Below are positions 1 through 64,000 of a DNA stretch of 64,000 nt, one piece after another (the first letter of the stretch is position 1; each line of letters opens with the position of its first letter). The position numbers and the translations under genes are program-made. Source of the stretch: Chiloscyllium plagiosum. Its lineage: Eukaryota. Under the pieces are notes generated by a model that saw only the letters and a list, made by a program, of their open reading frames with translations, was not told where the DNA came from and searched no databases. The stretch covers positions 4,309,603 through 4,373,602 of the forward strand of contig NC_057756.1 in NCBI RefSeq assembly GCF_004010195.1, read 5' to 3'.

Positions 1-299
1 AAGTGAGGAACATCAATGTACGTAGTATGTCAATTAAGAGCTGGAAGCAATAACAATGCATTGATCATAAATGCAATCAAATGTATACGTAGAGTCATTC
101 CATCCATTTGCAATCAGATGATGCACAACTGAACTGTATGGAACACAAATGTGACAATTTGTAATACGTTATTCTGGTATTAAGTAATCTGAACCAAGTA
201 GTACGCATTATGTAAAGAATGTAATATTCAATACATAAAGATGACATAGTTAAAAATCACACAACACTAGGTTACAGTCCAACAGGTTTAATTGGAAGC

Positions 300-336
300 A
301 CGCTAGCTTTCGGAGCATCGCCCCTTCATCAGGTGG
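300..336 (-). ncRNA. Minimal hammerhead-ribozyme-like motif in a Penelope repeat
   Basis: Minus strand cac-CTGATGA-aGGGGC-gat-GCTCC-GAAA-GC-TA. Confidence 0.6.
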
Positions 337-1397
337 TAGTGGAGGGCTCAATCCTAACACACAGAATTTACAGCAAAAATTTACAGTGTGATATAACTGA
401 AATTATACATTGAAAAATTGATTGTCTATTGAGCTTTTCATCTGTTAGAATACCGTGATAGCTTCACTCCTTCCATGTGTAAATCACAAAACCTTTTTTT
501 TTAAAAAGTTGCATCCTCGGGTTAGCTGTTATCAATGGGTGATAGCTCGACAATATGTTGAAGGTGTTAGCCCCCTGTGTTCTCTGTCTATGCCATGACG
601 CCTTGGACCATTCTCCAAGGTGGACTTCTGGACAGGCAGCAGAGAAAAGTGGCCGAGCAGAGGCTGATAGCTAAGTTCAGTATCCAAATGCAGGGCCTCA
701 ACCGGGTCCTTGGGTTCATGTTAAATTTCAGGTGACCACCATTGTACTATGCACACACACAGATACTCCTACACACATACTCTCTCTCACACACAGGCAC
801 TCCTATAAACACGGACGCACACACAGAAACTCACACACACCCTTACAGGCATACACATTCCCGCACTCACACATGCACCCCCTCCCTGATTTAAGACGCT
901 CTGCACTCACCCCACACACACATACACTTTATCACACTCACAACCCCCAACCCAGGCAGACACAGACAAAGACCCACATGGACACATATATTTTCTGGGG
1001 TGAATTTGTACTTGCAGGGTGACATTGTACTTTGCTCAAAAACTGCATGCATTCATGTAGAACTCTGAGCTCAAAAACTGCATAAATTCATGTAAAACTC
1101 CGTTACCTCATTTTTTAGATTACAATCAATCTAAACATCATGGCATAGACAGAAAACACAGGGGACCAACACCTTCAACATATTGTCTAGCTATCACCCA
1201 TTGTTAACAGCTAAACCGAGAATGCAACATTTTAAAAAAAGATTTTGTGATTTACACATGAAAGAAGTGAAACTATCACAGTATTCGAACAGATGAAAAG
1301 CTTAACAGACAATCAATTTTCCAATGTATAATTTCAGTTACATCACACTATACATTTTTGCTATAAATCCTGTGTGTTAGGATTGAGCCATCTACTA

Positions 1398-1433
1398 CCA
1401 CCTGATGAAAGAGCAACACTCCGAAAGCTAGTG
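1398..1433 (+). ncRNA. Minimal hammerhead-ribozyme-like motif in a Penelope repeat
   Basis: cac-CTGATGA-aagagcaacactcc-GAAA-GC-TA-gtg; stem II partly decayed. Confidence 0.55.
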
Positions 1434-1772
1434 TGCTTCCAATTAAACCTGTTGGATCTTAACCTGGTGTCCACTAGGAAAACACCCCAAATGCATGCAT
1501 GGTCAACGTAATAATGTCTGTTCAATGCATGTATGGACGATAATAGGATATCGACATAAATGTGTGCCCTATGCATGTTAAATGTCGAAGAGTTCTCGCC
1601 ACGTTTCTCCAAATTCTGGATAAGTGTTTCAAGTAAAATATCGGGAGTGCCAAAATACTATTGTTATTTTCGCATTGGTTCTGACGTTGTATGTTAAGAA
1701 GCTCAGCAATTTAGCGCTTGCATCTGTCAGTGTGATTTACCTTGCAAAGTCATATCTTTTGCTTCTTAAAAG

Positions 1773-1799
1773 GTGAGAAGTTGGAGGCACAGAAGAAAG
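1773..1799 (+). CDS. Micro-exon type A (27 nt): (G)EKLEAQKK
   Basis: tcttttgcttcttaaaag|GTGAGAAGTTGGAGGCACAGAAGAAAG|gtaagt. Confidence 0.85.
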
Positions 1800-4059
1800 G
1801 TAAGTGCATCTGGCCTTGTGCAAGAGAAACGTTTCCACAATGAGTTTCATCTCTGTGTAACAGAGATTGGACTGATGTATTTTTTAGTGAGCATCTAAAT
1901 ATTTCAAGACATTTATAGCGTAATTGTAGTGGAATACTATGGTTCAGGATGATATCCAGAAAGAGAATTCACAGATTTAACTTCTTTACTTGGAAGAACT
2001 AACAGACAAATTGATATTTATTGGTTTTGTTTTCATGCTTTTGTTGCACAATTGTCACAATCTGAAGCTTGTCGCTTGAACATGCATTTGGTCAGTTTCA
2101 ACTGAATTTCTCAATGTAATGTTGTTGTTAAAACCGAGAAAGCTATTTCAGTGCATTGGTATCAAGAGAACTAAATAGATGCATTTTGGTTTATCATGCA
2201 GTCGAGAACCACAAATTTAACAGGCTCCAAGGCCAGAGATACACATTTAATTATTTGGAAATGTAGGTTAAGAAAAACACTTCATACTCAGCTTTCAGAG
2301 TTTTCTTTTACTCTTAACTATTTTGTGGCTGCTGGGAAATCGGTAGGGTTTAAGGCAGAAGCGCACGTTTAATGAGGATCTCATTTGTCGTTCGAAACTT
2401 CAATCTTTACAGACACCAAAGAAGGTTACTCCAGCAAGCCAGCTGTAACGTCTGATATATGTTGTTATTCTCTGTGGCAGGGATACTCTGTATTCAAGTG
2501 AAGAGCATGCCCTAGCTTCAGACTTCAGTGGTATTACCAAGCAGTCAGGTGCCCATATTGCACATAATTACATTTTCGAAGAAAAAAGGTCAAAATAAAT
2601 TCAGAAATGGAGCGTTATCCTGCACGCATCAGTGGGAAGAACGAAACATTATATTGTTCCACTTTGGAACGTATCATCAGACATGACATTAATTGAAGAC
2701 AAAATGCGAGATTTGTCCCTCTCTTCAAATGTTGCATGAATGAATGCGTATCCACAACAATTTTGTAATTATCTAATAGCACAAATGTATCACAAGGGAA
2801 CATGGTAATATAACAGAATAGGAAGTGAAAAGAATTCAATATACTTCATGTGTAATGAAAAAAACGACTCGTGAAAAGTAAATAGGGCGGATATTTGGTA
2901 AGTGTGTTTGCTTTATGATGCAAGGGAAATGCGCATTTTTGAGAAGAGAATGCACTTATGAATTCTTCAGAACTGTGGAAATAGACTTTAATTCTAATAG
3001 TAAATTCGAAGTACTGTAAAGTCAGAGGAAAGTGAACGAAGTTCCCATTTCAAAGCAGTCATTCACTGCAGTTCAAGTGTCCTGACAGGCACATTGACAG
3101 CTCTGCCTAAAAGTGGATAAGATAAGAGTGATGTTAGTCTTCCAGTGAGCTGATGTAATAGATTTGCAGGGCAATATAAACAGTTTAAATACATGTGGCA
3201 ATGGGCCAGTATATTGGCTAAGTAGAATGTCACTTGTCAAGGGTTTCCGATAGGAATACTGGGTGCGAATGGCAAGATAACTAGTGAACATAGAAGTAGA
3301 TGACACTTTAGAAGGATTCTCGTTGAAATTGGTGTCATTGTGAAAGGTCGATCCATTGTTTTATGCGTCGTGGTATTAGCCTCGCAGTTGTATTTCGCAA
3401 CTTAGGTGGAGAGACAGGTGATAGCTATTTAATTTTTCATCCGCTATGCAGGTTTCCAGCTGGGTGCAGAGCACGCTGAGAGCGGGTATGATACTGCTGG
3501 GAAGTGAACGAGTTCAGAGCCAGTTAACTATGTGAGTTAAGGAGGAGAGAAGGTGCCAACTGCTACTGTGAAAAATGAATCGGTAGTCATGCCAGAGGAA
3601 TGTAGCGCCGACTCAAAATGATTACAGCTCAGACAGTTGCCAGCTGGGCAGGCTAGAAGTCTTTTGATGTTTTGCAAAAAACGCAGGAAATAATTCCATT
3701 TTCAGAAATCGTGAACTTGTTACAACAGAGTAGCAATTATGTCGGTAGCATTCTGTTAAAAACATAAATGGTCATTTGGTTTGCTAACCACTTTTGATCT
3801 TACTTTCGATCGTGTTTACATTTTAAATTGGTATTATGTAGGGTACACTTGGTCCTTCCAACTTTTCCCTCCCTCTCTCTTTCTGTCACATTCACACACT
3901 ACAGCAGTTGTACTTTAATGTTCAATTTATTAAACCCAGAGCTACATAAATGCTAAGGATCAGTTAATACATTTCCTACGAAAATTGATAATTGCAATGG
4001 TGAAAAGTGTTTAGCATTCCAATGAATAATATTGAAGCAAACTTTACGAATTTATAAAT

Positions 4060-5390
4060 TCAACCGAAATACATTATGTTGAAGCAATTCTGAATTTTGA
4101 AACAATGATTGTATGTGGAGTAACATGAATTATTGAAAAGGCTGTTTATGTATCAAATAGAAGTGGTCAATGTAATATATTTGCATTTTCAGAAGGTGTA
4201 TGGCAGTGTACCATAGATTAAACTTGAAAATCACACTTTGTTGAAGATATTACTTTAGACTGTGTAGAAAATTGTCTAACTCATGGAAGATAAAGAGATG
4301 AGACAATAGAGACATTTTGAGAAGGGCAATATGTAACTAGTGGAATGTAAAATAGAGCAAAACTAGAGCTTGAATAATTTTCTCTACACGTTATTTTCTT
4401 GAATGTGATAACCAAATTGCAAACGCAAAAAATATGAATGGCAAAAATGAGAGCATAGGACATGGTAAGCATAAAATTGAGTTTGCAGAAACATAGAGAC
4501 AAGTTAGGTGAATGGGAAGGAAAAGAACATTTTGGCAGATGAAATGTAATGTAAGAAAATGTTAGAGTATCAATGAGGTTGTTGACTTGCCAACTGAGTT
4601 GGCACGTTTGTTCGCAAATGTTCCATCACAATTCTGTTTAACATCATCAGTGCACCTCCAGTGAAACATTGGTGTTCTATCCCGCTTGCTATTTATGTGT
4701 CTCCGTCTGCTGGGGTTCGTGGTGTCATTTTGAGTTTCTTTTTTGCCTTGCCTGTTCTTTTTCTTATTGTGATAGGATTATGCAGTTTAGCCAGATGAAG
4801 AGAAGAGTTACATATTAAGTTAGTTGGGAGTGATTGTAGAAAGCAATTGAAAATAAGTATTTGCTTGAAAGTATCACAAAAGAAAATACTATCTTTTTTG
4901 CGGGAATTAGTGAAGTCAATTGGACTGTTGATAGGGAAAGTTCGCATAATAAGAGGACGTTGAATCAGACTGACCTGTGCTAAATACAATCTAAAAGAAA
5001 GAGAGACCACCTTATGGATGACACATGATCCTTTATATGAGTTTGCAGGTAAGATGTGGAAATATTATTGCCCCTTGTCATGGGGGTTAGGACCAGAAGA
5101 GGAATAATATCAGAATATTCACTTGTCCGTTTAAGACAGAGATGCGAAACAAAAAGGTATTCAAATGAAAATGTTTTCTTGGAAATCCATTATGTCTGAC
5201 GGCAATGGATGTCGGATCAGAAATTATATCAATATTGAGATAGACAAATGTATAATCAACCAGGAAATTGAGAGTTATGGAAAAAAGTAACACTGCTTCG
5301 AAAATAAGCAACCAGTTATGATCTGATCGGCTGGTTGGCAGACATTGGCACTGATTGGTGGACGTACTGAATAGACAGAAAGCCAAACTT
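4060..5390 (+). mobile_element. Highly decayed CR1-like LINE fragments
   Basis: Remnant VNVIYLHFQK (cf. VDVIYLDFQKAF) near 4165 and CR1-like 3' region near 5100-5370. Confidence 0.55.
4578..4730 (-). mobile_element. Decayed Penelope terminal-repeat fragment with degenerate hammerhead core
   Basis: Minus strand gca-CTGATGA-tgttaaacagaattgtgat-ggaa-catttgc. Confidence 0.45.
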
Positions 5391-5649
5391 TTGGTTTTCG
5401 GTGTAATTGTATGACTGTAATGTTTTGTTTGTGTCTATCTTAATTGTGGGAGTAATCTTGACTGTGTATCATTTTGCACACGTTTTTTTTCTTGTTTTAG
5501 CGGGCGTTAATAAGGAGATATATTCCAGAGCAAGTAGTAGTGGATGTTTCAGGTTTGGGGGGACCGGAGGGAGAGACTTAAAGAATAGGTAAAAATAGAT
5601 CCCCGAGAGATAGAACAACAACTAGATGAATAATGGTCTGCTCAAAATG

Positions 5650-6130
5650 CTTTGGGAAAAGAAAACTCTGCTAATCAGGAGCATATGTAGGAGATAATGG
5701 GTTGGCTATGCAGAAAATAACACAAGTAATGACAACGTTTGAGATGTGAGTACTGGTAAAAGGGGAAGAAAGAAGGTTTAAGCCTCTAACGTCATTGTAC
5801 TCGATATTGAGTCTTGAAGACTTCGAGCTTGCCACTGGAAACTGAAATGTTTTCCTTCCAGTTGCCGCTGAGGCTCAAAGAAGCACTGCAACAGGCTGGA
5901 TACAGAAATGTTTGCCAATCAACACGGTAAAGCATTGGGGTGGCATATAACTGTAATCTCCAGGTCATTTCTGCAGACAGTAAAGAGTTGTTATACACAA
6001 GTTAGCTCAGTCCACGTTTATTATTAATATGGACAGCCGACTGCAAGAAAGATTGTAAGATGTAGATTCAGGCTAAAGCAACTGAAGATTTGTTCACTCT
6101 TCCACTTGCAATGACGATGTCTGAAGGATA
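5650..6130 (-). mobile_element. Very old Penelope-like endonuclease-region fragment
   Basis: Patchy similarity to the PLE copies at 24640-24900 and 43090-43350. Confidence 0.35.
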
Positions 6131-6211
6131 GTTGCCTTCCAAATTTACACGAAAATTCAGGATAACATATGTGACTGAAAGTGAAAATCGATGGCTATCA
6201 TATTAAAATAG

Positions 6212-6432
6212 GCAACCCACGCATACCCCTAACCTAACACTACGGGCAATTTAGCATGGCCAATTCACCTGACCTGCACATCTTTGGACTGTGGGAGGAA
6301 ACCGGAGCACCCGGAGGAAACGGTAAATTGCCCGTAGTGTTAGGTTAGGGGTATGCGTGGGTTGCGCTTCGGCGGGGCGGTGTGGACTTGTGGGGCTGAA
6401 AGGCCTGTTTCCACACTGTAAGTAATCAAATC
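6212..6432. mobile_element. HE1-type SINE with inverted 5' part
   Basis: Perfect 42-bp inverted repeat 6212-6253 / 6324-6365; same family as 18405 and 33081; CR1-like tail ggcctgtttccacactgtaagtaatc. Confidence 0.85.
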
Positions 6433-7019
6433 AGGAATGAGAAGAAGAGTAGACCAGTGAATTTGTTTTAAAAATATCTATTATCTACTCTCATCAAAAT
6501 GAGTGGTTGAATCATAGTTCCACTCTGCATTTCGTGCGATGCAGATAATAGGGAGCAGTGAGTGTGTGGAAAAAATACAATAAGGAGGTAAATTTTTAAA
6601 ATTAGTGAATGTGGATCATTAAGCTCAGTTAGATATTATTAAGAAAAGAAATAAAGGGGCTCTTTCATCCATTCATGGGTTAACGAAGTTTCAAGGTAGA
6701 TGAGTGTAGGAAATTGCAGGAGGATAAAGCACATTTCGATGAAAGATCTATGCCTTTCCTTCCAATTCTATGGAATGGGCATAGCAGAGAAAACATAACT
6801 CATCGGTTCTGATTTGAAATTATTGATCTCTTCCAGATATATAATTGGTGTGCTCACGACTTTCCCACATTTTGTTCACTCTGAAAGTGTTGATCCGCCA
6901 CTTCAGTATAGAGGGTAATTGTTAAGATGAAGTAAAAGCATGCAGTCATATATGTTTGGGGGGAATACAGAGATTGAATAAAATGTAAAAATTTAAACGA
7001 TCGTACTTCTGACTTCCAG

Positions 7020-7046
7020 ATTTCACCAAAAGCAAAGAAGAATTAG
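7020..7046 (+). CDS. Micro-exon, shortened B-like (27 nt): DFTKSKEEL
   Basis: cttctgacttccag|ATTTCACCAAAAGCAAAGAAGAATTAG|gttggc; weaker donor, but fills the B slot and aligns to ELTGCQEAL. Confidence 0.65.
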   Translation: MSPKAKKN

Positions 7047-7284
7047 GTTGGCAAATTAGTCATCGTTATTTAAATATGATGTAAAATTTCCTCGCAATAT
7101 TCCAATGATTGCACATTTTGCAATTCAGTCCTCACACTTCTATCATCTCGATGCTTGTTTTATATTAAGGAATTTGTGTGCGTCTGTGTACATACTTCTA
7201 ACAAAAGAAAACTTTAATATAGTATTTGCTTTATAATATTACTTATTTCTATATTTAACTCTCCTCAATTCGAGTACATAACAG

Positions 7285-7311
7285 CGGAAAAGCTGAATTC
7301 AAATCGCAAAG
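7285..7311 (+). CDS. Micro-exon type A (27 nt): AEKLNSNRK
   Basis: acataacag|CGGAAAAGCTGAATTCAAATCGCAAAG|gtattt. Confidence 0.8.
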
Positions 7312-7329
7312 GTATTTCTTAAGAAAGTC

Positions 7330-7600
7330 TCAGTGGCGGCATGGAGAGATGCTGATGGTTTAAACGTAATTTTACTGCACAAATAATCCAGTTTTCCTGA
7401 TTAATGATCTGGGGATAAGGCAGATGTGGAAATTAGCTTGAACTTAGAATTAGTACCTGGTTTAGATACACCATCTACAAAATGGAGCATTGTGTTCATT
7501 GTATAATTGGCTTGAAAAAAGAAACAATTTGATTCACGAATATCAAAGGACATTTGGCATGCTTCATTATACAGATGCATGTTCTGCTTGAGTCCAACAG
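7330..7600 (+). mobile_element. Decayed SINE of the second family (as at 30995)
   Basis: Similarity to 30995-31340 (ctgggga...gcagatgtggaa...gattcac). Confidence 0.4.
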
Positions 7601-8901
7601 CAGTTTTATCTGGGCCATATATATTGGTATAGTCTGTAGCACGCGTGGCAGATCCTTGGCTTTACATTACTAAAACAATGATTAATTATTTAGAAAAATA
7701 TGTGAAAACATTATGACTCGCCGCTTAGTGAAGACTAGATAATTTTGTTGGACTTTTATCACAATGCTTAAGGCAAGTTTTAAGAATTTGACAGAGACGT
7801 GGATAAGGTACAAAAATGTTCAATTAGAATGAGGAATATTCATTACAGTGTTTGATAGTAGGTAGTAAAAAAAAAACATTCCTGAGTGGAAAAGGCATTA
7901 GAGGAAATTACTTTTAACGAGGCATCATTCAAGATGAGGTTTGTCTTCTACACTAAACCAAACAAAAAGTTTCATTTCACAGGGAAATCAATGGAAATTT
8001 TGGCAGATGTAAATTATCCAGTGAAAGAAAAACAACAATTTCGTGATGGAATGATGTTTGTGAAGGCAAACAGAAGTTAGAACTGAAAATATTACCTACA
8101 ACACTCTACAGAGGAATGTCTCACCAAGGCGAAGGTGCTAGAAAAAACTGAATGGCCTGAATACATCACTTGGACCCGATGGACTAAGGGAGGTAGCTGA
8201 AGAGATAGAGAAGGTTTGAGTGGTGATCCTTCAGGAATCAGTCGAGTCAGGGATTGTCCCAGAAACTGGAAAATCGCTGTGACAACCCTGTTTAAAACGG
8301 ACGTAAGGGCAGAAGACGGGAAATGACAGACTAATTGGCTTAAACTCGTTCGTAGGTAAGATCCTGGAACCCATTGTAAAAGGTGAGATTTCTTAATATT
8401 TGGACGAGCATGGTAAAATAGGACAAAATCAACGTGGTTTTTTTTCAAAGGGAGGTCATGTCTGACAAATTTGCTAGACTTCTTTCAGGAAGTAACGAGC
8501 AGGTTTTACTAAGGAGAGCCAATAGATGTTATCTACCTGGATATTGAGAAGGACTTTGACAAGGTACTGCATAGGAGGGTATGGAGTAAGATAAGGACCC
8601 ATGTTATCACTGGCAAGGTATTAGCATGGATAGAACCTTGGCTGTCTGGTAGAAAACAGAGGGTGGTGACAAAAATGTCGGTTTCACGATGGCAGCCAGT
8701 GACAAGTGGTGTTCCAGAAGCCTTAATATTGGGAAGACAACTTCTCAATTTATATATTAACGATCTCGATGAAGGAACTGAGGGCGTTGTAGCGAAGTTA
8801 CAGACGACACAAATACAGATAGAGGGTCTGGAAGCATCGAGGAGGCGGTGAGGCTGCAGAAGAATTTGGACATGTTAGAAGTTTGGGCAAAGAAGTGACA
8901 G

Positions 8902-9079
8902 TTGAAACTTTATTGCTGGAACAGCACAGCAGGTCAGGCAGCATCCAGGGAACAGGAGATTCGACGTTTCGGGCACAGGCCGTTCTTCCTGTTCCCTGGA
9001 TGCTGCCTGACCTGCTGTGCTGTTCCAGCAATAAAGTTTCAACTTTGATCTCCAGCATCTGCAGACCTCACTTTCTCCT
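8902..9079 (+). mobile_element. Palindromic Penelope-derived mini-insert
   Basis: Perfect 57-bp inverted repeat 8901-8957 / 8987-9043; TSD caaagaagtgacag at 8888-8901 and 9080-9093; arms match the PLE termini at 24320 and 42765. Confidence 0.92.
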
Positions 9080-9761
9080 CAAAGAAGTGACAGATCAATT
9101 GCAATTTGGGAAAGTGTGCGGCATAGAGTATTTTCGAATTGGGGATGAAATTCAGCAGTCTGAAGTGCAAAGAGACTTGGGAGCTCTAGCCTAGGATTCT
9201 CTTAAGGTAAATCTGTAGTTTGAAACTTTCAGGAAGGTAACTGAAAGGAAATGAAATGACTTATATTCATGGAGCAATTGATTAAAAAGCAGGGAAGTCA
9301 TTCTGCGGATCTATAAAGCTCGAGTAAGAGTACATCTGGATCATTGGGAACAGTTTTCGGCCCAATGTATCAGAAAGGATGTTCTGGCCCTTGTGCATGT
9401 TTAGAGGAGTTTCACAAGAATGGTCCCCGGAATGAAAAGCTTACCGTAAGAGGAATATTTGAGGCCTGTGGGCTTCTACATGATTCAAATTAGAAGGATG
9501 AGGGCGACCTAATTTAAACGTACAGAATACAAAATGGGCACAGTGAATGCTGGTATGATGCTTCCATTGATAGGATAGACTGGGACCCGAGGGCATAGGC
9601 TTAGAAAAAGAAGACCTTTCTTATCTAGTCATAACTTCTGTATCCAGACAGTGTTGAATCGATGAAATTCATTACCATAGATGGCTTGGAGGCCAGTTCA
9701 ATATTTAAGACTGAGACAGGTTCTTGAGTATCAATGGAATCAAGCATTATGGGGAGAAAGT

Positions 9762-9910
9762 GTGGTTTTTGGAAAAGCACAGAATCCGAGGAGCAGGAGA
9801 GTCGACATTTCGAGCATAAGCTCTCCACCAGCTCTTCATCATTATGGTCAGCTGAGCTTTTCCAATACCAATTCTGATCTCTGGCATCTGCAGTCTTCAC
9901 TTATTCCTCC
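9762..9910 (+). mobile_element. Older, partly deleted palindromic Penelope-derived mini-insert
   Basis: ggaaaagcacag...gaggagcaggagagtcgacatttcg then gcttttcca...gatctctggcatctgcagtcttcact. Confidence 0.7.
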
Positions 9911-10415
9911 GTGAGAAACATAGCAGCCATGATTGAATTGAGCAACAGAGTCCGTGGGTTGAATGGAATAATATCTGCTCCTATTTCTGATGATCGCAAA
10001 GTATCTCCTAAATGTCTTTAGAAACACATGCGTTATTGACAATTGAAGAATTCCCAGGGCCCATGAAATCACATTTGGTGAAATCAAATGGCTCTTTGAA
10101 GGATATGCAAGAAGGGAATAATTCTTGTGATTATAAAAGAGACCCTGATTAGGAAATTATTGACAATCTTTTATTATGTATTTTCCATTGTGAGGATTAC
10201 AAGCACAGTAAGGAAGTAGGGTAATTGAAACGAACAGTCTGTCGTGACCACAGGGTTATTATATCAAATGCAAGTACATCAGGTATTAAGATGCCTTCTC
10301 CTCTATCTGTCTGAAACTGCATTTTTTTCTAAATAAATAACAGTTTTACTTCCGTAGAGATGGGAAACGATCAATGCACCATAAAGATTTGTTTATTGCT
10401 CTTTCATCCTCTTAG

Positions 10416-10451
10416 AACTAAAAGACATGCAACAAACTTTAAAAGATTTGG
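10416..10451 (+). CDS. Micro-exon type B (36 nt): ELKDMQQTLKDL
   Basis: ctctttcatcctcttag|AACTAAAAGACATGCAACAAACTTTAAAAGATTTGG|gtgaga. Confidence 0.88.
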
Positions 10452-10689
10452 GTGAGAGTGATATTTTGCACGTATTTGAAAACAAATTGCGACGTGAAGA
10501 TAACGATAGATTTCCATTGTGACAGTAAACATCATGCATAATCAATGATCAATTATACATCCTGCGCAGTTTTGTTGATTAATAAATGCAGACATTTTGC
10601 CCCATAACTAGTTTCTCGGGCAGTTTTAAAGAACGTAACGTTACATTACTTTATTATGTTCAGCGCTAATGATTAATAGTTGATCAAGT

Positions 10690-11576
10690 AATGACATAAA
10701 GAACGGCTTGTAAGAAGGCCGTTCAGCACAACTTGCCTATATACCGAGTTTTCACAATTAAGTTAACACCATTTGCGTGAGTTTTGTCGATATTTTTCAT
10801 GCATATCCCAGCCCTGTAGTGTTTAAATATTTCCTAAGTGATGAGGTTGTTCTTGCTTTCACCCATTCCTCTGCCAGTCTGGTTCGTACACTCACTAAAC
10901 TCTGACTTAAAAAAAAAGTCCCATTCAGCTTTAACCTGTGCCCTCTAGATTTAAAGTTGCTTCAAAGGGAAAAACATTTTTTTTGCCATTTTACCTACCC
11001 GTACTTCTCCTGATTACATACACCTCCATAAGATCACCTTTATAGTTACCAATCGTTCTGGAAAAAAGAAGAAATCTGGCCCGTCTAACCTCTCTTTTTA
11101 ACACAAAAATGCAAGTCCAAATAGTATCCAAGTAAGTCTTTTCTGAGCTTCTTTTTTATAGTTTAATAATATCCTTTGCATAGTACGGCGATCAGAAAGG
11201 CATACAGTTATCCAAACGTGGCTTCACCAACGTCTTGTCCAGCTGAAATAAGACGTCCCTACTACGTTACTCAATTATCTGAACAATGAAAGTAAGCATT
11301 CCGAAATGTTTCCTCATCACCCTGTCTACTTGTGACTCCACTTTCAATGAGCTATGAACATGTACCCCGAGAACGCTTTGAACAGAAAATCTCCCCAATG
11401 CTACTCCAATGCCAGGGTGAATCCTGCCCTGGATTGACATATTAAAATGTAACACCATCAATTATCGAAATTAATGTCCATCTGCCGTTCTTCAGCCCAT
11501 TAGCCCAGCTTCTGAAAATGCCATTCCATTCCCAGGCTGTCTTCTTCACTCTCCACAATAGCAGCAATCTTGGTTT
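10690..11576 (-). mobile_element. CR1 LINE 3' part (left piece; continues at 18262)
   Basis: LGVHVHSSLKVESQVDRVMRK in ORF 11267-11461; joins 18262 across the LTR element. Confidence 0.85.
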
Positions 11577-12350
11577 TGTTACGATACGGTGGTGAACCCT
11601 TCTCTTAATGAAACCAAACTCACAGAAAAAGCTCACCTTTCCCCGTAATCTGTTAAATGATGAGTGACGGGAAATTCCCAATTCCACTATTTAAAGAAAA
11701 TAATATCAATGTATGCTTTAACTCGAAAAGTGAACATCAATCAACAACTATTCACAACTCACAGCCCCCTTTTCCCTTAATTGCTTATTAACTGCCTCCA
11801 ACTCTACAACAATATTCTGGTCCAATAAGACACTCATTAAAATTACATCAACTTAAATTCGCATCCACACAGTGGCTGTTGTCTCTGGTGTTTGCCTTCT
11901 TCCATATGAAGATCTCCCTGGGATGTATTCATTATTTTTACTGCGAGTATGTTTCAGATAAAAAAGATAATGTTGATGGAGATAGCATCTTAATTTCTTG
12001 AGTCTCAATCAATGGCAGTTTCTCCGTCCAATTTTCAAAATGCCTTCATTTTTATGTCGGCAACATCGGATCATTGGATTGGTTCGATGTTGGCAAAACA
12101 ATAAATTCAAACACGATAGGGATTTAGTATTCTGGAGCATAATTTGCATTGACATATTAAATTTGAATTGATGTCACAGTAACAACCAACACAGGTATCC
12201 ACTTCACATCTAAAAGTTGTATATCTTCAACTTACCCGGACACTCTGAGACTGTCATCTAATCATATCTTACAGGTTCTTGTAAGCACGGAGTTATGAAC
12301 AGCGTTCACTCTCTCTTAAAGGTGCAGTACACGTCTTCCACTTCATCACA
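11577..12350 (-). repeat. 3' LTR
   Basis: tgttacgatacggtggtgaaccc ... ctcttaaaggtgcagtacacgtcttccacttcatcaca; homologous to 17516-18261. Confidence 0.9.
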
Positions 12351-13831
12351 CCTACCATTTCAGAAAAAAATGAGCCATCATAATGAATACATGGCTCCAT
12401 TTTTCGTTATTATATATATTATAAATCGGGGATCTGTCCAATCTTATCTATACCTTGTACTTTAAATCACTTTAAATCTGTGATAATGCTATCACATTTT
12501 TACGATCCACAACTTGTGCAATTTCTATCTTAAAAGTCTGGACCATGAGATTCCAATGTAAGTCTCATATTTTTGTCTTTTAATTTGCCCAGTAGGATTT
12601 TGTTCTGTGTACACAACTGACTCTGATATATTGCTCGTTCCATAAATATCAAAAAGTTATAAAGCCTGTACCAACTTCATAATAACGTTTTGATGGTAAA
12701 ATATTTTCCATGGTGGATGATGAATTTTAATAGCCAATAGGTAGTTCAATTCCAATGTCTTCCTCCTGTAGCAGTGCAGCTCAAACTCCTTTATTAGTAG
12801 CTTCAATTGCAAGTCTGAAGAGTTTCGAAAAATGGTGTGGCTAAATCTGGTGCAGTGTAATACTGATTTTCAACTGCCAAATGGCTCTTGACATTGTTCT
12901 GCCGACCTAAATTGTGTAATTCTTCTTATTAAACCTGTGAGCAGTCCAAATATGCTTCTGAAGTTTGAAGCAAATGTTCGGTAGAATCCATTTACTCCTA
13001 AAAGCGAAACACCTCTTTCTTTGCATTGGTCGTGAAAACTCGTCATTGATCTTTGCTTTTGCATTGCCTGGTCAATCTTTCATGACCAATGTTATGTCCC
13101 AAGAACGTCACTCTCCCTGTGCATATTATGTTTTCCTTAAGTCTATTACCAGTTTCGCTTCTCATAATCGTTCGAAGAGCTCTGCCAAATGTAATATTCT
13201 CATGACTCGTTAAACATCACTAAATTATCCAGATAATTGCACAATTCATCAATCTGTTCACTAGTGTGTTCTTCATTCCAAAGGATATCGCTGGTGCGTT
13301 CTAAATTCCAAAGGACTTTGAATTGATATAGCCCATTTGCAATTACAAATGCAGAAACTTCTTTCACTTTCTCTGATAAAGGTACTTGCCAATAACCACG
13401 CAGTAAGTCAAACTTTCTGATGGAACTGGCTTGTTCAACTTCCTCTACATAGTCATCCAATCTTGGTGTTGTATATGAGACCGATTTTGTTAAAGCATTC
13501 AACTTCTGATAGTCCAAACAAAATTGTTTAGTCCCATCAGGTTGGTGAACTATAACAATCACTGAAGTCCACTCACTCTGACTCGATTCGATGATATGTT
13601 CTTTGAAAATCGCATCCACTTCATTCTGGACCAATATTGCTTTGAGAGGATAAGGACTGCAGCGCAGGTTTTTTTTTAATCGGAACACAATTCCCTACTT
13701 ACATTTCATGCACAATAATCCTATTAGTCCTCCTAATCTTATTCCTCCATATGCCCCATACTGCTGCAACAAAGCTTTCAACTAGGCTACTTGTCCCTGA
13801 GACAGGTAGTTCACTAACCTATTCCCATTAA

Positions 13832-14680
13832 TAGAGTCATAGAGATGTACAGCACAGAAACTAACCCTTCCATCCAGCCCGTCCATGCCAACCAAATACC
13901 CTCACCCCATCAAGTCTCACCTGACAGCATCCGGCTATATCCCTCCAACCCCTTTTATTCAAATACCCGCCCAGGTGCCTTTTAAATGTTGCAATTGTCC
14001 TAGCCTGCACCACTTCCTCTTACAGCTCATTTCATACACATACTACCTTGTGCATGAAAAAGCTGTCCCTTAGGTCTCCTTTGTATCTTTCCCCTCTCAT
14101 CCTAAACCTATGTCCTCTATCTCTGGAGACCACCACCCCAGGGAAGGGACTTTGACTTTTTATCGTATCGATGCCCCACATGATTTTATAAATCTCCATA
14201 AGGTCACCCATCAGCCTCCAGGTGAAACAGCCTCAGCCTATTCCCGATAGTTCAAATCTTCCAGCCCGGCCAGCATTCTTGGAACTCTTTTCTGAGCCTT
14301 TTCAAGTCGCACAACATCCTTCCGATAAGATGGAGACGAGAATTGCATGAAATATTCTAACCCTCCCTAGGACCTTTCCATTAAGTGTATAAGTCCTGCT
14401 AAGATTTGCTTTCCCAAAATGAAGCATCTCGCATCTATCTGGATTAAACTCCATCTTCCACTTCTAATCTCATTGGCCCATCTGATCTGTCTTCTTCCTT
14501 TGAGACAGTTCTGCATTCAAATGGCCAGTTCTCCCTGTATTGCGTGAGATCTAACCTTGCTAATCAGTCTCCCACAGGGAACCTTGTCGAACGCCTGACT
14601 GAAGTCCATATAAATTACATCAACCGCTCTGCCCTCGTCAATCCTCTTTGTTGTTTTTCAAAAACTCAATCCAGTTTGAT
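13832..14680 (-). mobile_element. CR1 LINE 3' fragment nested between INT and RT of the Gypsy element
   Basis: Starts with CR1 tail atagagtcatagagatgtacagcac; homologous to 61160-61530. Confidence 0.9.
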
Positions 14681-17494
14681 ACATTTATCTGAATCATTAG
14701 ATTAATCCTAAAAGTATGCTCATCACATTGTCTTCAGGGTCTGATCCAACTTTCCAAAGCTCCTGGAATTCAGGATAATACGCATTTGATTTAAAGTGCT
14801 GTGTACCTAAGCAATCATGACTTCCTTAAACAATTTTCTTCAGTAAAATTAGACTTTTGGTGTGACTGAAACTCTATAGGTAGCCCATATGACATAGTAC
14901 AATCTTCTAATTCATCCACTATACTTTTCACCTTAATACTCCATAATGAAAATACTTCCAGAAATCTGGTAGACACATCCATTATGGTTAGGAAATAATG
15001 GTTCCCACCCAGACTTTTCGTGAGGGGCCTACATAATCCAAGTGAAAGGGTCTTTGAAAGTGAAAATTGGCAACAAAGGTGCTGGTTTTATTAGTGCTTG
15101 TGGTTAACTACCATTTGCAAAAATGACATGCATGGCAAAATGTAATCACGACTTTGTGCAGTCCAATCCAATAGATCTTCTTTTGTACCTTGATCTGGGT
15201 CTTCCTCACATCTAGCCGATCTCTTTCGGGTAACTCAATGCTAACTGTAACACTTCTTGTCTGTGTGCTACCAGCAATACAATCTGGTGCGCTTTCGCCC
15301 ATTTCTCCTCTGTAATAATCTGCGGTCATCTCCATTTTGTTTTATGATTCTGTCTTTAAGATAACAAGCCTCAGGAATGCATTCTGATTTGTTTTCAGAC
15401 CATGCATCTGTACATACATTTTATTGTCTTGTCTTTCTGTTGTAAGTTGAATAGCCTTTCAGGACTAAACACTTCTGCCTGACACTCTACCAGTTCAGAA
15501 TTTTTTTGCAGCTTTCCCAAAATGAAGCATCTCGCATCTATCTGGATTAGGGTGTCCACAAAATGAAATTCAGCTCCTTTGTCGTTCTCTTTAGGTTTTG
15601 CTTCCTGCTGTGACTTATGATTGTGGTATTCTCTTACTGAACAGTCTGGAAAAATTCCGGGAATTTTTCTTTTCACTCCTCCATTACCTGGTCTTCCTTT
15701 GCCTTCTCCAACAAAGGGTGCAACTCCCAACTTGGATCCTATTAAATCTTTCCCAAGAACAAACTGCATTCCATGAACTGTCACTCTGATAATCTTTCCC
15801 ACTATTAGTTTTCCAGTCTTGACTTGTATCTGAAACCTGAACTTACACAGGATGCAATAAATATCTGACAATATTTTGCACAACTGACCACTCTTTCGGG
15901 TAACATGCTAGAAAGAGTGCAAATACATTAACTTCTGACTTTTAGAGACTTATTGAATCCAATATTTCTCAAAATTATCACTTCTTGTCCTTCTACCCTG
16001 CTCTTCCTGAGTAGCCATTTCCAACAGAGGTTACGTCTTTACAGAGATCCGGCAACATATTCAACACCTAGCTCTTGCCTAGGCTGTGCACCTCCTTTTC
16101 TTGAGGTTTCATTTACTACTTTCACTAGCCTCCTGGAACACAACTTTCCCCACAGTGATTTTCTTCATCGAACAGCACTGTGACTTTATGTGTCCCACCT
16201 CTGGCAGGGAAAACACCTTTTCTTAAACCACTGGCACTGTAAGTTCATGTAATCACACTCCATTACAAAATAAACACATGCGCCTTTAACCTCCATTTCA
16301 CCCTCTTGGGCATCTTTTTCTTTCATCTGTGGAAACAATTGCCAGGGCATTCTCGAATTTGTTTTGTACTGTAGGATCTCCCCTTTTCCTAATTTCTATC
16401 TATCATTGGGATGAAATTCTTGCCAGAAGCCAAATTTTGCCTTGTTCACCAATTTTTATTCATCTGCCATCTCTGCCACTCTTTTTACTTCTTGAACCTT
16501 CTGATTATCCACATGATCTTTTTATCATTTCTGAAAATGATCTTTGTAACTCCTTCAGGGGTATTATCGCATCGTAAAGTCTCATAGGTCTTGTGTATTT
16601 TAAGACCCCCGTCCATCTACCAAAATTGCGATATTTAATTATTTCAAAAGCAAAATAGGTTTGACCTGGTTTTACACTTCACCTGACAGCGCTGTACATA
16701 GCTCACTAGTTCTGTCTACCAGCTTAGTCTGAACTAGCATTACCCACAAGTTCTCTGACCACTCCGTTCGTCTAGCCAATTTTGCAAATTAAATGAAGAA
16801 GGCTTTGAAGTGACATGATTGCAAACATCACAAACGTCTCTCTTTATGTCCATCCTCATAACTTGACGGTCCTGACTAATGTCCAACTTTTGAAGTACAT
16901 ATTTTCTCTCCCTTTCTCTTTCTCTATCTTCTCTCTCTCTTTGCTCAGGTAAGGACCTTCTCCCACTTTCAATTTCACCTCTCTCTCCCTTTTTTCCTCT
17001 TTATATTTTTCTTCTCACTCTCTTTCTCTTCTCACGTGGATTTTATTTCCCTTTCTGTATCATCTAAGTCTATTTGCCTCAATTGAAATTTGAGTTTTTA
17101 TAACTCTTCTGCACTTGTCTGTTTCTCTGATACAACGAAGTACTTGACCAACCCCATTAGAGTTTCCGCTTTCCTTTCTAGTTTAACCCAATTCTAATCT
17201 GATTGATAATTGTAAAAGTATATTATTCTACTGTCTTTCTAATCCTTCTTGACAAATTTGGGAAGTATTTCCATATCCCAGAATATCGTTAGCAATGTTA
17301 AGAGCCATTTCTCTCAATTTTAATTTAACCAATCACAAGTAACGAAATAAATTGTAAAAAAAAGTCTCACCCGTGTTTTATTTAAAGATCAAGAACGCTA
17401 ACCGGCAATTGATTGAATCTGCTGGGATATTTCGTGCAGTAAAGCTGTTCAACTCTGTCCAAATCTCAGAATGGATCAGTCTAAACCTTTCCAA

Positions 17495-17512
17495 ATTCCG
17501 TACGTGCCCCCA
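17495..17512 (-). promoter_or_regulatory. Degenerate tRNA-Pro primer-binding site
   Basis: Minus strand TGGGGGCACGTACGGAAT vs tRNA-Pro PBS TGGGGGCTCGTCCGGGAT, directly after the 5' LTR. Confidence 0.7.
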
Positions 17513-17515
17513 AAC

Positions 17516-18261
17516 TGTGACGAAACAGTGGTGAACCCTTTTATTAATTAAACCAAACACCCAGAAAAAATACCCCTCACCCCCTAATATATTCAAAGAT
17601 GAGTGACAGAGATCTCCCAAGTTCCTGTCTGTAAAGAAAGTATTATCAACTTATTATTTAATCTTAAAATGGGCATTAAACAACAATTCATAACTTTGAA
17701 CCCTCCTTCCACTTAATTGCCTATTACTTGCCTCCAACTCTATGGCAATATACCATTCAGATAAGACACTTATTAAAATTACATCAAATTAATTTCAAAA
17801 CAATTCATTGTCTGTCGTCTTTGGTGTCGGTCTTCTTCCAGTTGAACATCTTCTGGGTCGTCTTCTTTCTTTTTACTGCAAATACGTTTCATACAAAAAG
17901 ATACGTTTGATACAGAGTGTTTCCTAATTTCGTTGGTGTCTTTCGACGGCAGATGCTCTGCTCAGTTTTTTATATGCCTGCATTTTTGTATCTCCAATGT
18001 CAGTTCATCGCATTGATTCGATGCTGGCAAAACAATAAACTCAAACTCAATTGGGTTTTGGTATCTTGGATCAGACTTCAAACGATTTGGTTAAGCTTGA
18101 ATTGTTGTCGAAACAGCACCCAAGTTAGCTATACATTCCACAGCCAAATTTTACACCTTATTCATTTTCATGTACACTCTAAGATTTCTAAGCTCTGAGT
18201 TCTGAATAGCAGTCTCTCTCTCTCTCTTAAAGGTACAGTACACGTCTTCAATTTCATAACA
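17516..18261 (-). repeat. 5' LTR
   Basis: tgtgacgaaacagtggtgaaccc ... ctcttaaaggtacagtacacgtcttcaatttcataaca. Confidence 0.9.
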
Positions 18262-19150
18262 GTTTCATCCGTAAATTGTCAACCAGACCATTTATATAAA
18301 TATCGAATATCAGTATCTCCTGCGCCAAACATTACAGCATACTGGTAATCACAGAACTCCAGTCTGAAATGCACACCTCTACTGCCAGCTTTTGCCAAAA
18401 CAATTTTAGACTCCCTACCGTATGGAAACAGGCCCTTCGACACAACAAGTCCACACCAACACTCCAAAGAGTAACGCACTCAGTCCCAATTCCCTCTGAC
18501 CAATGCACCTAAAACTATGGTCAATTTAGCATGCCCAATTCACCTGACCTGCACATCTTTGGAGCGTGGGAGGAAACCGGAGGAAACCCGCACAAACTCA
18601 ATGCTCAAACTCCACACAGACAGTCACCCGAGGCTGGAATCGAACCTGGGAACTCTGGTGCTGTGAGACAACAGTGCTAACCACTGAGCCACCATGCCGC
18701 CCATTTTGTGTCTATTCGGCTATCTCTGCCTGGATACCTTGAGATTAAAACTTACTAAACAATCTACCATGTCGCATTTTGTGAAAGGCCTTTCGAAAGT
18801 CCATTTGGACGATTTCTATCGCACTGCCTTCACCTAATTTATTTGCCTCCTCTTAAGAAACTGCATCAAATTAGTGGCATACGACTTTCAATATCTAAGA
18901 CCATGCTGACGATCCCCAACGGGTCCTTGCCTATCCGAAAGTATGTCAATCCTGTCACTCAGAAAACCACTCTCACAAACCACCCACCATAAAAGTACTG
19001 GTCTCTTGCTCGCAGGTATTTTTCTGCAGGCTTCATTAAATAATGGCACAACATTAGACACCCTCTAATTTTATGGCACTTCATCCCTGGCTGACTAATA
19101 AACTCCTTTTTTTCATTCATCCAGCTCATACCCTGCCTCTTTCCTAAAAA
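18262..19150 (-). mobile_element. CR1 LINE (right piece of the copy split by the LTR element; interrupted by a SINE)
   Basis: catccgtaaattg...atcatt-like RT region and gaaaggcctttcgaaagtccat remnants. Confidence 0.7.
18405..18702 (-). mobile_element. Full-length tRNA-derived HE1-type SINE
   Basis: Minus strand head gggcggcatggTGGCTCAGTGGttagc (A box) ... GGTTCGATTCC (B box); CR1-like tail gggcctgtttccat. Confidence 0.92.
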
Positions 19151-19538
19151 CAATTTCTTCTTAGTGAGGGCATCATTGATATATGTGAGAGTGGTGCACA
19201 TGGATATCAGAGTATTCTGATTTTTGTACAGAACATGGACAATTCAGTTCATGTTGTGAGTCGTTTAGAAGGGAATTTACAAGTATTCACTGACTTCTAT
19301 CTCAATGAGATTTCTATCGTACCGTAGCAATATTCTGGTGAAGAGCTTGGATTCTTACTTTTGTTCAAGAATTATTCTTATGCATATTTTGTTTTATCAT
19401 TTTCCTATTAATTGTGGAGACTTGTTATGCACATATTCGACTCATTTTAGCCTTACTATTTTGGAGCTTACTTCGACTAATTGCACATAAATTATAAAGG
19501 CATATCCCTAAATAAAATCTAATCTTCATTTTCAACAG

Positions 19539-19565
19539 AAGAAAAACTGAATACAAAGAAAAAAG
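19539..19565 (+). CDS. Micro-exon type A (27 nt): EEKLNTKKK
   Basis: atcttcattttcaacag|AAGAAAAACTGAATACAAAGAAAAAAG|gtaccg. Confidence 0.85.
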
Positions 19566-19620
19566 GTACCGTTACAATTTTATCTATGAAAACTTGAGTT
19601 AAACAGTGTCATTATTTTAT

Positions 19621-19920
19621 TAGATTAGACTCCCCTACAGTGTGAAAAGAGGCCCTTCGGCACAATACATCCTCACTGACCCACCAAAAAGTAGCCCATT
19701 TCCCGAAGAGTAGTGCACCAAACACTATGAGCAATTTAGCATGGCCAATTCGCCTGAACCGAACATCCTTGGACTATAGGAGAAAAACAGACCACCGGAG
19801 GAAACCCACACAGACCCGGAGAGAATATGCAAACTTCGCACAGACAGTCATCTGAGGCTGGAATCAAACATGGTTCCTTGGTGCAGTAATGCAGCAGTGC
19901 TAACCACTGAACCACCTGCC
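19621..19920 (-). mobile_element. HE1-type SINE, more diverged
   Basis: Colinear with 18405-18702; tagattag tail. Confidence 0.88.
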
Positions 19921-20749
19921 AAAATTACAGCTTCAGTCGGATTTCAAATATATGAGAGGAGTGAAGCTGCTGCATTAGACCACTGAGGTGATTAAGATTG
20001 CACTGCCATTCAGACTGAGTTTTTACTTGTATTTCCTCTGTACATTATCTCATACAAACTAATTATGTTAGGAAACACAACTATTTCAACGTCTATTTCG
20101 CTCATGTTCAATGCTTGAATCTGCATGACCCAATTTTCTAGACAGTTCCAAGTGTCAAGCACATTTAATGAAGCCATATCTCCTTACCTCCACCTTAAAA
20201 GGCTTGCTTCTCATTTGAACCAGTATCTCGGTCAGCATGATTTTATCATTCAGCATTTACAGAACGATTCAAAATCAAATATTGTCATGGTAGATCGTGA
20301 TCGAATTTGATGCAACATACAAAATATATATTCTATCGTTAAACATTAAGTTAATTTTTTTTTAAAATCTCACATTTAGCATTATGATCGGCCATGTCAT
20401 TGAAGTTTACTTGCCTGTGAATAATTCCATGGAATTTAAATACTCCATTTGTAGGCATTGCTGGTTATTTTAACTCAGAACTTTATGGTGCACATTTCAG
20501 ACTTGAGGCATTACTTTACGCCTCCTGGTATTCTTTAAGGATCAATCAAATAACGATATAACTTCGTGTAACCCCATCATTAGATTTTTTTTCTTGCAGT
20601 TCACTCCCACAATAAACCTTTAAATGCTTGTGTAGATGCTTTGCTAATCACGGAATAACTGAGATACACAAATTATAATATTTCTTAAACTGTCTAAGTA
20701 CTATGTAAATATTGAAACTCATACATTTTGAAATAGTTTAAAAGTTAAA

Positions 20750-20965
20750 TAATCGATGTCTGTGGAATGAACTTCCTGAGGGTGTGTTGGATGTGGGCAC
20801 AATTACAATGATAAGTTCATGAATCAGAGAGTTTTGGAAGGATATGCGCCAGCAGCACTTGTGTGGGAGGTTATTTAGAAGTTTGAGGTTATGTTCCAGG
20901 TGGACGGTTTGAAGAAAAGGATTTTTTTGCATGCTTTCTGACTCCATGATTGGTCTCTATGTACT
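20750..20965 (+). mobile_element. CR1 3'-end fragment
   Basis: tgtggaatgaacttcctgagg...catgctttctgactccatga matches 61320-61530. Confidence 0.6.
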
Positions 20966-21329
20966 CTGGAATTGTTTCATTAGTGTCGAATGCAACAATA
21001 AATTACAATATCCATAAAGGTATTCACAGCGGGAAATCAGGCACTGCATCAGTTTGGAAACAGAAAAAAAAACAACGCTGTAACATTTGAATACTGAAAT
21101 ACGAAGAGGGTCCAGTGAATTGAGCAAGTAATTAGACACAAATCAGTAAGGTTCGTCGGTGGGCTAATAATTTCATACAAAATTGAGAGATATGATTATC
21201 GTTACTTGGAAACGCACTATCCATCAGTGATCATCAGATTTTGTTTTGTTAAGTGTTTGCTTACTGTTTTGTTGTTTTCTTATTAGCTTACTTTTTTCTG
21301 AGCAACGATCATGGAATATTCAAAAATAT

Positions 21330-22320
21330 AGTGCAGTGATATTGTTTACGTAGACGAAAGGAAAATATGGCTCAACTGCAAGATTACTGACAAAATTTAT
21401 TGTACCACAGAATATGGGACATTGTGGAGAATTTGAGTCAAAATACGAGAACAAAAATGAAAGCAAAGCAGATTGTTGAAGAGCCTTTACTCTGCAAATG
21501 ACAGATACTTTCCAGGGCATATCTCAGGGGTTATTGCTGGCTCTGCTGCTGTTTGCAGATTGATTTGGAGTGAAATACGGACACAAGATATTAATGTTTC
21601 TAACTACATTGTCCATATTCCTAATACGGAATAAGGTGGAAGGGCACACATGATAAAATGGAGGTTGTTGAAAGGAGTACGGAAAGTGTTTGTGTTTAGC
21701 TTACAAATCTGCAGATATTTCAAAGTGTCACGACACGTAAATAAATTTTAAGTCAGACTTAAGAGGTCTTTCACTTCATTGTTTTAGAAATTGATTACTG
21801 AATTAGAAACTTAATTCAACTGGTGTATTTGATGCATAATTCCAGCAGATTGTTTTTTTTCTGAAAAACAAAATATGTCCATACACATTGCATGAAAGAC
21901 ACACGACAGTGCATATTCTCTCGATATGAACACGATATTTATCATATCTTGTAACTTGCAGCCCAGATGAAAATTGAACAAGTCAAGAATATCTTGCTGC
22001 ACACGGAGAAGTTTGGGAAAGAAACTAAATTGTGTAATGGATCATTAAGAGACACCTGAACAGAATGAATAGGGAAGACTTAATTTTCTTGATGGAAGGG
22101 CGCAGAACCATGTGATATAGTTTTATTGTTGTTCTAATTAATATGGGGTGGTAAAGAAAACGCTTCACATCGATTTCGATGCATTTTTTTCTGCTTTAAT
22201 TTTAAGAACAGCAAATAGATTTAAAGCAACCAGGATCTGGGCCCCTTGCACGGCTAGAGTGAAATGGAGTTAGGCTGGGTAGTTCCTTCATTCAACGAGT
22301 ACAGAAAAGTTTGTCTAAAA
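21330..22320 (+). mobile_element. Very old CR1 fragments
   Basis: Patchy RT-region and 3' similarity (atctcaggggttattgctgg; gaacagaatgaatagggaagac). Confidence 0.4.
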
Positions 22321-22556
22321 GGAGACATCATTTGTGAGTTTTCTGAAGCTCAACATCAGCAGATCAGCAGCTCTGGTCGCATCTCTGAATATTTACTGAT
22401 TTTTGGAGAATGAATGCTTGTGATACATTCCTTAGTCACGTAAATATTTGATCTGATTTTTATAATGTAAAAGGGATAAACATACTCAATACGTTGCTTC
22501 AAATGCAATTACAAAGTTGATTTATTTTTATTTTCATGAGCATTTGTTTATCTTAG

Positions 22557-22592
22557 AATTATTAAACAGTGAACAGTCTCGTGAAGATTTAG
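22557..22592 (+). CDS. Micro-exon type B (36 nt): ELLNSEQSREDL
   Basis: catttgtttatcttag|AATTATTAAACAGTGAACAGTCTCGTGAAGATTTAG|gtgagc. Confidence 0.88.
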
Positions 22593-24254
22593 GTGAGCAA
22601 ACTTCCCATAATCTGCTGAAATGCTTGAAAAGTTTACTTTGCTATAAATCTCATTTTTAAAATCTAAGCTGCAGTGTTTTACAATTTCTGTCACAAGATG
22701 TTTCTTAGTAACTACATAAATATTCCATTATGTATAAAAATGTATCTCGTTATTCTTGATCAAAATTACTGACTACATAATGATTGGCACTATACTGTTC
22801 ATGCCCATCACTCCTGCTCATGCCTAATAATCATAAGTCTACCTTCCACCATAAGACAGGTTTATTTGCATGAAAAATCGACACATTGGCTTGAAGTCTT
22901 ACTCCATGCGGGGAACAATATCAGACTCCTGGATTTCACCGCACTCCTCCCCCATCCCCACCGTCAAACAAATGAAAAATCAGAAAGGGCAATGTCCTCC
23001 CTCCCCGTTATGAAGTTATTAATTCTTGAAGGTTTGATCAAAATGAACGCAAGAAGACACATGCAATTTGATACATTGAATTATTTCATATCTACTGAAA
23101 AAAATAATAATAAACTGATTACCTTAACCTAATGAGACGTATCCAAACGAATAAGCTGAAAATTCTTTCGCATGTCGCGGCACCTCACAATGTTGGCACT
23201 TGGAGCTGACTATTATTTCTGTGGTACCGATCAAAATTCAGAACGATTGTGAAGTCCGACAAGCTGCCAAAATCCCAATTTTTAATATGGTCCACTAGAA
23301 ATCATATTGGTGCTAAATTGCCTTTTCTGTGTACTTTTCCCAAACATTCATAAGTGCCATTGCAAAAACCAGTCGAGTTGTCATTCCAAAACGGCCTATT
23401 CGCACGTCAAGGCTACCTTCGTGCAAAACAGCCAGTTATTACTTGCCTTTCCACTCTCCAGCAAATGTGTATTGTTACGTCCAATAAATCCTTAATGATC
23501 TGGTTTGAAAATGTCATGGTTTCGCACTGTACACTGCATTCCGTCCTTAATACCCAGACAAGTGATTAAAATATCATATAACCGCGCACATATTATTTGA
23601 TAGCTGCAAACTGATATTATATGTGGCAGTATTTACAAGCCATTGTGAAGGAAAATTAAAGAGACAACAAGCAGTAAGCAAGGAGCACAATACGATCTGG
23701 TTAATTTTCACAATCGTTTTCTTGGTGGATTTGGTTGCTATCGTCTAATCATTTTGGTGTAAAACGCACTGGTCAATAACATGTTTCCAAACAGAAATGA
23801 ACAGGCCGTATATTTGCCATTAGGTGGCACTTAAAATCAAACTAAGTAGATTTACATGCTGTGGTATTGCAAATAGTTAATCATAAATCAGCGTTGATTT
23901 GACTCATATGAAATAAAATAAATGTTTTCAAAAACAACATATGTCTGGATAACAATGAAATGGTTAATTCATGCTTTTGTGTTAAATCATATTAATCCAC
24001 CAAATTGCAATAGTTTCATTCAGCATTAGCACAAAGATTGTCTCATTGTCATACATTTTGTGATTGCAACTATTAGCAAGGTTTGCAAGGCCATAAACTT
24101 TACAATTGTACGTGGCCATCTCAAAAGTGTTCTTGTGTATACAGTGACATTGGAGAGCGTTATTTTGTTTCTTTCCTGATTTTTTTCCAACAACGGTTTA
24201 CCTCATGATGGTTTTCTATGCATCACCTAATTGCTCAGCTACTATTTCATCAGA

Positions 24255-25050
24255 ACGAAAGTAGATACTGCAGATGTTGAAGATTAGAGTCAAGATTAGA
24301 GTCAAGATTAGAGCAGTACTGGAAAAGCACAGAAGATCAGGTAGCATCCGAGGAGCAGGAAAATCGACGTTTCAGGCAATGACCCTTCGTCGGAACGAGG
24401 TTGGAGCCTCGGGGGTGGAGGGATAAATGAGAGGTGGTGGAGCTAGGGATAATGTAGCTGAGGTTGCAATAGGTCAATGGAGGTGGGGGTAAAGTTCACA
24501 GGTTGAAGAGGAGGATGGAGCGGATACGTGGGCAGAAAGATTGTCAGGAGAGACAGTTCTGAGGACGGTGCTGAGCTGGAAATTTGGAACTGGGGTAAGG
24601 TGGGGTAGGGGAAATGAGGAAACAGGTGAAGTCCATATTGATGTCAGTAGGTAGAAGGGTTCCGAGGAGGAAGACGAAGTGTTCTTTCTCCAGGCATCGG
24701 GTGGTAAGGGAGTGGCAATAGAGGAGGCCCAGGACCTGCGTGTCCTCGGCAGAGTGGGATGGGGAGTTGAAACGTTCGACCATGGGGTATTGGGGTTGAT
24801 TGGTGTGGGTGTAACAGAGATGTTCTCTGAAGCGCTCTGCAAGCTGATGTCCAGTCTTCCCAATATGTAGGAGACCACATCAGGAGCAACAGATAATACA
24901 ATTGACTTGTGTGGAAGGGCAGGGGAACCATTGATGGATATGGAAGGCTCCTTTGGGGCTTTGGACGGAGGTGAGTGGGGAGTGATGGGTGCAGATTTTG
25001 CAATTCCTGTAGTAGCAAGAGAAGGTGCCAGGAGGGAAGTGAGGGCTGTT
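24255..25050 (-). mobile_element. Penelope-like element 3' part (GIY-YIG endonuclease and terminal repeat)
   Basis: CYYRNCKIC...CIICCS, then HSAEDTQVLGLL...EKEHFVFLLGTLLPTDINMDF; degenerate hammerhead at ~24363-24395; 12-bp tandem agattagagtca x~3 at 24281-24313. Confidence 0.88.
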
Positions 25051-26169
25051 CGAGGAACAGTGACTATTGAGTGGCATAATGTTGTAAAACTGTTTGTTGT
25101 ACTTACAGTTTTTTATGTTGGAAATTGTGTAGAAATATCGTTTGTTGAGAGTATGAATTCTTCTGAGGACGAAATACAGTTGGGGTCCTTTGCAGTTCTG
25201 AGAGATTGTGGTGCTCAGTTGTGGCATAGCTGACTGTAGAGAGGTTAGGTGCCAGCGCACGGCAGAGAGTATAGAGTAGAGGATCCAGAAGGAGAACCAG
25301 CACTGGATGTTTTGAATTTATTATCCAGTACAGTGGTGGCATGTTCCTGATTGGAAATGGCACCCGTATTCGCACATCTGCTATTTGCGCCCAACTCCCC
25401 TCCCATCCACCCCATCCCAAGCCAATTTATCATTACTCCAGGTACCAAATCTATGGACAGATCTCCGTAAATGTTAGTACTCAGCCCGGATATCAAGCAC
25501 AGCCATATCCCACTGCTTTTTTCTCAGGTGCATTTCAGGCCTCTGCCAAACCTGCAGTCTAAGGAATTACTTACTGTCCACAGCTTTTGTAAATTTCTCT
25601 ATCATAGGGAACACGGCCAATTTCAGCATAACCTACATTTTTTGGCAAGAAGCTTCTGCGCAGAATTTATTTCTTACATCATGGGCTGGACAGGAATTCC
25701 TTTTATTCCCTTAGCTCATGCAAGACGTTTCTCCCACATTGCACTGGTGGGTATGCCATTTATTTAGTCTTATATTTGCCTGTTCTCAAAAAAGCAAGTG
25801 TTTCATTTCAGGTGGCGCTCCACTTCGCACTCTCATTTTTCCAAAGCTCCCTTGACTCCAGCATTTCAAATCAAATGAGTTGTATCTCGGGCTTATTTTA
25901 CGTTTGTAAATTGTCGGATCAAGTTTCCAATTTTGCCTGCTGGTCTTCACTGTGTCGGGCAACATATTCCCACTATCTGCCTCTGCAGTTTTGTCGGTCT
26001 ACTGTATATAATCCGAATTCTTATTTTGGCCGTGAAAACATTACGGTCTTGTCTCTGAAATGCAGTAGCGTGTAATTCCATTTGCAACGCTATCTCTCTT
26101 ACGCAGGTAGCTCACTCTTGAATAGTTAACCATGAAAAAGGTCTCTGTGCTCAATCCATGGCACCCATA

Positions 26170-26640
26170 TTATAAAACGTCGGTCTCAGTTCCTTTCTCT
26201 GTAATTGGATCCTCGACTTCCTGATCCATAGACCATATGGTCACACTGATGCATAGATCAGAGTATTGTTGGTAGTAACTTTGGACAGTAAATAAATGAT
26301 CGACTGTCAGGAATACAGCTAGTTCATCACGTAAATCAGCTTTTCGTCCATTGAAACGATGTATAGTGCCTCCTGTGTCGGGAAAACTAACACATTCAAA
26401 GACCGCTCCCACCACGGTTCTACTCTGTTGCTCCGTATTCCATTGGTCAGAAGATATAAACGTTTGAAAAAACATAAAAAACAGATTCAGTGCACTTTTT
26501 CTTTATCTGCCATGGTCAGACATTTGAATGGAAATCTCAAAAATTAATATTGATCATTCTCCCGACAGCTTCTCTGTAGCTGTAACTTGTGTTATGCACT
26601 CTGTTGTGCTACCGGGATGCACTATCCATGGTGCAATCTG
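26170..26640 (+). mobile_element. Rex1/Babar-like LINE fragment (internally deleted)
   Basis: LCNWILDFLIHRP near 26200; KDRSHHGSTLLLRIPLVRRYKRLK...VRHLN 3' end in ORF 26359-26547. Confidence 0.75.
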
Positions 26641-27095
26641 CCCTTAAATATCAATATTTATTTCCACAGCACCTGTCGAAATGAACTGAGGGGATCCCAC
26701 ACATTAATTTTATACTGGTTTTAATGTCATGCGCTGAAGTGCCCCCACTGAATGCCTTTCCAAAACAGCCCTTGTGCCTAATCAAAAAACATCCAGTTTT
26801 CACCTCAAAGCAACGTGATACATAGCAAGACCATCTCCTTGCCGAACGAAGTGTTTCACGTTCTTCCCCACTCTCTGGCAAATGCTTAATGCTACGTCTA
26901 GTTTGCCCATAATGATCTACTTTGCAGATGTTTGGTATCATAGCAACCAATACATACCCAGACTATTGTGTTGAACTGTTTAAGATGGTCTGGCCTGCAA
27001 TATGTCAACATGTCTGCACGTAATGAATATTTTGCCAGAAGTTACAAAGCTGGTAAGTGAAAAGATGGATTTTACTATCAGGAGGTTTGGGTAGT

Positions 27096-27124
27096 GGGGT
27101 GGGGGGGGGGGGGGGGGGTGGGGA
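27096..27124 (+). repeat. Poly-G tract
   Basis: ggggt-G18-tgggg. Confidence 0.9.
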
Positions 27125-28158
27125 GAGGTGTCGAAAAGTCCTCATGGTAACAGACTCAGCAGTCCCTGGATAATGGATAATTTCATCATGACAGCTAAAC
27201 CAGACATATATTTGAAACATTCTGTTTATATGCTAGCACACCAGCAAGTACCACAGTATGTGATTCCAGTACCAAGGCAAATGTTCTCTCCAGCATAGTA
27301 GTAATGGCATAAATAGCATGACAACTATAGCAGGAACTGTACCTTAACTTAGAAAGAAATAAACAAAGTGTGTCTATTTGTAGATGACTTCGCCTTTACT
27401 TCTTCTTCACCAAAGTTTCTGCAACTTCCATAGAAGGAAGAACACTTAACTTTCATTTACCTTCACAGCCGCAAAGTCTGACATCGATTTGATTGTCACC
27501 CGACTGAAGTATACTTCATAAAGTCACTGTGTGGTTTTATATGTCTGTTGTTTTGTTTGTTTTACAATGATAGTCGTTGGATGTAATAACGAATACAATC
27601 TCCAAATTTAAGAAGAAAATGGCATTTTATCCAGATGGGTGCCATTCAGAAATAGACTTGAAATAAAACGTCTACCCATATCCAACAATGCTCCTTTACG
27701 CAATTTTGATTTTACTCGTGTAGCAAACAGAGTTGAAAGCTGCAACATTCAACGTTCTGGCATTATGTCAAACAATTTATGCATTACTACTAATTTGAAC
27801 TGCTTCTTGATTTTATGACTAATTGACATCATTTAATTTGCTTTAATATTTTCTCTCCTTATGTATTGTTGCAAAATAAGTATGTCTGACTCACATTTGA
27901 AGAACTCTAAGAAAGTTCAAGGCGGATTGGTGGTCAATGTATGCTAACTAATTATCTAACAATAATGAGCAGTCTGTATACAGAGGAACATCAATATGCA
28001 ATAAACATCTACATATCAGCTAACTGTTATTAGAAAGACTGTATATGAGAAAAATAAATTGCGAAGTGTACTGTCAACAATCTGATACAATTTGCATATG
28101 AATATCATTGAGATCAATTCCAAACAACTTGAAAGTGAAATAAGTATTTGTTGAACAG

Positions 28159-28185
28159 AGGAGAAACTGCAAGACAAAGAGAAAG
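28159..28185 (+). CDS. Micro-exon type A (27 nt): EEKLQDKEK
   Basis: gtatttgttgaacag|AGGAGAAACTGCAAGACAAAGAGAAAG|gtaaat. Confidence 0.85.
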
Positions 28186-29589
28186 GTAAATTGTTTTGAT
28201 GCTTGTTCATTTGAATTTTATCCCAAAAACTATCTTCTTTGTTCTGCTATTTTTTTTCTTGTTGCATCTTCATGTCGCCAGCATTTGTGCAAACAAATAT
28301 CGGAAATAGCAAAGGCAAATGATTGTTAGTGCCGTCGGATGATGGTAGTTTAATTAATCGAACGGATAACAGTTCATTCTTGATACACTGGATTGACATG
28401 AAGTGTCAAAAGCAGAGCACGTTTCATTCTCCAATGGTAAAAAGAGAACACCACCTTTGGCAGATATCAAAGTTATTACAACATGGCTGAGTTCAAACTA
28501 AATGGCCATTTGAATCAGATTGCAGCAGAAATTTGTGGTCATAGACAAATTAGATAAGCCTTTGAAGCCATTAATTGTCAAAGTTCAGAGCTGATAAAAT
28601 TATCTAAAATTCCGCTGATGTTCACAGCATTTCTGTCAGCAATGATTTGCAGGGAGGGCTTTATTATGAGTAGATGGACGGGTAGGGAAACTCAAAAGAT
28701 TGTGACTTAGATGTGTGTCGCCAAAATTGGCATGCTGACGATGATGACAAGGACAAATAAGATTCTATGACATTGAACAAGCAGATGTCTGTATTGTTCT
28801 GGGAAATTCTGAATTCATTCCTGCTCCAGTATACAGTCCGACTTGTTTATATATTGGTATATCAACTGTTCCCTCCAATATGCACCATCGTGTATAAGTG
28901 AATGCTGCAGATTTCCCATGCTAACGTATTGAACTATCACAGCATTACTGACTTCTGCACGTCAAAGCCAATAGGGCCTGGGCGATTTGCATAACTATGC
29001 TCCTCCACCGAGAAGAGACATTCAACGCGTCCAGGGCAGTCTACATTCCAATGGCATCTGAACATTCTTCAAACTCAGCCTAAACTACATTTTGCAAGGA
29101 AATATAATGCCCATCACTTGAGTATACCTCTTTGTCTAATTGGTTCAAAATGTTTTACTTTTCTTATTTGTTAAATGATTGCATTTCCTTGTTAATTGCA
29201 AGCATATATGTCATGAGAAGCGAACTTGTCAAGGTAAATCTCAATACAGTGGCAAATTGTGACCAAAAAACAAAACAGAAATTCCGACTGATGGGTGAAT
29301 ACTTTAGCCAAGGACAGTCCAGTCAGATTTGTCTCTGTCCTAATCCTTGTCGTTAAAGTAGGTAGATTGTGTTTGCTCAATGATATGGTCCAAGATAAAA
29401 ATATTAGATTCAAATAAGTGCGCAAAGCTGGAATTACGATGTGCATCAATTTCCACTTATGCAGTCTGCTTTATGCGTGAGATCCAGTCATAATATTATT
29501 TGAAATCATTGATACAATCTCGGCAGTATTGTGAATGATGTTCACATAAGAATGAACTTTCTTTATAAATGTTGAAATTTATTGGAGCC

Positions 29590-30960
29590 ATGAAGAGTCT
29601 CAGCAGACTGGAAAAAGTCAAATGTCGCAAAACTGCTTAAGCAGGAAGGGAGGCGGAAGATAGTAAATTATAGACGTATTAGCGTTACCTCGATCGTTGG
29701 TAGGATTGTAATGTCCATTATTAAGAATGTGTTTGTAAAGTATTTGCCGTGCGAGGTAAAGTGTGACTGAACAGCCCGTCTTCAGCAAGGGGAGGTCAGG
29801 CTTAATGTATCAGTTAGAATTCTTTTTAGAAAAAGTGACCAAGTAAGATAAAAGAATGACAGTAGGCATGATATATTTGGATTATCAGAAGACTTTCATC
29901 AAGATACTGCTGAGCCAATATGCACCCATAGTATTAGTTGCAATATGCACTCATGGATAGAGGATTTAGTGGCTGGCAGACAGCAAAGAGTGCAGAAGGG
30001 AAGAGGTCCTGTCCAGGAACTTGGTCAATAACTAATGGAGATCCACAAGGGTTAGTGTTGACAACACAACTACTCATATTATACATTTAAGGTTTCGACA
30101 AAGGATTTAGGGCATTTTGTCTTTGCTTTCAGATGACCCAAGCTAAATGCGGGACGAGTAGCATTGAAAAGGTGTAGTGAATGCAAAAGATGTAAAAAAG
30201 GCTAGAATATCGTGAAAAGATGTGGCAGATTGAATCCAATATGGGAAAGTGTGAGTATATTTGCTTTGTACAGAAGGATACAGGCGTAGACCAGTTACTT
30301 TCACGGGATAGAAATTGGAAATCTGACAACAGAGGAACTTATGGGTTCTCGTTTACGATTCGCTTAAGGGTACCTTACAGATTAATTTGCAGTCGGCACA
30401 GCAAATGTAATTCTGGATCAGTGGTGCTGGAAGAGCACAGCAATTCAGGCAGCATCCGAGGACAGGCAAATTTTACCACAGCAAATGTAATGTTAGCATT
30501 CGCTACAACAAGGATTAAATTTACGATCAGTGATGCACTGCTGAATCTGTCTATGGCTCACGTCAGACAGTGTTTGGAATCATGTGAGAGGTTTTGGGCA
30601 GCATGCCAAAATAAACATTTGCTGACTTTGGAGAATTTACACAATATGTTTAATGGATGATTCCATGGATGAAGGGTTTGTCGTATGAGGAGCGGTTAAG
30701 GAATCCGAATCATTATTGAGGAGAGGCAAAGATCCGACTGCAAACATAATGAGTGAAGGCAGAGCCGTTCAGAACTGAGATACTGAGGAATTCCTTAAGC
30801 CAAAGGGAGGTGAATTCAGGCAAGTCATTGCTACACATGGCTAGAGAGGGCAAGTCATGAAATGTATTTAAGACTAAGGTAGAAAGGCTCTTGATTGACA
30901 AGATGTGGAGAGGTTACAGAAAGAAGTCAGGTGAATGGAATTGAGAAACATATCAGACCG
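29590..30960 (+). mobile_element. Decayed CR1 LINE
   Basis: aattatagacgtattagcgttacctc (NYRxISVTS); WQIESNMGKCE...VRQCLESCERFWA. Confidence 0.8.
30412..30476 (-). mobile_element. 65-bp Penelope terminal fragment with 15-bp TSD
   Basis: TSD cacagcaaatgtaat at 30397-30411 and 30477-30491; insert gtgctggaagagcacagcaattcaggcagcatccgagg. Confidence 0.85.
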
Positions 30961-30994
30961 AACCAGTCAAGTGTTTAATTGGACGTGCTATCCT

Positions 30995-31340
30995 ACTAGT
31001 TTTATTACTGAACTATTTTATCAGAGACCTAGGAAATGCTCTGGGACTCAGGTTCAGATCTGGGTAAAGCACATGGTGGAATTTGAACATCAACAAAACA
31101 GTTTCTGGACTTAAAATTCTGATGATGAAACTGAATCAATTGTTAAGAAACACTGACGTGGTTCACTCACATCATTTAGTGAAGGGAACTGAATGCCCCT
31201 GTCTGATCTGGCCTACATATGACTCCAGACACACAGCAATGCGCTTGATCCTTAACTGCACCCTGGGGTCAGTGGTGTTGACTATGCTTGAGATAGGCAA
31301 TAAATGCTGATCTCACGAGCAATGTCCCGTGAATTTCCTT
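30995..31340 (+). mobile_element. SINE of a second family
   Basis: B-box-like ggttcagatc, core ggtggaatttgaa...tctggcctacatatgactccagac, tail ggcaataaatgctg. Confidence 0.7.
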
Positions 31341-31538
31341 TATTTTTAAAAGAATGGAATGGCAGACCTAACTCGGGAAGTGAATGACCTAAATCTGCTC
31401 CTGCATCATTTGCTCCAACATGTAAAAGAAGTCCACATTGTAGGTGGCTTATAAAAAAAAATCATTTTCAAGGTATGTGTCATGCTGTATTAAATTGAAG
31501 TAAGTGATACGCTTTATAACTATTGCATATGATGACAT

Positions 31539-33700
31539 TAGAACATAGAACATAGAACAATACAGTGCAGAACAGGCCCTTCAGCCCTCGATGTGGCGCC
31601 GACCTGCGAACTATTCTCAGGTAGTCCCCCTACACTATCCCAAAATCATCCATGTGCTTAGCTAAGGATTGCTTAAATCTCCCTAATGTGGCTGAGCTGA
31701 CTACATTAGCAAGTATGGCATCGCACGCCCTTACCACTCTCTGCCTCTTACATCTGTCTTAAATCTATCACCCCTCAATTTGTAGTTATGCCCACACGTA
31801 CACGCTGACGTTATCATCCTAGGAAAAAGACTTCAAATGTCTACCATTTCTAATCTTCTCATCCTCTTGCATATCTCGATCAAATCGCCTCTTAGTCTTC
31901 TTCTTGCCAATGAGAACAATTTCAAGTATCTCAACCTTTCCTCAAAATACCTTCCCTCCAGACCAGGCAATTTCCTGGTAAATCTGCCCTGCACCTTTTC
32001 TAATGCTTCCACATCCTTCCCGATATATGGGGACCAGAACTGCACACAATATTCCAAGTGTGGCCGCACTAGCGTTTTGTATAGTTGCAGCATGATATTG
32101 CGGCTTTGGAACTCAAGCTCTGTACGAATGAAACCTAGCACATCGTATGCTTTTTTAGCAGCACTACCCACCTGGGTGGCAACTTTCAGGGATCTATGTA
32201 CATGAACTCCAAGATCCCTCTGCACATCCACACTACCAATTAATTTCCATCGACCCAGTACAAGGCCTTCCTGTTATTCTTCCCAAAGTGCATCACCTTG
32301 CATTTTGCTGCATTGACTTCCATTTGCCACCTCTCAGCCCAATTCTGCAGTTTATCCAAGTCCCCCTGCAACCTGTAACATTCTTACACACTGTCCACTA
32401 CTTCAACGATTTTACTGCTGTCTGCAAATTTACTAATGTATCCACTTATGCCTTCATTTAAGTCATGTATAAAAAAATAACACACAGCAGTGGCCCCAAA
32501 ACAGATTATTGTGGCACACCACGAGTCACTGGATTTCGGGCTGAATATTTTCCATCAACCACCACTCGCTGCCTTTTTTCAGAAAGCCAGTTTCTTATTC
32601 AAACTGCTAAATCACCCTCAATTCCATGTCTCCGTATTTTCTCCAACGGCCTACCATGTCTAACCTATAAAAGGCTTTACTAAAGTCCATGTATACCACG
32701 TCAACTGCCCTACCCTCATCTACATGCTTGGTCACCTTCTCAAAAAACTCAATTAGGTTTGTGAGACACGACCTACACTTGACGAAACCATGTTGACTAC
32801 CTGAAATCAAATTGTTTCTTGCTCGATGATAATAAATCTAATCTCTTATAACCCTTTCCAAAACCTTTCCTACAACAGAAGTAAGGCTCACTGGTCGATA
32901 ATTGCCTGGGTCATTTCTACTGCCCTCCTTGAACAAGGGCACAACATTTGCAATCCTCCAGTCCTCTGGTACCAAAACTGTAGGCAATGACGACTCAAGC
33001 ATCAAAGCCAAAGGTTCTGCTATCTCCTCCCTAACTTCCAAGAGAATCCTGGAATAAATCCCATCCGGCCCAGGTGACTTAGATTAGATTACATTACATT
33101 ACAGCGTGGAAACAGGCCCTTCGACCCAACAAGTCCATTTACCCCATACTTAATACTACGGGCAATTTAGCATGGCCAATTCACCTGACCTGCACATCTT
33201 TGAACTGTGGGAAGAAACCGGAGCACCCGGAGGAAACCCACGCAGACATGGGGAGAACGTGCAAACTTCACATAGTCAGTCGCCTGACATGTCTACTTTC
33301 AATCCTTCTAGAATTAATAACACCTGTTCGATCCTTTCTAGTCTAATATCTCGTACCTCATTCTTCTCCTCTACAATATTCTCCTTTTCCTGAGTGAACA
33401 CCGATGAGAAATGTTTGTTTAGCACCTCTCCGATCTCCACAGGGTGCACACTCAACTTCCCACTTCTGTCTTTGATTGGCCTACCCTAATCATCCTTTTA
33501 TTCCTCACTTACCTTTAGAAAGCTTTAGGGTTCTCCTTTATTCTTTTGCGAAAGACTGCTCGTGTCCTCTCCTTGCTCATCTTAACTCTCTTTTTAAATC
33601 CTTCCTAGCTGATCTCTAATTCGTCTTCGCATCATCTGAACCATCTTGCCTCATCAACGCATAAGCCTCCTTCTTCTTCGTAACAAGAGTTGATATTTCT
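31539..33700 (-). mobile_element. Relatively young CR1 LINE (RT region and 3' end)
   Basis: WRIANVVPLFKEG..NYRPVSLTS, QHGFVKCRSCLTNLIEFFE..DFSKAF, QRDLGVHVH..RPHLEYCVQFWSP; (agaacat)n tail. Confidence 0.95.
33081..33285 (-). mobile_element. 5'-truncated HE1-type SINE inside CR1
   Basis: agattagattacattac tail; body matches 6240-6320 and 18520-18630. Confidence 0.9.
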
Positions 33701-34599
33701 GTTGTAATGGATTGTTAATGTGACACCAAGTGGTGTGTCCTCTTCAGCTGCGAATAATTGCCTTACTGGTAACTGGTCAAAATCTTAAGATGTGTGCATT
33801 TCTTACGTAGGAATCGATATTTACAATACATCCATTCAACGTGCTGTGTTACATTGATAGATCCCAATTATAGTGATGTGCTAACATATGAGAATATCAA
33901 ATGTCATGGAGTAATGAATTTAGAAAATGTTAAAATGATCCATTTTATTTCAAAGATTAGCTATTCGACCCACGGAGTTCAGTGTTGTACAGTGAGGTAC
34001 TGCAATTGACTGAGGTTTAAGTGGCAGCGGCACATTTACTAATTAGTCTCATCCTGGGGTGTATGGAAGATGAGAGATCTTAGTGTCAATTTCCACATTA
34101 TACTTAAGGTGGGTGGTGAGATCTGTAAAATGATGCACAAGCATTTATGGGCACTTGCATCTGATATGCACAGTCACCGAAGTTACAATAAATAATAGAA
34201 TATTTAAAATATGCATTAAAAAAGTTAAATACATCTGTTTTCAGTTTGTTGACAGTGTTATACAAATGCTATGATATTGTCAGGATAAACATTAGATGAG
34301 ATTACTTCGACCATAAAAGTAATTCAGCTCTAACGATGTGGTATTTTACCATCTATATAAGAGCTTCATTGCCACTCAGTTCAGATTTGTAAAGTCAGCT
34401 GGTTAATATTAAGTTGGAAGCCGAATGTTTGGAGATCATTCGGGGAGTTTTTGTTTCAAAGGGGTGGCAATGAATAATCTATTCCTATCACTACATATTT
34501 AGCATAAGCATAACTATTGATGTAATTAAACCATCTCAGAAATGAATTGAAATAGGCTCATTATGAAATAGTTTAGTTCGGCTGTCATAACTTAGTCCA

Positions 34600-35215
34600 T
34601 TAAGTACCGTAGTTCGGATGTCAAGACGAGATTGTACAGAACATCAGTGACACCTTTTCTGGAATACTGGGACCAGTTCCGGTCCGCCTGCTATAAGAAG
34701 GATAACACTTAACTGTATAACGTTGAGGAAATATTTAACAGAACATTGCAGGAATTAAGGGTTAAGTTACAAGGAGGTCCTGGATAGGCTGGGACATTTC
34801 TCACTAGAGTGTAGGAGGTTGAGGACTGATCTTATAGAGCTTTGTAAAGTCATGAGGTGTATAGATAAGGCGTATAGAATGCATATTTTCTCTCGATTGG
34901 CGCACTTCAATATTGGGATATTTTATTTCACATTAGAGGAGGATTTGTTTTTAAAAAAAACCATGAGAGGCAATTTTTGATATTTATGAAGATACTGTTT
35001 CGTTTGTGGAATGAACTTCCAAAGGAAGTAATGGATTTGAGTACAGTTACAACATTAAAAAGTTATTTGAAGAAGTGCAAGAACATTTTAAAAAAAAGAA
35101 AGGATATGGGCCAAGTGTAGGCGGGTGGGATTAGGTTAGTTTGGGACAATGATCGGCATGGAATGGTTGGGCTGAATGGTTTGTTTCCATGCTGTATGAC
35201 TCTATCACACTGTGA
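34600..35215 (+). mobile_element. CR1 3' fragment
   Basis: ttgtacagaacatcagtgacacc...ctggaatac; ggatatgggccaagtg...gtttccatgctgtatgactcta. Confidence 0.85.
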
Positions 35216-36059
35216 CTATGAACTACTGCCATGGAGAACGTTGATAACAAGAACTTCGCATTGTTTTAAATTATATTTCGATTAACAAAAGTGTCATCTA
35301 GCAATTGGTGTGATCCTGTCATGATTTCTCATTGCTGCATAAATTTCAATTTTGTCTAAAGCAAAAATAATGTAGAAAAGGAAAAGGGTGGTATAGCATG
35401 AACGCTTTGAAAAATTTTACCCAGAATGTAGAGTTGAATTCAGTTCACGAATGTGCAATCAGGAAATTACAGGCAGCCTGTAATGGGAAAAGAATGTAAG
35501 GGTCTTTTGCAGAATGCATAAGGACACAAATTAATAAATGGAATTTTGAAACACACATTGAGGGATGTAAAACTAATATTGCTGGTATAATAAGCACACA
35601 CCCTATCTTCGACAATCATTTAGTTCACAGCATTCATGCATTTAGACCTTAAGCAGGAGTCATGTTCGTCAACATCTGTGGATCTGTACATCGTCCACAA
35701 CACTGCTGTAAACCTTCCTGCTGGACCGAAGATTTCTGATTGGCACGATGCTCCTCCTCTGTGCATGAAAATTCAATTTCTTTTGACCAAGATTCTCCTC
35801 GCAATTTATGATGTTGTACAGCATCGATCACATGTAATTTCATTTATGCATTAATTGCATTCTTTGTCTCACTGCTGTCTATAATGGATTGGATTACTTT
35901 GACCATTGTGCTCCTTTAAATTTCCTAAATTTCCAGGCAGTGTGATGGTCAGACGACATTTGAGAAAATAAAATAAACATTTTGGAGACGGAATGTGCAA
36001 GAAGAATAGACAATGGATTACACTGAAGATCAAGTGTTGTGATTTTTTGTGTATTACAG

Positions 36060-36095
36060 AGTTAACTGGCTGTCAAGAAGCACTGAAGAATTTAG
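36060..36095 (+). CDS. Micro-exon type B (36 nt): ELTGCQEALKNL
   Basis: ttttttgtgtattacag|AGTTAACTGGCTGTCAAGAAGCACTGAAGAATTTAG|gtaaga. Confidence 0.9.
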
Positions 36096-36439
36096 GTAAG
36101 AGGCTTTGGCTCACAGCTTTACTCAATGGGCATCATTTTAGGCCAAAATAAATCATAGTTTCTGAAAATGTATCAAAACTCTTTGATGAAACAGCAATAC
36201 TGAAGCAGAAATGTTTTCTGTGCTGTAACGCATGCGGACAGCAAGCTAGATATTACTGAAATAAAGCCACTGACCTCAAAGAAATAATGTGACAAACTAA
36301 TATCAGAGAACATGCACTTTCAATCAAAAGTGTGATCATCGAATTTGAAATGATTCATGAGGAAACATATTGGTCACGTCGAATGCAGAAATCTCATGTG
36401 ATGGAGAATGACATGGCTATGAAAAGGTGCATTTGAAAG

Positions 36440-37150
36440 TAAGATCACTGAGAAACGTGGGAGCACAAGTAACAATTCAGCCATCGAGACTGCTCCCAAA
36501 TTCAATGCGACGATGATGGAACTGATCGGCTTCAATTTGCCTTTCTTGTCATTGGTTCCCTTACTGATTGTAAATCTATTTTAGTCTTTAATATATTTAA
36601 CGACACATTCGAGACAGCAGTAGAAATCGCAGATTCACTACTATCTAAGAGAATAAAAGCGTCTTTATTTCTGTCTTTGGAAACAATACATTATAATGAG
36701 ATTATGCCTTCTTGCATGAATCAACTTCTATAATTCCTGTTTAATCCACTCAGAATCCTATATATTTCAATAAGGCACCTACAGATTCTTCTAAATTCCA
36801 ATGAGCGCAGCGTTATCCTATTGAATGCCTGTGCATAAGACAATGCCTTCATATCTCGTGGCTTATGCCCGAAATGTCGTGTCTTTTGCCCCTCAGGTGC
36901 TGTCCAATCTGCTGTGTAATTTTTTTAGCAGCGCCATACCTTATCAATTCAATACTTAATACAAGTCATGTTATCCTTCTTCAAACTCCTCCAAATCCAG
37001 TATGCTTTTACTCAGATGGGGAATCTAATGCTTCGCAGTATTCCTGCTGTAATCTGACAAGTGCTAGGCCGGTTTTTGCAAAACCTCCCTTCATTTATAT
37101 TCCATCCCTTTGTGGTAAGGACCAACATTTCATTTGCAAACCTTCTTCTG
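36440..37150 (-). mobile_element. Old CR1 3' fragment containing a Penelope-terminus remnant (~36862-36935)
   Basis: CR1 3' similarity; cttatgcccgaaatgtcg...ctgctgtg remnant. Confidence 0.55.
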
Positions 37151-37525
37151 AAATTCACTGGTAATTATTTTTATAATATGTTTCCTGCACTAGGCCTCCG
37201 AATTTCATCCAGATTTTAAATGCCAACAATCTATCTCCATGTATTAAGATAGAAAATGTGGCAAGCAAGAATACTGTCAGCGGACAGCCGTTACCATGGG
37301 TGGCACATCATGGCCTGTGCTGGATTCCTTGTGCAATAACCTCTCGGTCTAAACTACATTTTCTTATTCCATTGTCGTAATGCTAGAAAAAAACACCGCT
37401 TGTTAAGAGTTGTGATGCATGCATGGAAAGTAAACTGTGTATTTTCTTAACATGGACATCAAAAGTTAGCAGCACAAATTTCAATTTCGTTTGCCTTTTA
37501 TGCATATCATGTTCATCCAGTAGCA

Positions 37526-37566
37526 TTGTGAGTAAAATTTAAGTTGTGAGTAAAATTTAAGTTGTG
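37526..37566. repeat. 18-bp perfect tandem duplication
   Basis: ttgtgagtaaaatttaag x2 + ttgtg. Confidence 0.9.
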
Positions 37567-37773
37567 CAATCACAGTCTACAATTAAGACTCCATGAGTCC
37601 TCCAGTCGTGTATGAAAGGAATTTACACCCATCAGCTCTGAAAGGATTGCATTCATTCATGACAAAAAGTATTTTTTTATCATGTCTCTTCATTTGTGTT
37701 GGATTTAGTGACAGTTTGCAAAAAGATGCTGACTGATTGGAAGAACTTTTTTATTGCATTTATAACTTGACAG

Positions 37774-37800
37774 ATGGAAAGCTGAAAGCAAAAACCAAAG
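37774..37800 (+). CDS. Micro-exon type A (27 nt): DGKLKAKTK
   Basis: gcatttataacttgacag|ATGGAAAGCTGAAAGCAAAAACCAAAG|gttacc; donor is non-optimal. Confidence 0.78.
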
Positions 37801-38246
37801 GTTACCTTTTTAAGTACTGTGTTGCAGTGACTATGTGAATTCTCCTTATTGATTTTGTTGTAATTTCTATAATTGTGACTCATTCTCCAGTTATGTTGAA
37901 TGAAATATTATCCAGCTGCGCATGTGACAAATGCTTGTTGTGTTAAGTTGGGTTTGTTGCTAAATGATGGATTTCGAACATATAGTGTACATTTAATGTC
38001 GGAACATAGCATTGTGGCATAGATCTCACATGAGGGATTCAATGATGTATTCTGTTCCAGTATTATCCACAGTTTTTTAAAACAATTCCTGTCGGCATTT
38101 AAATATTTCAAACGTACTGATGATGGACTATCGGGCAACGTGCTATATTGTAACTCAGTAGACTATCAAAATTAAGATGTAGATAATTGAAAATGTATGC
38201 AAAACTTAGCAAGAAAAAGACGTGGGATCCATCTTCTATATTTCAG

Positions 38247-38282
38247 AATTGATGAAATGTGAAGAAGATTTGGAAGATATAG
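38247..38282 (+). CDS. Micro-exon type B (36 nt): ELMKCEEDLEDI
   Basis: tcttctatatttcag|AATTGATGAAATGTGAAGAAGATTTGGAAGATATAG|gtttgg. Confidence 0.85.
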
Positions 38283-38803
38283 GTTTGGGAACTGTTTCAA
38301 TTATTTTAAAATAACCAGTGACCGAAGTATTTCATTGTTCGTTGTTCTATCTTGAAATGAAAAGAGCTTCGCAGTATGCAGAACTATTGTTCTGAATTAT
38401 TCTAAAATCAATAATATTGGAAAGTATAATTACGCAATAAGAGAAGGGATGAACTGATTTACACATCTGTTTAAAATGGCTGTTCAAAAAGTACATAATA
38501 CTTGCTAATTTTTTAGTTCGATTCAGTTCAGAATGTCAATTACATTACACAGATTTGGCGCCAGTTAGATTACCCTGCAACATATAACTATGCTTTCTTG
38601 TTAAAACGTTTTATTACATGTGGCACAGAATGACACAGACGAATCCCGATTACACTTGGCAAAAGATATTTTATATTTCATTAAAATGGGAACACTTTTC
38701 AGGCGAGTGGTGTCCTGTCCAACTCTATGATAGGTAATACTTATCATGGGATCCTGTTTTCATTAGTTCATCAATATTGCTTCTACTTGTTTTCGATTAA
38801 CAG

Positions 38804-38830
38804 GAGACACTCTTAAAGGGAAAGAGAAAG
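38804..38830 (+). CDS. Micro-exon type A (27 nt): GDTLKGKEK
   Basis: cttgttttcgattaacag|GAGACACTCTTAAAGGGAAAGAGAAAG|gtatct. Confidence 0.85.
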
Positions 38831-40974
38831 GTATCTTCATTTACACGTCATTGTTTTACAGTCTTTTGCATTTCATACTGAAGTGAAATATCCAATATAT
38901 GATGCAAAGCTCCAAAGAAGTGTAGTAACCTTGCGCAGGAAAAATAAAAATCTAATATTAATTCAGACTTCGTTAAGAGCCTACAATATTTTCAATTGAT
39001 TACGTTCAATTCTTTTATTTGAGTTCGGAGCTCAATTTTGACAAACTACAGGTTTTTGGTGATAGGGTCCACGTGATATTAAACGCAACGTTGTTTTCTG
39101 TAGCTGGAAAGATTATTTACTTATTTTGGAAGATAATTTATGAATTTTGCAACGTTAACCCTTGGGATTACAAAGGTGAAGTTCACGAAGCCCTTCTGAA
39201 AATTAGCGTTGCTCTGTTATTAGCAAGAAATGACTAGTGGTGGTTGAAAGCAAGGATCAGCACACCTCAGGCGAGGGGAGATTTCGATAAGGATCACGTT
39301 AATTGCAGCCAGTGTAGTAATCCAGTCAACATAATTGGGCACAGTTTGTGTCACAAGCTAGCCATGCAACAAACTGATTTAAGATGAGCCCTAGGAATAT
39401 AGCATCTGAGAACTATTCTCATAAGAAAACACGGATGGAGCATACACGATGATATATTTACATCGTAAATGCAACACTATTACCTTCATCCTATCCACCT
39501 CCAATTCTCCCCACCACGCACACACACATATACACACACACAAACACCATGCATGCACACGCGAGCCATCCATTGTTTCACCAGGAAAAGCTGCTTAGGT
39601 ATCTAGATTATGAGGTTGAATATTTTTCTGAACTGATTCTGAATTAGAATAGTCTTATGCACTTACATATTGTACATACAGATTATGTATTTTATTTGAC
39701 TGGGATCGACGCGGGAATTTGGAACACTAAGGCAATCAAAATAGTCCCTTAGCATGTGAGGAAGCCGGTTTGTCGAATACCTCAAGCATAATCTTATTTA
39801 AATCGGATGTGTCGGATTATGGTCCAATAGGTTTATTTGAAATCATAATCTGTTGCAGCATTGATCCTTCATCAGGTCACTGCACGAAATTTGAGTTCTG
39901 ATTCGTTCTGCTCCATGTAACTGTCTTAACGTTTTCATCAAATTCTGTTTATAATCTATTTGTAACCAATAATAGGCGAGTCCTGATTCAAATATCGTTC
40001 ATCGAAATGCCAAGGACATATTCTCATGAACAAACTTTGTTCTTCTTATTCAATGTCCCATGTCGTTATAGTACGTCCTTGATGAGGCCTGCGCCATTTC
40101 CAAGTACGATATACTCTACTCTATCTCTTGGAAGTGATGTTCCCCCCTGTCAAATTTTATAAGCTATTTTTCAGCAAGGAATACAGGTTATCTACCGAGA
40201 TACCAGGATGTCTGACAGCCCGAATCTGACATAGATCAGTCACAGCTGATTATTAGGTCAATTTATGATGGCGATTTTTTTTATTAGTATGTACGAGTGA
40301 TGCATGCAGATAATAGAGAAAGCAGGATGTCAAAATATTCCTTGATAACACTGCAGGCATGTTATGTCCTGTCCACACGAATGGCAATCCTTGTGACCAT
40401 TGGATTTGCATTGGCTTGATTCCTGATTACTTGGAGTTATCAATGGCCTTTTGGAGCGGGGGAAAAGAAATCTGCAATGCTACAAAATTGAATAATAGTC
40501 CTTTACTTCAGGAGAAAAAGAAAAACAGTTACATGATACAATCAGATGCATTTAGTCACCCTATATATAGTTTTATTTTGCTGGAAGGAACACTCTGGTC
40601 TTAAAATCAGTTCCATGACTTGCTAAAAATTGTGTTCACCAAAAGACTGAAAATACTTGGCTCTACTTGGAGAAACATGCACTTTTATTATTTTAATCGA
40701 TAAAACTGAAACAGAGCATTTTGGTTATTTTTCGTGATGTTGGTGTCTTTTTAATTCCATCAACTAATTTAATTACGTTATGAAAATCATTGCAAAAACT
40801 ACAATGACATGTGTTTAAAGTGATTTTACCAAACTTGAATCTCACAAATTATTTAACAAGCAGTTCAGCACAAAATAAGTTTGAGGTCTATATTAATGTA
40901 GACAGTTGTCCAATAAATATCGATTTAAATCTCACAAGGAGGGTCAAACCGTCGATTTTACCTTTTATTTTCTC

Positions 40975-42330
40975 ATAGGATGTGTGGCAGCACTGACGGG
41001 GCTTGCATGTTTGAACATAACAAGTAGCCTATGCCAGCGTGGTATGGAGATGCTGGACAGAACAATTATAATATTTTTGGTCGGAGGAGGAGAAACATGA
41101 ATAGCCAATACGGAGAGATTTCCAGGAATTTGAGCAAATAACACTCAAGGAGCACTGTTGTATTTGAAGGCAGAAGGAATATTGGCTTGGATTGTAACTG
41201 GCAGAATGTGATTTTTTTTTCATTGGTCTATTGTCTTTATTCTTTCAGATAGTAGTTGTCACGAGTCTGGAAGGTGTTGACTCAGAAGCATTGATAACCG
41301 CTGAACTGTATTTTTAGATGACATCCAGCGCTGCCGCCTAAAGCTGGTGTTGCAGGGAGTCAATGTTTGTGTATGTGGTGTCATTCAAGCGGGCTGCTTC
41401 GTTCTGGATTATGGCCAGTTTATTTGGTGCTGCACTCATTCAGGCAAGAGGAGCGCATTCCATTCGTCCCCTGACTCTGTCTTGTCGATTGTGGTCATTC
41501 CCTTGTTGATTTTGGATATTAGTTCATTGCTGCCAATGTCTTAGCTTCGGATCTTTCCTTGTAGCCACAATTTTCACACGGCCCGCCAATTTTTGCTTCT
41601 GATCAAGTTTTAAACCCAGCATGTTAATCTGATGGTTATGCCACTGTATGTTGAAACACAAAGATCAAACTCTTTTTTTTAGAGCCTGTTAATGACTTTT
41701 GCATGTGTGGCGTGAATGTTGCTTGCTACTTGTCACTTCAGGGTTAGATATTGTTCAGTCCTTCCTGCATTTAGATATCTCTGAAGTAGAAATCTACAGA
41801 TGAACATTATATAAATGTCTGCGAACATCGACCCTTCTGACATTCTGATGTGGGGAAGGTCATTAAGGAAACAGCGGAACACGATTATGGCTCTCCCACT
41901 CATTTGAGTAACTCAAAAATAAAGTTGAAAAATCAATCACAAACCTCTTCTTTTCCATCAGGTATGATTGTAACAAAACGTTTTTTTTAGTAGATACCAA
42001 TTGACTTCTATTTTTTTCTGGGATTCCATGATGTCATACTCAATCAATTTCAGTCTTGACTTCAAGGGCGGTCACTTTCGCCTCATACCTGGAATTGACT
42101 GACTTTATAAGGCTTGCAACATGGTTTTGATACAGTCAGCATTTCATTGGCCCTGGTTGAGCCCAAATGTGAAATCAAAAGTTGGTTTTAACTAAGAATT
42201 GACGTTCATGGTATTAATAATGATAGTTTGCACCTTTGGCTGATGATAGAAATGAGACTAATGGGGAAGAAGTTGGAGATTTTGATTTAACTTGACATCA
42301 AACTATGTGGCCATCTGTCATAATTTTCGG
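40975..42330 (-). mobile_element. Old LINE (CR1/L2-group) 3' part and RT region
   Basis: ggatgtgtggcagcactg...atttccaggaatttgag...tcaagcgggctgcttcgttctggat...gcactcattcaggcaag; recognised from memory as a common shark LINE. Confidence 0.6.
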
Positions 42331-42394
42331 TTTGATGCGAATCATCTGTGTGAAAGCAACTTGTCTAATGTGACTTGATTTGAATTACTATTGT

Positions 42395-42748
42395 CACATA
42401 TAGTACTATTTTCACATTCAGTGAAAAAAGCCCTATTTTGCATGCCTTTCAGGCAAACCATACTATACATAATTAAATCACGGTAGTAGACCAGAATGCA
42501 AAATATAGTATTACAACTGCAGAGAAGTTGCAGTGAAAGGAGAACTCGAATACATGCGAAATCAATAGATAAGCCAGAAAAAAAAACAGAAAATAAGCTG
42601 ATTTTGAACATTTTCTTATGTGCTTTCAAAGTTTTGCATCTTCTTCCCGACAAAAAAGGATGGTAGATAGTGTAATTGCGTTCAGAGGGACATTTGCTTA
42701 TGTTTGCTATTATTCCCAAGGTAACGGGATGTCTCGATGGAGTAAATG
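42395..42748 (-). mobile_element. Rex1/Babar-like LINE 3' end (left piece)
   Basis: HPFLSGRRCKTLKAHKKMFKISLF in ORF 42342-42782; homologous to 26420-26640. Confidence 0.75.
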
Positions 42749-44860
42749 AAATAAAGTTGAAAGCGTGTTGTTGGAAACGCACAGCAGGTCAAGCAGTATC
42801 TGATGAGCAGGAAAATCGACGTTTTGGGCCAGAACCCGTCATCTGGAATGCGACTGGGAGCCTTGGGGGTGGAGCCATAAACGGCAGGGGTGTGGGGCTG
42901 GGGAGAAGGTGCTTGAGAGTGCAATAGGTAGATGGAGGTGGGGTAAAGGTGATAGGTCGAAGAGGATGGTGGAGCAGATTGGTGGGAAGGACGATTGACA
43001 GGTGGGATGGGTCATGTGGGTAGTGGTGAGATGGCCGGTTAGAACTGGTGTAAGCTGTGGGGATGAGAAATGAGGAAACTGGTGAAGTCCACATTGATGC
43101 CCTGGAGTTGAATGATCCCGAGGTGGAAGATAAGGCTATCTTCCTCCTGCGTTGGGTGGTGAGGGAGTGGCGATGGAGGAGGCCCAGGACCTGCATGTCC
43201 TCGACAGAATGGGAGGGGAACTTTGAATATTCGGCCACGGGTGGTGGGGTTGATTGGTGCGGGTGTACCGCAGATGTTCCCTAACGTGCTCTGTGAGAAG
43301 GCATCCAGTCTCCCCAATGTAGAGGAGAGCGCATCGGGAGCAACAGATACAATAAATGTCATGCGTGGAAGTGCAGGTGAAATTTGGATGGACATGGAAG
43401 GCTCTTCTTGGGCGTTGGATAGAGGTAAGTGGGAGAAGCATGGGTACAGGTTTTGCAATTCCTACGGTGGCAAGGTATGGTGCTGGGTGGAGGGTGGCCA
43501 GTTATGAGGTGTGGGCTGGACCAGATAGATGCAGAGGGAACGGTATTTGCGGAAAGTGAATAGGGGTGGGGAATGAAATATATCCCTGGTGATGGGTCCA
43601 TTTATAGTTGTTGAAATGTCGGCTGGTGATGTGATAAATGCAGAGGTTGATGGGGTGGAATTTGAGGACGGGGTGTTCTGTCCTTGTTGCGTTTGGAAGG
43701 GTCAGGCTCGAGTGCTGAGGTGCAGGACGTGAATGTGATGCTTTGGAGGGCGTCTTCAAACACATGGTAGGAGAAATTTCGTTCTTTAAAGAAGGAGGCC
43801 ATCTGGTGAGTTCTGTGATGGATCTGGATCTTCTGTCAGCAGATGCGGTGGAGACAGAGGACTTGAGAGTACATGTATAGCATTTTTGCAGGAGGTAGGG
43901 AAGGAGGAGGTGTAATCCAGGTAGCCGTGGGAGTCAGTACGTTTGTACGGAATGTCAGTGTTGAGTTGGTCCTCATGGATGGAGATGAAAATGTCTAGGA
44001 AGGGCACGGTGCTGTCAGAGGTGGTCGAGGTGAATATAAGGTCGGGGTGGAATGTGTTGGCCAAGTTGATGAACTGTTTGACTTCCTCGTGGGAGCACGA
44101 GGTCGCGCCGATGCAGTCAGCAACGTAGTGGAGGAAAAGATGGGAAGTGGTACCGGTGTAACTCCAGAGTATTGACCATTCTACAGAGCCGACAAAGAGG
44201 CAGGCATAGCTGGGGCCCATGCGGACGCCCATGGCTACGCCTTTTGACTGGAGGAAGAAGGAGGATTGGAAGGAGAAATTGTTGAGGGTGAGGACTAGTT
44301 CAGCCAAACAAATAAGTGTGTCAGTGGAAGGGAACTGGTGGGGGCATCGACAGAGGAATATACGGAGGTTATTGGAGTCCCATTCATGGTGGATGGAGGT
44401 GCACAGGGAGGTTGAAAGTTGTGGAGGAGGTGGACAGCGTCGTGGTGTCCCAACTGTATGTGGGGACCTCCGGGTCCGGAGGGGTGATAGGACAGTATCG
44501 AGATAGGTGGAGATGAGTTCGGTGGGGCTGTAGCAGGCTAAGACAATAGGTCAGCTGAGGTAGTCAGGCTTGTGGAATCTGTGTAGGAGGTAGGATTGGG
44601 TGGTGTGGGGTTGCCAAACTATGAGGTTGGAAGCTGTGGATGGGAGATCCCCTGAGGTGATTAGTTATGTATGGTCTGTGAGATGATGGTTTAGTGAGGG
44701 ACGGTGAGGTCATGGTCGGCGGGGGTGTAAGAGGAGGTGCCTTTGAGTTGGTGCCTGTGTTTAGTGTTGTACTGGTCACTCCACCAAACTACCGCTGCAT
44801 CCCCTTTGTCCACTGGTTTGATGGTGAGGTTGGAATTGGAGCAGAGGAAGTGGAGGGCTT
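42749..44860 (-). mobile_element. Penelope-like element (RT, Cys-rich linker, GIY-YIG), decayed, inserted in Rex1
   Basis: RT LVLTLNNFSF..KGVAMG..GPSYACLF..YVAD(C)..PFLDI (43786-44307); CHRRNCKTC linker; YCICCSRCALLYIGETG..EH (43136-43441); degenerate hammerhead ~42813-42850. Confidence 0.93.
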
Positions 44861-45095
44861 TGGAAGTCTGATTTTCGTGATGGACTGGGCTGTGCTCACA
44901 ATCATCTGCCTCTTGGGCGGACAGTTGTCATACCGCATAGTGATGCATCCATATAGAATGCTACCTATGCAGCGTTTCTGAAAATTGGTAAGAGTATTAT
45001 GGACATGCTGAATCTGTTTAGCCTTATCACGATTTGAACGTGTTGGTGTGCTCTCTTGACTTTCATATCAATGTGTGTGGACCAGGCCAGATCAT
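44861..45095 (-). mobile_element. Rex1/Babar-like LINE (right piece)
   Basis: gtgatggactgggctgtgctcac...cagttgtcatacc...gtgatgcatcc...gtggaccagg continues the sequence broken at ~42748. Confidence 0.7.
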
Positions 45096-45099
45096 AACT

Positions 45100-46880
45100 T
45101 TCCAACCATAGACTTGGACTGGTATAGTATGAAAAACTATTATGGATAGGAATGTGTTAAGTCTGTAAAATATATTTTTTTAAATTCCATATGTGGATGT
45201 ACCTACTAGAGAAGGGACAAATCTTCAACACCTCATTGGAAATAAAACAGGGCAAGTGTCTGAGGTGCCAGAGGAGGAACACTTTGGGGTCAATAACAAT
45301 AACTAGATTGTTGTTTATATTGAAAAAGTGAAATGGTAAAGGATAAACCTGAATTAAAAGTTAAGGTTTAACTTTGCAGTCATGATTAATTTTAAAGCTA
45401 TTAAGCAGGAATGTTCAAGTATTGATTCAGAGAGGCTTATGCATAAGGCAATGAATGTAAAGTGGGAGGATTTCAAAAAAGATATAAGGCGAGTTCGGAG
45501 AAAGTGTTAATGTGAAGAATGAGACGAGGAGGTGTAGGGAATACTAAATGACTGGAGATATTGAGGCACTGGTCAGGAAAAACAAAACAGCATATATCTG
45601 GTTTAGAGAGATGGGACCGATTGAATAACCAAAATTCCATATGTGGATGTACCTACTAGAGAAGGGACAAATCTTCAACACCTCATTGGAAATAAAACAG
45701 GGCAAGTGTCTGAGGTGCCAGAGGAGGAACACTTTGGGGTCAATAACAATAACTAGATTGGTGTTTATATTGAAAAAGTGAAATGGTAAAGGATAAACCT
45801 GATTTAAAAGTTAAGGTTTAACTTTGCAGTCATGATTAATTTTAAAGCTATTAAGCAGCAATGTTCAAGTGTTGATTCAGAGAGGCTCTGGTGCATAAGG
45901 CGATGATTGTAAAGTGGGAGGATTTCAAAAAAGATATAAGGCGAGTTCGGAGAAAGTGTTAATGTGAAGAATGAGACGAGCAGGTGTAGGGAATGCTAAA
46001 TGACTGGAGATATTGAGGCACTGGTCACGAAAAACAAAACAGCATATATCTGGTGTAGAGAGATGGGACCGATTGAATAACAAGAGCAGTATAACGCCTG
46101 TAAGTATATACTATATCGGAAATCAGGAGAGCAGACTGCATGCAAGAGATTTTTTTGACAAATAATTGCCTAAGAAAAATCCAGACAGATTCTACAAATT
46201 CTTGAAGTGCAAAGGAGAAACTGGGGGGGAGAATACATCAACAAGTCCATCTGTGGGTTGAGATACAGGCGATGGGTGACATACAAAAGGGTACTTTGCG
46301 TCAATAATTAATGTGGAGTAGGGCATGGAAGCGAGAGAACTTGAGGTAACAAATAATATTTTCTTCAAAAGTGTCCGCATTAGAGACGAGGAGGGGCTGC
46401 ATCATGAAACGCACAAAAGCGAATAAATGCATGGGAAATTATCAGATGTATCTAAGAACTTATGGGAAGCAAGGGACGAGCTGTGCTCATTGATGAGCTG
46501 TGTGTAATGTCGAAAGATATGGTTGAGGTTCTGAAAGACTGGAGAGTTGGTTACGCATGCAAAAAAAGCCAGGCAACGATAAATTGGTGGAAATGTCGTC
46601 AGCGGTGCGTACATTATTCGCGGGGGTTCTGAGGGACCGGATATGCATGCAATTGAATAACTGTTTAGGGATATCCAAACAGCTTCCTTTTACGTGGTAA
46701 ATCGTGTCTTATTAATGGAACTGAGTGTTTTGAAGAAGTTACAAAAACATTTCATGAAGGAAGATGGGAAGACATTGTTTACATGGACTTCAGGAAGACA
46801 TTCAATGAAGATCTGCGTGGTAGATTGCCATGTCAGATAACATGGAATCCCAAGATTCATGTGTTTATTATATCCGAGCA
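45100..46880 (+). mobile_element. Old CR1 ORF2 fragment (endonuclease-to-RT region)
   Basis: YVDVPTREGTNL.. remnant; gaagactggagagttggt; VYMDFRKTFN near 46780. Confidence 0.8.
45182..46081. repeat. ~450-bp direct tandem duplication
   Basis: 45182-45629 is repeated at 45632-46081 with few substitutions. Confidence 0.95.
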
Positions 46881-46904
46881 TTTGATACAACGGAATGCCT
46901 TGTT

Positions 46905-47165
46905 ACGCCCTTTCAGAGGGCATTTTAGATTCCACTAAATGGCTGTAGTTCTGGAGCCAGATATAGCACAGACTAAGTAAGAATGGTTCTATCTTACCAT
47001 GAATGACTTTCATTAGACAACATGTTTACAACAATCTGCAATTGTTTCATGATCATCGTTGGGTTGTTAATTTTAGGTTACTTTTTGTATTCAAATTCCA
47101 CAAAATGCGATATTGAATCCCGAATATTGCCTTGTTATCTGGATTGCAAGTTTCACTCTATATAT
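46905..47165 (-). mobile_element. Decayed SINE of the second family
   Basis: Reverse-complement similarity to 30995-31270 (ctggagccagatatag; ttcaaattccac). Confidence 0.55.
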
Positions 47166-47576
47166 TAATTACGAAAGAATCATAAAATAAATCCACGATA
47201 ATAATTGCTTTCTTAATATGTGGATTACAGAAGACGTTTACTTGCACCATAGCTGTAGGACCGTACAACATGCTTGCGTTTGAAATATTATCATTATCTG
47301 AACCTACAATGTGCTTAAAGGAACTTGAAACCGGAACGAATGAAGAAAATTCTATGTAATAAGCTTGAAAATGATACGTTAAGAAGAGTGTGAAAAGCTA
47401 GTCAGTCTCGTCACCACTAACATATTCCTATTATGCTAAATAATCATTTTCTTCTTTGAATTTCTGCGTGGTTTGTGCTTGGGTGCATGTGCATGCATGA
47501 GGACATAAACACTGCAAGTCATTAAATATCACATATTAATGTACAGCTGATAATTTCACACACCTTTGCATTACAG

Positions 47577-47612
47577 AACTAGCTGCTTGTGAAAAATCTT
47601 TGGAAGATTTTG
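47577..47612 (+). CDS. Micro-exon type B (36 nt): ELAACEKSLEDF
   Basis: cacctttgcattacag|AACTAGCTGCTTGTGAAAAATCTTTGGAAGATTTTG|gtgaga. Confidence 0.9.
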
Positions 47613-47877
47613 GTGAGAGAAGTAACAAATATTTCAAAAGTCTTTCAATGAGATTTAGTCAATTGTTCTAACCTATGTTTAAACAAGAGTAAGACTGGAG
47701 GGCTTTCCGACGACAATGATTGAAAATTTGACTTCCATCCTATTTGATGAATTCTGCATTGATCATAGATCAAAACGCAGACAGCAAGGTGATCAACCCA
47801 ATTCCAAATGGCAGCATCTCTGAACGATCTAAAGTCATACTTCCTGGGTTTTTCTATATCAGTATGTCCACTTACAG

Positions 47878-48255
47878 TGTTAGAATCATAGAGATGTACA
47901 GCACGGAAATGTAATCTGTGGTTCAGTCGGCCATGCCGACATGACATCACAAATTAACTTAATCAAATTTCCCAGCATTTGGCCCATATATCTCTGAGCC
48001 CTTCCTAGTCTTCTGCCGATCCAGATGCCTGCTGAATTTTATAAATTTACCAACCTACATCACTTCCTCTGGCAGCTCATTCCACATCCGCCAACCGTCT
48101 GCGTGAAATGATTTCCAAATAGGTGTCCTACAAATACCTCCCCCTCACCTTAAATCTATGCCCTCCAGTTCAGAACTCCCCAACCCCAAAAGAAAATCCT
48201 TGACTATTTACCCTATACATGCCTCTCATGATTTTATAAACCTGTATAAGGTCTT
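47878..48255 (-). mobile_element. CR1 3' end
   Basis: tagaatcatagagatgtacagcacggaaa...atgattttataaacctgtataaggtc. Confidence 0.88.
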
Positions 48256-48464
48256 AAATTTATAAGTGATACTTCTACTAAAAACAGTGCATAATCATAT
48301 CTACAGTGTAATATAACATGAGGTGATAAGACAGAACAGAAACAAAACACCGTCACTATTTCAACTCTTCAGTGAGTTATTTCAAATTTGGATATCCTGT
48401 TATCATTTCTCATTTGAATTAAAACATTTAGTATTCGTTATTTCAACACAAATTACACAAGTTG

Positions 48465-48730
48465 AAACGTCATATTGTGGCTGCACAGGACATTGGGTTG
48501 GGTCACTTTTGGAGCGTTGTGTGCAATTCTAGTCTCCCTCCTATCAGTAGAATATTGTGAAATTTGAAAGGGTTAAGAAAAGATTTCCAAAAAGTGTTGT
48601 GAGGTTTGGAGGATGTGAGTAGCAGGGCGACGCAGAATAAGTTGGGACTGTTTTCGCTGGAGCATTAGAGGTTGAAGGGTGACCTTATAGAGGTTCACGA
48701 AATCATGGGATGTACAGATAAGGTAAGTAG
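48465..48730 (+). mobile_element. CR1 fragment
   Basis: ggacattggg..ttggagcgttgtgtgcaattct..gaggttgaagggtgaccttatagaggt. Confidence 0.85.
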
Positions 48731-48839
48731 ACAAAGTATGCTCCATGTCCAACATCCAGTGAATAATGCTTCCAATAAGAGAATTAATTTTTGCAATAAA
48801 ACGCTGTTGGCTCATATGTATAAATCTCGTTTATTGCAG

Positions 48840-48866
48840 AAAAAAAATTGAAAGCAAAAGAAAAAG
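48840..48866 (+). CDS. Micro-exon type A (27 nt): EKKLKAKEK
   Basis: tctcgtttattgcag|AAAAAAAATTGAAAGCAAAAGAAAAAG|gtaaat. Confidence 0.88.
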
Positions 48867-48990
48867 GTAAATCCTGATTCCCTAAATTGGAGTTGTTATC
48901 CTTTTCTTTGATGTTCCGGACATGTATTTGATTATATAGTTAAACATGAGGAAGCATCGTTATTTTAGGAATTATTGCAAACTTCAGTAT

Positions 48991-49180
48991 GTAAGGTTTG
49001 GAGATGCCGGTGCTGAGCTCGGGTGCACAAAGCTAAAAAAAAAAAATCACACAGTCAGGTGACAGTCCGATAGGTTTATTTGGAAGCACTAGCTTTCAGA
49101 GCACTTCTCCGAAACCACCTGATGAATGAGCAGCGCTCAGAAAGCTAGTGCTTCCAAATAGATCTGTTGGACTACAGAGT
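48991..49180. mobile_element. Palindromic mini-insert of the Penelope family seen at 250-1470
   Basis: tatttggaagcactagctttcagagc / gctcagaaagctagtgcttccaaata inverted arms; possible decayed TSD aaacttcagtat / aaacttgattat. Confidence 0.85.
49115..49150 (+). ncRNA. Minimal hammerhead-ribozyme-like motif
   Basis: cac-CTGATGA-a-TGAGC-agc-GCTCA-GAAA-GC-TA-gtg: intact core boxes, 5-bp stem II, 3-bp stem I, palindromic AGCT stem III. Confidence 0.65.
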
Positions 49181-49479
49181 AAACTTGATTATCAAAATAT
49201 TAATTATTCAAATATCTGATTGTCTGAAGGAGATCTCAATGTCCCGATAAAAACATTACTTAAACGACGGGTTTCCAACACTGATCGTGTTTTTTTTTGT
49301 TTACATTGATTAAAAGTGAATTCGGCTAACTGAAATGCTGTTGAGTACAGTTCTGGACTGATAGGAGCCCAGGCATCATTTCCAAATGATTGACCTGCCA
49401 TCTGTTCTCTTCCTCCCACCCACACACTTTCCCTGGAGTTGTTCACAAAGGTGTACCTTAAACCCCTCTTCCCCAGATA

Positions 49480-49820
49480 ATGTTGGGGGACGGGCAGGGA
49501 GTGCACAGGGTGGTCTTGGGTGCAGGAAGGGAGCGGCGGTGGGGACAGGCGGGGGAGACATTTTGGACGGGGATGAAGTGAGTGGGAGGACGTGTTGGAC
49601 GGGGTTGGGGATGGGTGAGGGGCTGTATTGAGGGCAGACGGTGACAAGGGTGTGATAGACAGGTTTGAGCGTGGGCTAGGACTTGCCGGCAGTGTTGGAC
49701 GCGGTTGGGGTGGGTGGGGCGCGAAGGGGCGGTGTTGAACGGGGTGGGACGGGTTTGGAGGTGTTGGAGGGTGTTGGATGGGTTTGGGGATCGGGCGGGG
49801 GTGGGGGGGGCTTGCGCGTG
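49480..49820 (+). repeat. G-rich degenerate minisatellite / G-quadruplex-prone tract
   Basis: Recurrent gtgttgga(c)ggggttgggg-like units, many GGG runs and CpGs in an AT-rich background. Confidence 0.75.
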
Positions 49821-51002
49821 ATGTGTTGCTGCCTCGTCTCTTGATCTGGGAGTAGACTTAATGAAAACCTGTGAGCCCCAGAGGAAAGGCATTGAATCAA
49901 TTAACCAAATAATCAATTCTCTGAACTAAATAGTGCTGCAGATCTCGTTCGCATAATCCAGTTCCTCTGTATAAACTGGTATTTTGTGATTTTTTTAAAA
50001 ATTAATTCAGTGTGCAAAGTAGGAAGAAAGCTTGTTGGAGTAACTGACAGCTGATTGCAACTGATATATGGCATACTGATTCAGAGGATCAGCAATTTAA
50101 CGAACGATAGTAAAGAAAGCTTTTCAGCTATGGGCAAAATTGACAGAGCATCGTAATTAATAAGTGCAGTTTTGGACCTCAACGATAAGCAGCAGTCCGG
50201 ATATAAACAACTTTTGCAACATTAATTTCGATATAGTGGAAGAATAAACAGAATTCTGTCTTCTAATATCTCAAATGGACTGAAACTATATACATAGCAC
50301 GAAATGAAAGCAAGCAACAAACTGTACGAAGTTGCTTGTTAAGTGATAATGTCAGAAAAAGGTCGAAATATATGGCAAGGCCACAATCCAAACGTTCACT
50401 TTCCAACCAGCATACTTCCAAAGTTGATTCTCACATGGGAAATTAAGTGAAAAAACGAATAATGATAACAGTAACTATTAAAGGATTCTGGATCAGTCAG
50501 ACTTTAGCTTTCAGAAAATCGAAATTTAACTTAGTTTCACCCCCAAGGAAAAAGAAAATAGCTTATTCTTGCCGGTCAAAAAATCCTGTTTTGCCAATGT
50601 CACACTTTTAAAAAATCACTCGAGGAAGAAAGCTTACGTTATGAATGTAACATGGTGAATTACATTTGGCAATTAAGTTCTGCCAAACGGAATTGTTTGT
50701 GCCTTGCTTGTTGATGTAAATCGAAGTTTGTTTTTAATGAAAAAAGAATATCTATGCACTGTCCTTAATTTTATTGCTGCCTTTGTGGTATTTAATGGCT
50801 TTCTGACGCCAGATAAATTGCTGAACAAAAAATTAAGAGATAAATGCAAAAGTATGTTTTGAGGGAACCAGCCTCTGATCACTCTCTTAAATAAATCACT
50901 TACTTACTGTCAATTTTTTCACTTGAATAAATATGTCTCCTTGGAGCAGTTTTGAAAGCGCATTTTGTTCTCACTTTTAATTTGTTGTCCACCAAAGTTG
51001 CT

Positions 51003-51629
51003 CGTCTTATTGACCGGTCCAGACCCCTCAAAACAGTTGAAGAAGTCGCCCAGAGATTATCTTTGCAATTTGATTTAAGCTAGTGTACATTGGATATTCC
51101 TTGAGAAAATTAACTAGTCAGCCGACGTAGTTTTAACCAAAACAGAATTTATTTATCTGTTCACAGAGTGGAATACAAAGAACAGAAAATACAATACCGG
51201 ATAACTTGCCCAAAAACACGATAGTTAATCCCGATTAAATATTGCTGCGCCAAAATACTTGCAACCGCCCCAGTTAACAAAAACCCTTAGCATATAGAGT
51301 AAAAATAACACAAATAGCTTTCAGGTTACGAAGTCAGAAGGGCAGAAGGATGGAGACGACGGAGCGAGACTTGCTTCAGCAGCCTTTCTTCACACACACT
51401 AATGCTGAACTGGATCATAAAGCTCAGTTGCTAGGATTGGTCATTCCATTTTCATTATACAAGTTATTTTAAAGCATGAAAATCTTCTGCCTGAGGCAGT
51501 ATGTGTTATCTGTAAACAAATGGGCCCAAAAACTATCCAAACTCTCATAATTTTCGGGGTCTGGGCCACTTATAAACTCTCTGAAAATAAAGTCCCATCT
51601 AACCTTGTCAAAGTCATAGGTTTGTCATA
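51003..51629 (-). mobile_element. Probable solo LTR
   Basis: ~620-bp block with LTR-like ends (tattgaccggtccagacccctc ... tttgtcata) and minus-strand AATAAA; family recognised only tentatively. Confidence 0.45.
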
Positions 51630-51979
51630 CTAGTGCAAGAAAACGTTTAGGTAATATGAAGACAACAATAACAGTCAGAATCTTCTAAATAACGTCTATT
51701 TTTATGACAGAAACATCAGATTATTGCATTATGCCATGTTGAGTTTAGTCAAGATAGCAACTTGTTATTTTGCAACATAATTAATACTTTGTTATATGCG
51801 TGAGTTGGATGCTTTGTTACTGAGTGAGAGTTATAGCGAACTTCCTTACTCCAGTTTTTACTGACAAATCCACGTTTGTCTTCGGGCTTGATGCAACTGG
51901 ATCCTGAACCGATTCTGAAATAACATAAGTGATTGAAAGCAATATCTGAGGAGGGACATTTATGGTTTTCACTGTGAAG

Positions 51980-52006
51980 AATCTGGTATGATTTCACATT
52001 GTACAG
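51980..52006 (+). CDS. Candidate micro-exon (27 nt) in the B slot: ESGMISHCT
   Basis: ggttttcactgtgaag|AATCTGGTATGATTTCACATTGTACAG|gtaaga; phase 1/1 with a strong donor, but the peptide does not match the repeat. Confidence 0.4.
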
Positions 52007-52459
52007 GTAAGAGAATGCAGGATCTAAATGACAGCAGCTCTTCCTAATGAATGCAAAACCATTTTGAAGCAAGACTCAGTAATTGAGACATTGACAATTA
52101 AAGAATTCAGACTAATTATTGTTTAACAAAGTGCAATATTTCTAGATAACTGCATAATGACAAATTGCTGCTTGCTAGTAATTCCAGTATTCCCCTCAAA
52201 CTGTTGTCGAGCGATTTTTTTTTTTGATAAACTAAGTGAAAGCAGTAGATGATTAAACAAAATGCTGTCATTGTACAGTGGTACTGAAGGGAGCTCGCTT
52301 TGATGTTCGGGGATTGAGTGCTAACCAATGTGGACTGATTGGTCCTGATGGTCTCATAATTCTTGGTTGTTCATAGAATGCCATTAAACAGACACATTTA
52401 GATATAATGCACACTTGTATTTTTTTTTTGCAGTCATACTCCATTATTATCCAGGCATA

Positions 52460-53440
52460 TGCTAGCCTCGGTGTTGGGATCTCAGCTTTTCACTTTATAC
52501 ATTAAAGATTTTGATGAAAGAGCTGAGTGCATTCTGGTTAGGTTTGCAGACGATACGAAGAGGGACAAGTGACATTGAGGAGGTCGCGAGGCAGCTGAAC
52601 GATTTGTACAGGTTAGCAGATTGGGCAAAGAAGTGGAATATCGAGAACAACGTAGGGAAATGTGAGGATGAATAGTGGCATGGACTATTTTCTAAATGGG
52701 AAGAAATTTCAGAAGTCTGAAGTGCAAAGCGACATTGGGTTTCCAGTCCAGGATTCTCTCAATGTAAATTTGCAGGTTGAATCAGTAGTTAGAAAGGCAA
52801 ATATAATGATGACATTTATTTTGACAGGTTTGAAAATAAGAGCAGGAATGTATTTCTGACAGTCTATAAGGCTCTGGTCAGAGAATATCTGGAGCATTTT
52901 GCTCAGCTTTAGCCCAATATCTAAGGAAGCATAAACTTGACCTGGAGCGTATTCGGAGGAGGTTGACAAGATCAGTCCAGGAATGAAAAGCTTAACGTAT
53001 AAGCAACGTTTGAGGACTCTGGGTTTCACTCATTACATTTTAGATGGATGAGTGAATTGAATCTAATTGAAACAGAATACTGAACGCCCTGAGGAGAGTA
53101 GACGCTGGAGAGATGTTTCTATTGTTAGGTGAGACTAGGATACGAGGGCACACCGTCACAGTAAAGAGAATTCCTTGTTGATCAGAGATAAGGAGAAATG
53201 TCTTCAGCCTGAGAGTGTTGAATCTTTGGAATTTATTTCCACAGAAGGCTGTAGAGGCTGTGTCATTGAGTACATTTAAGATTGAGAGCGTTAGTTTCTC
53301 TATCATCAAGGGAATCGAGGGTTATAGGGACAAAGCGGGAGAACAAGGTTCAGAAATTCATCAGCAGTGATAGAATGACGGATCGGCCTCAATGGGCTCA
53401 ATGGCCTAATTTCTGCTTCTGTGTTCTGTGGTTCTATGGT
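52460..53440 (+). mobile_element. CR1 3' part
   Basis: LFTLYIKDFDE..RFADDTK near 52485-52560; KSEVQSDIG..QVESVVRKAN; ttctatggtct tail. Confidence 0.88.
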
Positions 53441-55928
53441 CTCACAATGTTAAAATGAACTTAATTATGGTGAGTATCCCTGCCGTTTGTTGATTAGTTT
53501 GCAAACACAGATGTTTGCAAAGTGAAAAAAAAAGGAAGACGGTAGCTCTGTATTGGTTTGCATTTTTCTCGACTTAATCTGGCACAGTATTGACTGCTCG
53601 GTGACAAGCACGTCATTCTTGAGGGCGGCAGTTTTTACTTCCATAGCGACGTCCTTTGAAGAAGAGCTGAATACGATTTAACATTCTCAGCAGGAATAAG
53701 AACTATTTATGGATTGAACAGACCACCATGCATATTGCATAGTAAAATCTGAACAACGTGTCAGATATATTACAGATGAAATTTGAACTGATTTATATTT
53801 CCTAGTTGGCAGAATGAGATCACTGTCGCCTGCAGTGTATTATGAACAGCAGACGTTATTGCAAGACGAAATAATTCCAGTTATATTGCCAGTCAAAAAA
53901 TGACAGTGGATTTGTATCTGGTGGAAAGGCTGAATAAATAATATTTTATGAGACAGCTATTGTCCTCATCACTCTTAACACATTTGCATTACGACCTGTG
54001 AAACTAATATTTCCGGTACAATCGATAAAATAAATCTTACCCAAAATATATGCTGTACAACGGCTGCCCTTCAATAATGTATAATTCCTTACATTTGGCA
54101 AACAGGAACGAAATCAAGGGAAAATGAAATTAACACGTGAAAGATGGTTTTTAAAGTGCGAGACATGTATTTTTTTCTGCTATCGTAGTCATCAGCACAT
54201 TGGAAAATAAAGATGACAAGTAAATCTCGCTTGAAATGTTGGTGATGATTCCTTCAACAACGCATGTATTGCATTCTTTTGAATACTATGTAATTATGAT
54301 GATGCGTTTTGAGGTTAGACAAAATAAACTCCCCTCACATGTTGTTCATCATGTGCACCGGACAAGTGAATGAAAAGATGTACATATTCAAATGTTGATA
54401 TGGTGACGTATTTTCGCCTGGTCAGGTTGATGGGCATATGGTTAGAAACATGAGCATGTGTAAGATAAACATCTAAGACCGATTATCTGTCCTATTCTGT
54501 TAACTGAAATCCATTTAATTCGATGAAACTATATGTTACAAATGTTCATATGTATTCTGTTCTATATCGTGTCAAAACGTGCCACATTCAGTCACATATG
54601 TAAGAGTAGACAGATCGCCTCAACCAAATCATATGAACTTAGATATTTTAAATATCATCATCATTGTCTTAGTGTGATCATTTAGATTTACAAGATTTCA
54701 AAATGATTGCTGTGTGCTTACATGAGAGTCATCGTGGTTACATGAATGATTGTCAAGATTGATAGCCTCGATAGCTACTCACAAATTCCAATAATTTGTT
54801 GAAAGTACTGAGTAATAACGTTAAAATATAAACTCACCTCACTTGAAGAAACAAGTTTCTACTTTATTCTTGTGATGAAGATATGGGTGTACTGCGCCTT
54901 GAAGAAAATTAAAAGCTAGCAGAACGACCTGGCAACACCAAGTGGTGTGAACAAAATATAATGTTAGCTTTTCGTCCAGCAGCTACTGTAGCTGATTGCC
55001 TGGACACGGAAACAACATTGAATTAGGAAAATTATAACACCCCACCTTCCCCCGGAAAAAGTAGCAAACTCCAATCATGTTTGAATTTAGTGCATTGACA
55101 ATATTAAAAGCCAATGACACAATCCGATGCTTTGGGTGTATAAGATCAGAAAAACTTGAACAGCTGAGGTAGAGCTGCCAAAAGACAAGCAGATGTAGAG
55201 TGCTAGTCAGTACAGTCTGAGAAACGGAGTTTGTACATGTAAAAACACAGACACTGACCCGGAAAACAAATCTGCAAAGAAAAGATTCGACAGCTGGTGG
55301 GTTTTGGAGTTTGATTTCGTCAGGAAATCTTATTCGGGGTTTAATCAGATTGTATTATGGAAGAGAAAGTAAAAGATGAGAGGAAGGAGGTGAAATAGTT
55401 ATTGATTAATTATTCTCTGTTATATTTTAAGAAATGAAGTTGCTACTTTGTACTTGAAATAGTTCTTGGCCTCCCGAATTTTCACAGATTACTGCACGGG
55501 CTAAATATTTTCTGTGTTGCTATTTTAAGTTCTGACTAAACTGACAGGCAGAGTTTGTGAGGTATTTACCGCACGGTCAGATGATGTGTGAAAAAGTAAA
55601 GATGACAAACAGAAGCCAAAAGTATCGGGTATGCCTTGTGAACGTGTTGAAACCGCATTATATTAGAGTGAAAGACCTGGAGAAACAGCTGGTAGGTATT
55701 ACACCTCAGAGTGAGGAATCCACTGCAGATTATGTGGAGTTTGATGTTTCTCACAATAGGTGAAAAAATGAAGACGTCCTTGAGGAGTGGGATAATTTAG
55801 TATGCTATCTGTCTCAGGTGCATAGCATGCAGTTGAAAGGTGTGTTACTGCTGTATAAATACATACGTAAGAATCAGATGGGGAGTACTAATGCTATTGT
55901 ACATGAAGTAGACGTAGGGAATACTGCT

Positions 55929-56135
55929 GAAAATGTGTTGCTGGAAAAGCGCAGTAGGTCAGGCAGCATCCAAGGAGCAGGACAATCGACGTTTCAGGCA
56001 TGAGTCCTTCTTCAGGAAGAAGGGCTCATGCCCGAAACGTCGATTCTCCTGCTCCTTGGATGCTGCCTGACCTGCTGCGATTTTCCAGCAACATTTTCAG
56101 TTCAGATCTCCAGCATCTGCAGTGCTCACTTTCTT
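55929..56135 (+). mobile_element. Palindromic Penelope-derived mini-insert inside Gypsy pol
   Basis: ~85-bp inverted arms; 16-bp TSD cgtagggaatactgct at 55913-55928 and 56136-56151. Confidence 0.93.
55984..56018 (-). ncRNA. Minimal hammerhead-ribozyme-like motif
   Basis: Minus strand ttc-CTGAAGA-aggactcatgcct-GAAA-CG-TC-gat. Confidence 0.55.
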
Positions 56136-58080
56136 CGTAGGGAATACTGCTACAATAAAGCTACCCTATCGGCTTAATATTTTCAAAGCCAGAAAGGTAC
56201 AGGTGGAGGTGGAGTCCATGCTGAAAGAGGACATCATCGAACCAAGCCAGAGCGAGTGGAGTTCACCAATCGTCTTAGTTCCCAAACTGGTTGGAATTAA
56301 AGGATTCTGTGTGGAATATTGGAAGATCACACTGTTACAAAATCGGAGTCATATCCAGTTCCTATATTGGAGGACTGTATCGAGAAAGTCAGACAAGCCA
56401 GTTGCATCACCAAGTTGAACTTAATGCGTGGTCAATGTTAGGTAACTTTACCAAAGATAGTCAAAGAAATGTCTGCGTTTGTAAACCCAAATGGGTTTTA
56501 TCAATTTAAAGTGATGCATTTTGGAATGAAGAACTCACCAGCTACGTTCCAAAGACTCATGAACAGAGTTGTGGCTGGGTTAACAAACCGTGCATTGTAT
56601 TTGGACAACATAGTGATCTTTAGTAAGTCCTGCAAAGATCATATGTTGCAGTTGGCAGAGCTCTTTGATCATCTACCAGAAGTAAAACTGGTGATAAAAT
56701 TAAGTAAAACTGAATTTATGAATGTAGAGGTTACGTTCTTGGGACATAATATTGGTCTTGGAAGTTTGACCCCACAGATTGCAAAGGTGAAGGCCATCGA
56801 AGAATTTCCACGACCAAACTTGGAGAAAGAGGTGTTTTGATTCTTAGTACTCAGTGGAATCTATCATAAATGTGTACTAAAACTCAGCAATGTCGTAGCA
56901 TCATCAACCAAATTGCTGAAGAAGAATGCACAGTTTTTGTGGACAGATCAATGCCACTTGAAATCGATATTCACAACCAAACCAAACGTTTTAAAACATT
57001 TTAAAGTCTTCATCGATGCGAGTGACATAGCAGTTGGAACTGTACTCCTAAAGCAAGATGAGGAAGGAATTGAATTGCCATTTGGTTACTTTTTAAAGAC
57101 ATTAACATACACCAAAGGAAATGCTCCACAATTGAAAAAAAAAACTATTGAGTTTGGTACTGGCCTTTTTAATGTTTCTGTCACGCACAATGAGTCACAG
57201 ACAGTTTTGTACACGGATCACAATCTGCTTACATTCTTACAAAGTTTTAAAGACAAAAATATGACACTATTTCATAGGAGTCTTACGTTAAAGACTTTTA
57301 ATTTAAAAATTGTACATGTGTCGGTCTTAAGAATGAAATCGCAGGTGCGTTATCGTGGATTTAACTGATGAAGTTTAGATGAGATTCGTATTTATTTAGT
57401 AGTATAGATATATACAATTACATGGGAAGAATTAACGTGAACTTAAATTAAGGTTATCAGTATGTCATGATAATGTGTTTAAAGAATAGAAAAAAAGAAG
57501 CTGTCTTTTCATTATCATGGTCCATTTTTCTTTAGTGGCGAGGGGGTTTGGAAGATGTGGGTGTACTGTAACTTCAAAAATGCCAATGACAAAATTCAAT
57601 GTTGTGGGTGTATAAGCCTGGGCGAATAAAATCGAACAGTTGGGGGAGAACTGCGAAAGGACCAGCACATGTAGACTGCTAGTCAGTACTGTCTGAGAAG
57701 TACCTGTCTAGAGAAGCAGTTTGCACAGAGAAATACATCGACACTGGCCTGGAGAGTAAACCTGCAAAGAGAAGAGTCAACAGCTAACTAATTTTGGAAT
57801 TTGAATTTTCCAGGAAATCTTAATCTAGGGTTTTATAGGACTATGTATTACAGAAGAGCAGTAAAAGATAGGTTAGAGTAAGGATTTGTAAATACGTGTT
57901 AGTTAATTATTTTCTGTTATGGTTTAAGAAATAAGTTGTTAATATCTACTCTAAATAGTTCTTGGCCTGTCGAATTTTCACAGATTACCACACGGAATAA
58001 ATCTTTTCTGCGCTGTTGTTTTAAATTCTGCAAGAAGATTTACTCCATCTTATAACACTATTGATCGCCTTGTCTTACAG

Positions 58081-58107
58081 ATTCTGAAATCAATGAAAAA
58101 CCTGATG
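58081..58107 (+). CDS. Candidate micro-exon, diverged A-like (27 nt): DSEINEKPD
   Basis: gccttgtcttacag|ATTCTGAAATCAATGAAAAACCTGATG|gtaaaa; hydrophobic at position 4 and K at position 7 as in type A. Confidence 0.6.
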
Positions 58108-60224
58108 GTAAAAAAAACATATAATTTCTGCCAAACATATTTTTTTCCCGACGTTTTAGAAAATTGTCAGAGTTTGTTGATTATTATTAACTGCTTCCAC
58201 AAGTATCCACTAACACTGCTGTTCGTGGGTTGGCAGCTTTGGGGCATGAATGCATGTTCTTAAATTGTCAAAATTAAATGACAAAAAAGGTAATTGCATT
58301 CAACTGGCTCTTAATCAGCGCAAAGATATTTCAATGAAAAGAATGTTCATTAAGAAACAGAAGCATGTAGGAATCACTTTTTAATAGAATGCATCAAATG
58401 CAATAAAAATGAAAATATTAAGTGCTTGGAAGGCGGCCAGACCTGCAGAATTGCAATGCTGAACGCATCAATTCATAATTTGGAGATAACATTTAAATGT
58501 TTGGTCAAAGAAAGTCTCACATATTCAGAAATATCACATGAAGGATCAATGGTTTTGGGACAATGAGTTCTTGACACATGAGCTGGCACTTCAATACTGA
58601 TAGACAAACTGACTTTGCTAAAGTCGTTGGACGTTTGAACTGTGGCATTTTCTTCAAAGTTTCAGAGAACACAAATAATTAGGAATGCCATCAATTCACT
58701 TCCAAACATCTTCACAAATGACAAGTATTTAGTGAGGATTCTTCAAAAATAGTTAACTGTTAATGAACAATGTATGCTTCCACTTTCGTCTGTTTGGAAA
58801 GATTGGACAAATCGTTCCAAAATTACATTGAATTGAATTTCCACGAGAATTTGCAAATATTCAAAGGGTAACACAAAATAAAACAGGTATACCAGAATAC
58901 TATAAAGACGACATAGCCTATATTTATGTGTCAACTCGGAGTAAAGTTTATGATTCATAAATGAAAATGTTGAAACTTTGCTTCCACAGTATAAAGGAAT
59001 AATGCCTGAGCAGGAAAAGAAAAGACTATCATTTGCTTCTCATTACTGCAAACAGTTCCCAAACCAAATTGAAAAACAAGTTCATGCATCACTCACCCTC
59101 ATTTGTAAAAGCAGTTGCAAGAGACAACCATCCAATTTCATTCGTCAATTTGGCTATTTCAACAGGACTGAAGATGTCTACTCAGACATTAGAGTTTGAA
59201 TGTACCCAAATCTATGAGACAAACGTTTTGGTTACTTTCATCATACTTTTTTTTTGACAACTGCCTTTGAATCTCTTATTTTTGATAATAATTACGTAAG
59301 ATATCAGGAAATCTGGAAGCGAAATCGGGAACGAATTCGAAGATCATATGAATTTAGCCTATAGAGTGAGTTGTAAAAAAAATTAACATAAAGTCACTGA
59401 GTTTATTTTAAGGGAAAGCCAAAATATAAGAGATGCACTCAAGAAGACATGGCAATATTAAAGCAAAAGTAGTCTTTTTTTCTTGGAAGTATAACCAAGA
59501 TCAATTTATTTCTGGAGAGGCAAGAGAGGAGCATAAAAATGCCCACTTATGGTGCACACAACGAATTTACTAAATATTGATATTTATGTAAGAAAGCTGA
59601 TATATGTTATAGCCAGTCTCTCTGCGAGCAATTATCTTTATTAGAAAGGGCAGCAACGCATCAAAAACTGTGTCTTAAGGGATTTTTTCAAAATAGTGTC
59701 GAAGAAACCACTCAGCAACGATGTTTGCTGCATTCACAGGGTTCGGGAAAGTATTTACTGTGTTGCAAAATATTAGAACAGTAAATCAGGAATAATTCAT
59801 ATTAAATGATTAATAGAAACTCAAGAGATAAAAAAAAGCTTCCATTGGAAATAGTGTCTTAGTTCTTCCAGGGAGATGTGCAAGATCTTTAAAATTATCT
59901 TTTGTGTTTGAGTTGTCAAATTAATCAGGGAAACAATTAGATAATATGTGAACGTATAAGAATAACAAAACTCGGACCAAGTAATAATTTCATACAATGC
60001 ATGGGTGATCACGGATTTTAGCCAGAATTAGAGTTATTCACTTCACATTTCATACATGTATCAGAATAGTGGAGTACTCTCAGCACCACTACTACCAAGA
60101 GTGAAATGTAAAAGCAAAAAACCAACGGAAGTCTAGCAAGTGATGCATTGCACCTCGGTTGGTGAGGTAGATATATTATAAAAACGAACAGACGAGATGG
60201 TGGCAGAACAGTAGTGTATAAAAA

Positions 60225-60525
60225 CATGAGTGTCATGAATAGGGTGAATGCCTTGTCTCTATTTCCCAGGATTGGGGAATCAAGGACAAGAGGACATTAG
60301 TTTATTGTCACGGGCAAAAATAAAATGGATGCTGAGATGCAAATTTTACACAGCAGGTGGTATATATATATATATGGAATGAACAGCCAGCGGAAGTCGT
60401 TGAGGTGTGTGCATTAATAAAATTTGAAAAGGCAATTGGATCAACACATTGATAGGAAAGGTTTAGAACGATATGGGCCAAGTACTGGAAAAGGGGATAA
60501 GTATGAATGGACATTTGTTGTGTCA
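60225..60525 (+). mobile_element. CR1 3' fragment
   Basis: KRQLDQHIDRKGLERYGPS. Confidence 0.8.
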
Positions 60526-60574
60526 TGTACAGCGAGTCCCTGGCTGAGAATATGCGAAGAAGGCACTCCTGCAA

Positions 60575-61530
60575 CATATATAAATGATTTGGATGCAAGC
60601 ATAAGAGGCATAGTTAGTAAATTTGCAGATGGCACCAAAATTGGAGGTGTAGTGGACAGCGAAGAAGGTTACCTCAGAATACAAGCGGAATCTTGACCAG
60701 ATGGGCCAATTGCCTGAGAATTGGCAGTTGGAATTTAAATCAGATAAATGTGAGGTGCTGCATTTTGGGAAAGCAAATCTTAGTAGGACTTATACATTTA
60801 ATGGTAAGGTCCGAGGGAGACCTTCGAGTGCAGGTTCATAGTTCCTTGAAAGTGGAGTTGCGGGTAGACAGGATAGTGAAGAAGGTGTTTGGTATGCTTT
60901 TCTTTATTCGAACGAGTTTTCAGTACAGGAGTTGGGAGTTCATTTTGCGGCTGGACAGGCCATTGGTTAGGCCACTGTTGGAAGACTGCGTGCAGTTCTT
61001 GTCTCCTTCCTATTGGAAAGATGTTGTAAAACTTGAAAGGGTTCAGAAAAGATTTACAAGGACGTTGCCAGGGTTGGAGGATTTGAGCTATTGGGAGAGG
61101 CTGAGCAGGCTAGGACTGTTTTCCCTGGAGTGTTGGAGGCTGAGAGGTGATCTTATAGAGGTTTACAAAATTATGACTGGTATGGATAGGATACATTGAC
61201 AAAGTTTTTTCTCTGGGGTGGGGGACTCCAGAGTTAGAGGGCATAGGTCTAGAGTGAGAGACGAAAGATATAAAAGAGACCTAAGGGGCAACGTTTTCAT
61301 GCAGAGGGTGGTGCATGTATGGAATGAACTGCCAGAGGAAGTGGTGGAGGCTGGTACAATTGTAACATTTAAGAGGCATTTTGATGGGTATATGAATAGG
61401 AAGGGTTTGGAGCGATATGGGCCGAGTGCTGATAGGTGGGAAAGATTGGATTGGGATATCTGGTCAGCATGGAGAGGTTGGACCGAAGGCTCTGTTTCCA
61501 TGCTGTATATCTCTATGACTCTATGACTCT
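60575..61530 (+). mobile_element. CR1 3' part, relatively young
   Basis: YINDLDASIRGIVSKFADGTKIGG; LVRPLLEDCVQF..LERVQKRFTR..RLRGDLIEVYKI; (tctatgac)n tail. Confidence 0.95.
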
Positions 61531-61614
61531 AAAACAGCATTGAAACAGATTAGAAAAACAAATAACCCTTTCCTCCAGAGGGGCCATTTCTATTACTTAA
61601 TGTAATTCTGGAAA

Positions 61615-62345
61615 GAAGAAATGTCGTGTTTGTGAGTATGTTCGAACTGGTAGGAAGTTGATTGACAATGGTTTCGCACACTGTCTCAGTATCATCTTGC
61701 ATACTCCTGCGAAGCGCTGTCCTACTCTGTTGCGAGACAAATGACAACCTCCTGGAAAAACAGAACAGACGACACGTCGGGGGGTCTAATTTCAATCATT
61801 GCATTATCAAATTACTAGACTGAACTTGACGGCATACTTCGCATTCACTAACGAAATATATAAACAGATCAATGTGACACAGATAGGCTCAGCCCTCTCC
61901 GAACTCACAGCAGACGCAGTGTTACAAAGACTGGAACAAGCAACCCTCCTACAAATCAGACCCGAACTCTGGATCAGATGATACTTTTGTAATTATTAAG
62001 AGAACAGAAATTGAATGCAAACAATGGTTATCAACATCATGCTCACATGTATCACATTGAAGAGAGAGGAGAACACCAATAATCAACTCTTGTTCCTAGA
62101 TGTGATGGCAGAAAGAACACAGAACGGTGCATAAACCACAAACGTGTACAAAAAGCCAGACATATGGACTGGGTGTTGAGCTACAACATCAAGCACTGAA
62201 ACACACACAAGAGAAGCCATATTAGTACCCTTTTCAAAAGAGCTACATTTCAGCTCGCCCGACATGTAAAGAGAAAAATAACATCTCTACTGAACTTCAT
62301 GAAAACGGATATCCCTGCAATCGCAACCATAGATGCCTAACAGAA
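61615..62345 (+). mobile_element. Penelope-like RT fragment of a different family, preceded by an inverted terminal-repeat remnant
   Basis: QLLFLDVMAERTQNG..TTNVYKKP (~62085-62160) and ENGYP (~62300); minus-strand gatga...gaaac remnant at ~61665-61700. Confidence 0.65.
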
Positions 62346-62388
62346 AAGCATGGCATGATATGATTTAATGTATTTGTAGCATCTCCAG

Positions 62389-62424
62389 AACTGGCACAAA
62401 ACAGTAAGTCTGGTGAAAATCAAG
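62389..62424 (+). CDS. Candidate B-like micro-exon: ELAQN (15 nt, gtaagt donor at 62404) or ELAQNSKSGENQ (36 nt, GC donor at 62425)
   Basis: gtagcatctccag|AACTGGCACAAAACA(gtaagt)...CAAG|gcaaaa; aligns to ELAACEKSLEDF. Confidence 0.45.
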
Positions 62425-63112
62425 GCAAAAATGATTAGGTGACACATGCGAGCTCTACACTGTCTTGACAACTGTTGATTGGACTCGGAATTGAGCATGT
62501 TGATGATGGTGCAGGGGTTGATTGTATAATTATATAATGTAGTAATATAGAAATAAAAATATACACGCACAAACAGGCAAGTAATCAGATCTTTACCAAG
62601 ATAAGTTCAAACTCAGCGTAGAACCAAAGGTGAATGCTAACTTTGTAAACAGCAGGAACCCTGTTGTGTGCAATATACAAAATTCCAAAGCTCAGTAAGA
62701 TGCAGGAGAAGCGTTTTTAAAAACGCAAGCAGCACCATGTGCACATAATATATCCTTAACTGCAGTAGGAGATGTAATATGGCATTTAAAATAAAAGCAT
62801 GTGATAAAAAGAAATACTATCAATTTACACACTTCTTTCATTGAGAGATAACATGCTGTGATTGCATCTTTGTCTCCTTTAAAGTTTGGTATCGATTAGC
62901 TGAGGTTGTTGCGAAGCTCTTCTTGAATTTATGAACATCCCAATCGTAAAAAACAAACCTCACAAAATTGTGACGACAACACAAAACGTTGTTACGTTTG
63001 TAAGATATATTTCTCCTTGTTTTCCATTCATTGTTTTGTGAACGACATAACATAGGTCTTATTTGATACGCTCCAGCATGTTTTCTTATATAACTCGACA
63101 AAAAAATGCAAC

Positions 63113-63377
63113 CTGAGCTGAAAATGTGTTGCTGGAAAAGCGCAGCAGGTCAGGCAGCATCCAAGGAGCAGGAGAATCGACGTTTCGGGCTTGAGCCCTT
63201 ATTCAGGAATCTTCTTCTCCTGCTCCTTGGATGCTGCCTCACCTGCCTTCCTGAATAAGGGCTCATGCCCGAAACGTCGATTCTCCTGCTCCTTGGATGC
63301 TGCCGAACCTGTTGCGCTTTTCCAGCAACACATGTTTAGCGCTGATCTCCAGCATCTGCAGTCCTCACTTTCTCCTA
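63113..63377 (+). mobile_element. Palindromic Penelope-derived mini-insert with an extra internal duplicated segment and two hammerhead-like cores
   Basis: Inverted arms; imperfect TSD aaaaaaatgcaac (63100-12) / aaaaaaatccaac (63378-90); CTGAATA..GGGC-tcat-GCCC-GAAA-CG-TC at 63251-63278 and its inverted copy at 63175-63210. Confidence 0.9.
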
Positions 63378-63539
63378 AAAAAAATCCAACATTTGGCCAA
63401 CTGGAAATAACACCATACTATGTTAATGTAAGGGAAATTATTTATGTAGTTACATCCTGATGAATTGCAGAACACTGATTGTCCAGATGCATGTAATTTT
63501 CGATGTTCTTTGACATCTTGCAATTTGTCTGATTTGCAG

Positions 63540-63554
63540 ACGAGAATTTGAAGG
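63540..63554 (+). CDS. Candidate shortened A-like micro-exon (15 nt): (D/N)ENLK
   Basis: tgtctgatttgcag|ACGAGAATTTGAAGG|gtaagt; phase 1/1, resembles GDTLKG. Confidence 0.55.
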
Positions 63555-64000
63555 GTAAGTTTATCCCACTTATGGCAGCCTGGTTTGTGAATGCAGAAAA
63601 ACATTGAGTTCAAAATTGTTTATCAGTAGAGACAAAGATTATATCTTTACTTCTTCTGAATAATGATTAGAGTTTCCACATACTTTTTTGCCTACAGAAT
63701 GCTATGTCATGTAAGAAACCCTGAGACCAATGCATTTTTCAGACATTGTAATTCATTGAATCCCAATTTCATTAATTCTACCATAGTTCATTTTGAATCA
63801 TCACTCCTGACGACGTGCATGTTGTTATTTCCACTGTTTCCCCTATAAATCTCTGCCTCTGAGTCGCACACATTCCTTTTCAAAATTGTAATAAAATGCA
63901 TTTCCGAATCTATCTTTAAGTTAGTTGGCAGTTAACATTTTAAGTTTTTTCTTCGAAGTGCTTTAGTTAGTATAACACAGATTAAACTAATTATTTCCTT

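Follow-up and report, generated by a model that had tools for sequence, protein, structure and literature searches.

A candidate giant micro-exon gene for a three-heptad coiled coil in a shark, and its possible kinship with butyrophilin and BG tails

Introduction

The locus considered here raises the question of whether a series of very short, widely spaced open segments in shark DNA are the exons of a single gene and, if so, what kind of protein that gene would encode. The DNA is a stretch of 64,000 nucleotides from Chiloscyllium plagiosum (positions 4,309,603 to 4,373,602 of NC_057756.1, a contig called C47 below), and the whole of this stretch is referred to as the window. An initial annotation had proposed a gene of 13 exons, 396 nt in total over 47 kb, in which exons of 27 nt (type A) and 36 nt (type B) alternate and encode a regular coiled coil.

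Micro-exons in the window

A scan for segments of 27 or 36 nt that are preceded by AG, followed by GT, open in phase 1 and end in G recovered seven type-A and five type-B micro-exons, that is, 12 exons with 369 nt (Table 1). All of them lie on the + strand, are phase 1/1 and have splice signals of realistic appearance. Thus, the exon form first described (AG before, G|GT after, phase 1/1, open) holds for the 12 exons found again, and the two ends of the proposed set, 1773 and 48866, are exact. The thirteenth exon is doubtful: the sole further candidate that fits the rule (7020-7046) would supply the 27 nt still missing from 396 nt, but its donor is weak and it agrees with neither consensus.

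By alignment, the consensus is xEKLxxKxK for type A and ELxxCxxxLKDL for type B. The exons follow one another in the order A A B A B A B A B A B A, and by computation only 6 of the 792 possible orderings of seven A and five B exons are equally regular. The alternation claimed at the outset is strict in the core, but it is broken at 1773/7285, between which a B exon was looked for and not found, and again after 48840. Introns in the window range from 0.4 to 9 kb.

Table 1. Features of the putative gene, in window coordinates
Feature	Position	Strand	Details
Whole window, interior of putative gene	1..64000	+	Inter-exon DNA: putative intron with transposon debris
Type A micro-exon, 27 nt, phase 1/1	1773..1799	+	EKLEAQKK; donor gtaagt; 31.3 bits
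Doubtful 27-nt candidate	7020..7046	+	FTKSKEEL; weak donor gttggc; 17.8 bits; neither consensus
Type A micro-exon, 27 nt	7285..7311	+	EKLNSNRK; acceptor weaker; <16 bits
Type B micro-exon, 36 nt	10416..10451	+	(E)LKDMQQTLKDL; donor gtgaga; 30.7 bits
Type A micro-exon, 27 nt	19539..19565	+	EKLNTKKK; 29.3 bits
Type B micro-exon, 36 nt	22557..22592	+	(E)LLNSEQSREDL; second core Leu replaced by Arg; 17.2 bits
Type A micro-exon, 27 nt	28159..28185	+	EKLQDKEK; 32.3 bits
Type B micro-exon, 36 nt	36060..36095	+	(E)LTGCQEALKNL; 29.0 bits
Type A micro-exon, 27 nt	37774..37800	+	GKLKAKTK; 26.8 bits
Type B micro-exon, 36 nt	38247..38282	+	(E)LMKCEEDLEDI; 29.8 bits
Type A micro-exon, 27 nt	38804..38830	+	DTLKGKEK; 25.5 bits
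Type B micro-exon, 36 nt	47577..47612	+	(E)LAACEKSLEDF; 22.8 bits
Type A micro-exon, 27 nt	48840..48866	+	KKLKAKEK; 36.1 bits
SPRY (B30.2) exon	about 268058-268381 (C47:4577660-4577983)	+	Pfam SPRY, E 1.1e-14, 177-aa open frame

Evidence for coding exons

Regular expressions for the two exon types, which were fitted post hoc to the exons, match seven A and five B sites on the + strand of the window and none of either type on the - strand, as compared with 0.015 and 0.12 matches per sequence by chance in 200 second-order Markov simulations. Splice features that lie outside these expressions were compared with those at AG or GGT sites drawn at random from the window. The pyrimidine tract value is 0.65 at the exons against a background of 0.46 (reached in 0 of 20,000 samples), the AG-free zone is 26 nt long against 13 nt (p=0.004), and donor matches to RAGT number 2.4 against 1.4 (p=5e-5).

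A further line of evidence comes from the codons themselves. Entropy is lowest at codon position 2 and highest at position 3 in both A exons (0.88 and 1.48) and B exons (0.76 and 1.48), and the conserved leucine of the A exons, present in 17 of 20 exons, is written with six different codons. Exon conservation acts at the amino-acid level. When modules are aligned with each other, the exon alone aligns and the 400-nt intron flanks fail to do so, except in two recent duplicates. In one of these, differences amount to 4 of 36 positions in the exon and 15 of 120 in the intron, so that the exon is kept no better than its surroundings, and three of the four exon differences alter a residue. Judging from these features of the DNA, the micro-exons are very probably real coding exons.

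The spliced product of the 11 exons from 7285 to 48866 has 114 residues, with no stop codon and no proline. Leucine occupies 15 of the 16 positions of one heptad register, and the register three residues later cycles through K/N, C/M/S and L/I/F. The power at a period of 3.5 residues is 3.03, against 0.16 in shuffled sequences (0 of 5,000 reach the observed value), and the heptad pattern reported earlier is thereby confirmed. Both marks of an alpha-helical coiled coil, heptad periodicity and a lack of helix breakers, extend over all 114 residues. Cysteine is found in 7 of the 11 type-B exons of the alignment. Provided that the exons are indeed coding, a coiled coil is predicted with great confidence. 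In effect, splice features, strand bias, heptad register and codon pattern agree with the original view of the set as coding exons of a coiled-coil rod.

Extent of the array and related arrays

A model built from acceptor, donor and residue make-up, and free to choose any exon length from 15 to 120 nt, was applied to 364 kb that include the window and both its flanks. At 20 bits or more, it returned 43 candidates on the + strand and none on the - strand. The non-overlapping best exons number 33, of which 19 have 27 nt and 14 have 36 nt, with no other size; when the threshold is lowered to 18 bits, 39 of the 47 candidates have one of these two lengths and one has 24 nt. The array reaches from -125536 to 206397 in window coordinates, although several of the exons in the flanks are degenerate. 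Thus, the supposed unit of 13 exons in 47 kb forms part of a longer array, which comprises at least 33 exons and extends for at least 332 kb.

Nor does this array stand alone. C47 carries further arrays at 0.53-0.96 Mb on the + strand and at 1.45-1.85 Mb on the - strand, and scattered matches to the micro-exon patterns occur on another contig, C37. Genome-wide, three such patterns place 11 of 13, 26 of 54 and 6 of 14 matches on C47, which makes up 0.3% of the genome, and reversed-pattern controls gave 6, 23 and 6 matches, respectively. The matches on C47 form three strand-consistent blocks. Therefore, these arrays point to a multigene family of giant genes rather than to the lone gene initially supposed. 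The suggestion that the array grew by local duplication has been upheld by two examples: one pair of copies, with 87% identity over 814 bp, contains the B exons at -7879 and -1403, and a second pair, that of the A exons at 110402 and 135189, shows 99.9% identity over 827 bp.

A downstream SPRY exon and other domains

An exon for a SPRY (B30.2) domain lies on the same strand, 61.7 kb downstream of the last detected micro-exon. C47 has no other SPRY match among the matches listed (150 scored of 293 candidates), and, given 293 candidates in a genome of 3.56 Gb, one would fall in a given 100-kb interval of one strand with a probability of about 0.004. The link between this exon and the array is one of position, the DNA analysed ending 54 kb before the SPRY exon. 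From this position, it appears somewhat probable that the B30.2 domain belongs to the same gene as the micro-exons. Among the matches listed, no PRY was found on C47 (150 scored of 292), and neither SPRY nor PRY accompanies the other two arrays of this contig.

Other domains were sought in open frames with thresholds of 62-85 aa, which short exons, including those of lectins, would escape. Within these limits, the + strand frames of the 364 kb contain no Ig, transmembrane-linked, RING, B-box, lectin (Lectin_C) or other globular domain; in the 150 kb upstream, no V-set was found in + strand open frames and no RING or B-box in open frames. The only V-set match on C47 among those listed (150 scored of 1319) is at 10.2 Mb, 5.6 Mb away. 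The butyrophilin-type Ig-C domain (C2-set_3, PF22705) is absent from C47, with all 96 candidates scored and 41 matched, and canonical-looking exons for this domain and for SPRY cluster instead on C37. Thus, of the domain exons that the initial annotation had proposed to look for in the flanks, a B30.2 exon is present downstream, while Ig, transmembrane and lectin exons were not found at thresholds of 62-85 aa.

A proposed explanation

The same-strand SPRY exon downstream points to a tail of the butyrophilin/BG type. The likeness to butyrophilins and BG genes suggested at first has gained weight from this exon about 62 kb downstream, but not from any butyrophilin-type Ig-C domain on C47. The window would be the middle of a giant + strand gene, which spans at least 332 kb and, with the SPRY exon included, about 394 kb. 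Its exons, presumably spliced in order, would encode a long alpha-helical coiled coil whose repeating unit has 21 residues (three heptads) and is split over one 27-nt and one 36-nt exon, with leucine at core position 'a' and K/N/Q, C/M/S and L/I/F in turn at 'd'. The SPRY exon may be the last coding exon, and Ig and transmembrane parts may form the N-terminus. Most likely, the rod would form the tail of a protein of the butyrophilin/BG-superfamily type, and a B30.2 (PRY-SPRY) ligand-binding domain would stand at the end of this protein. The chances of a giant micro-exon gene with such a tail and end are put at about even, and its product being a butyrophilin/BG-like membrane protein is a plausible but tentative step further.

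All exons are phase 1/1 and end in G; therefore, any number of them can be joined or skipped with the frame intact, and the length of the rod might be tuned through the skipping of these symmetric exons. The array probably grew as single exons or exon pairs were duplicated in tandem, and the gene has paralogous arrays on C47. In a more speculative reading, the giant genes would each span several hundred kilobases, and their arrays would together take up more than 1.2 Mb of a single chromosome-scale contig, with dozens, perhaps about a hundred, copies of the 27+36-nt pair and rods of many hundreds of residues. If this is true, the family would be a natural system for studying length variation through exon duplication and skipping. 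Furthermore, exons of 27-36 nt that lie kilobases apart in repeat-rich introns are easily missed or mis-joined by automated annotation and short-read alignment, and the locus is therefore a useful test case for shark annotation.

Alternative explanations

The same exons might instead belong to a real giant coiled-coil gene unrelated to B30.2 proteins, the SPRY exon being that of a neighbouring gene. Such a rod could be a cytoskeletal, extracellular-matrix or receptor-stalk protein; for instance, the neck of a type II lectin, with the core cysteines in interchain disulfides. The exon-level evidence is equally compatible with this explanation, the other two arrays of C47 have no SPRY or PRY among the matches listed, the contig holds no Ig-C exon, and the recurrent cysteine of type-B exons (7 of 11) would suit an oxidising compartment. 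Nevertheless, chance alone would seldom place a same-strand SPRY exon as near as 62 kb (about 0.004), phase-1 heptad micro-exons are a hallmark of the butyrophilin/BG group, and the 364 kb showed neither a lectin nor any other C-terminal domain at thresholds of 62-85 aa. We regard an unrelated gene as unlikely, although not negligible.

Much less probable is a TRIM-like protein (RING, B-box, coiled coil and B30.2) in which the coiled coil has undergone a huge expansion as a series of micro-exons. The SPRY exon downstream of the array, the very large B30.2 family of this genome (293 SPRY candidates) and the combination of coiled coil and B30.2 in TRIM proteins would agree with it. However, TRIM coiled coils have about 100 residues, encoded by a small number of ordinary exons, and are not known to be built from heptad micro-exons, and no RING or B-box was found in the open frames of the 150 kb upstream. 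Finally, the array might be no working gene but a decayed or never-expressed series of exon-like blocks, or a chance pattern. This would fit the absence of expected B exons at two places, the intron-like rate of change in a recent exon duplicate and the degeneration of several flank exons. By contrast, it leaves unexplained the strand bias of 43 to 0, the splice features independent of the search pattern, the recurrence of the same peptides in paralogous arrays megabases away and the preservation of frame and phase in every exon; the codon-position pattern and the synonymous leucine codons also speak for protein-level constraint. A non-working array is very improbable.

Comparison with known systems

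In gene architecture, a likeness is found in elastin and non-fibrillar collagen genes, where many short phase 1/1 exons with a final G follow one another; exons of 27 and 36 nt are among them, and in elastin two exon types alternate. The likeness ends there, as their products are rich in Gly, Pro and Ala, whereas the shark product is rich in K, E and L and has no proline. The stalk of CD23 (FCER2) shares with the array a 21-residue heptad-based repeat on separate exons. Nevertheless, in CD23 the repeats are few and each is encoded by a single 63-nt exon, with a C-type lectin domain after the stalk; no lectin exon was seen at the array, though short exons could escape the scan. In the literature consulted, no description of a 27+36 exon pair was found.

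The butyrophilin/BG-type reading rests on closer parallels. Butyrophilins and ERMAP-type proteins (IgV, with or without IgC, a transmembrane segment, heptads and B30.2) have heptad micro-exons followed by a same-strand B30.2 exon, as here. The array has the short phase-1 heptad exons that in butyrophilins separate the transmembrane region from B30.2, but in far greater number and in sizes of 27 and 36 nt: dozens of repeats, against the 'few' given for butyrophilins. It also differs from them in that Ig-C exons of their type are on C37 and not on C47. In cartilaginous fishes, butyrophilins are reported to vary in how many heptad repeats they have (PMC12841164).

The other parallel is with BG. 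Chicken BG genes are compact and have no B30.2 domain, in contrast to an array of at least 332 kb with a SPRY exon downstream, and the single IgV plus transmembrane exon that marks BG was not found at the array. Their exons have 21 (sometimes 24) nt and encode one heptad each, so that a BG-type tail of many such exons is not what the shark array shows, with its unit of 63 nt split 27+36. What the two share is a long run of tiny split-codon heptad exons for a presumed coiled-coil tail (13-36 exons per gene) and a tandem multigene family that expands and contracts (PMC4046983; PMC8813856). The three strand-consistent blocks on C47 and the matches on C37 correspond to this second trait.

The array may thus carry to an extreme what butyrophilins show as a short run of heptad micro-exons and chicken BG genes as a long one. 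More speculatively, these sharks could possess a family of giant genes, with the 27+36 pair multiplied and a B30.2 end, that stands between bird BG, whose tail is long and lacks B30.2, and butyrophilins, whose tail is short and has it, or is ancestral to them. Such tails are known from butyrophilins, with few repeats, and from bird BG, with 13-36 exons of 21 nt, the long form being described from birds. Both belong to the B7/butyrophilin-B30.2 world, to which the shark would add a 21-residue, two-exon unit at a far larger scale, perhaps still joined to B30.2. If true, a cartilaginous-fish family with another repeat unit would mean that long modular coiled-coil tails are either old or have arisen twice.

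Micro-exons of the window and their predicted product

The window was scanned mechanically for AG-[27 or 36 nt]-GT blocks that are open in phase 1 and have G as their last base, which recovered 12 micro-exons, seven of type A (27 nt) and five of type B (36 nt). Along the window they read A A B A B A B A B A B A; by our own arithmetic, 6 of the 792 orders of seven A and five B exons are this regular. The initial annotation had described 13 exons totalling 396 nt between 1773 and 48866. The rescan begins and ends with the same exons and returns 12 of that count, but an eighth 27-nt exon would be needed to complete it, and the sole extra block found under the rule, 7020-7046, fits neither consensus. 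In the exon alignments the type A consensus is xEKLxxKxK and that of type B is ELxxCxxxLKDL.

When the exons from 7285 to 48866 are joined by script, the predicted product has 114 residues, with 0 stops and 0 Pro, and is richest in K (26), E (22) and L (19). Leu occupies 15 of the 16 turns of one heptad register, and the register three residues further on runs through K/N, C/M/S and L/I/F, in agreement with the core cycle initially proposed. The period-3.5 signal is 3.03, compared with 0.16 in the shuffled product. Judged from sequence, the exons very probably encode a long coiled coil of 21-residue units, each split over an exon pair. Their symmetric phase would leave the array free to grow by duplication, and it could also allow the length of the rod to vary by splicing.

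Coordinates of the micro-exons and of other features (window coordinates unless a contig is named)
Feature	Position	Strand	Basis or detail
Type A micro-exons, 27 nt	starts 1773, 7285, 19539, 28159, 37774, 38804, 48840	+	splice/phase scan
Type B micro-exons, 36 nt	starts 10416, 22557, 36060, 38247, 47577	+	splice/phase scan
Looser-A block	C47:0.53-0.96 Mb	+	9 matches
Looser-A block	C47:1.445-1.846 Mb	-	7 matches
Looser-A block (window's own locus)	C47:3.97-4.44 Mb	+	10 matches
Reverse transcriptase, then RNase H	56442-57368	+	E 1.6e-20 and 2e-13
CT-rich satellite, unit roughly 55 bp, at least 6.4 kb	L017:3389-9814 (~127.4-133.8 kb)		open in 3 + frames
Ig-C with SPRY, example	C37:18936315 (Ig-C), 18957438 (SPRY)	+, +

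Tests against chance

The regular expression for A and B exons was fitted post hoc to the exons found. In the window it gives 7+5 matches, every one of them on the + strand, compared with 0.015 and 0.12 matches per sequence for the two types in 200 second-order Markov simulations. Three features lie outside the fitted expression. The pyrimidine tract at exon acceptors scores 0.65 versus 0.46 at random AG sites, a value reached by 0 of 20,000 samples; the AG-free zone before the exons measures 26 nt versus 13 nt in the background (p=0.004); and donor positions +3 to +6 show 2.4 matches to RAGT versus 1.4 (p=5e-5).

Codon variability, compared over 20 A and 15 B exons, is lowest at position 2 and highest at position 3, and the conserved Leu of the A exon is written with six different codons among 17 of 20 exons. 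As the exons were partly chosen by residue make-up, this evidence is supportive rather than independent.

Extent of the array

The A and B exon types carry on into both flanks, which were examined over 150 kb upstream (negative coordinates) and 150 kb downstream (above 64000) of the window. An exon model that combines acceptor, donor and residue make-up, with length left free between 15 and 120 nt, returned 43 candidates of at least 20 bits on the + strand of these 364 kb and none on the - strand, a contrast that is partly built in because training used + strand matches. The restriction to two lengths, by contrast, was not built into the model: the 33 best non-overlapping exons comprise 19 of 27 nt, 14 of 36 nt and none of any other length. 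They span -125536 to 206397, about 332 kb, and the array is thus much larger than at first described. The alternation of A and B exons is strict in the core, as had been claimed, but is broken outside it: a B exon was looked for and not found between 1773 and 7285, nor between 48866 and 68405, an interval that also holds an assembly gap.

Between modules, alignment is limited to the exon, and the 400-nt flanks do not align, with two exceptions. One is a duplicated segment with 87% identity across 814 bp, which contains the B exons at -7879 and -1403. The other is a pair of A exons 25 kb apart, at 110402 and 135189 (in the downstream flanking pieces L015 and L018), whose flanks are 99.9% identical over 827 bp; N gaps of 5.2 and 2.0 kb lie between them, and the pair may have arisen by duplication very recently or be an artefact of the assembly.

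Paralogous arrays in the genome

Degenerate A-exon and B-exon patterns were searched genome-wide, with the reversed pattern as control. The first broad A pattern performed at chance level over the whole genome (146 matches, 213 in the control), and the matches listed for it end short of C47. A stricter version gave 13 matches, 11 of them on C47 (NC_057756.1, the contig of the window), with 6 in the control, and a looser one gave 54, with 26 on C47 and 23 in the control. The looser matches on C47 form three blocks, each strand-consistent. Five more lie on contig C37, all on the - strand and four of them at 20.06-22.32 Mb; four on small contigs repeat the exon at -16980, and the remaining 19 are scattered singles at about the control rate. 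The B pattern gave 14 matches genome-wide (control 6), of which six fall on C47: four at 0.674-0.759 Mb and two, as expected, at the window locus. In the 0.73-Mb block of C47, A, B and A matches succeed one another within 3.4 kb, and the matched strings spell the window's peptides with different codons. The micro-exon arrays are therefore a gene family.

The unplaced contigs C41018, C57012 (two copies 147 nt apart) and C95580 carry exact copies of the -16980 A exon, and such small contigs are probably haplotigs or collapsed duplicates.

Repeats and rejected candidates

The window occupies C47:4309603-4373602 on the + strand and has a G+C content of 39%, in a genome of 3.56 Gb. In its 89 open frames of at least 85 aa on both strands, Pfam matches are limited to RVT_1 and RT_RNaseH debris and three sub-threshold matches at chance level. 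The retroelement fragment is intronic, on the same strand as the gene. Three-frame open stretches in the downstream piece L017 were rejected as coding, being CT-rich satellite, which lies within the gene and adjoins assembly gaps. A promoter-like, CpG-rich patch at about -136 kb (L026:3700-4800, window ~-136.3 to -135.2 kb) proved to be a Penelope-type element carrying a GIY-YIG motif. Similarly, a 122-aa open frame in another flanking piece (L008:4215-4580; C47:4233817-4234182), which weakly matches the calcium-activated potassium channel beta subunit in Pfam, was dismissed as part of a hugely abundant repeat: the genome yields 159,038 first-look candidates for it, and copies are 40-63% identical and contain stops.

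The protein to which the rod belongs

Pfam scans of + strand open frames over 364 kb (89, 109, 94, 133 and 73 frames) found no domains beyond transposon parts and sub-threshold noise; short exons would escape these scans because their thresholds were 62-85 aa. In a SPRY profile search of the whole genome, the only C47 match among the 150 of 293 candidates scored is C47:4577660-4577983 (+, E 1.1e-14). It lies in a 177-aa open frame without stops, 61.7 kb past the last detected micro-exon. The initial annotation had offered butyrophilins and BG genes as a lead; this same-strand exon speaks for it, but a complete scoring of the 96 BTN-type Ig-C candidates gave no match on C47. PRY gave no C47 match among 150 of 292 scored, and the scored lists hold no SPRY or PRY match at the other two C47 arrays. 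The one C47 match to V-set, among 150 of 1319 scored, is 5.6 Mb away and uninformative.

Among scored candidates, most SPRY, PRY and Ig-C matches sit on C37, which thus probably holds the canonical butyrophilin/TRIM-type cluster of the genome. At about 9.0-9.5, 17-19 and 24-34.4 Mb, C37 carries a very large B30.2 (PRY-SPRY) cluster together with butyrophilin-type Ig-C exons.

The position of the SPRY exon makes a butyrophilin/BG-superfamily-type tail ending in B30.2 the best-supported context for the array. By our own arithmetic, a SPRY exon would fall on the matching strand of any one 100-kb interval with a chance of about 0.004, and from the position of the exon we lean slightly towards a B30.2 linked to the array's gene. 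A rival reading is that the array belongs to an unrelated coiled-coil gene and the SPRY exon to a neighbouring one. The same position points only tentatively to a BTN/BG-like membrane protein, and a TRIM-like protein, which would share the SPRY exon, is a further rival. The array might also be dead. Within the 87% duplicate, conservation of the exon does not exceed that of its introns (differences 4/36 versus 15/120) and three of the four exon changes alter a residue, with too few sites to weigh; nevertheless, the open, coiled-coil-like product and the splice-site features make it highly likely that these are real coding exons.

Comparison with known systems

No account of a 27+36-nt heptad exon module, or of one similar to it, turned up in a full-text literature search. 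The nearest parallels come from two papers (PMC4046983; PMC8813856), in which chicken BG genes start with signal, IgV and transmembrane exons, behind which 13-36 exons, each of 21 nt or sometimes 24, make up a presumed coiled-coil tail, while butyrophilins have a few heptad repeats and then B30.2. In a further source, the number of heptad repeats in butyrophilins is described as variable across jawed vertebrates, cartilaginous fishes included (PMC12841164).
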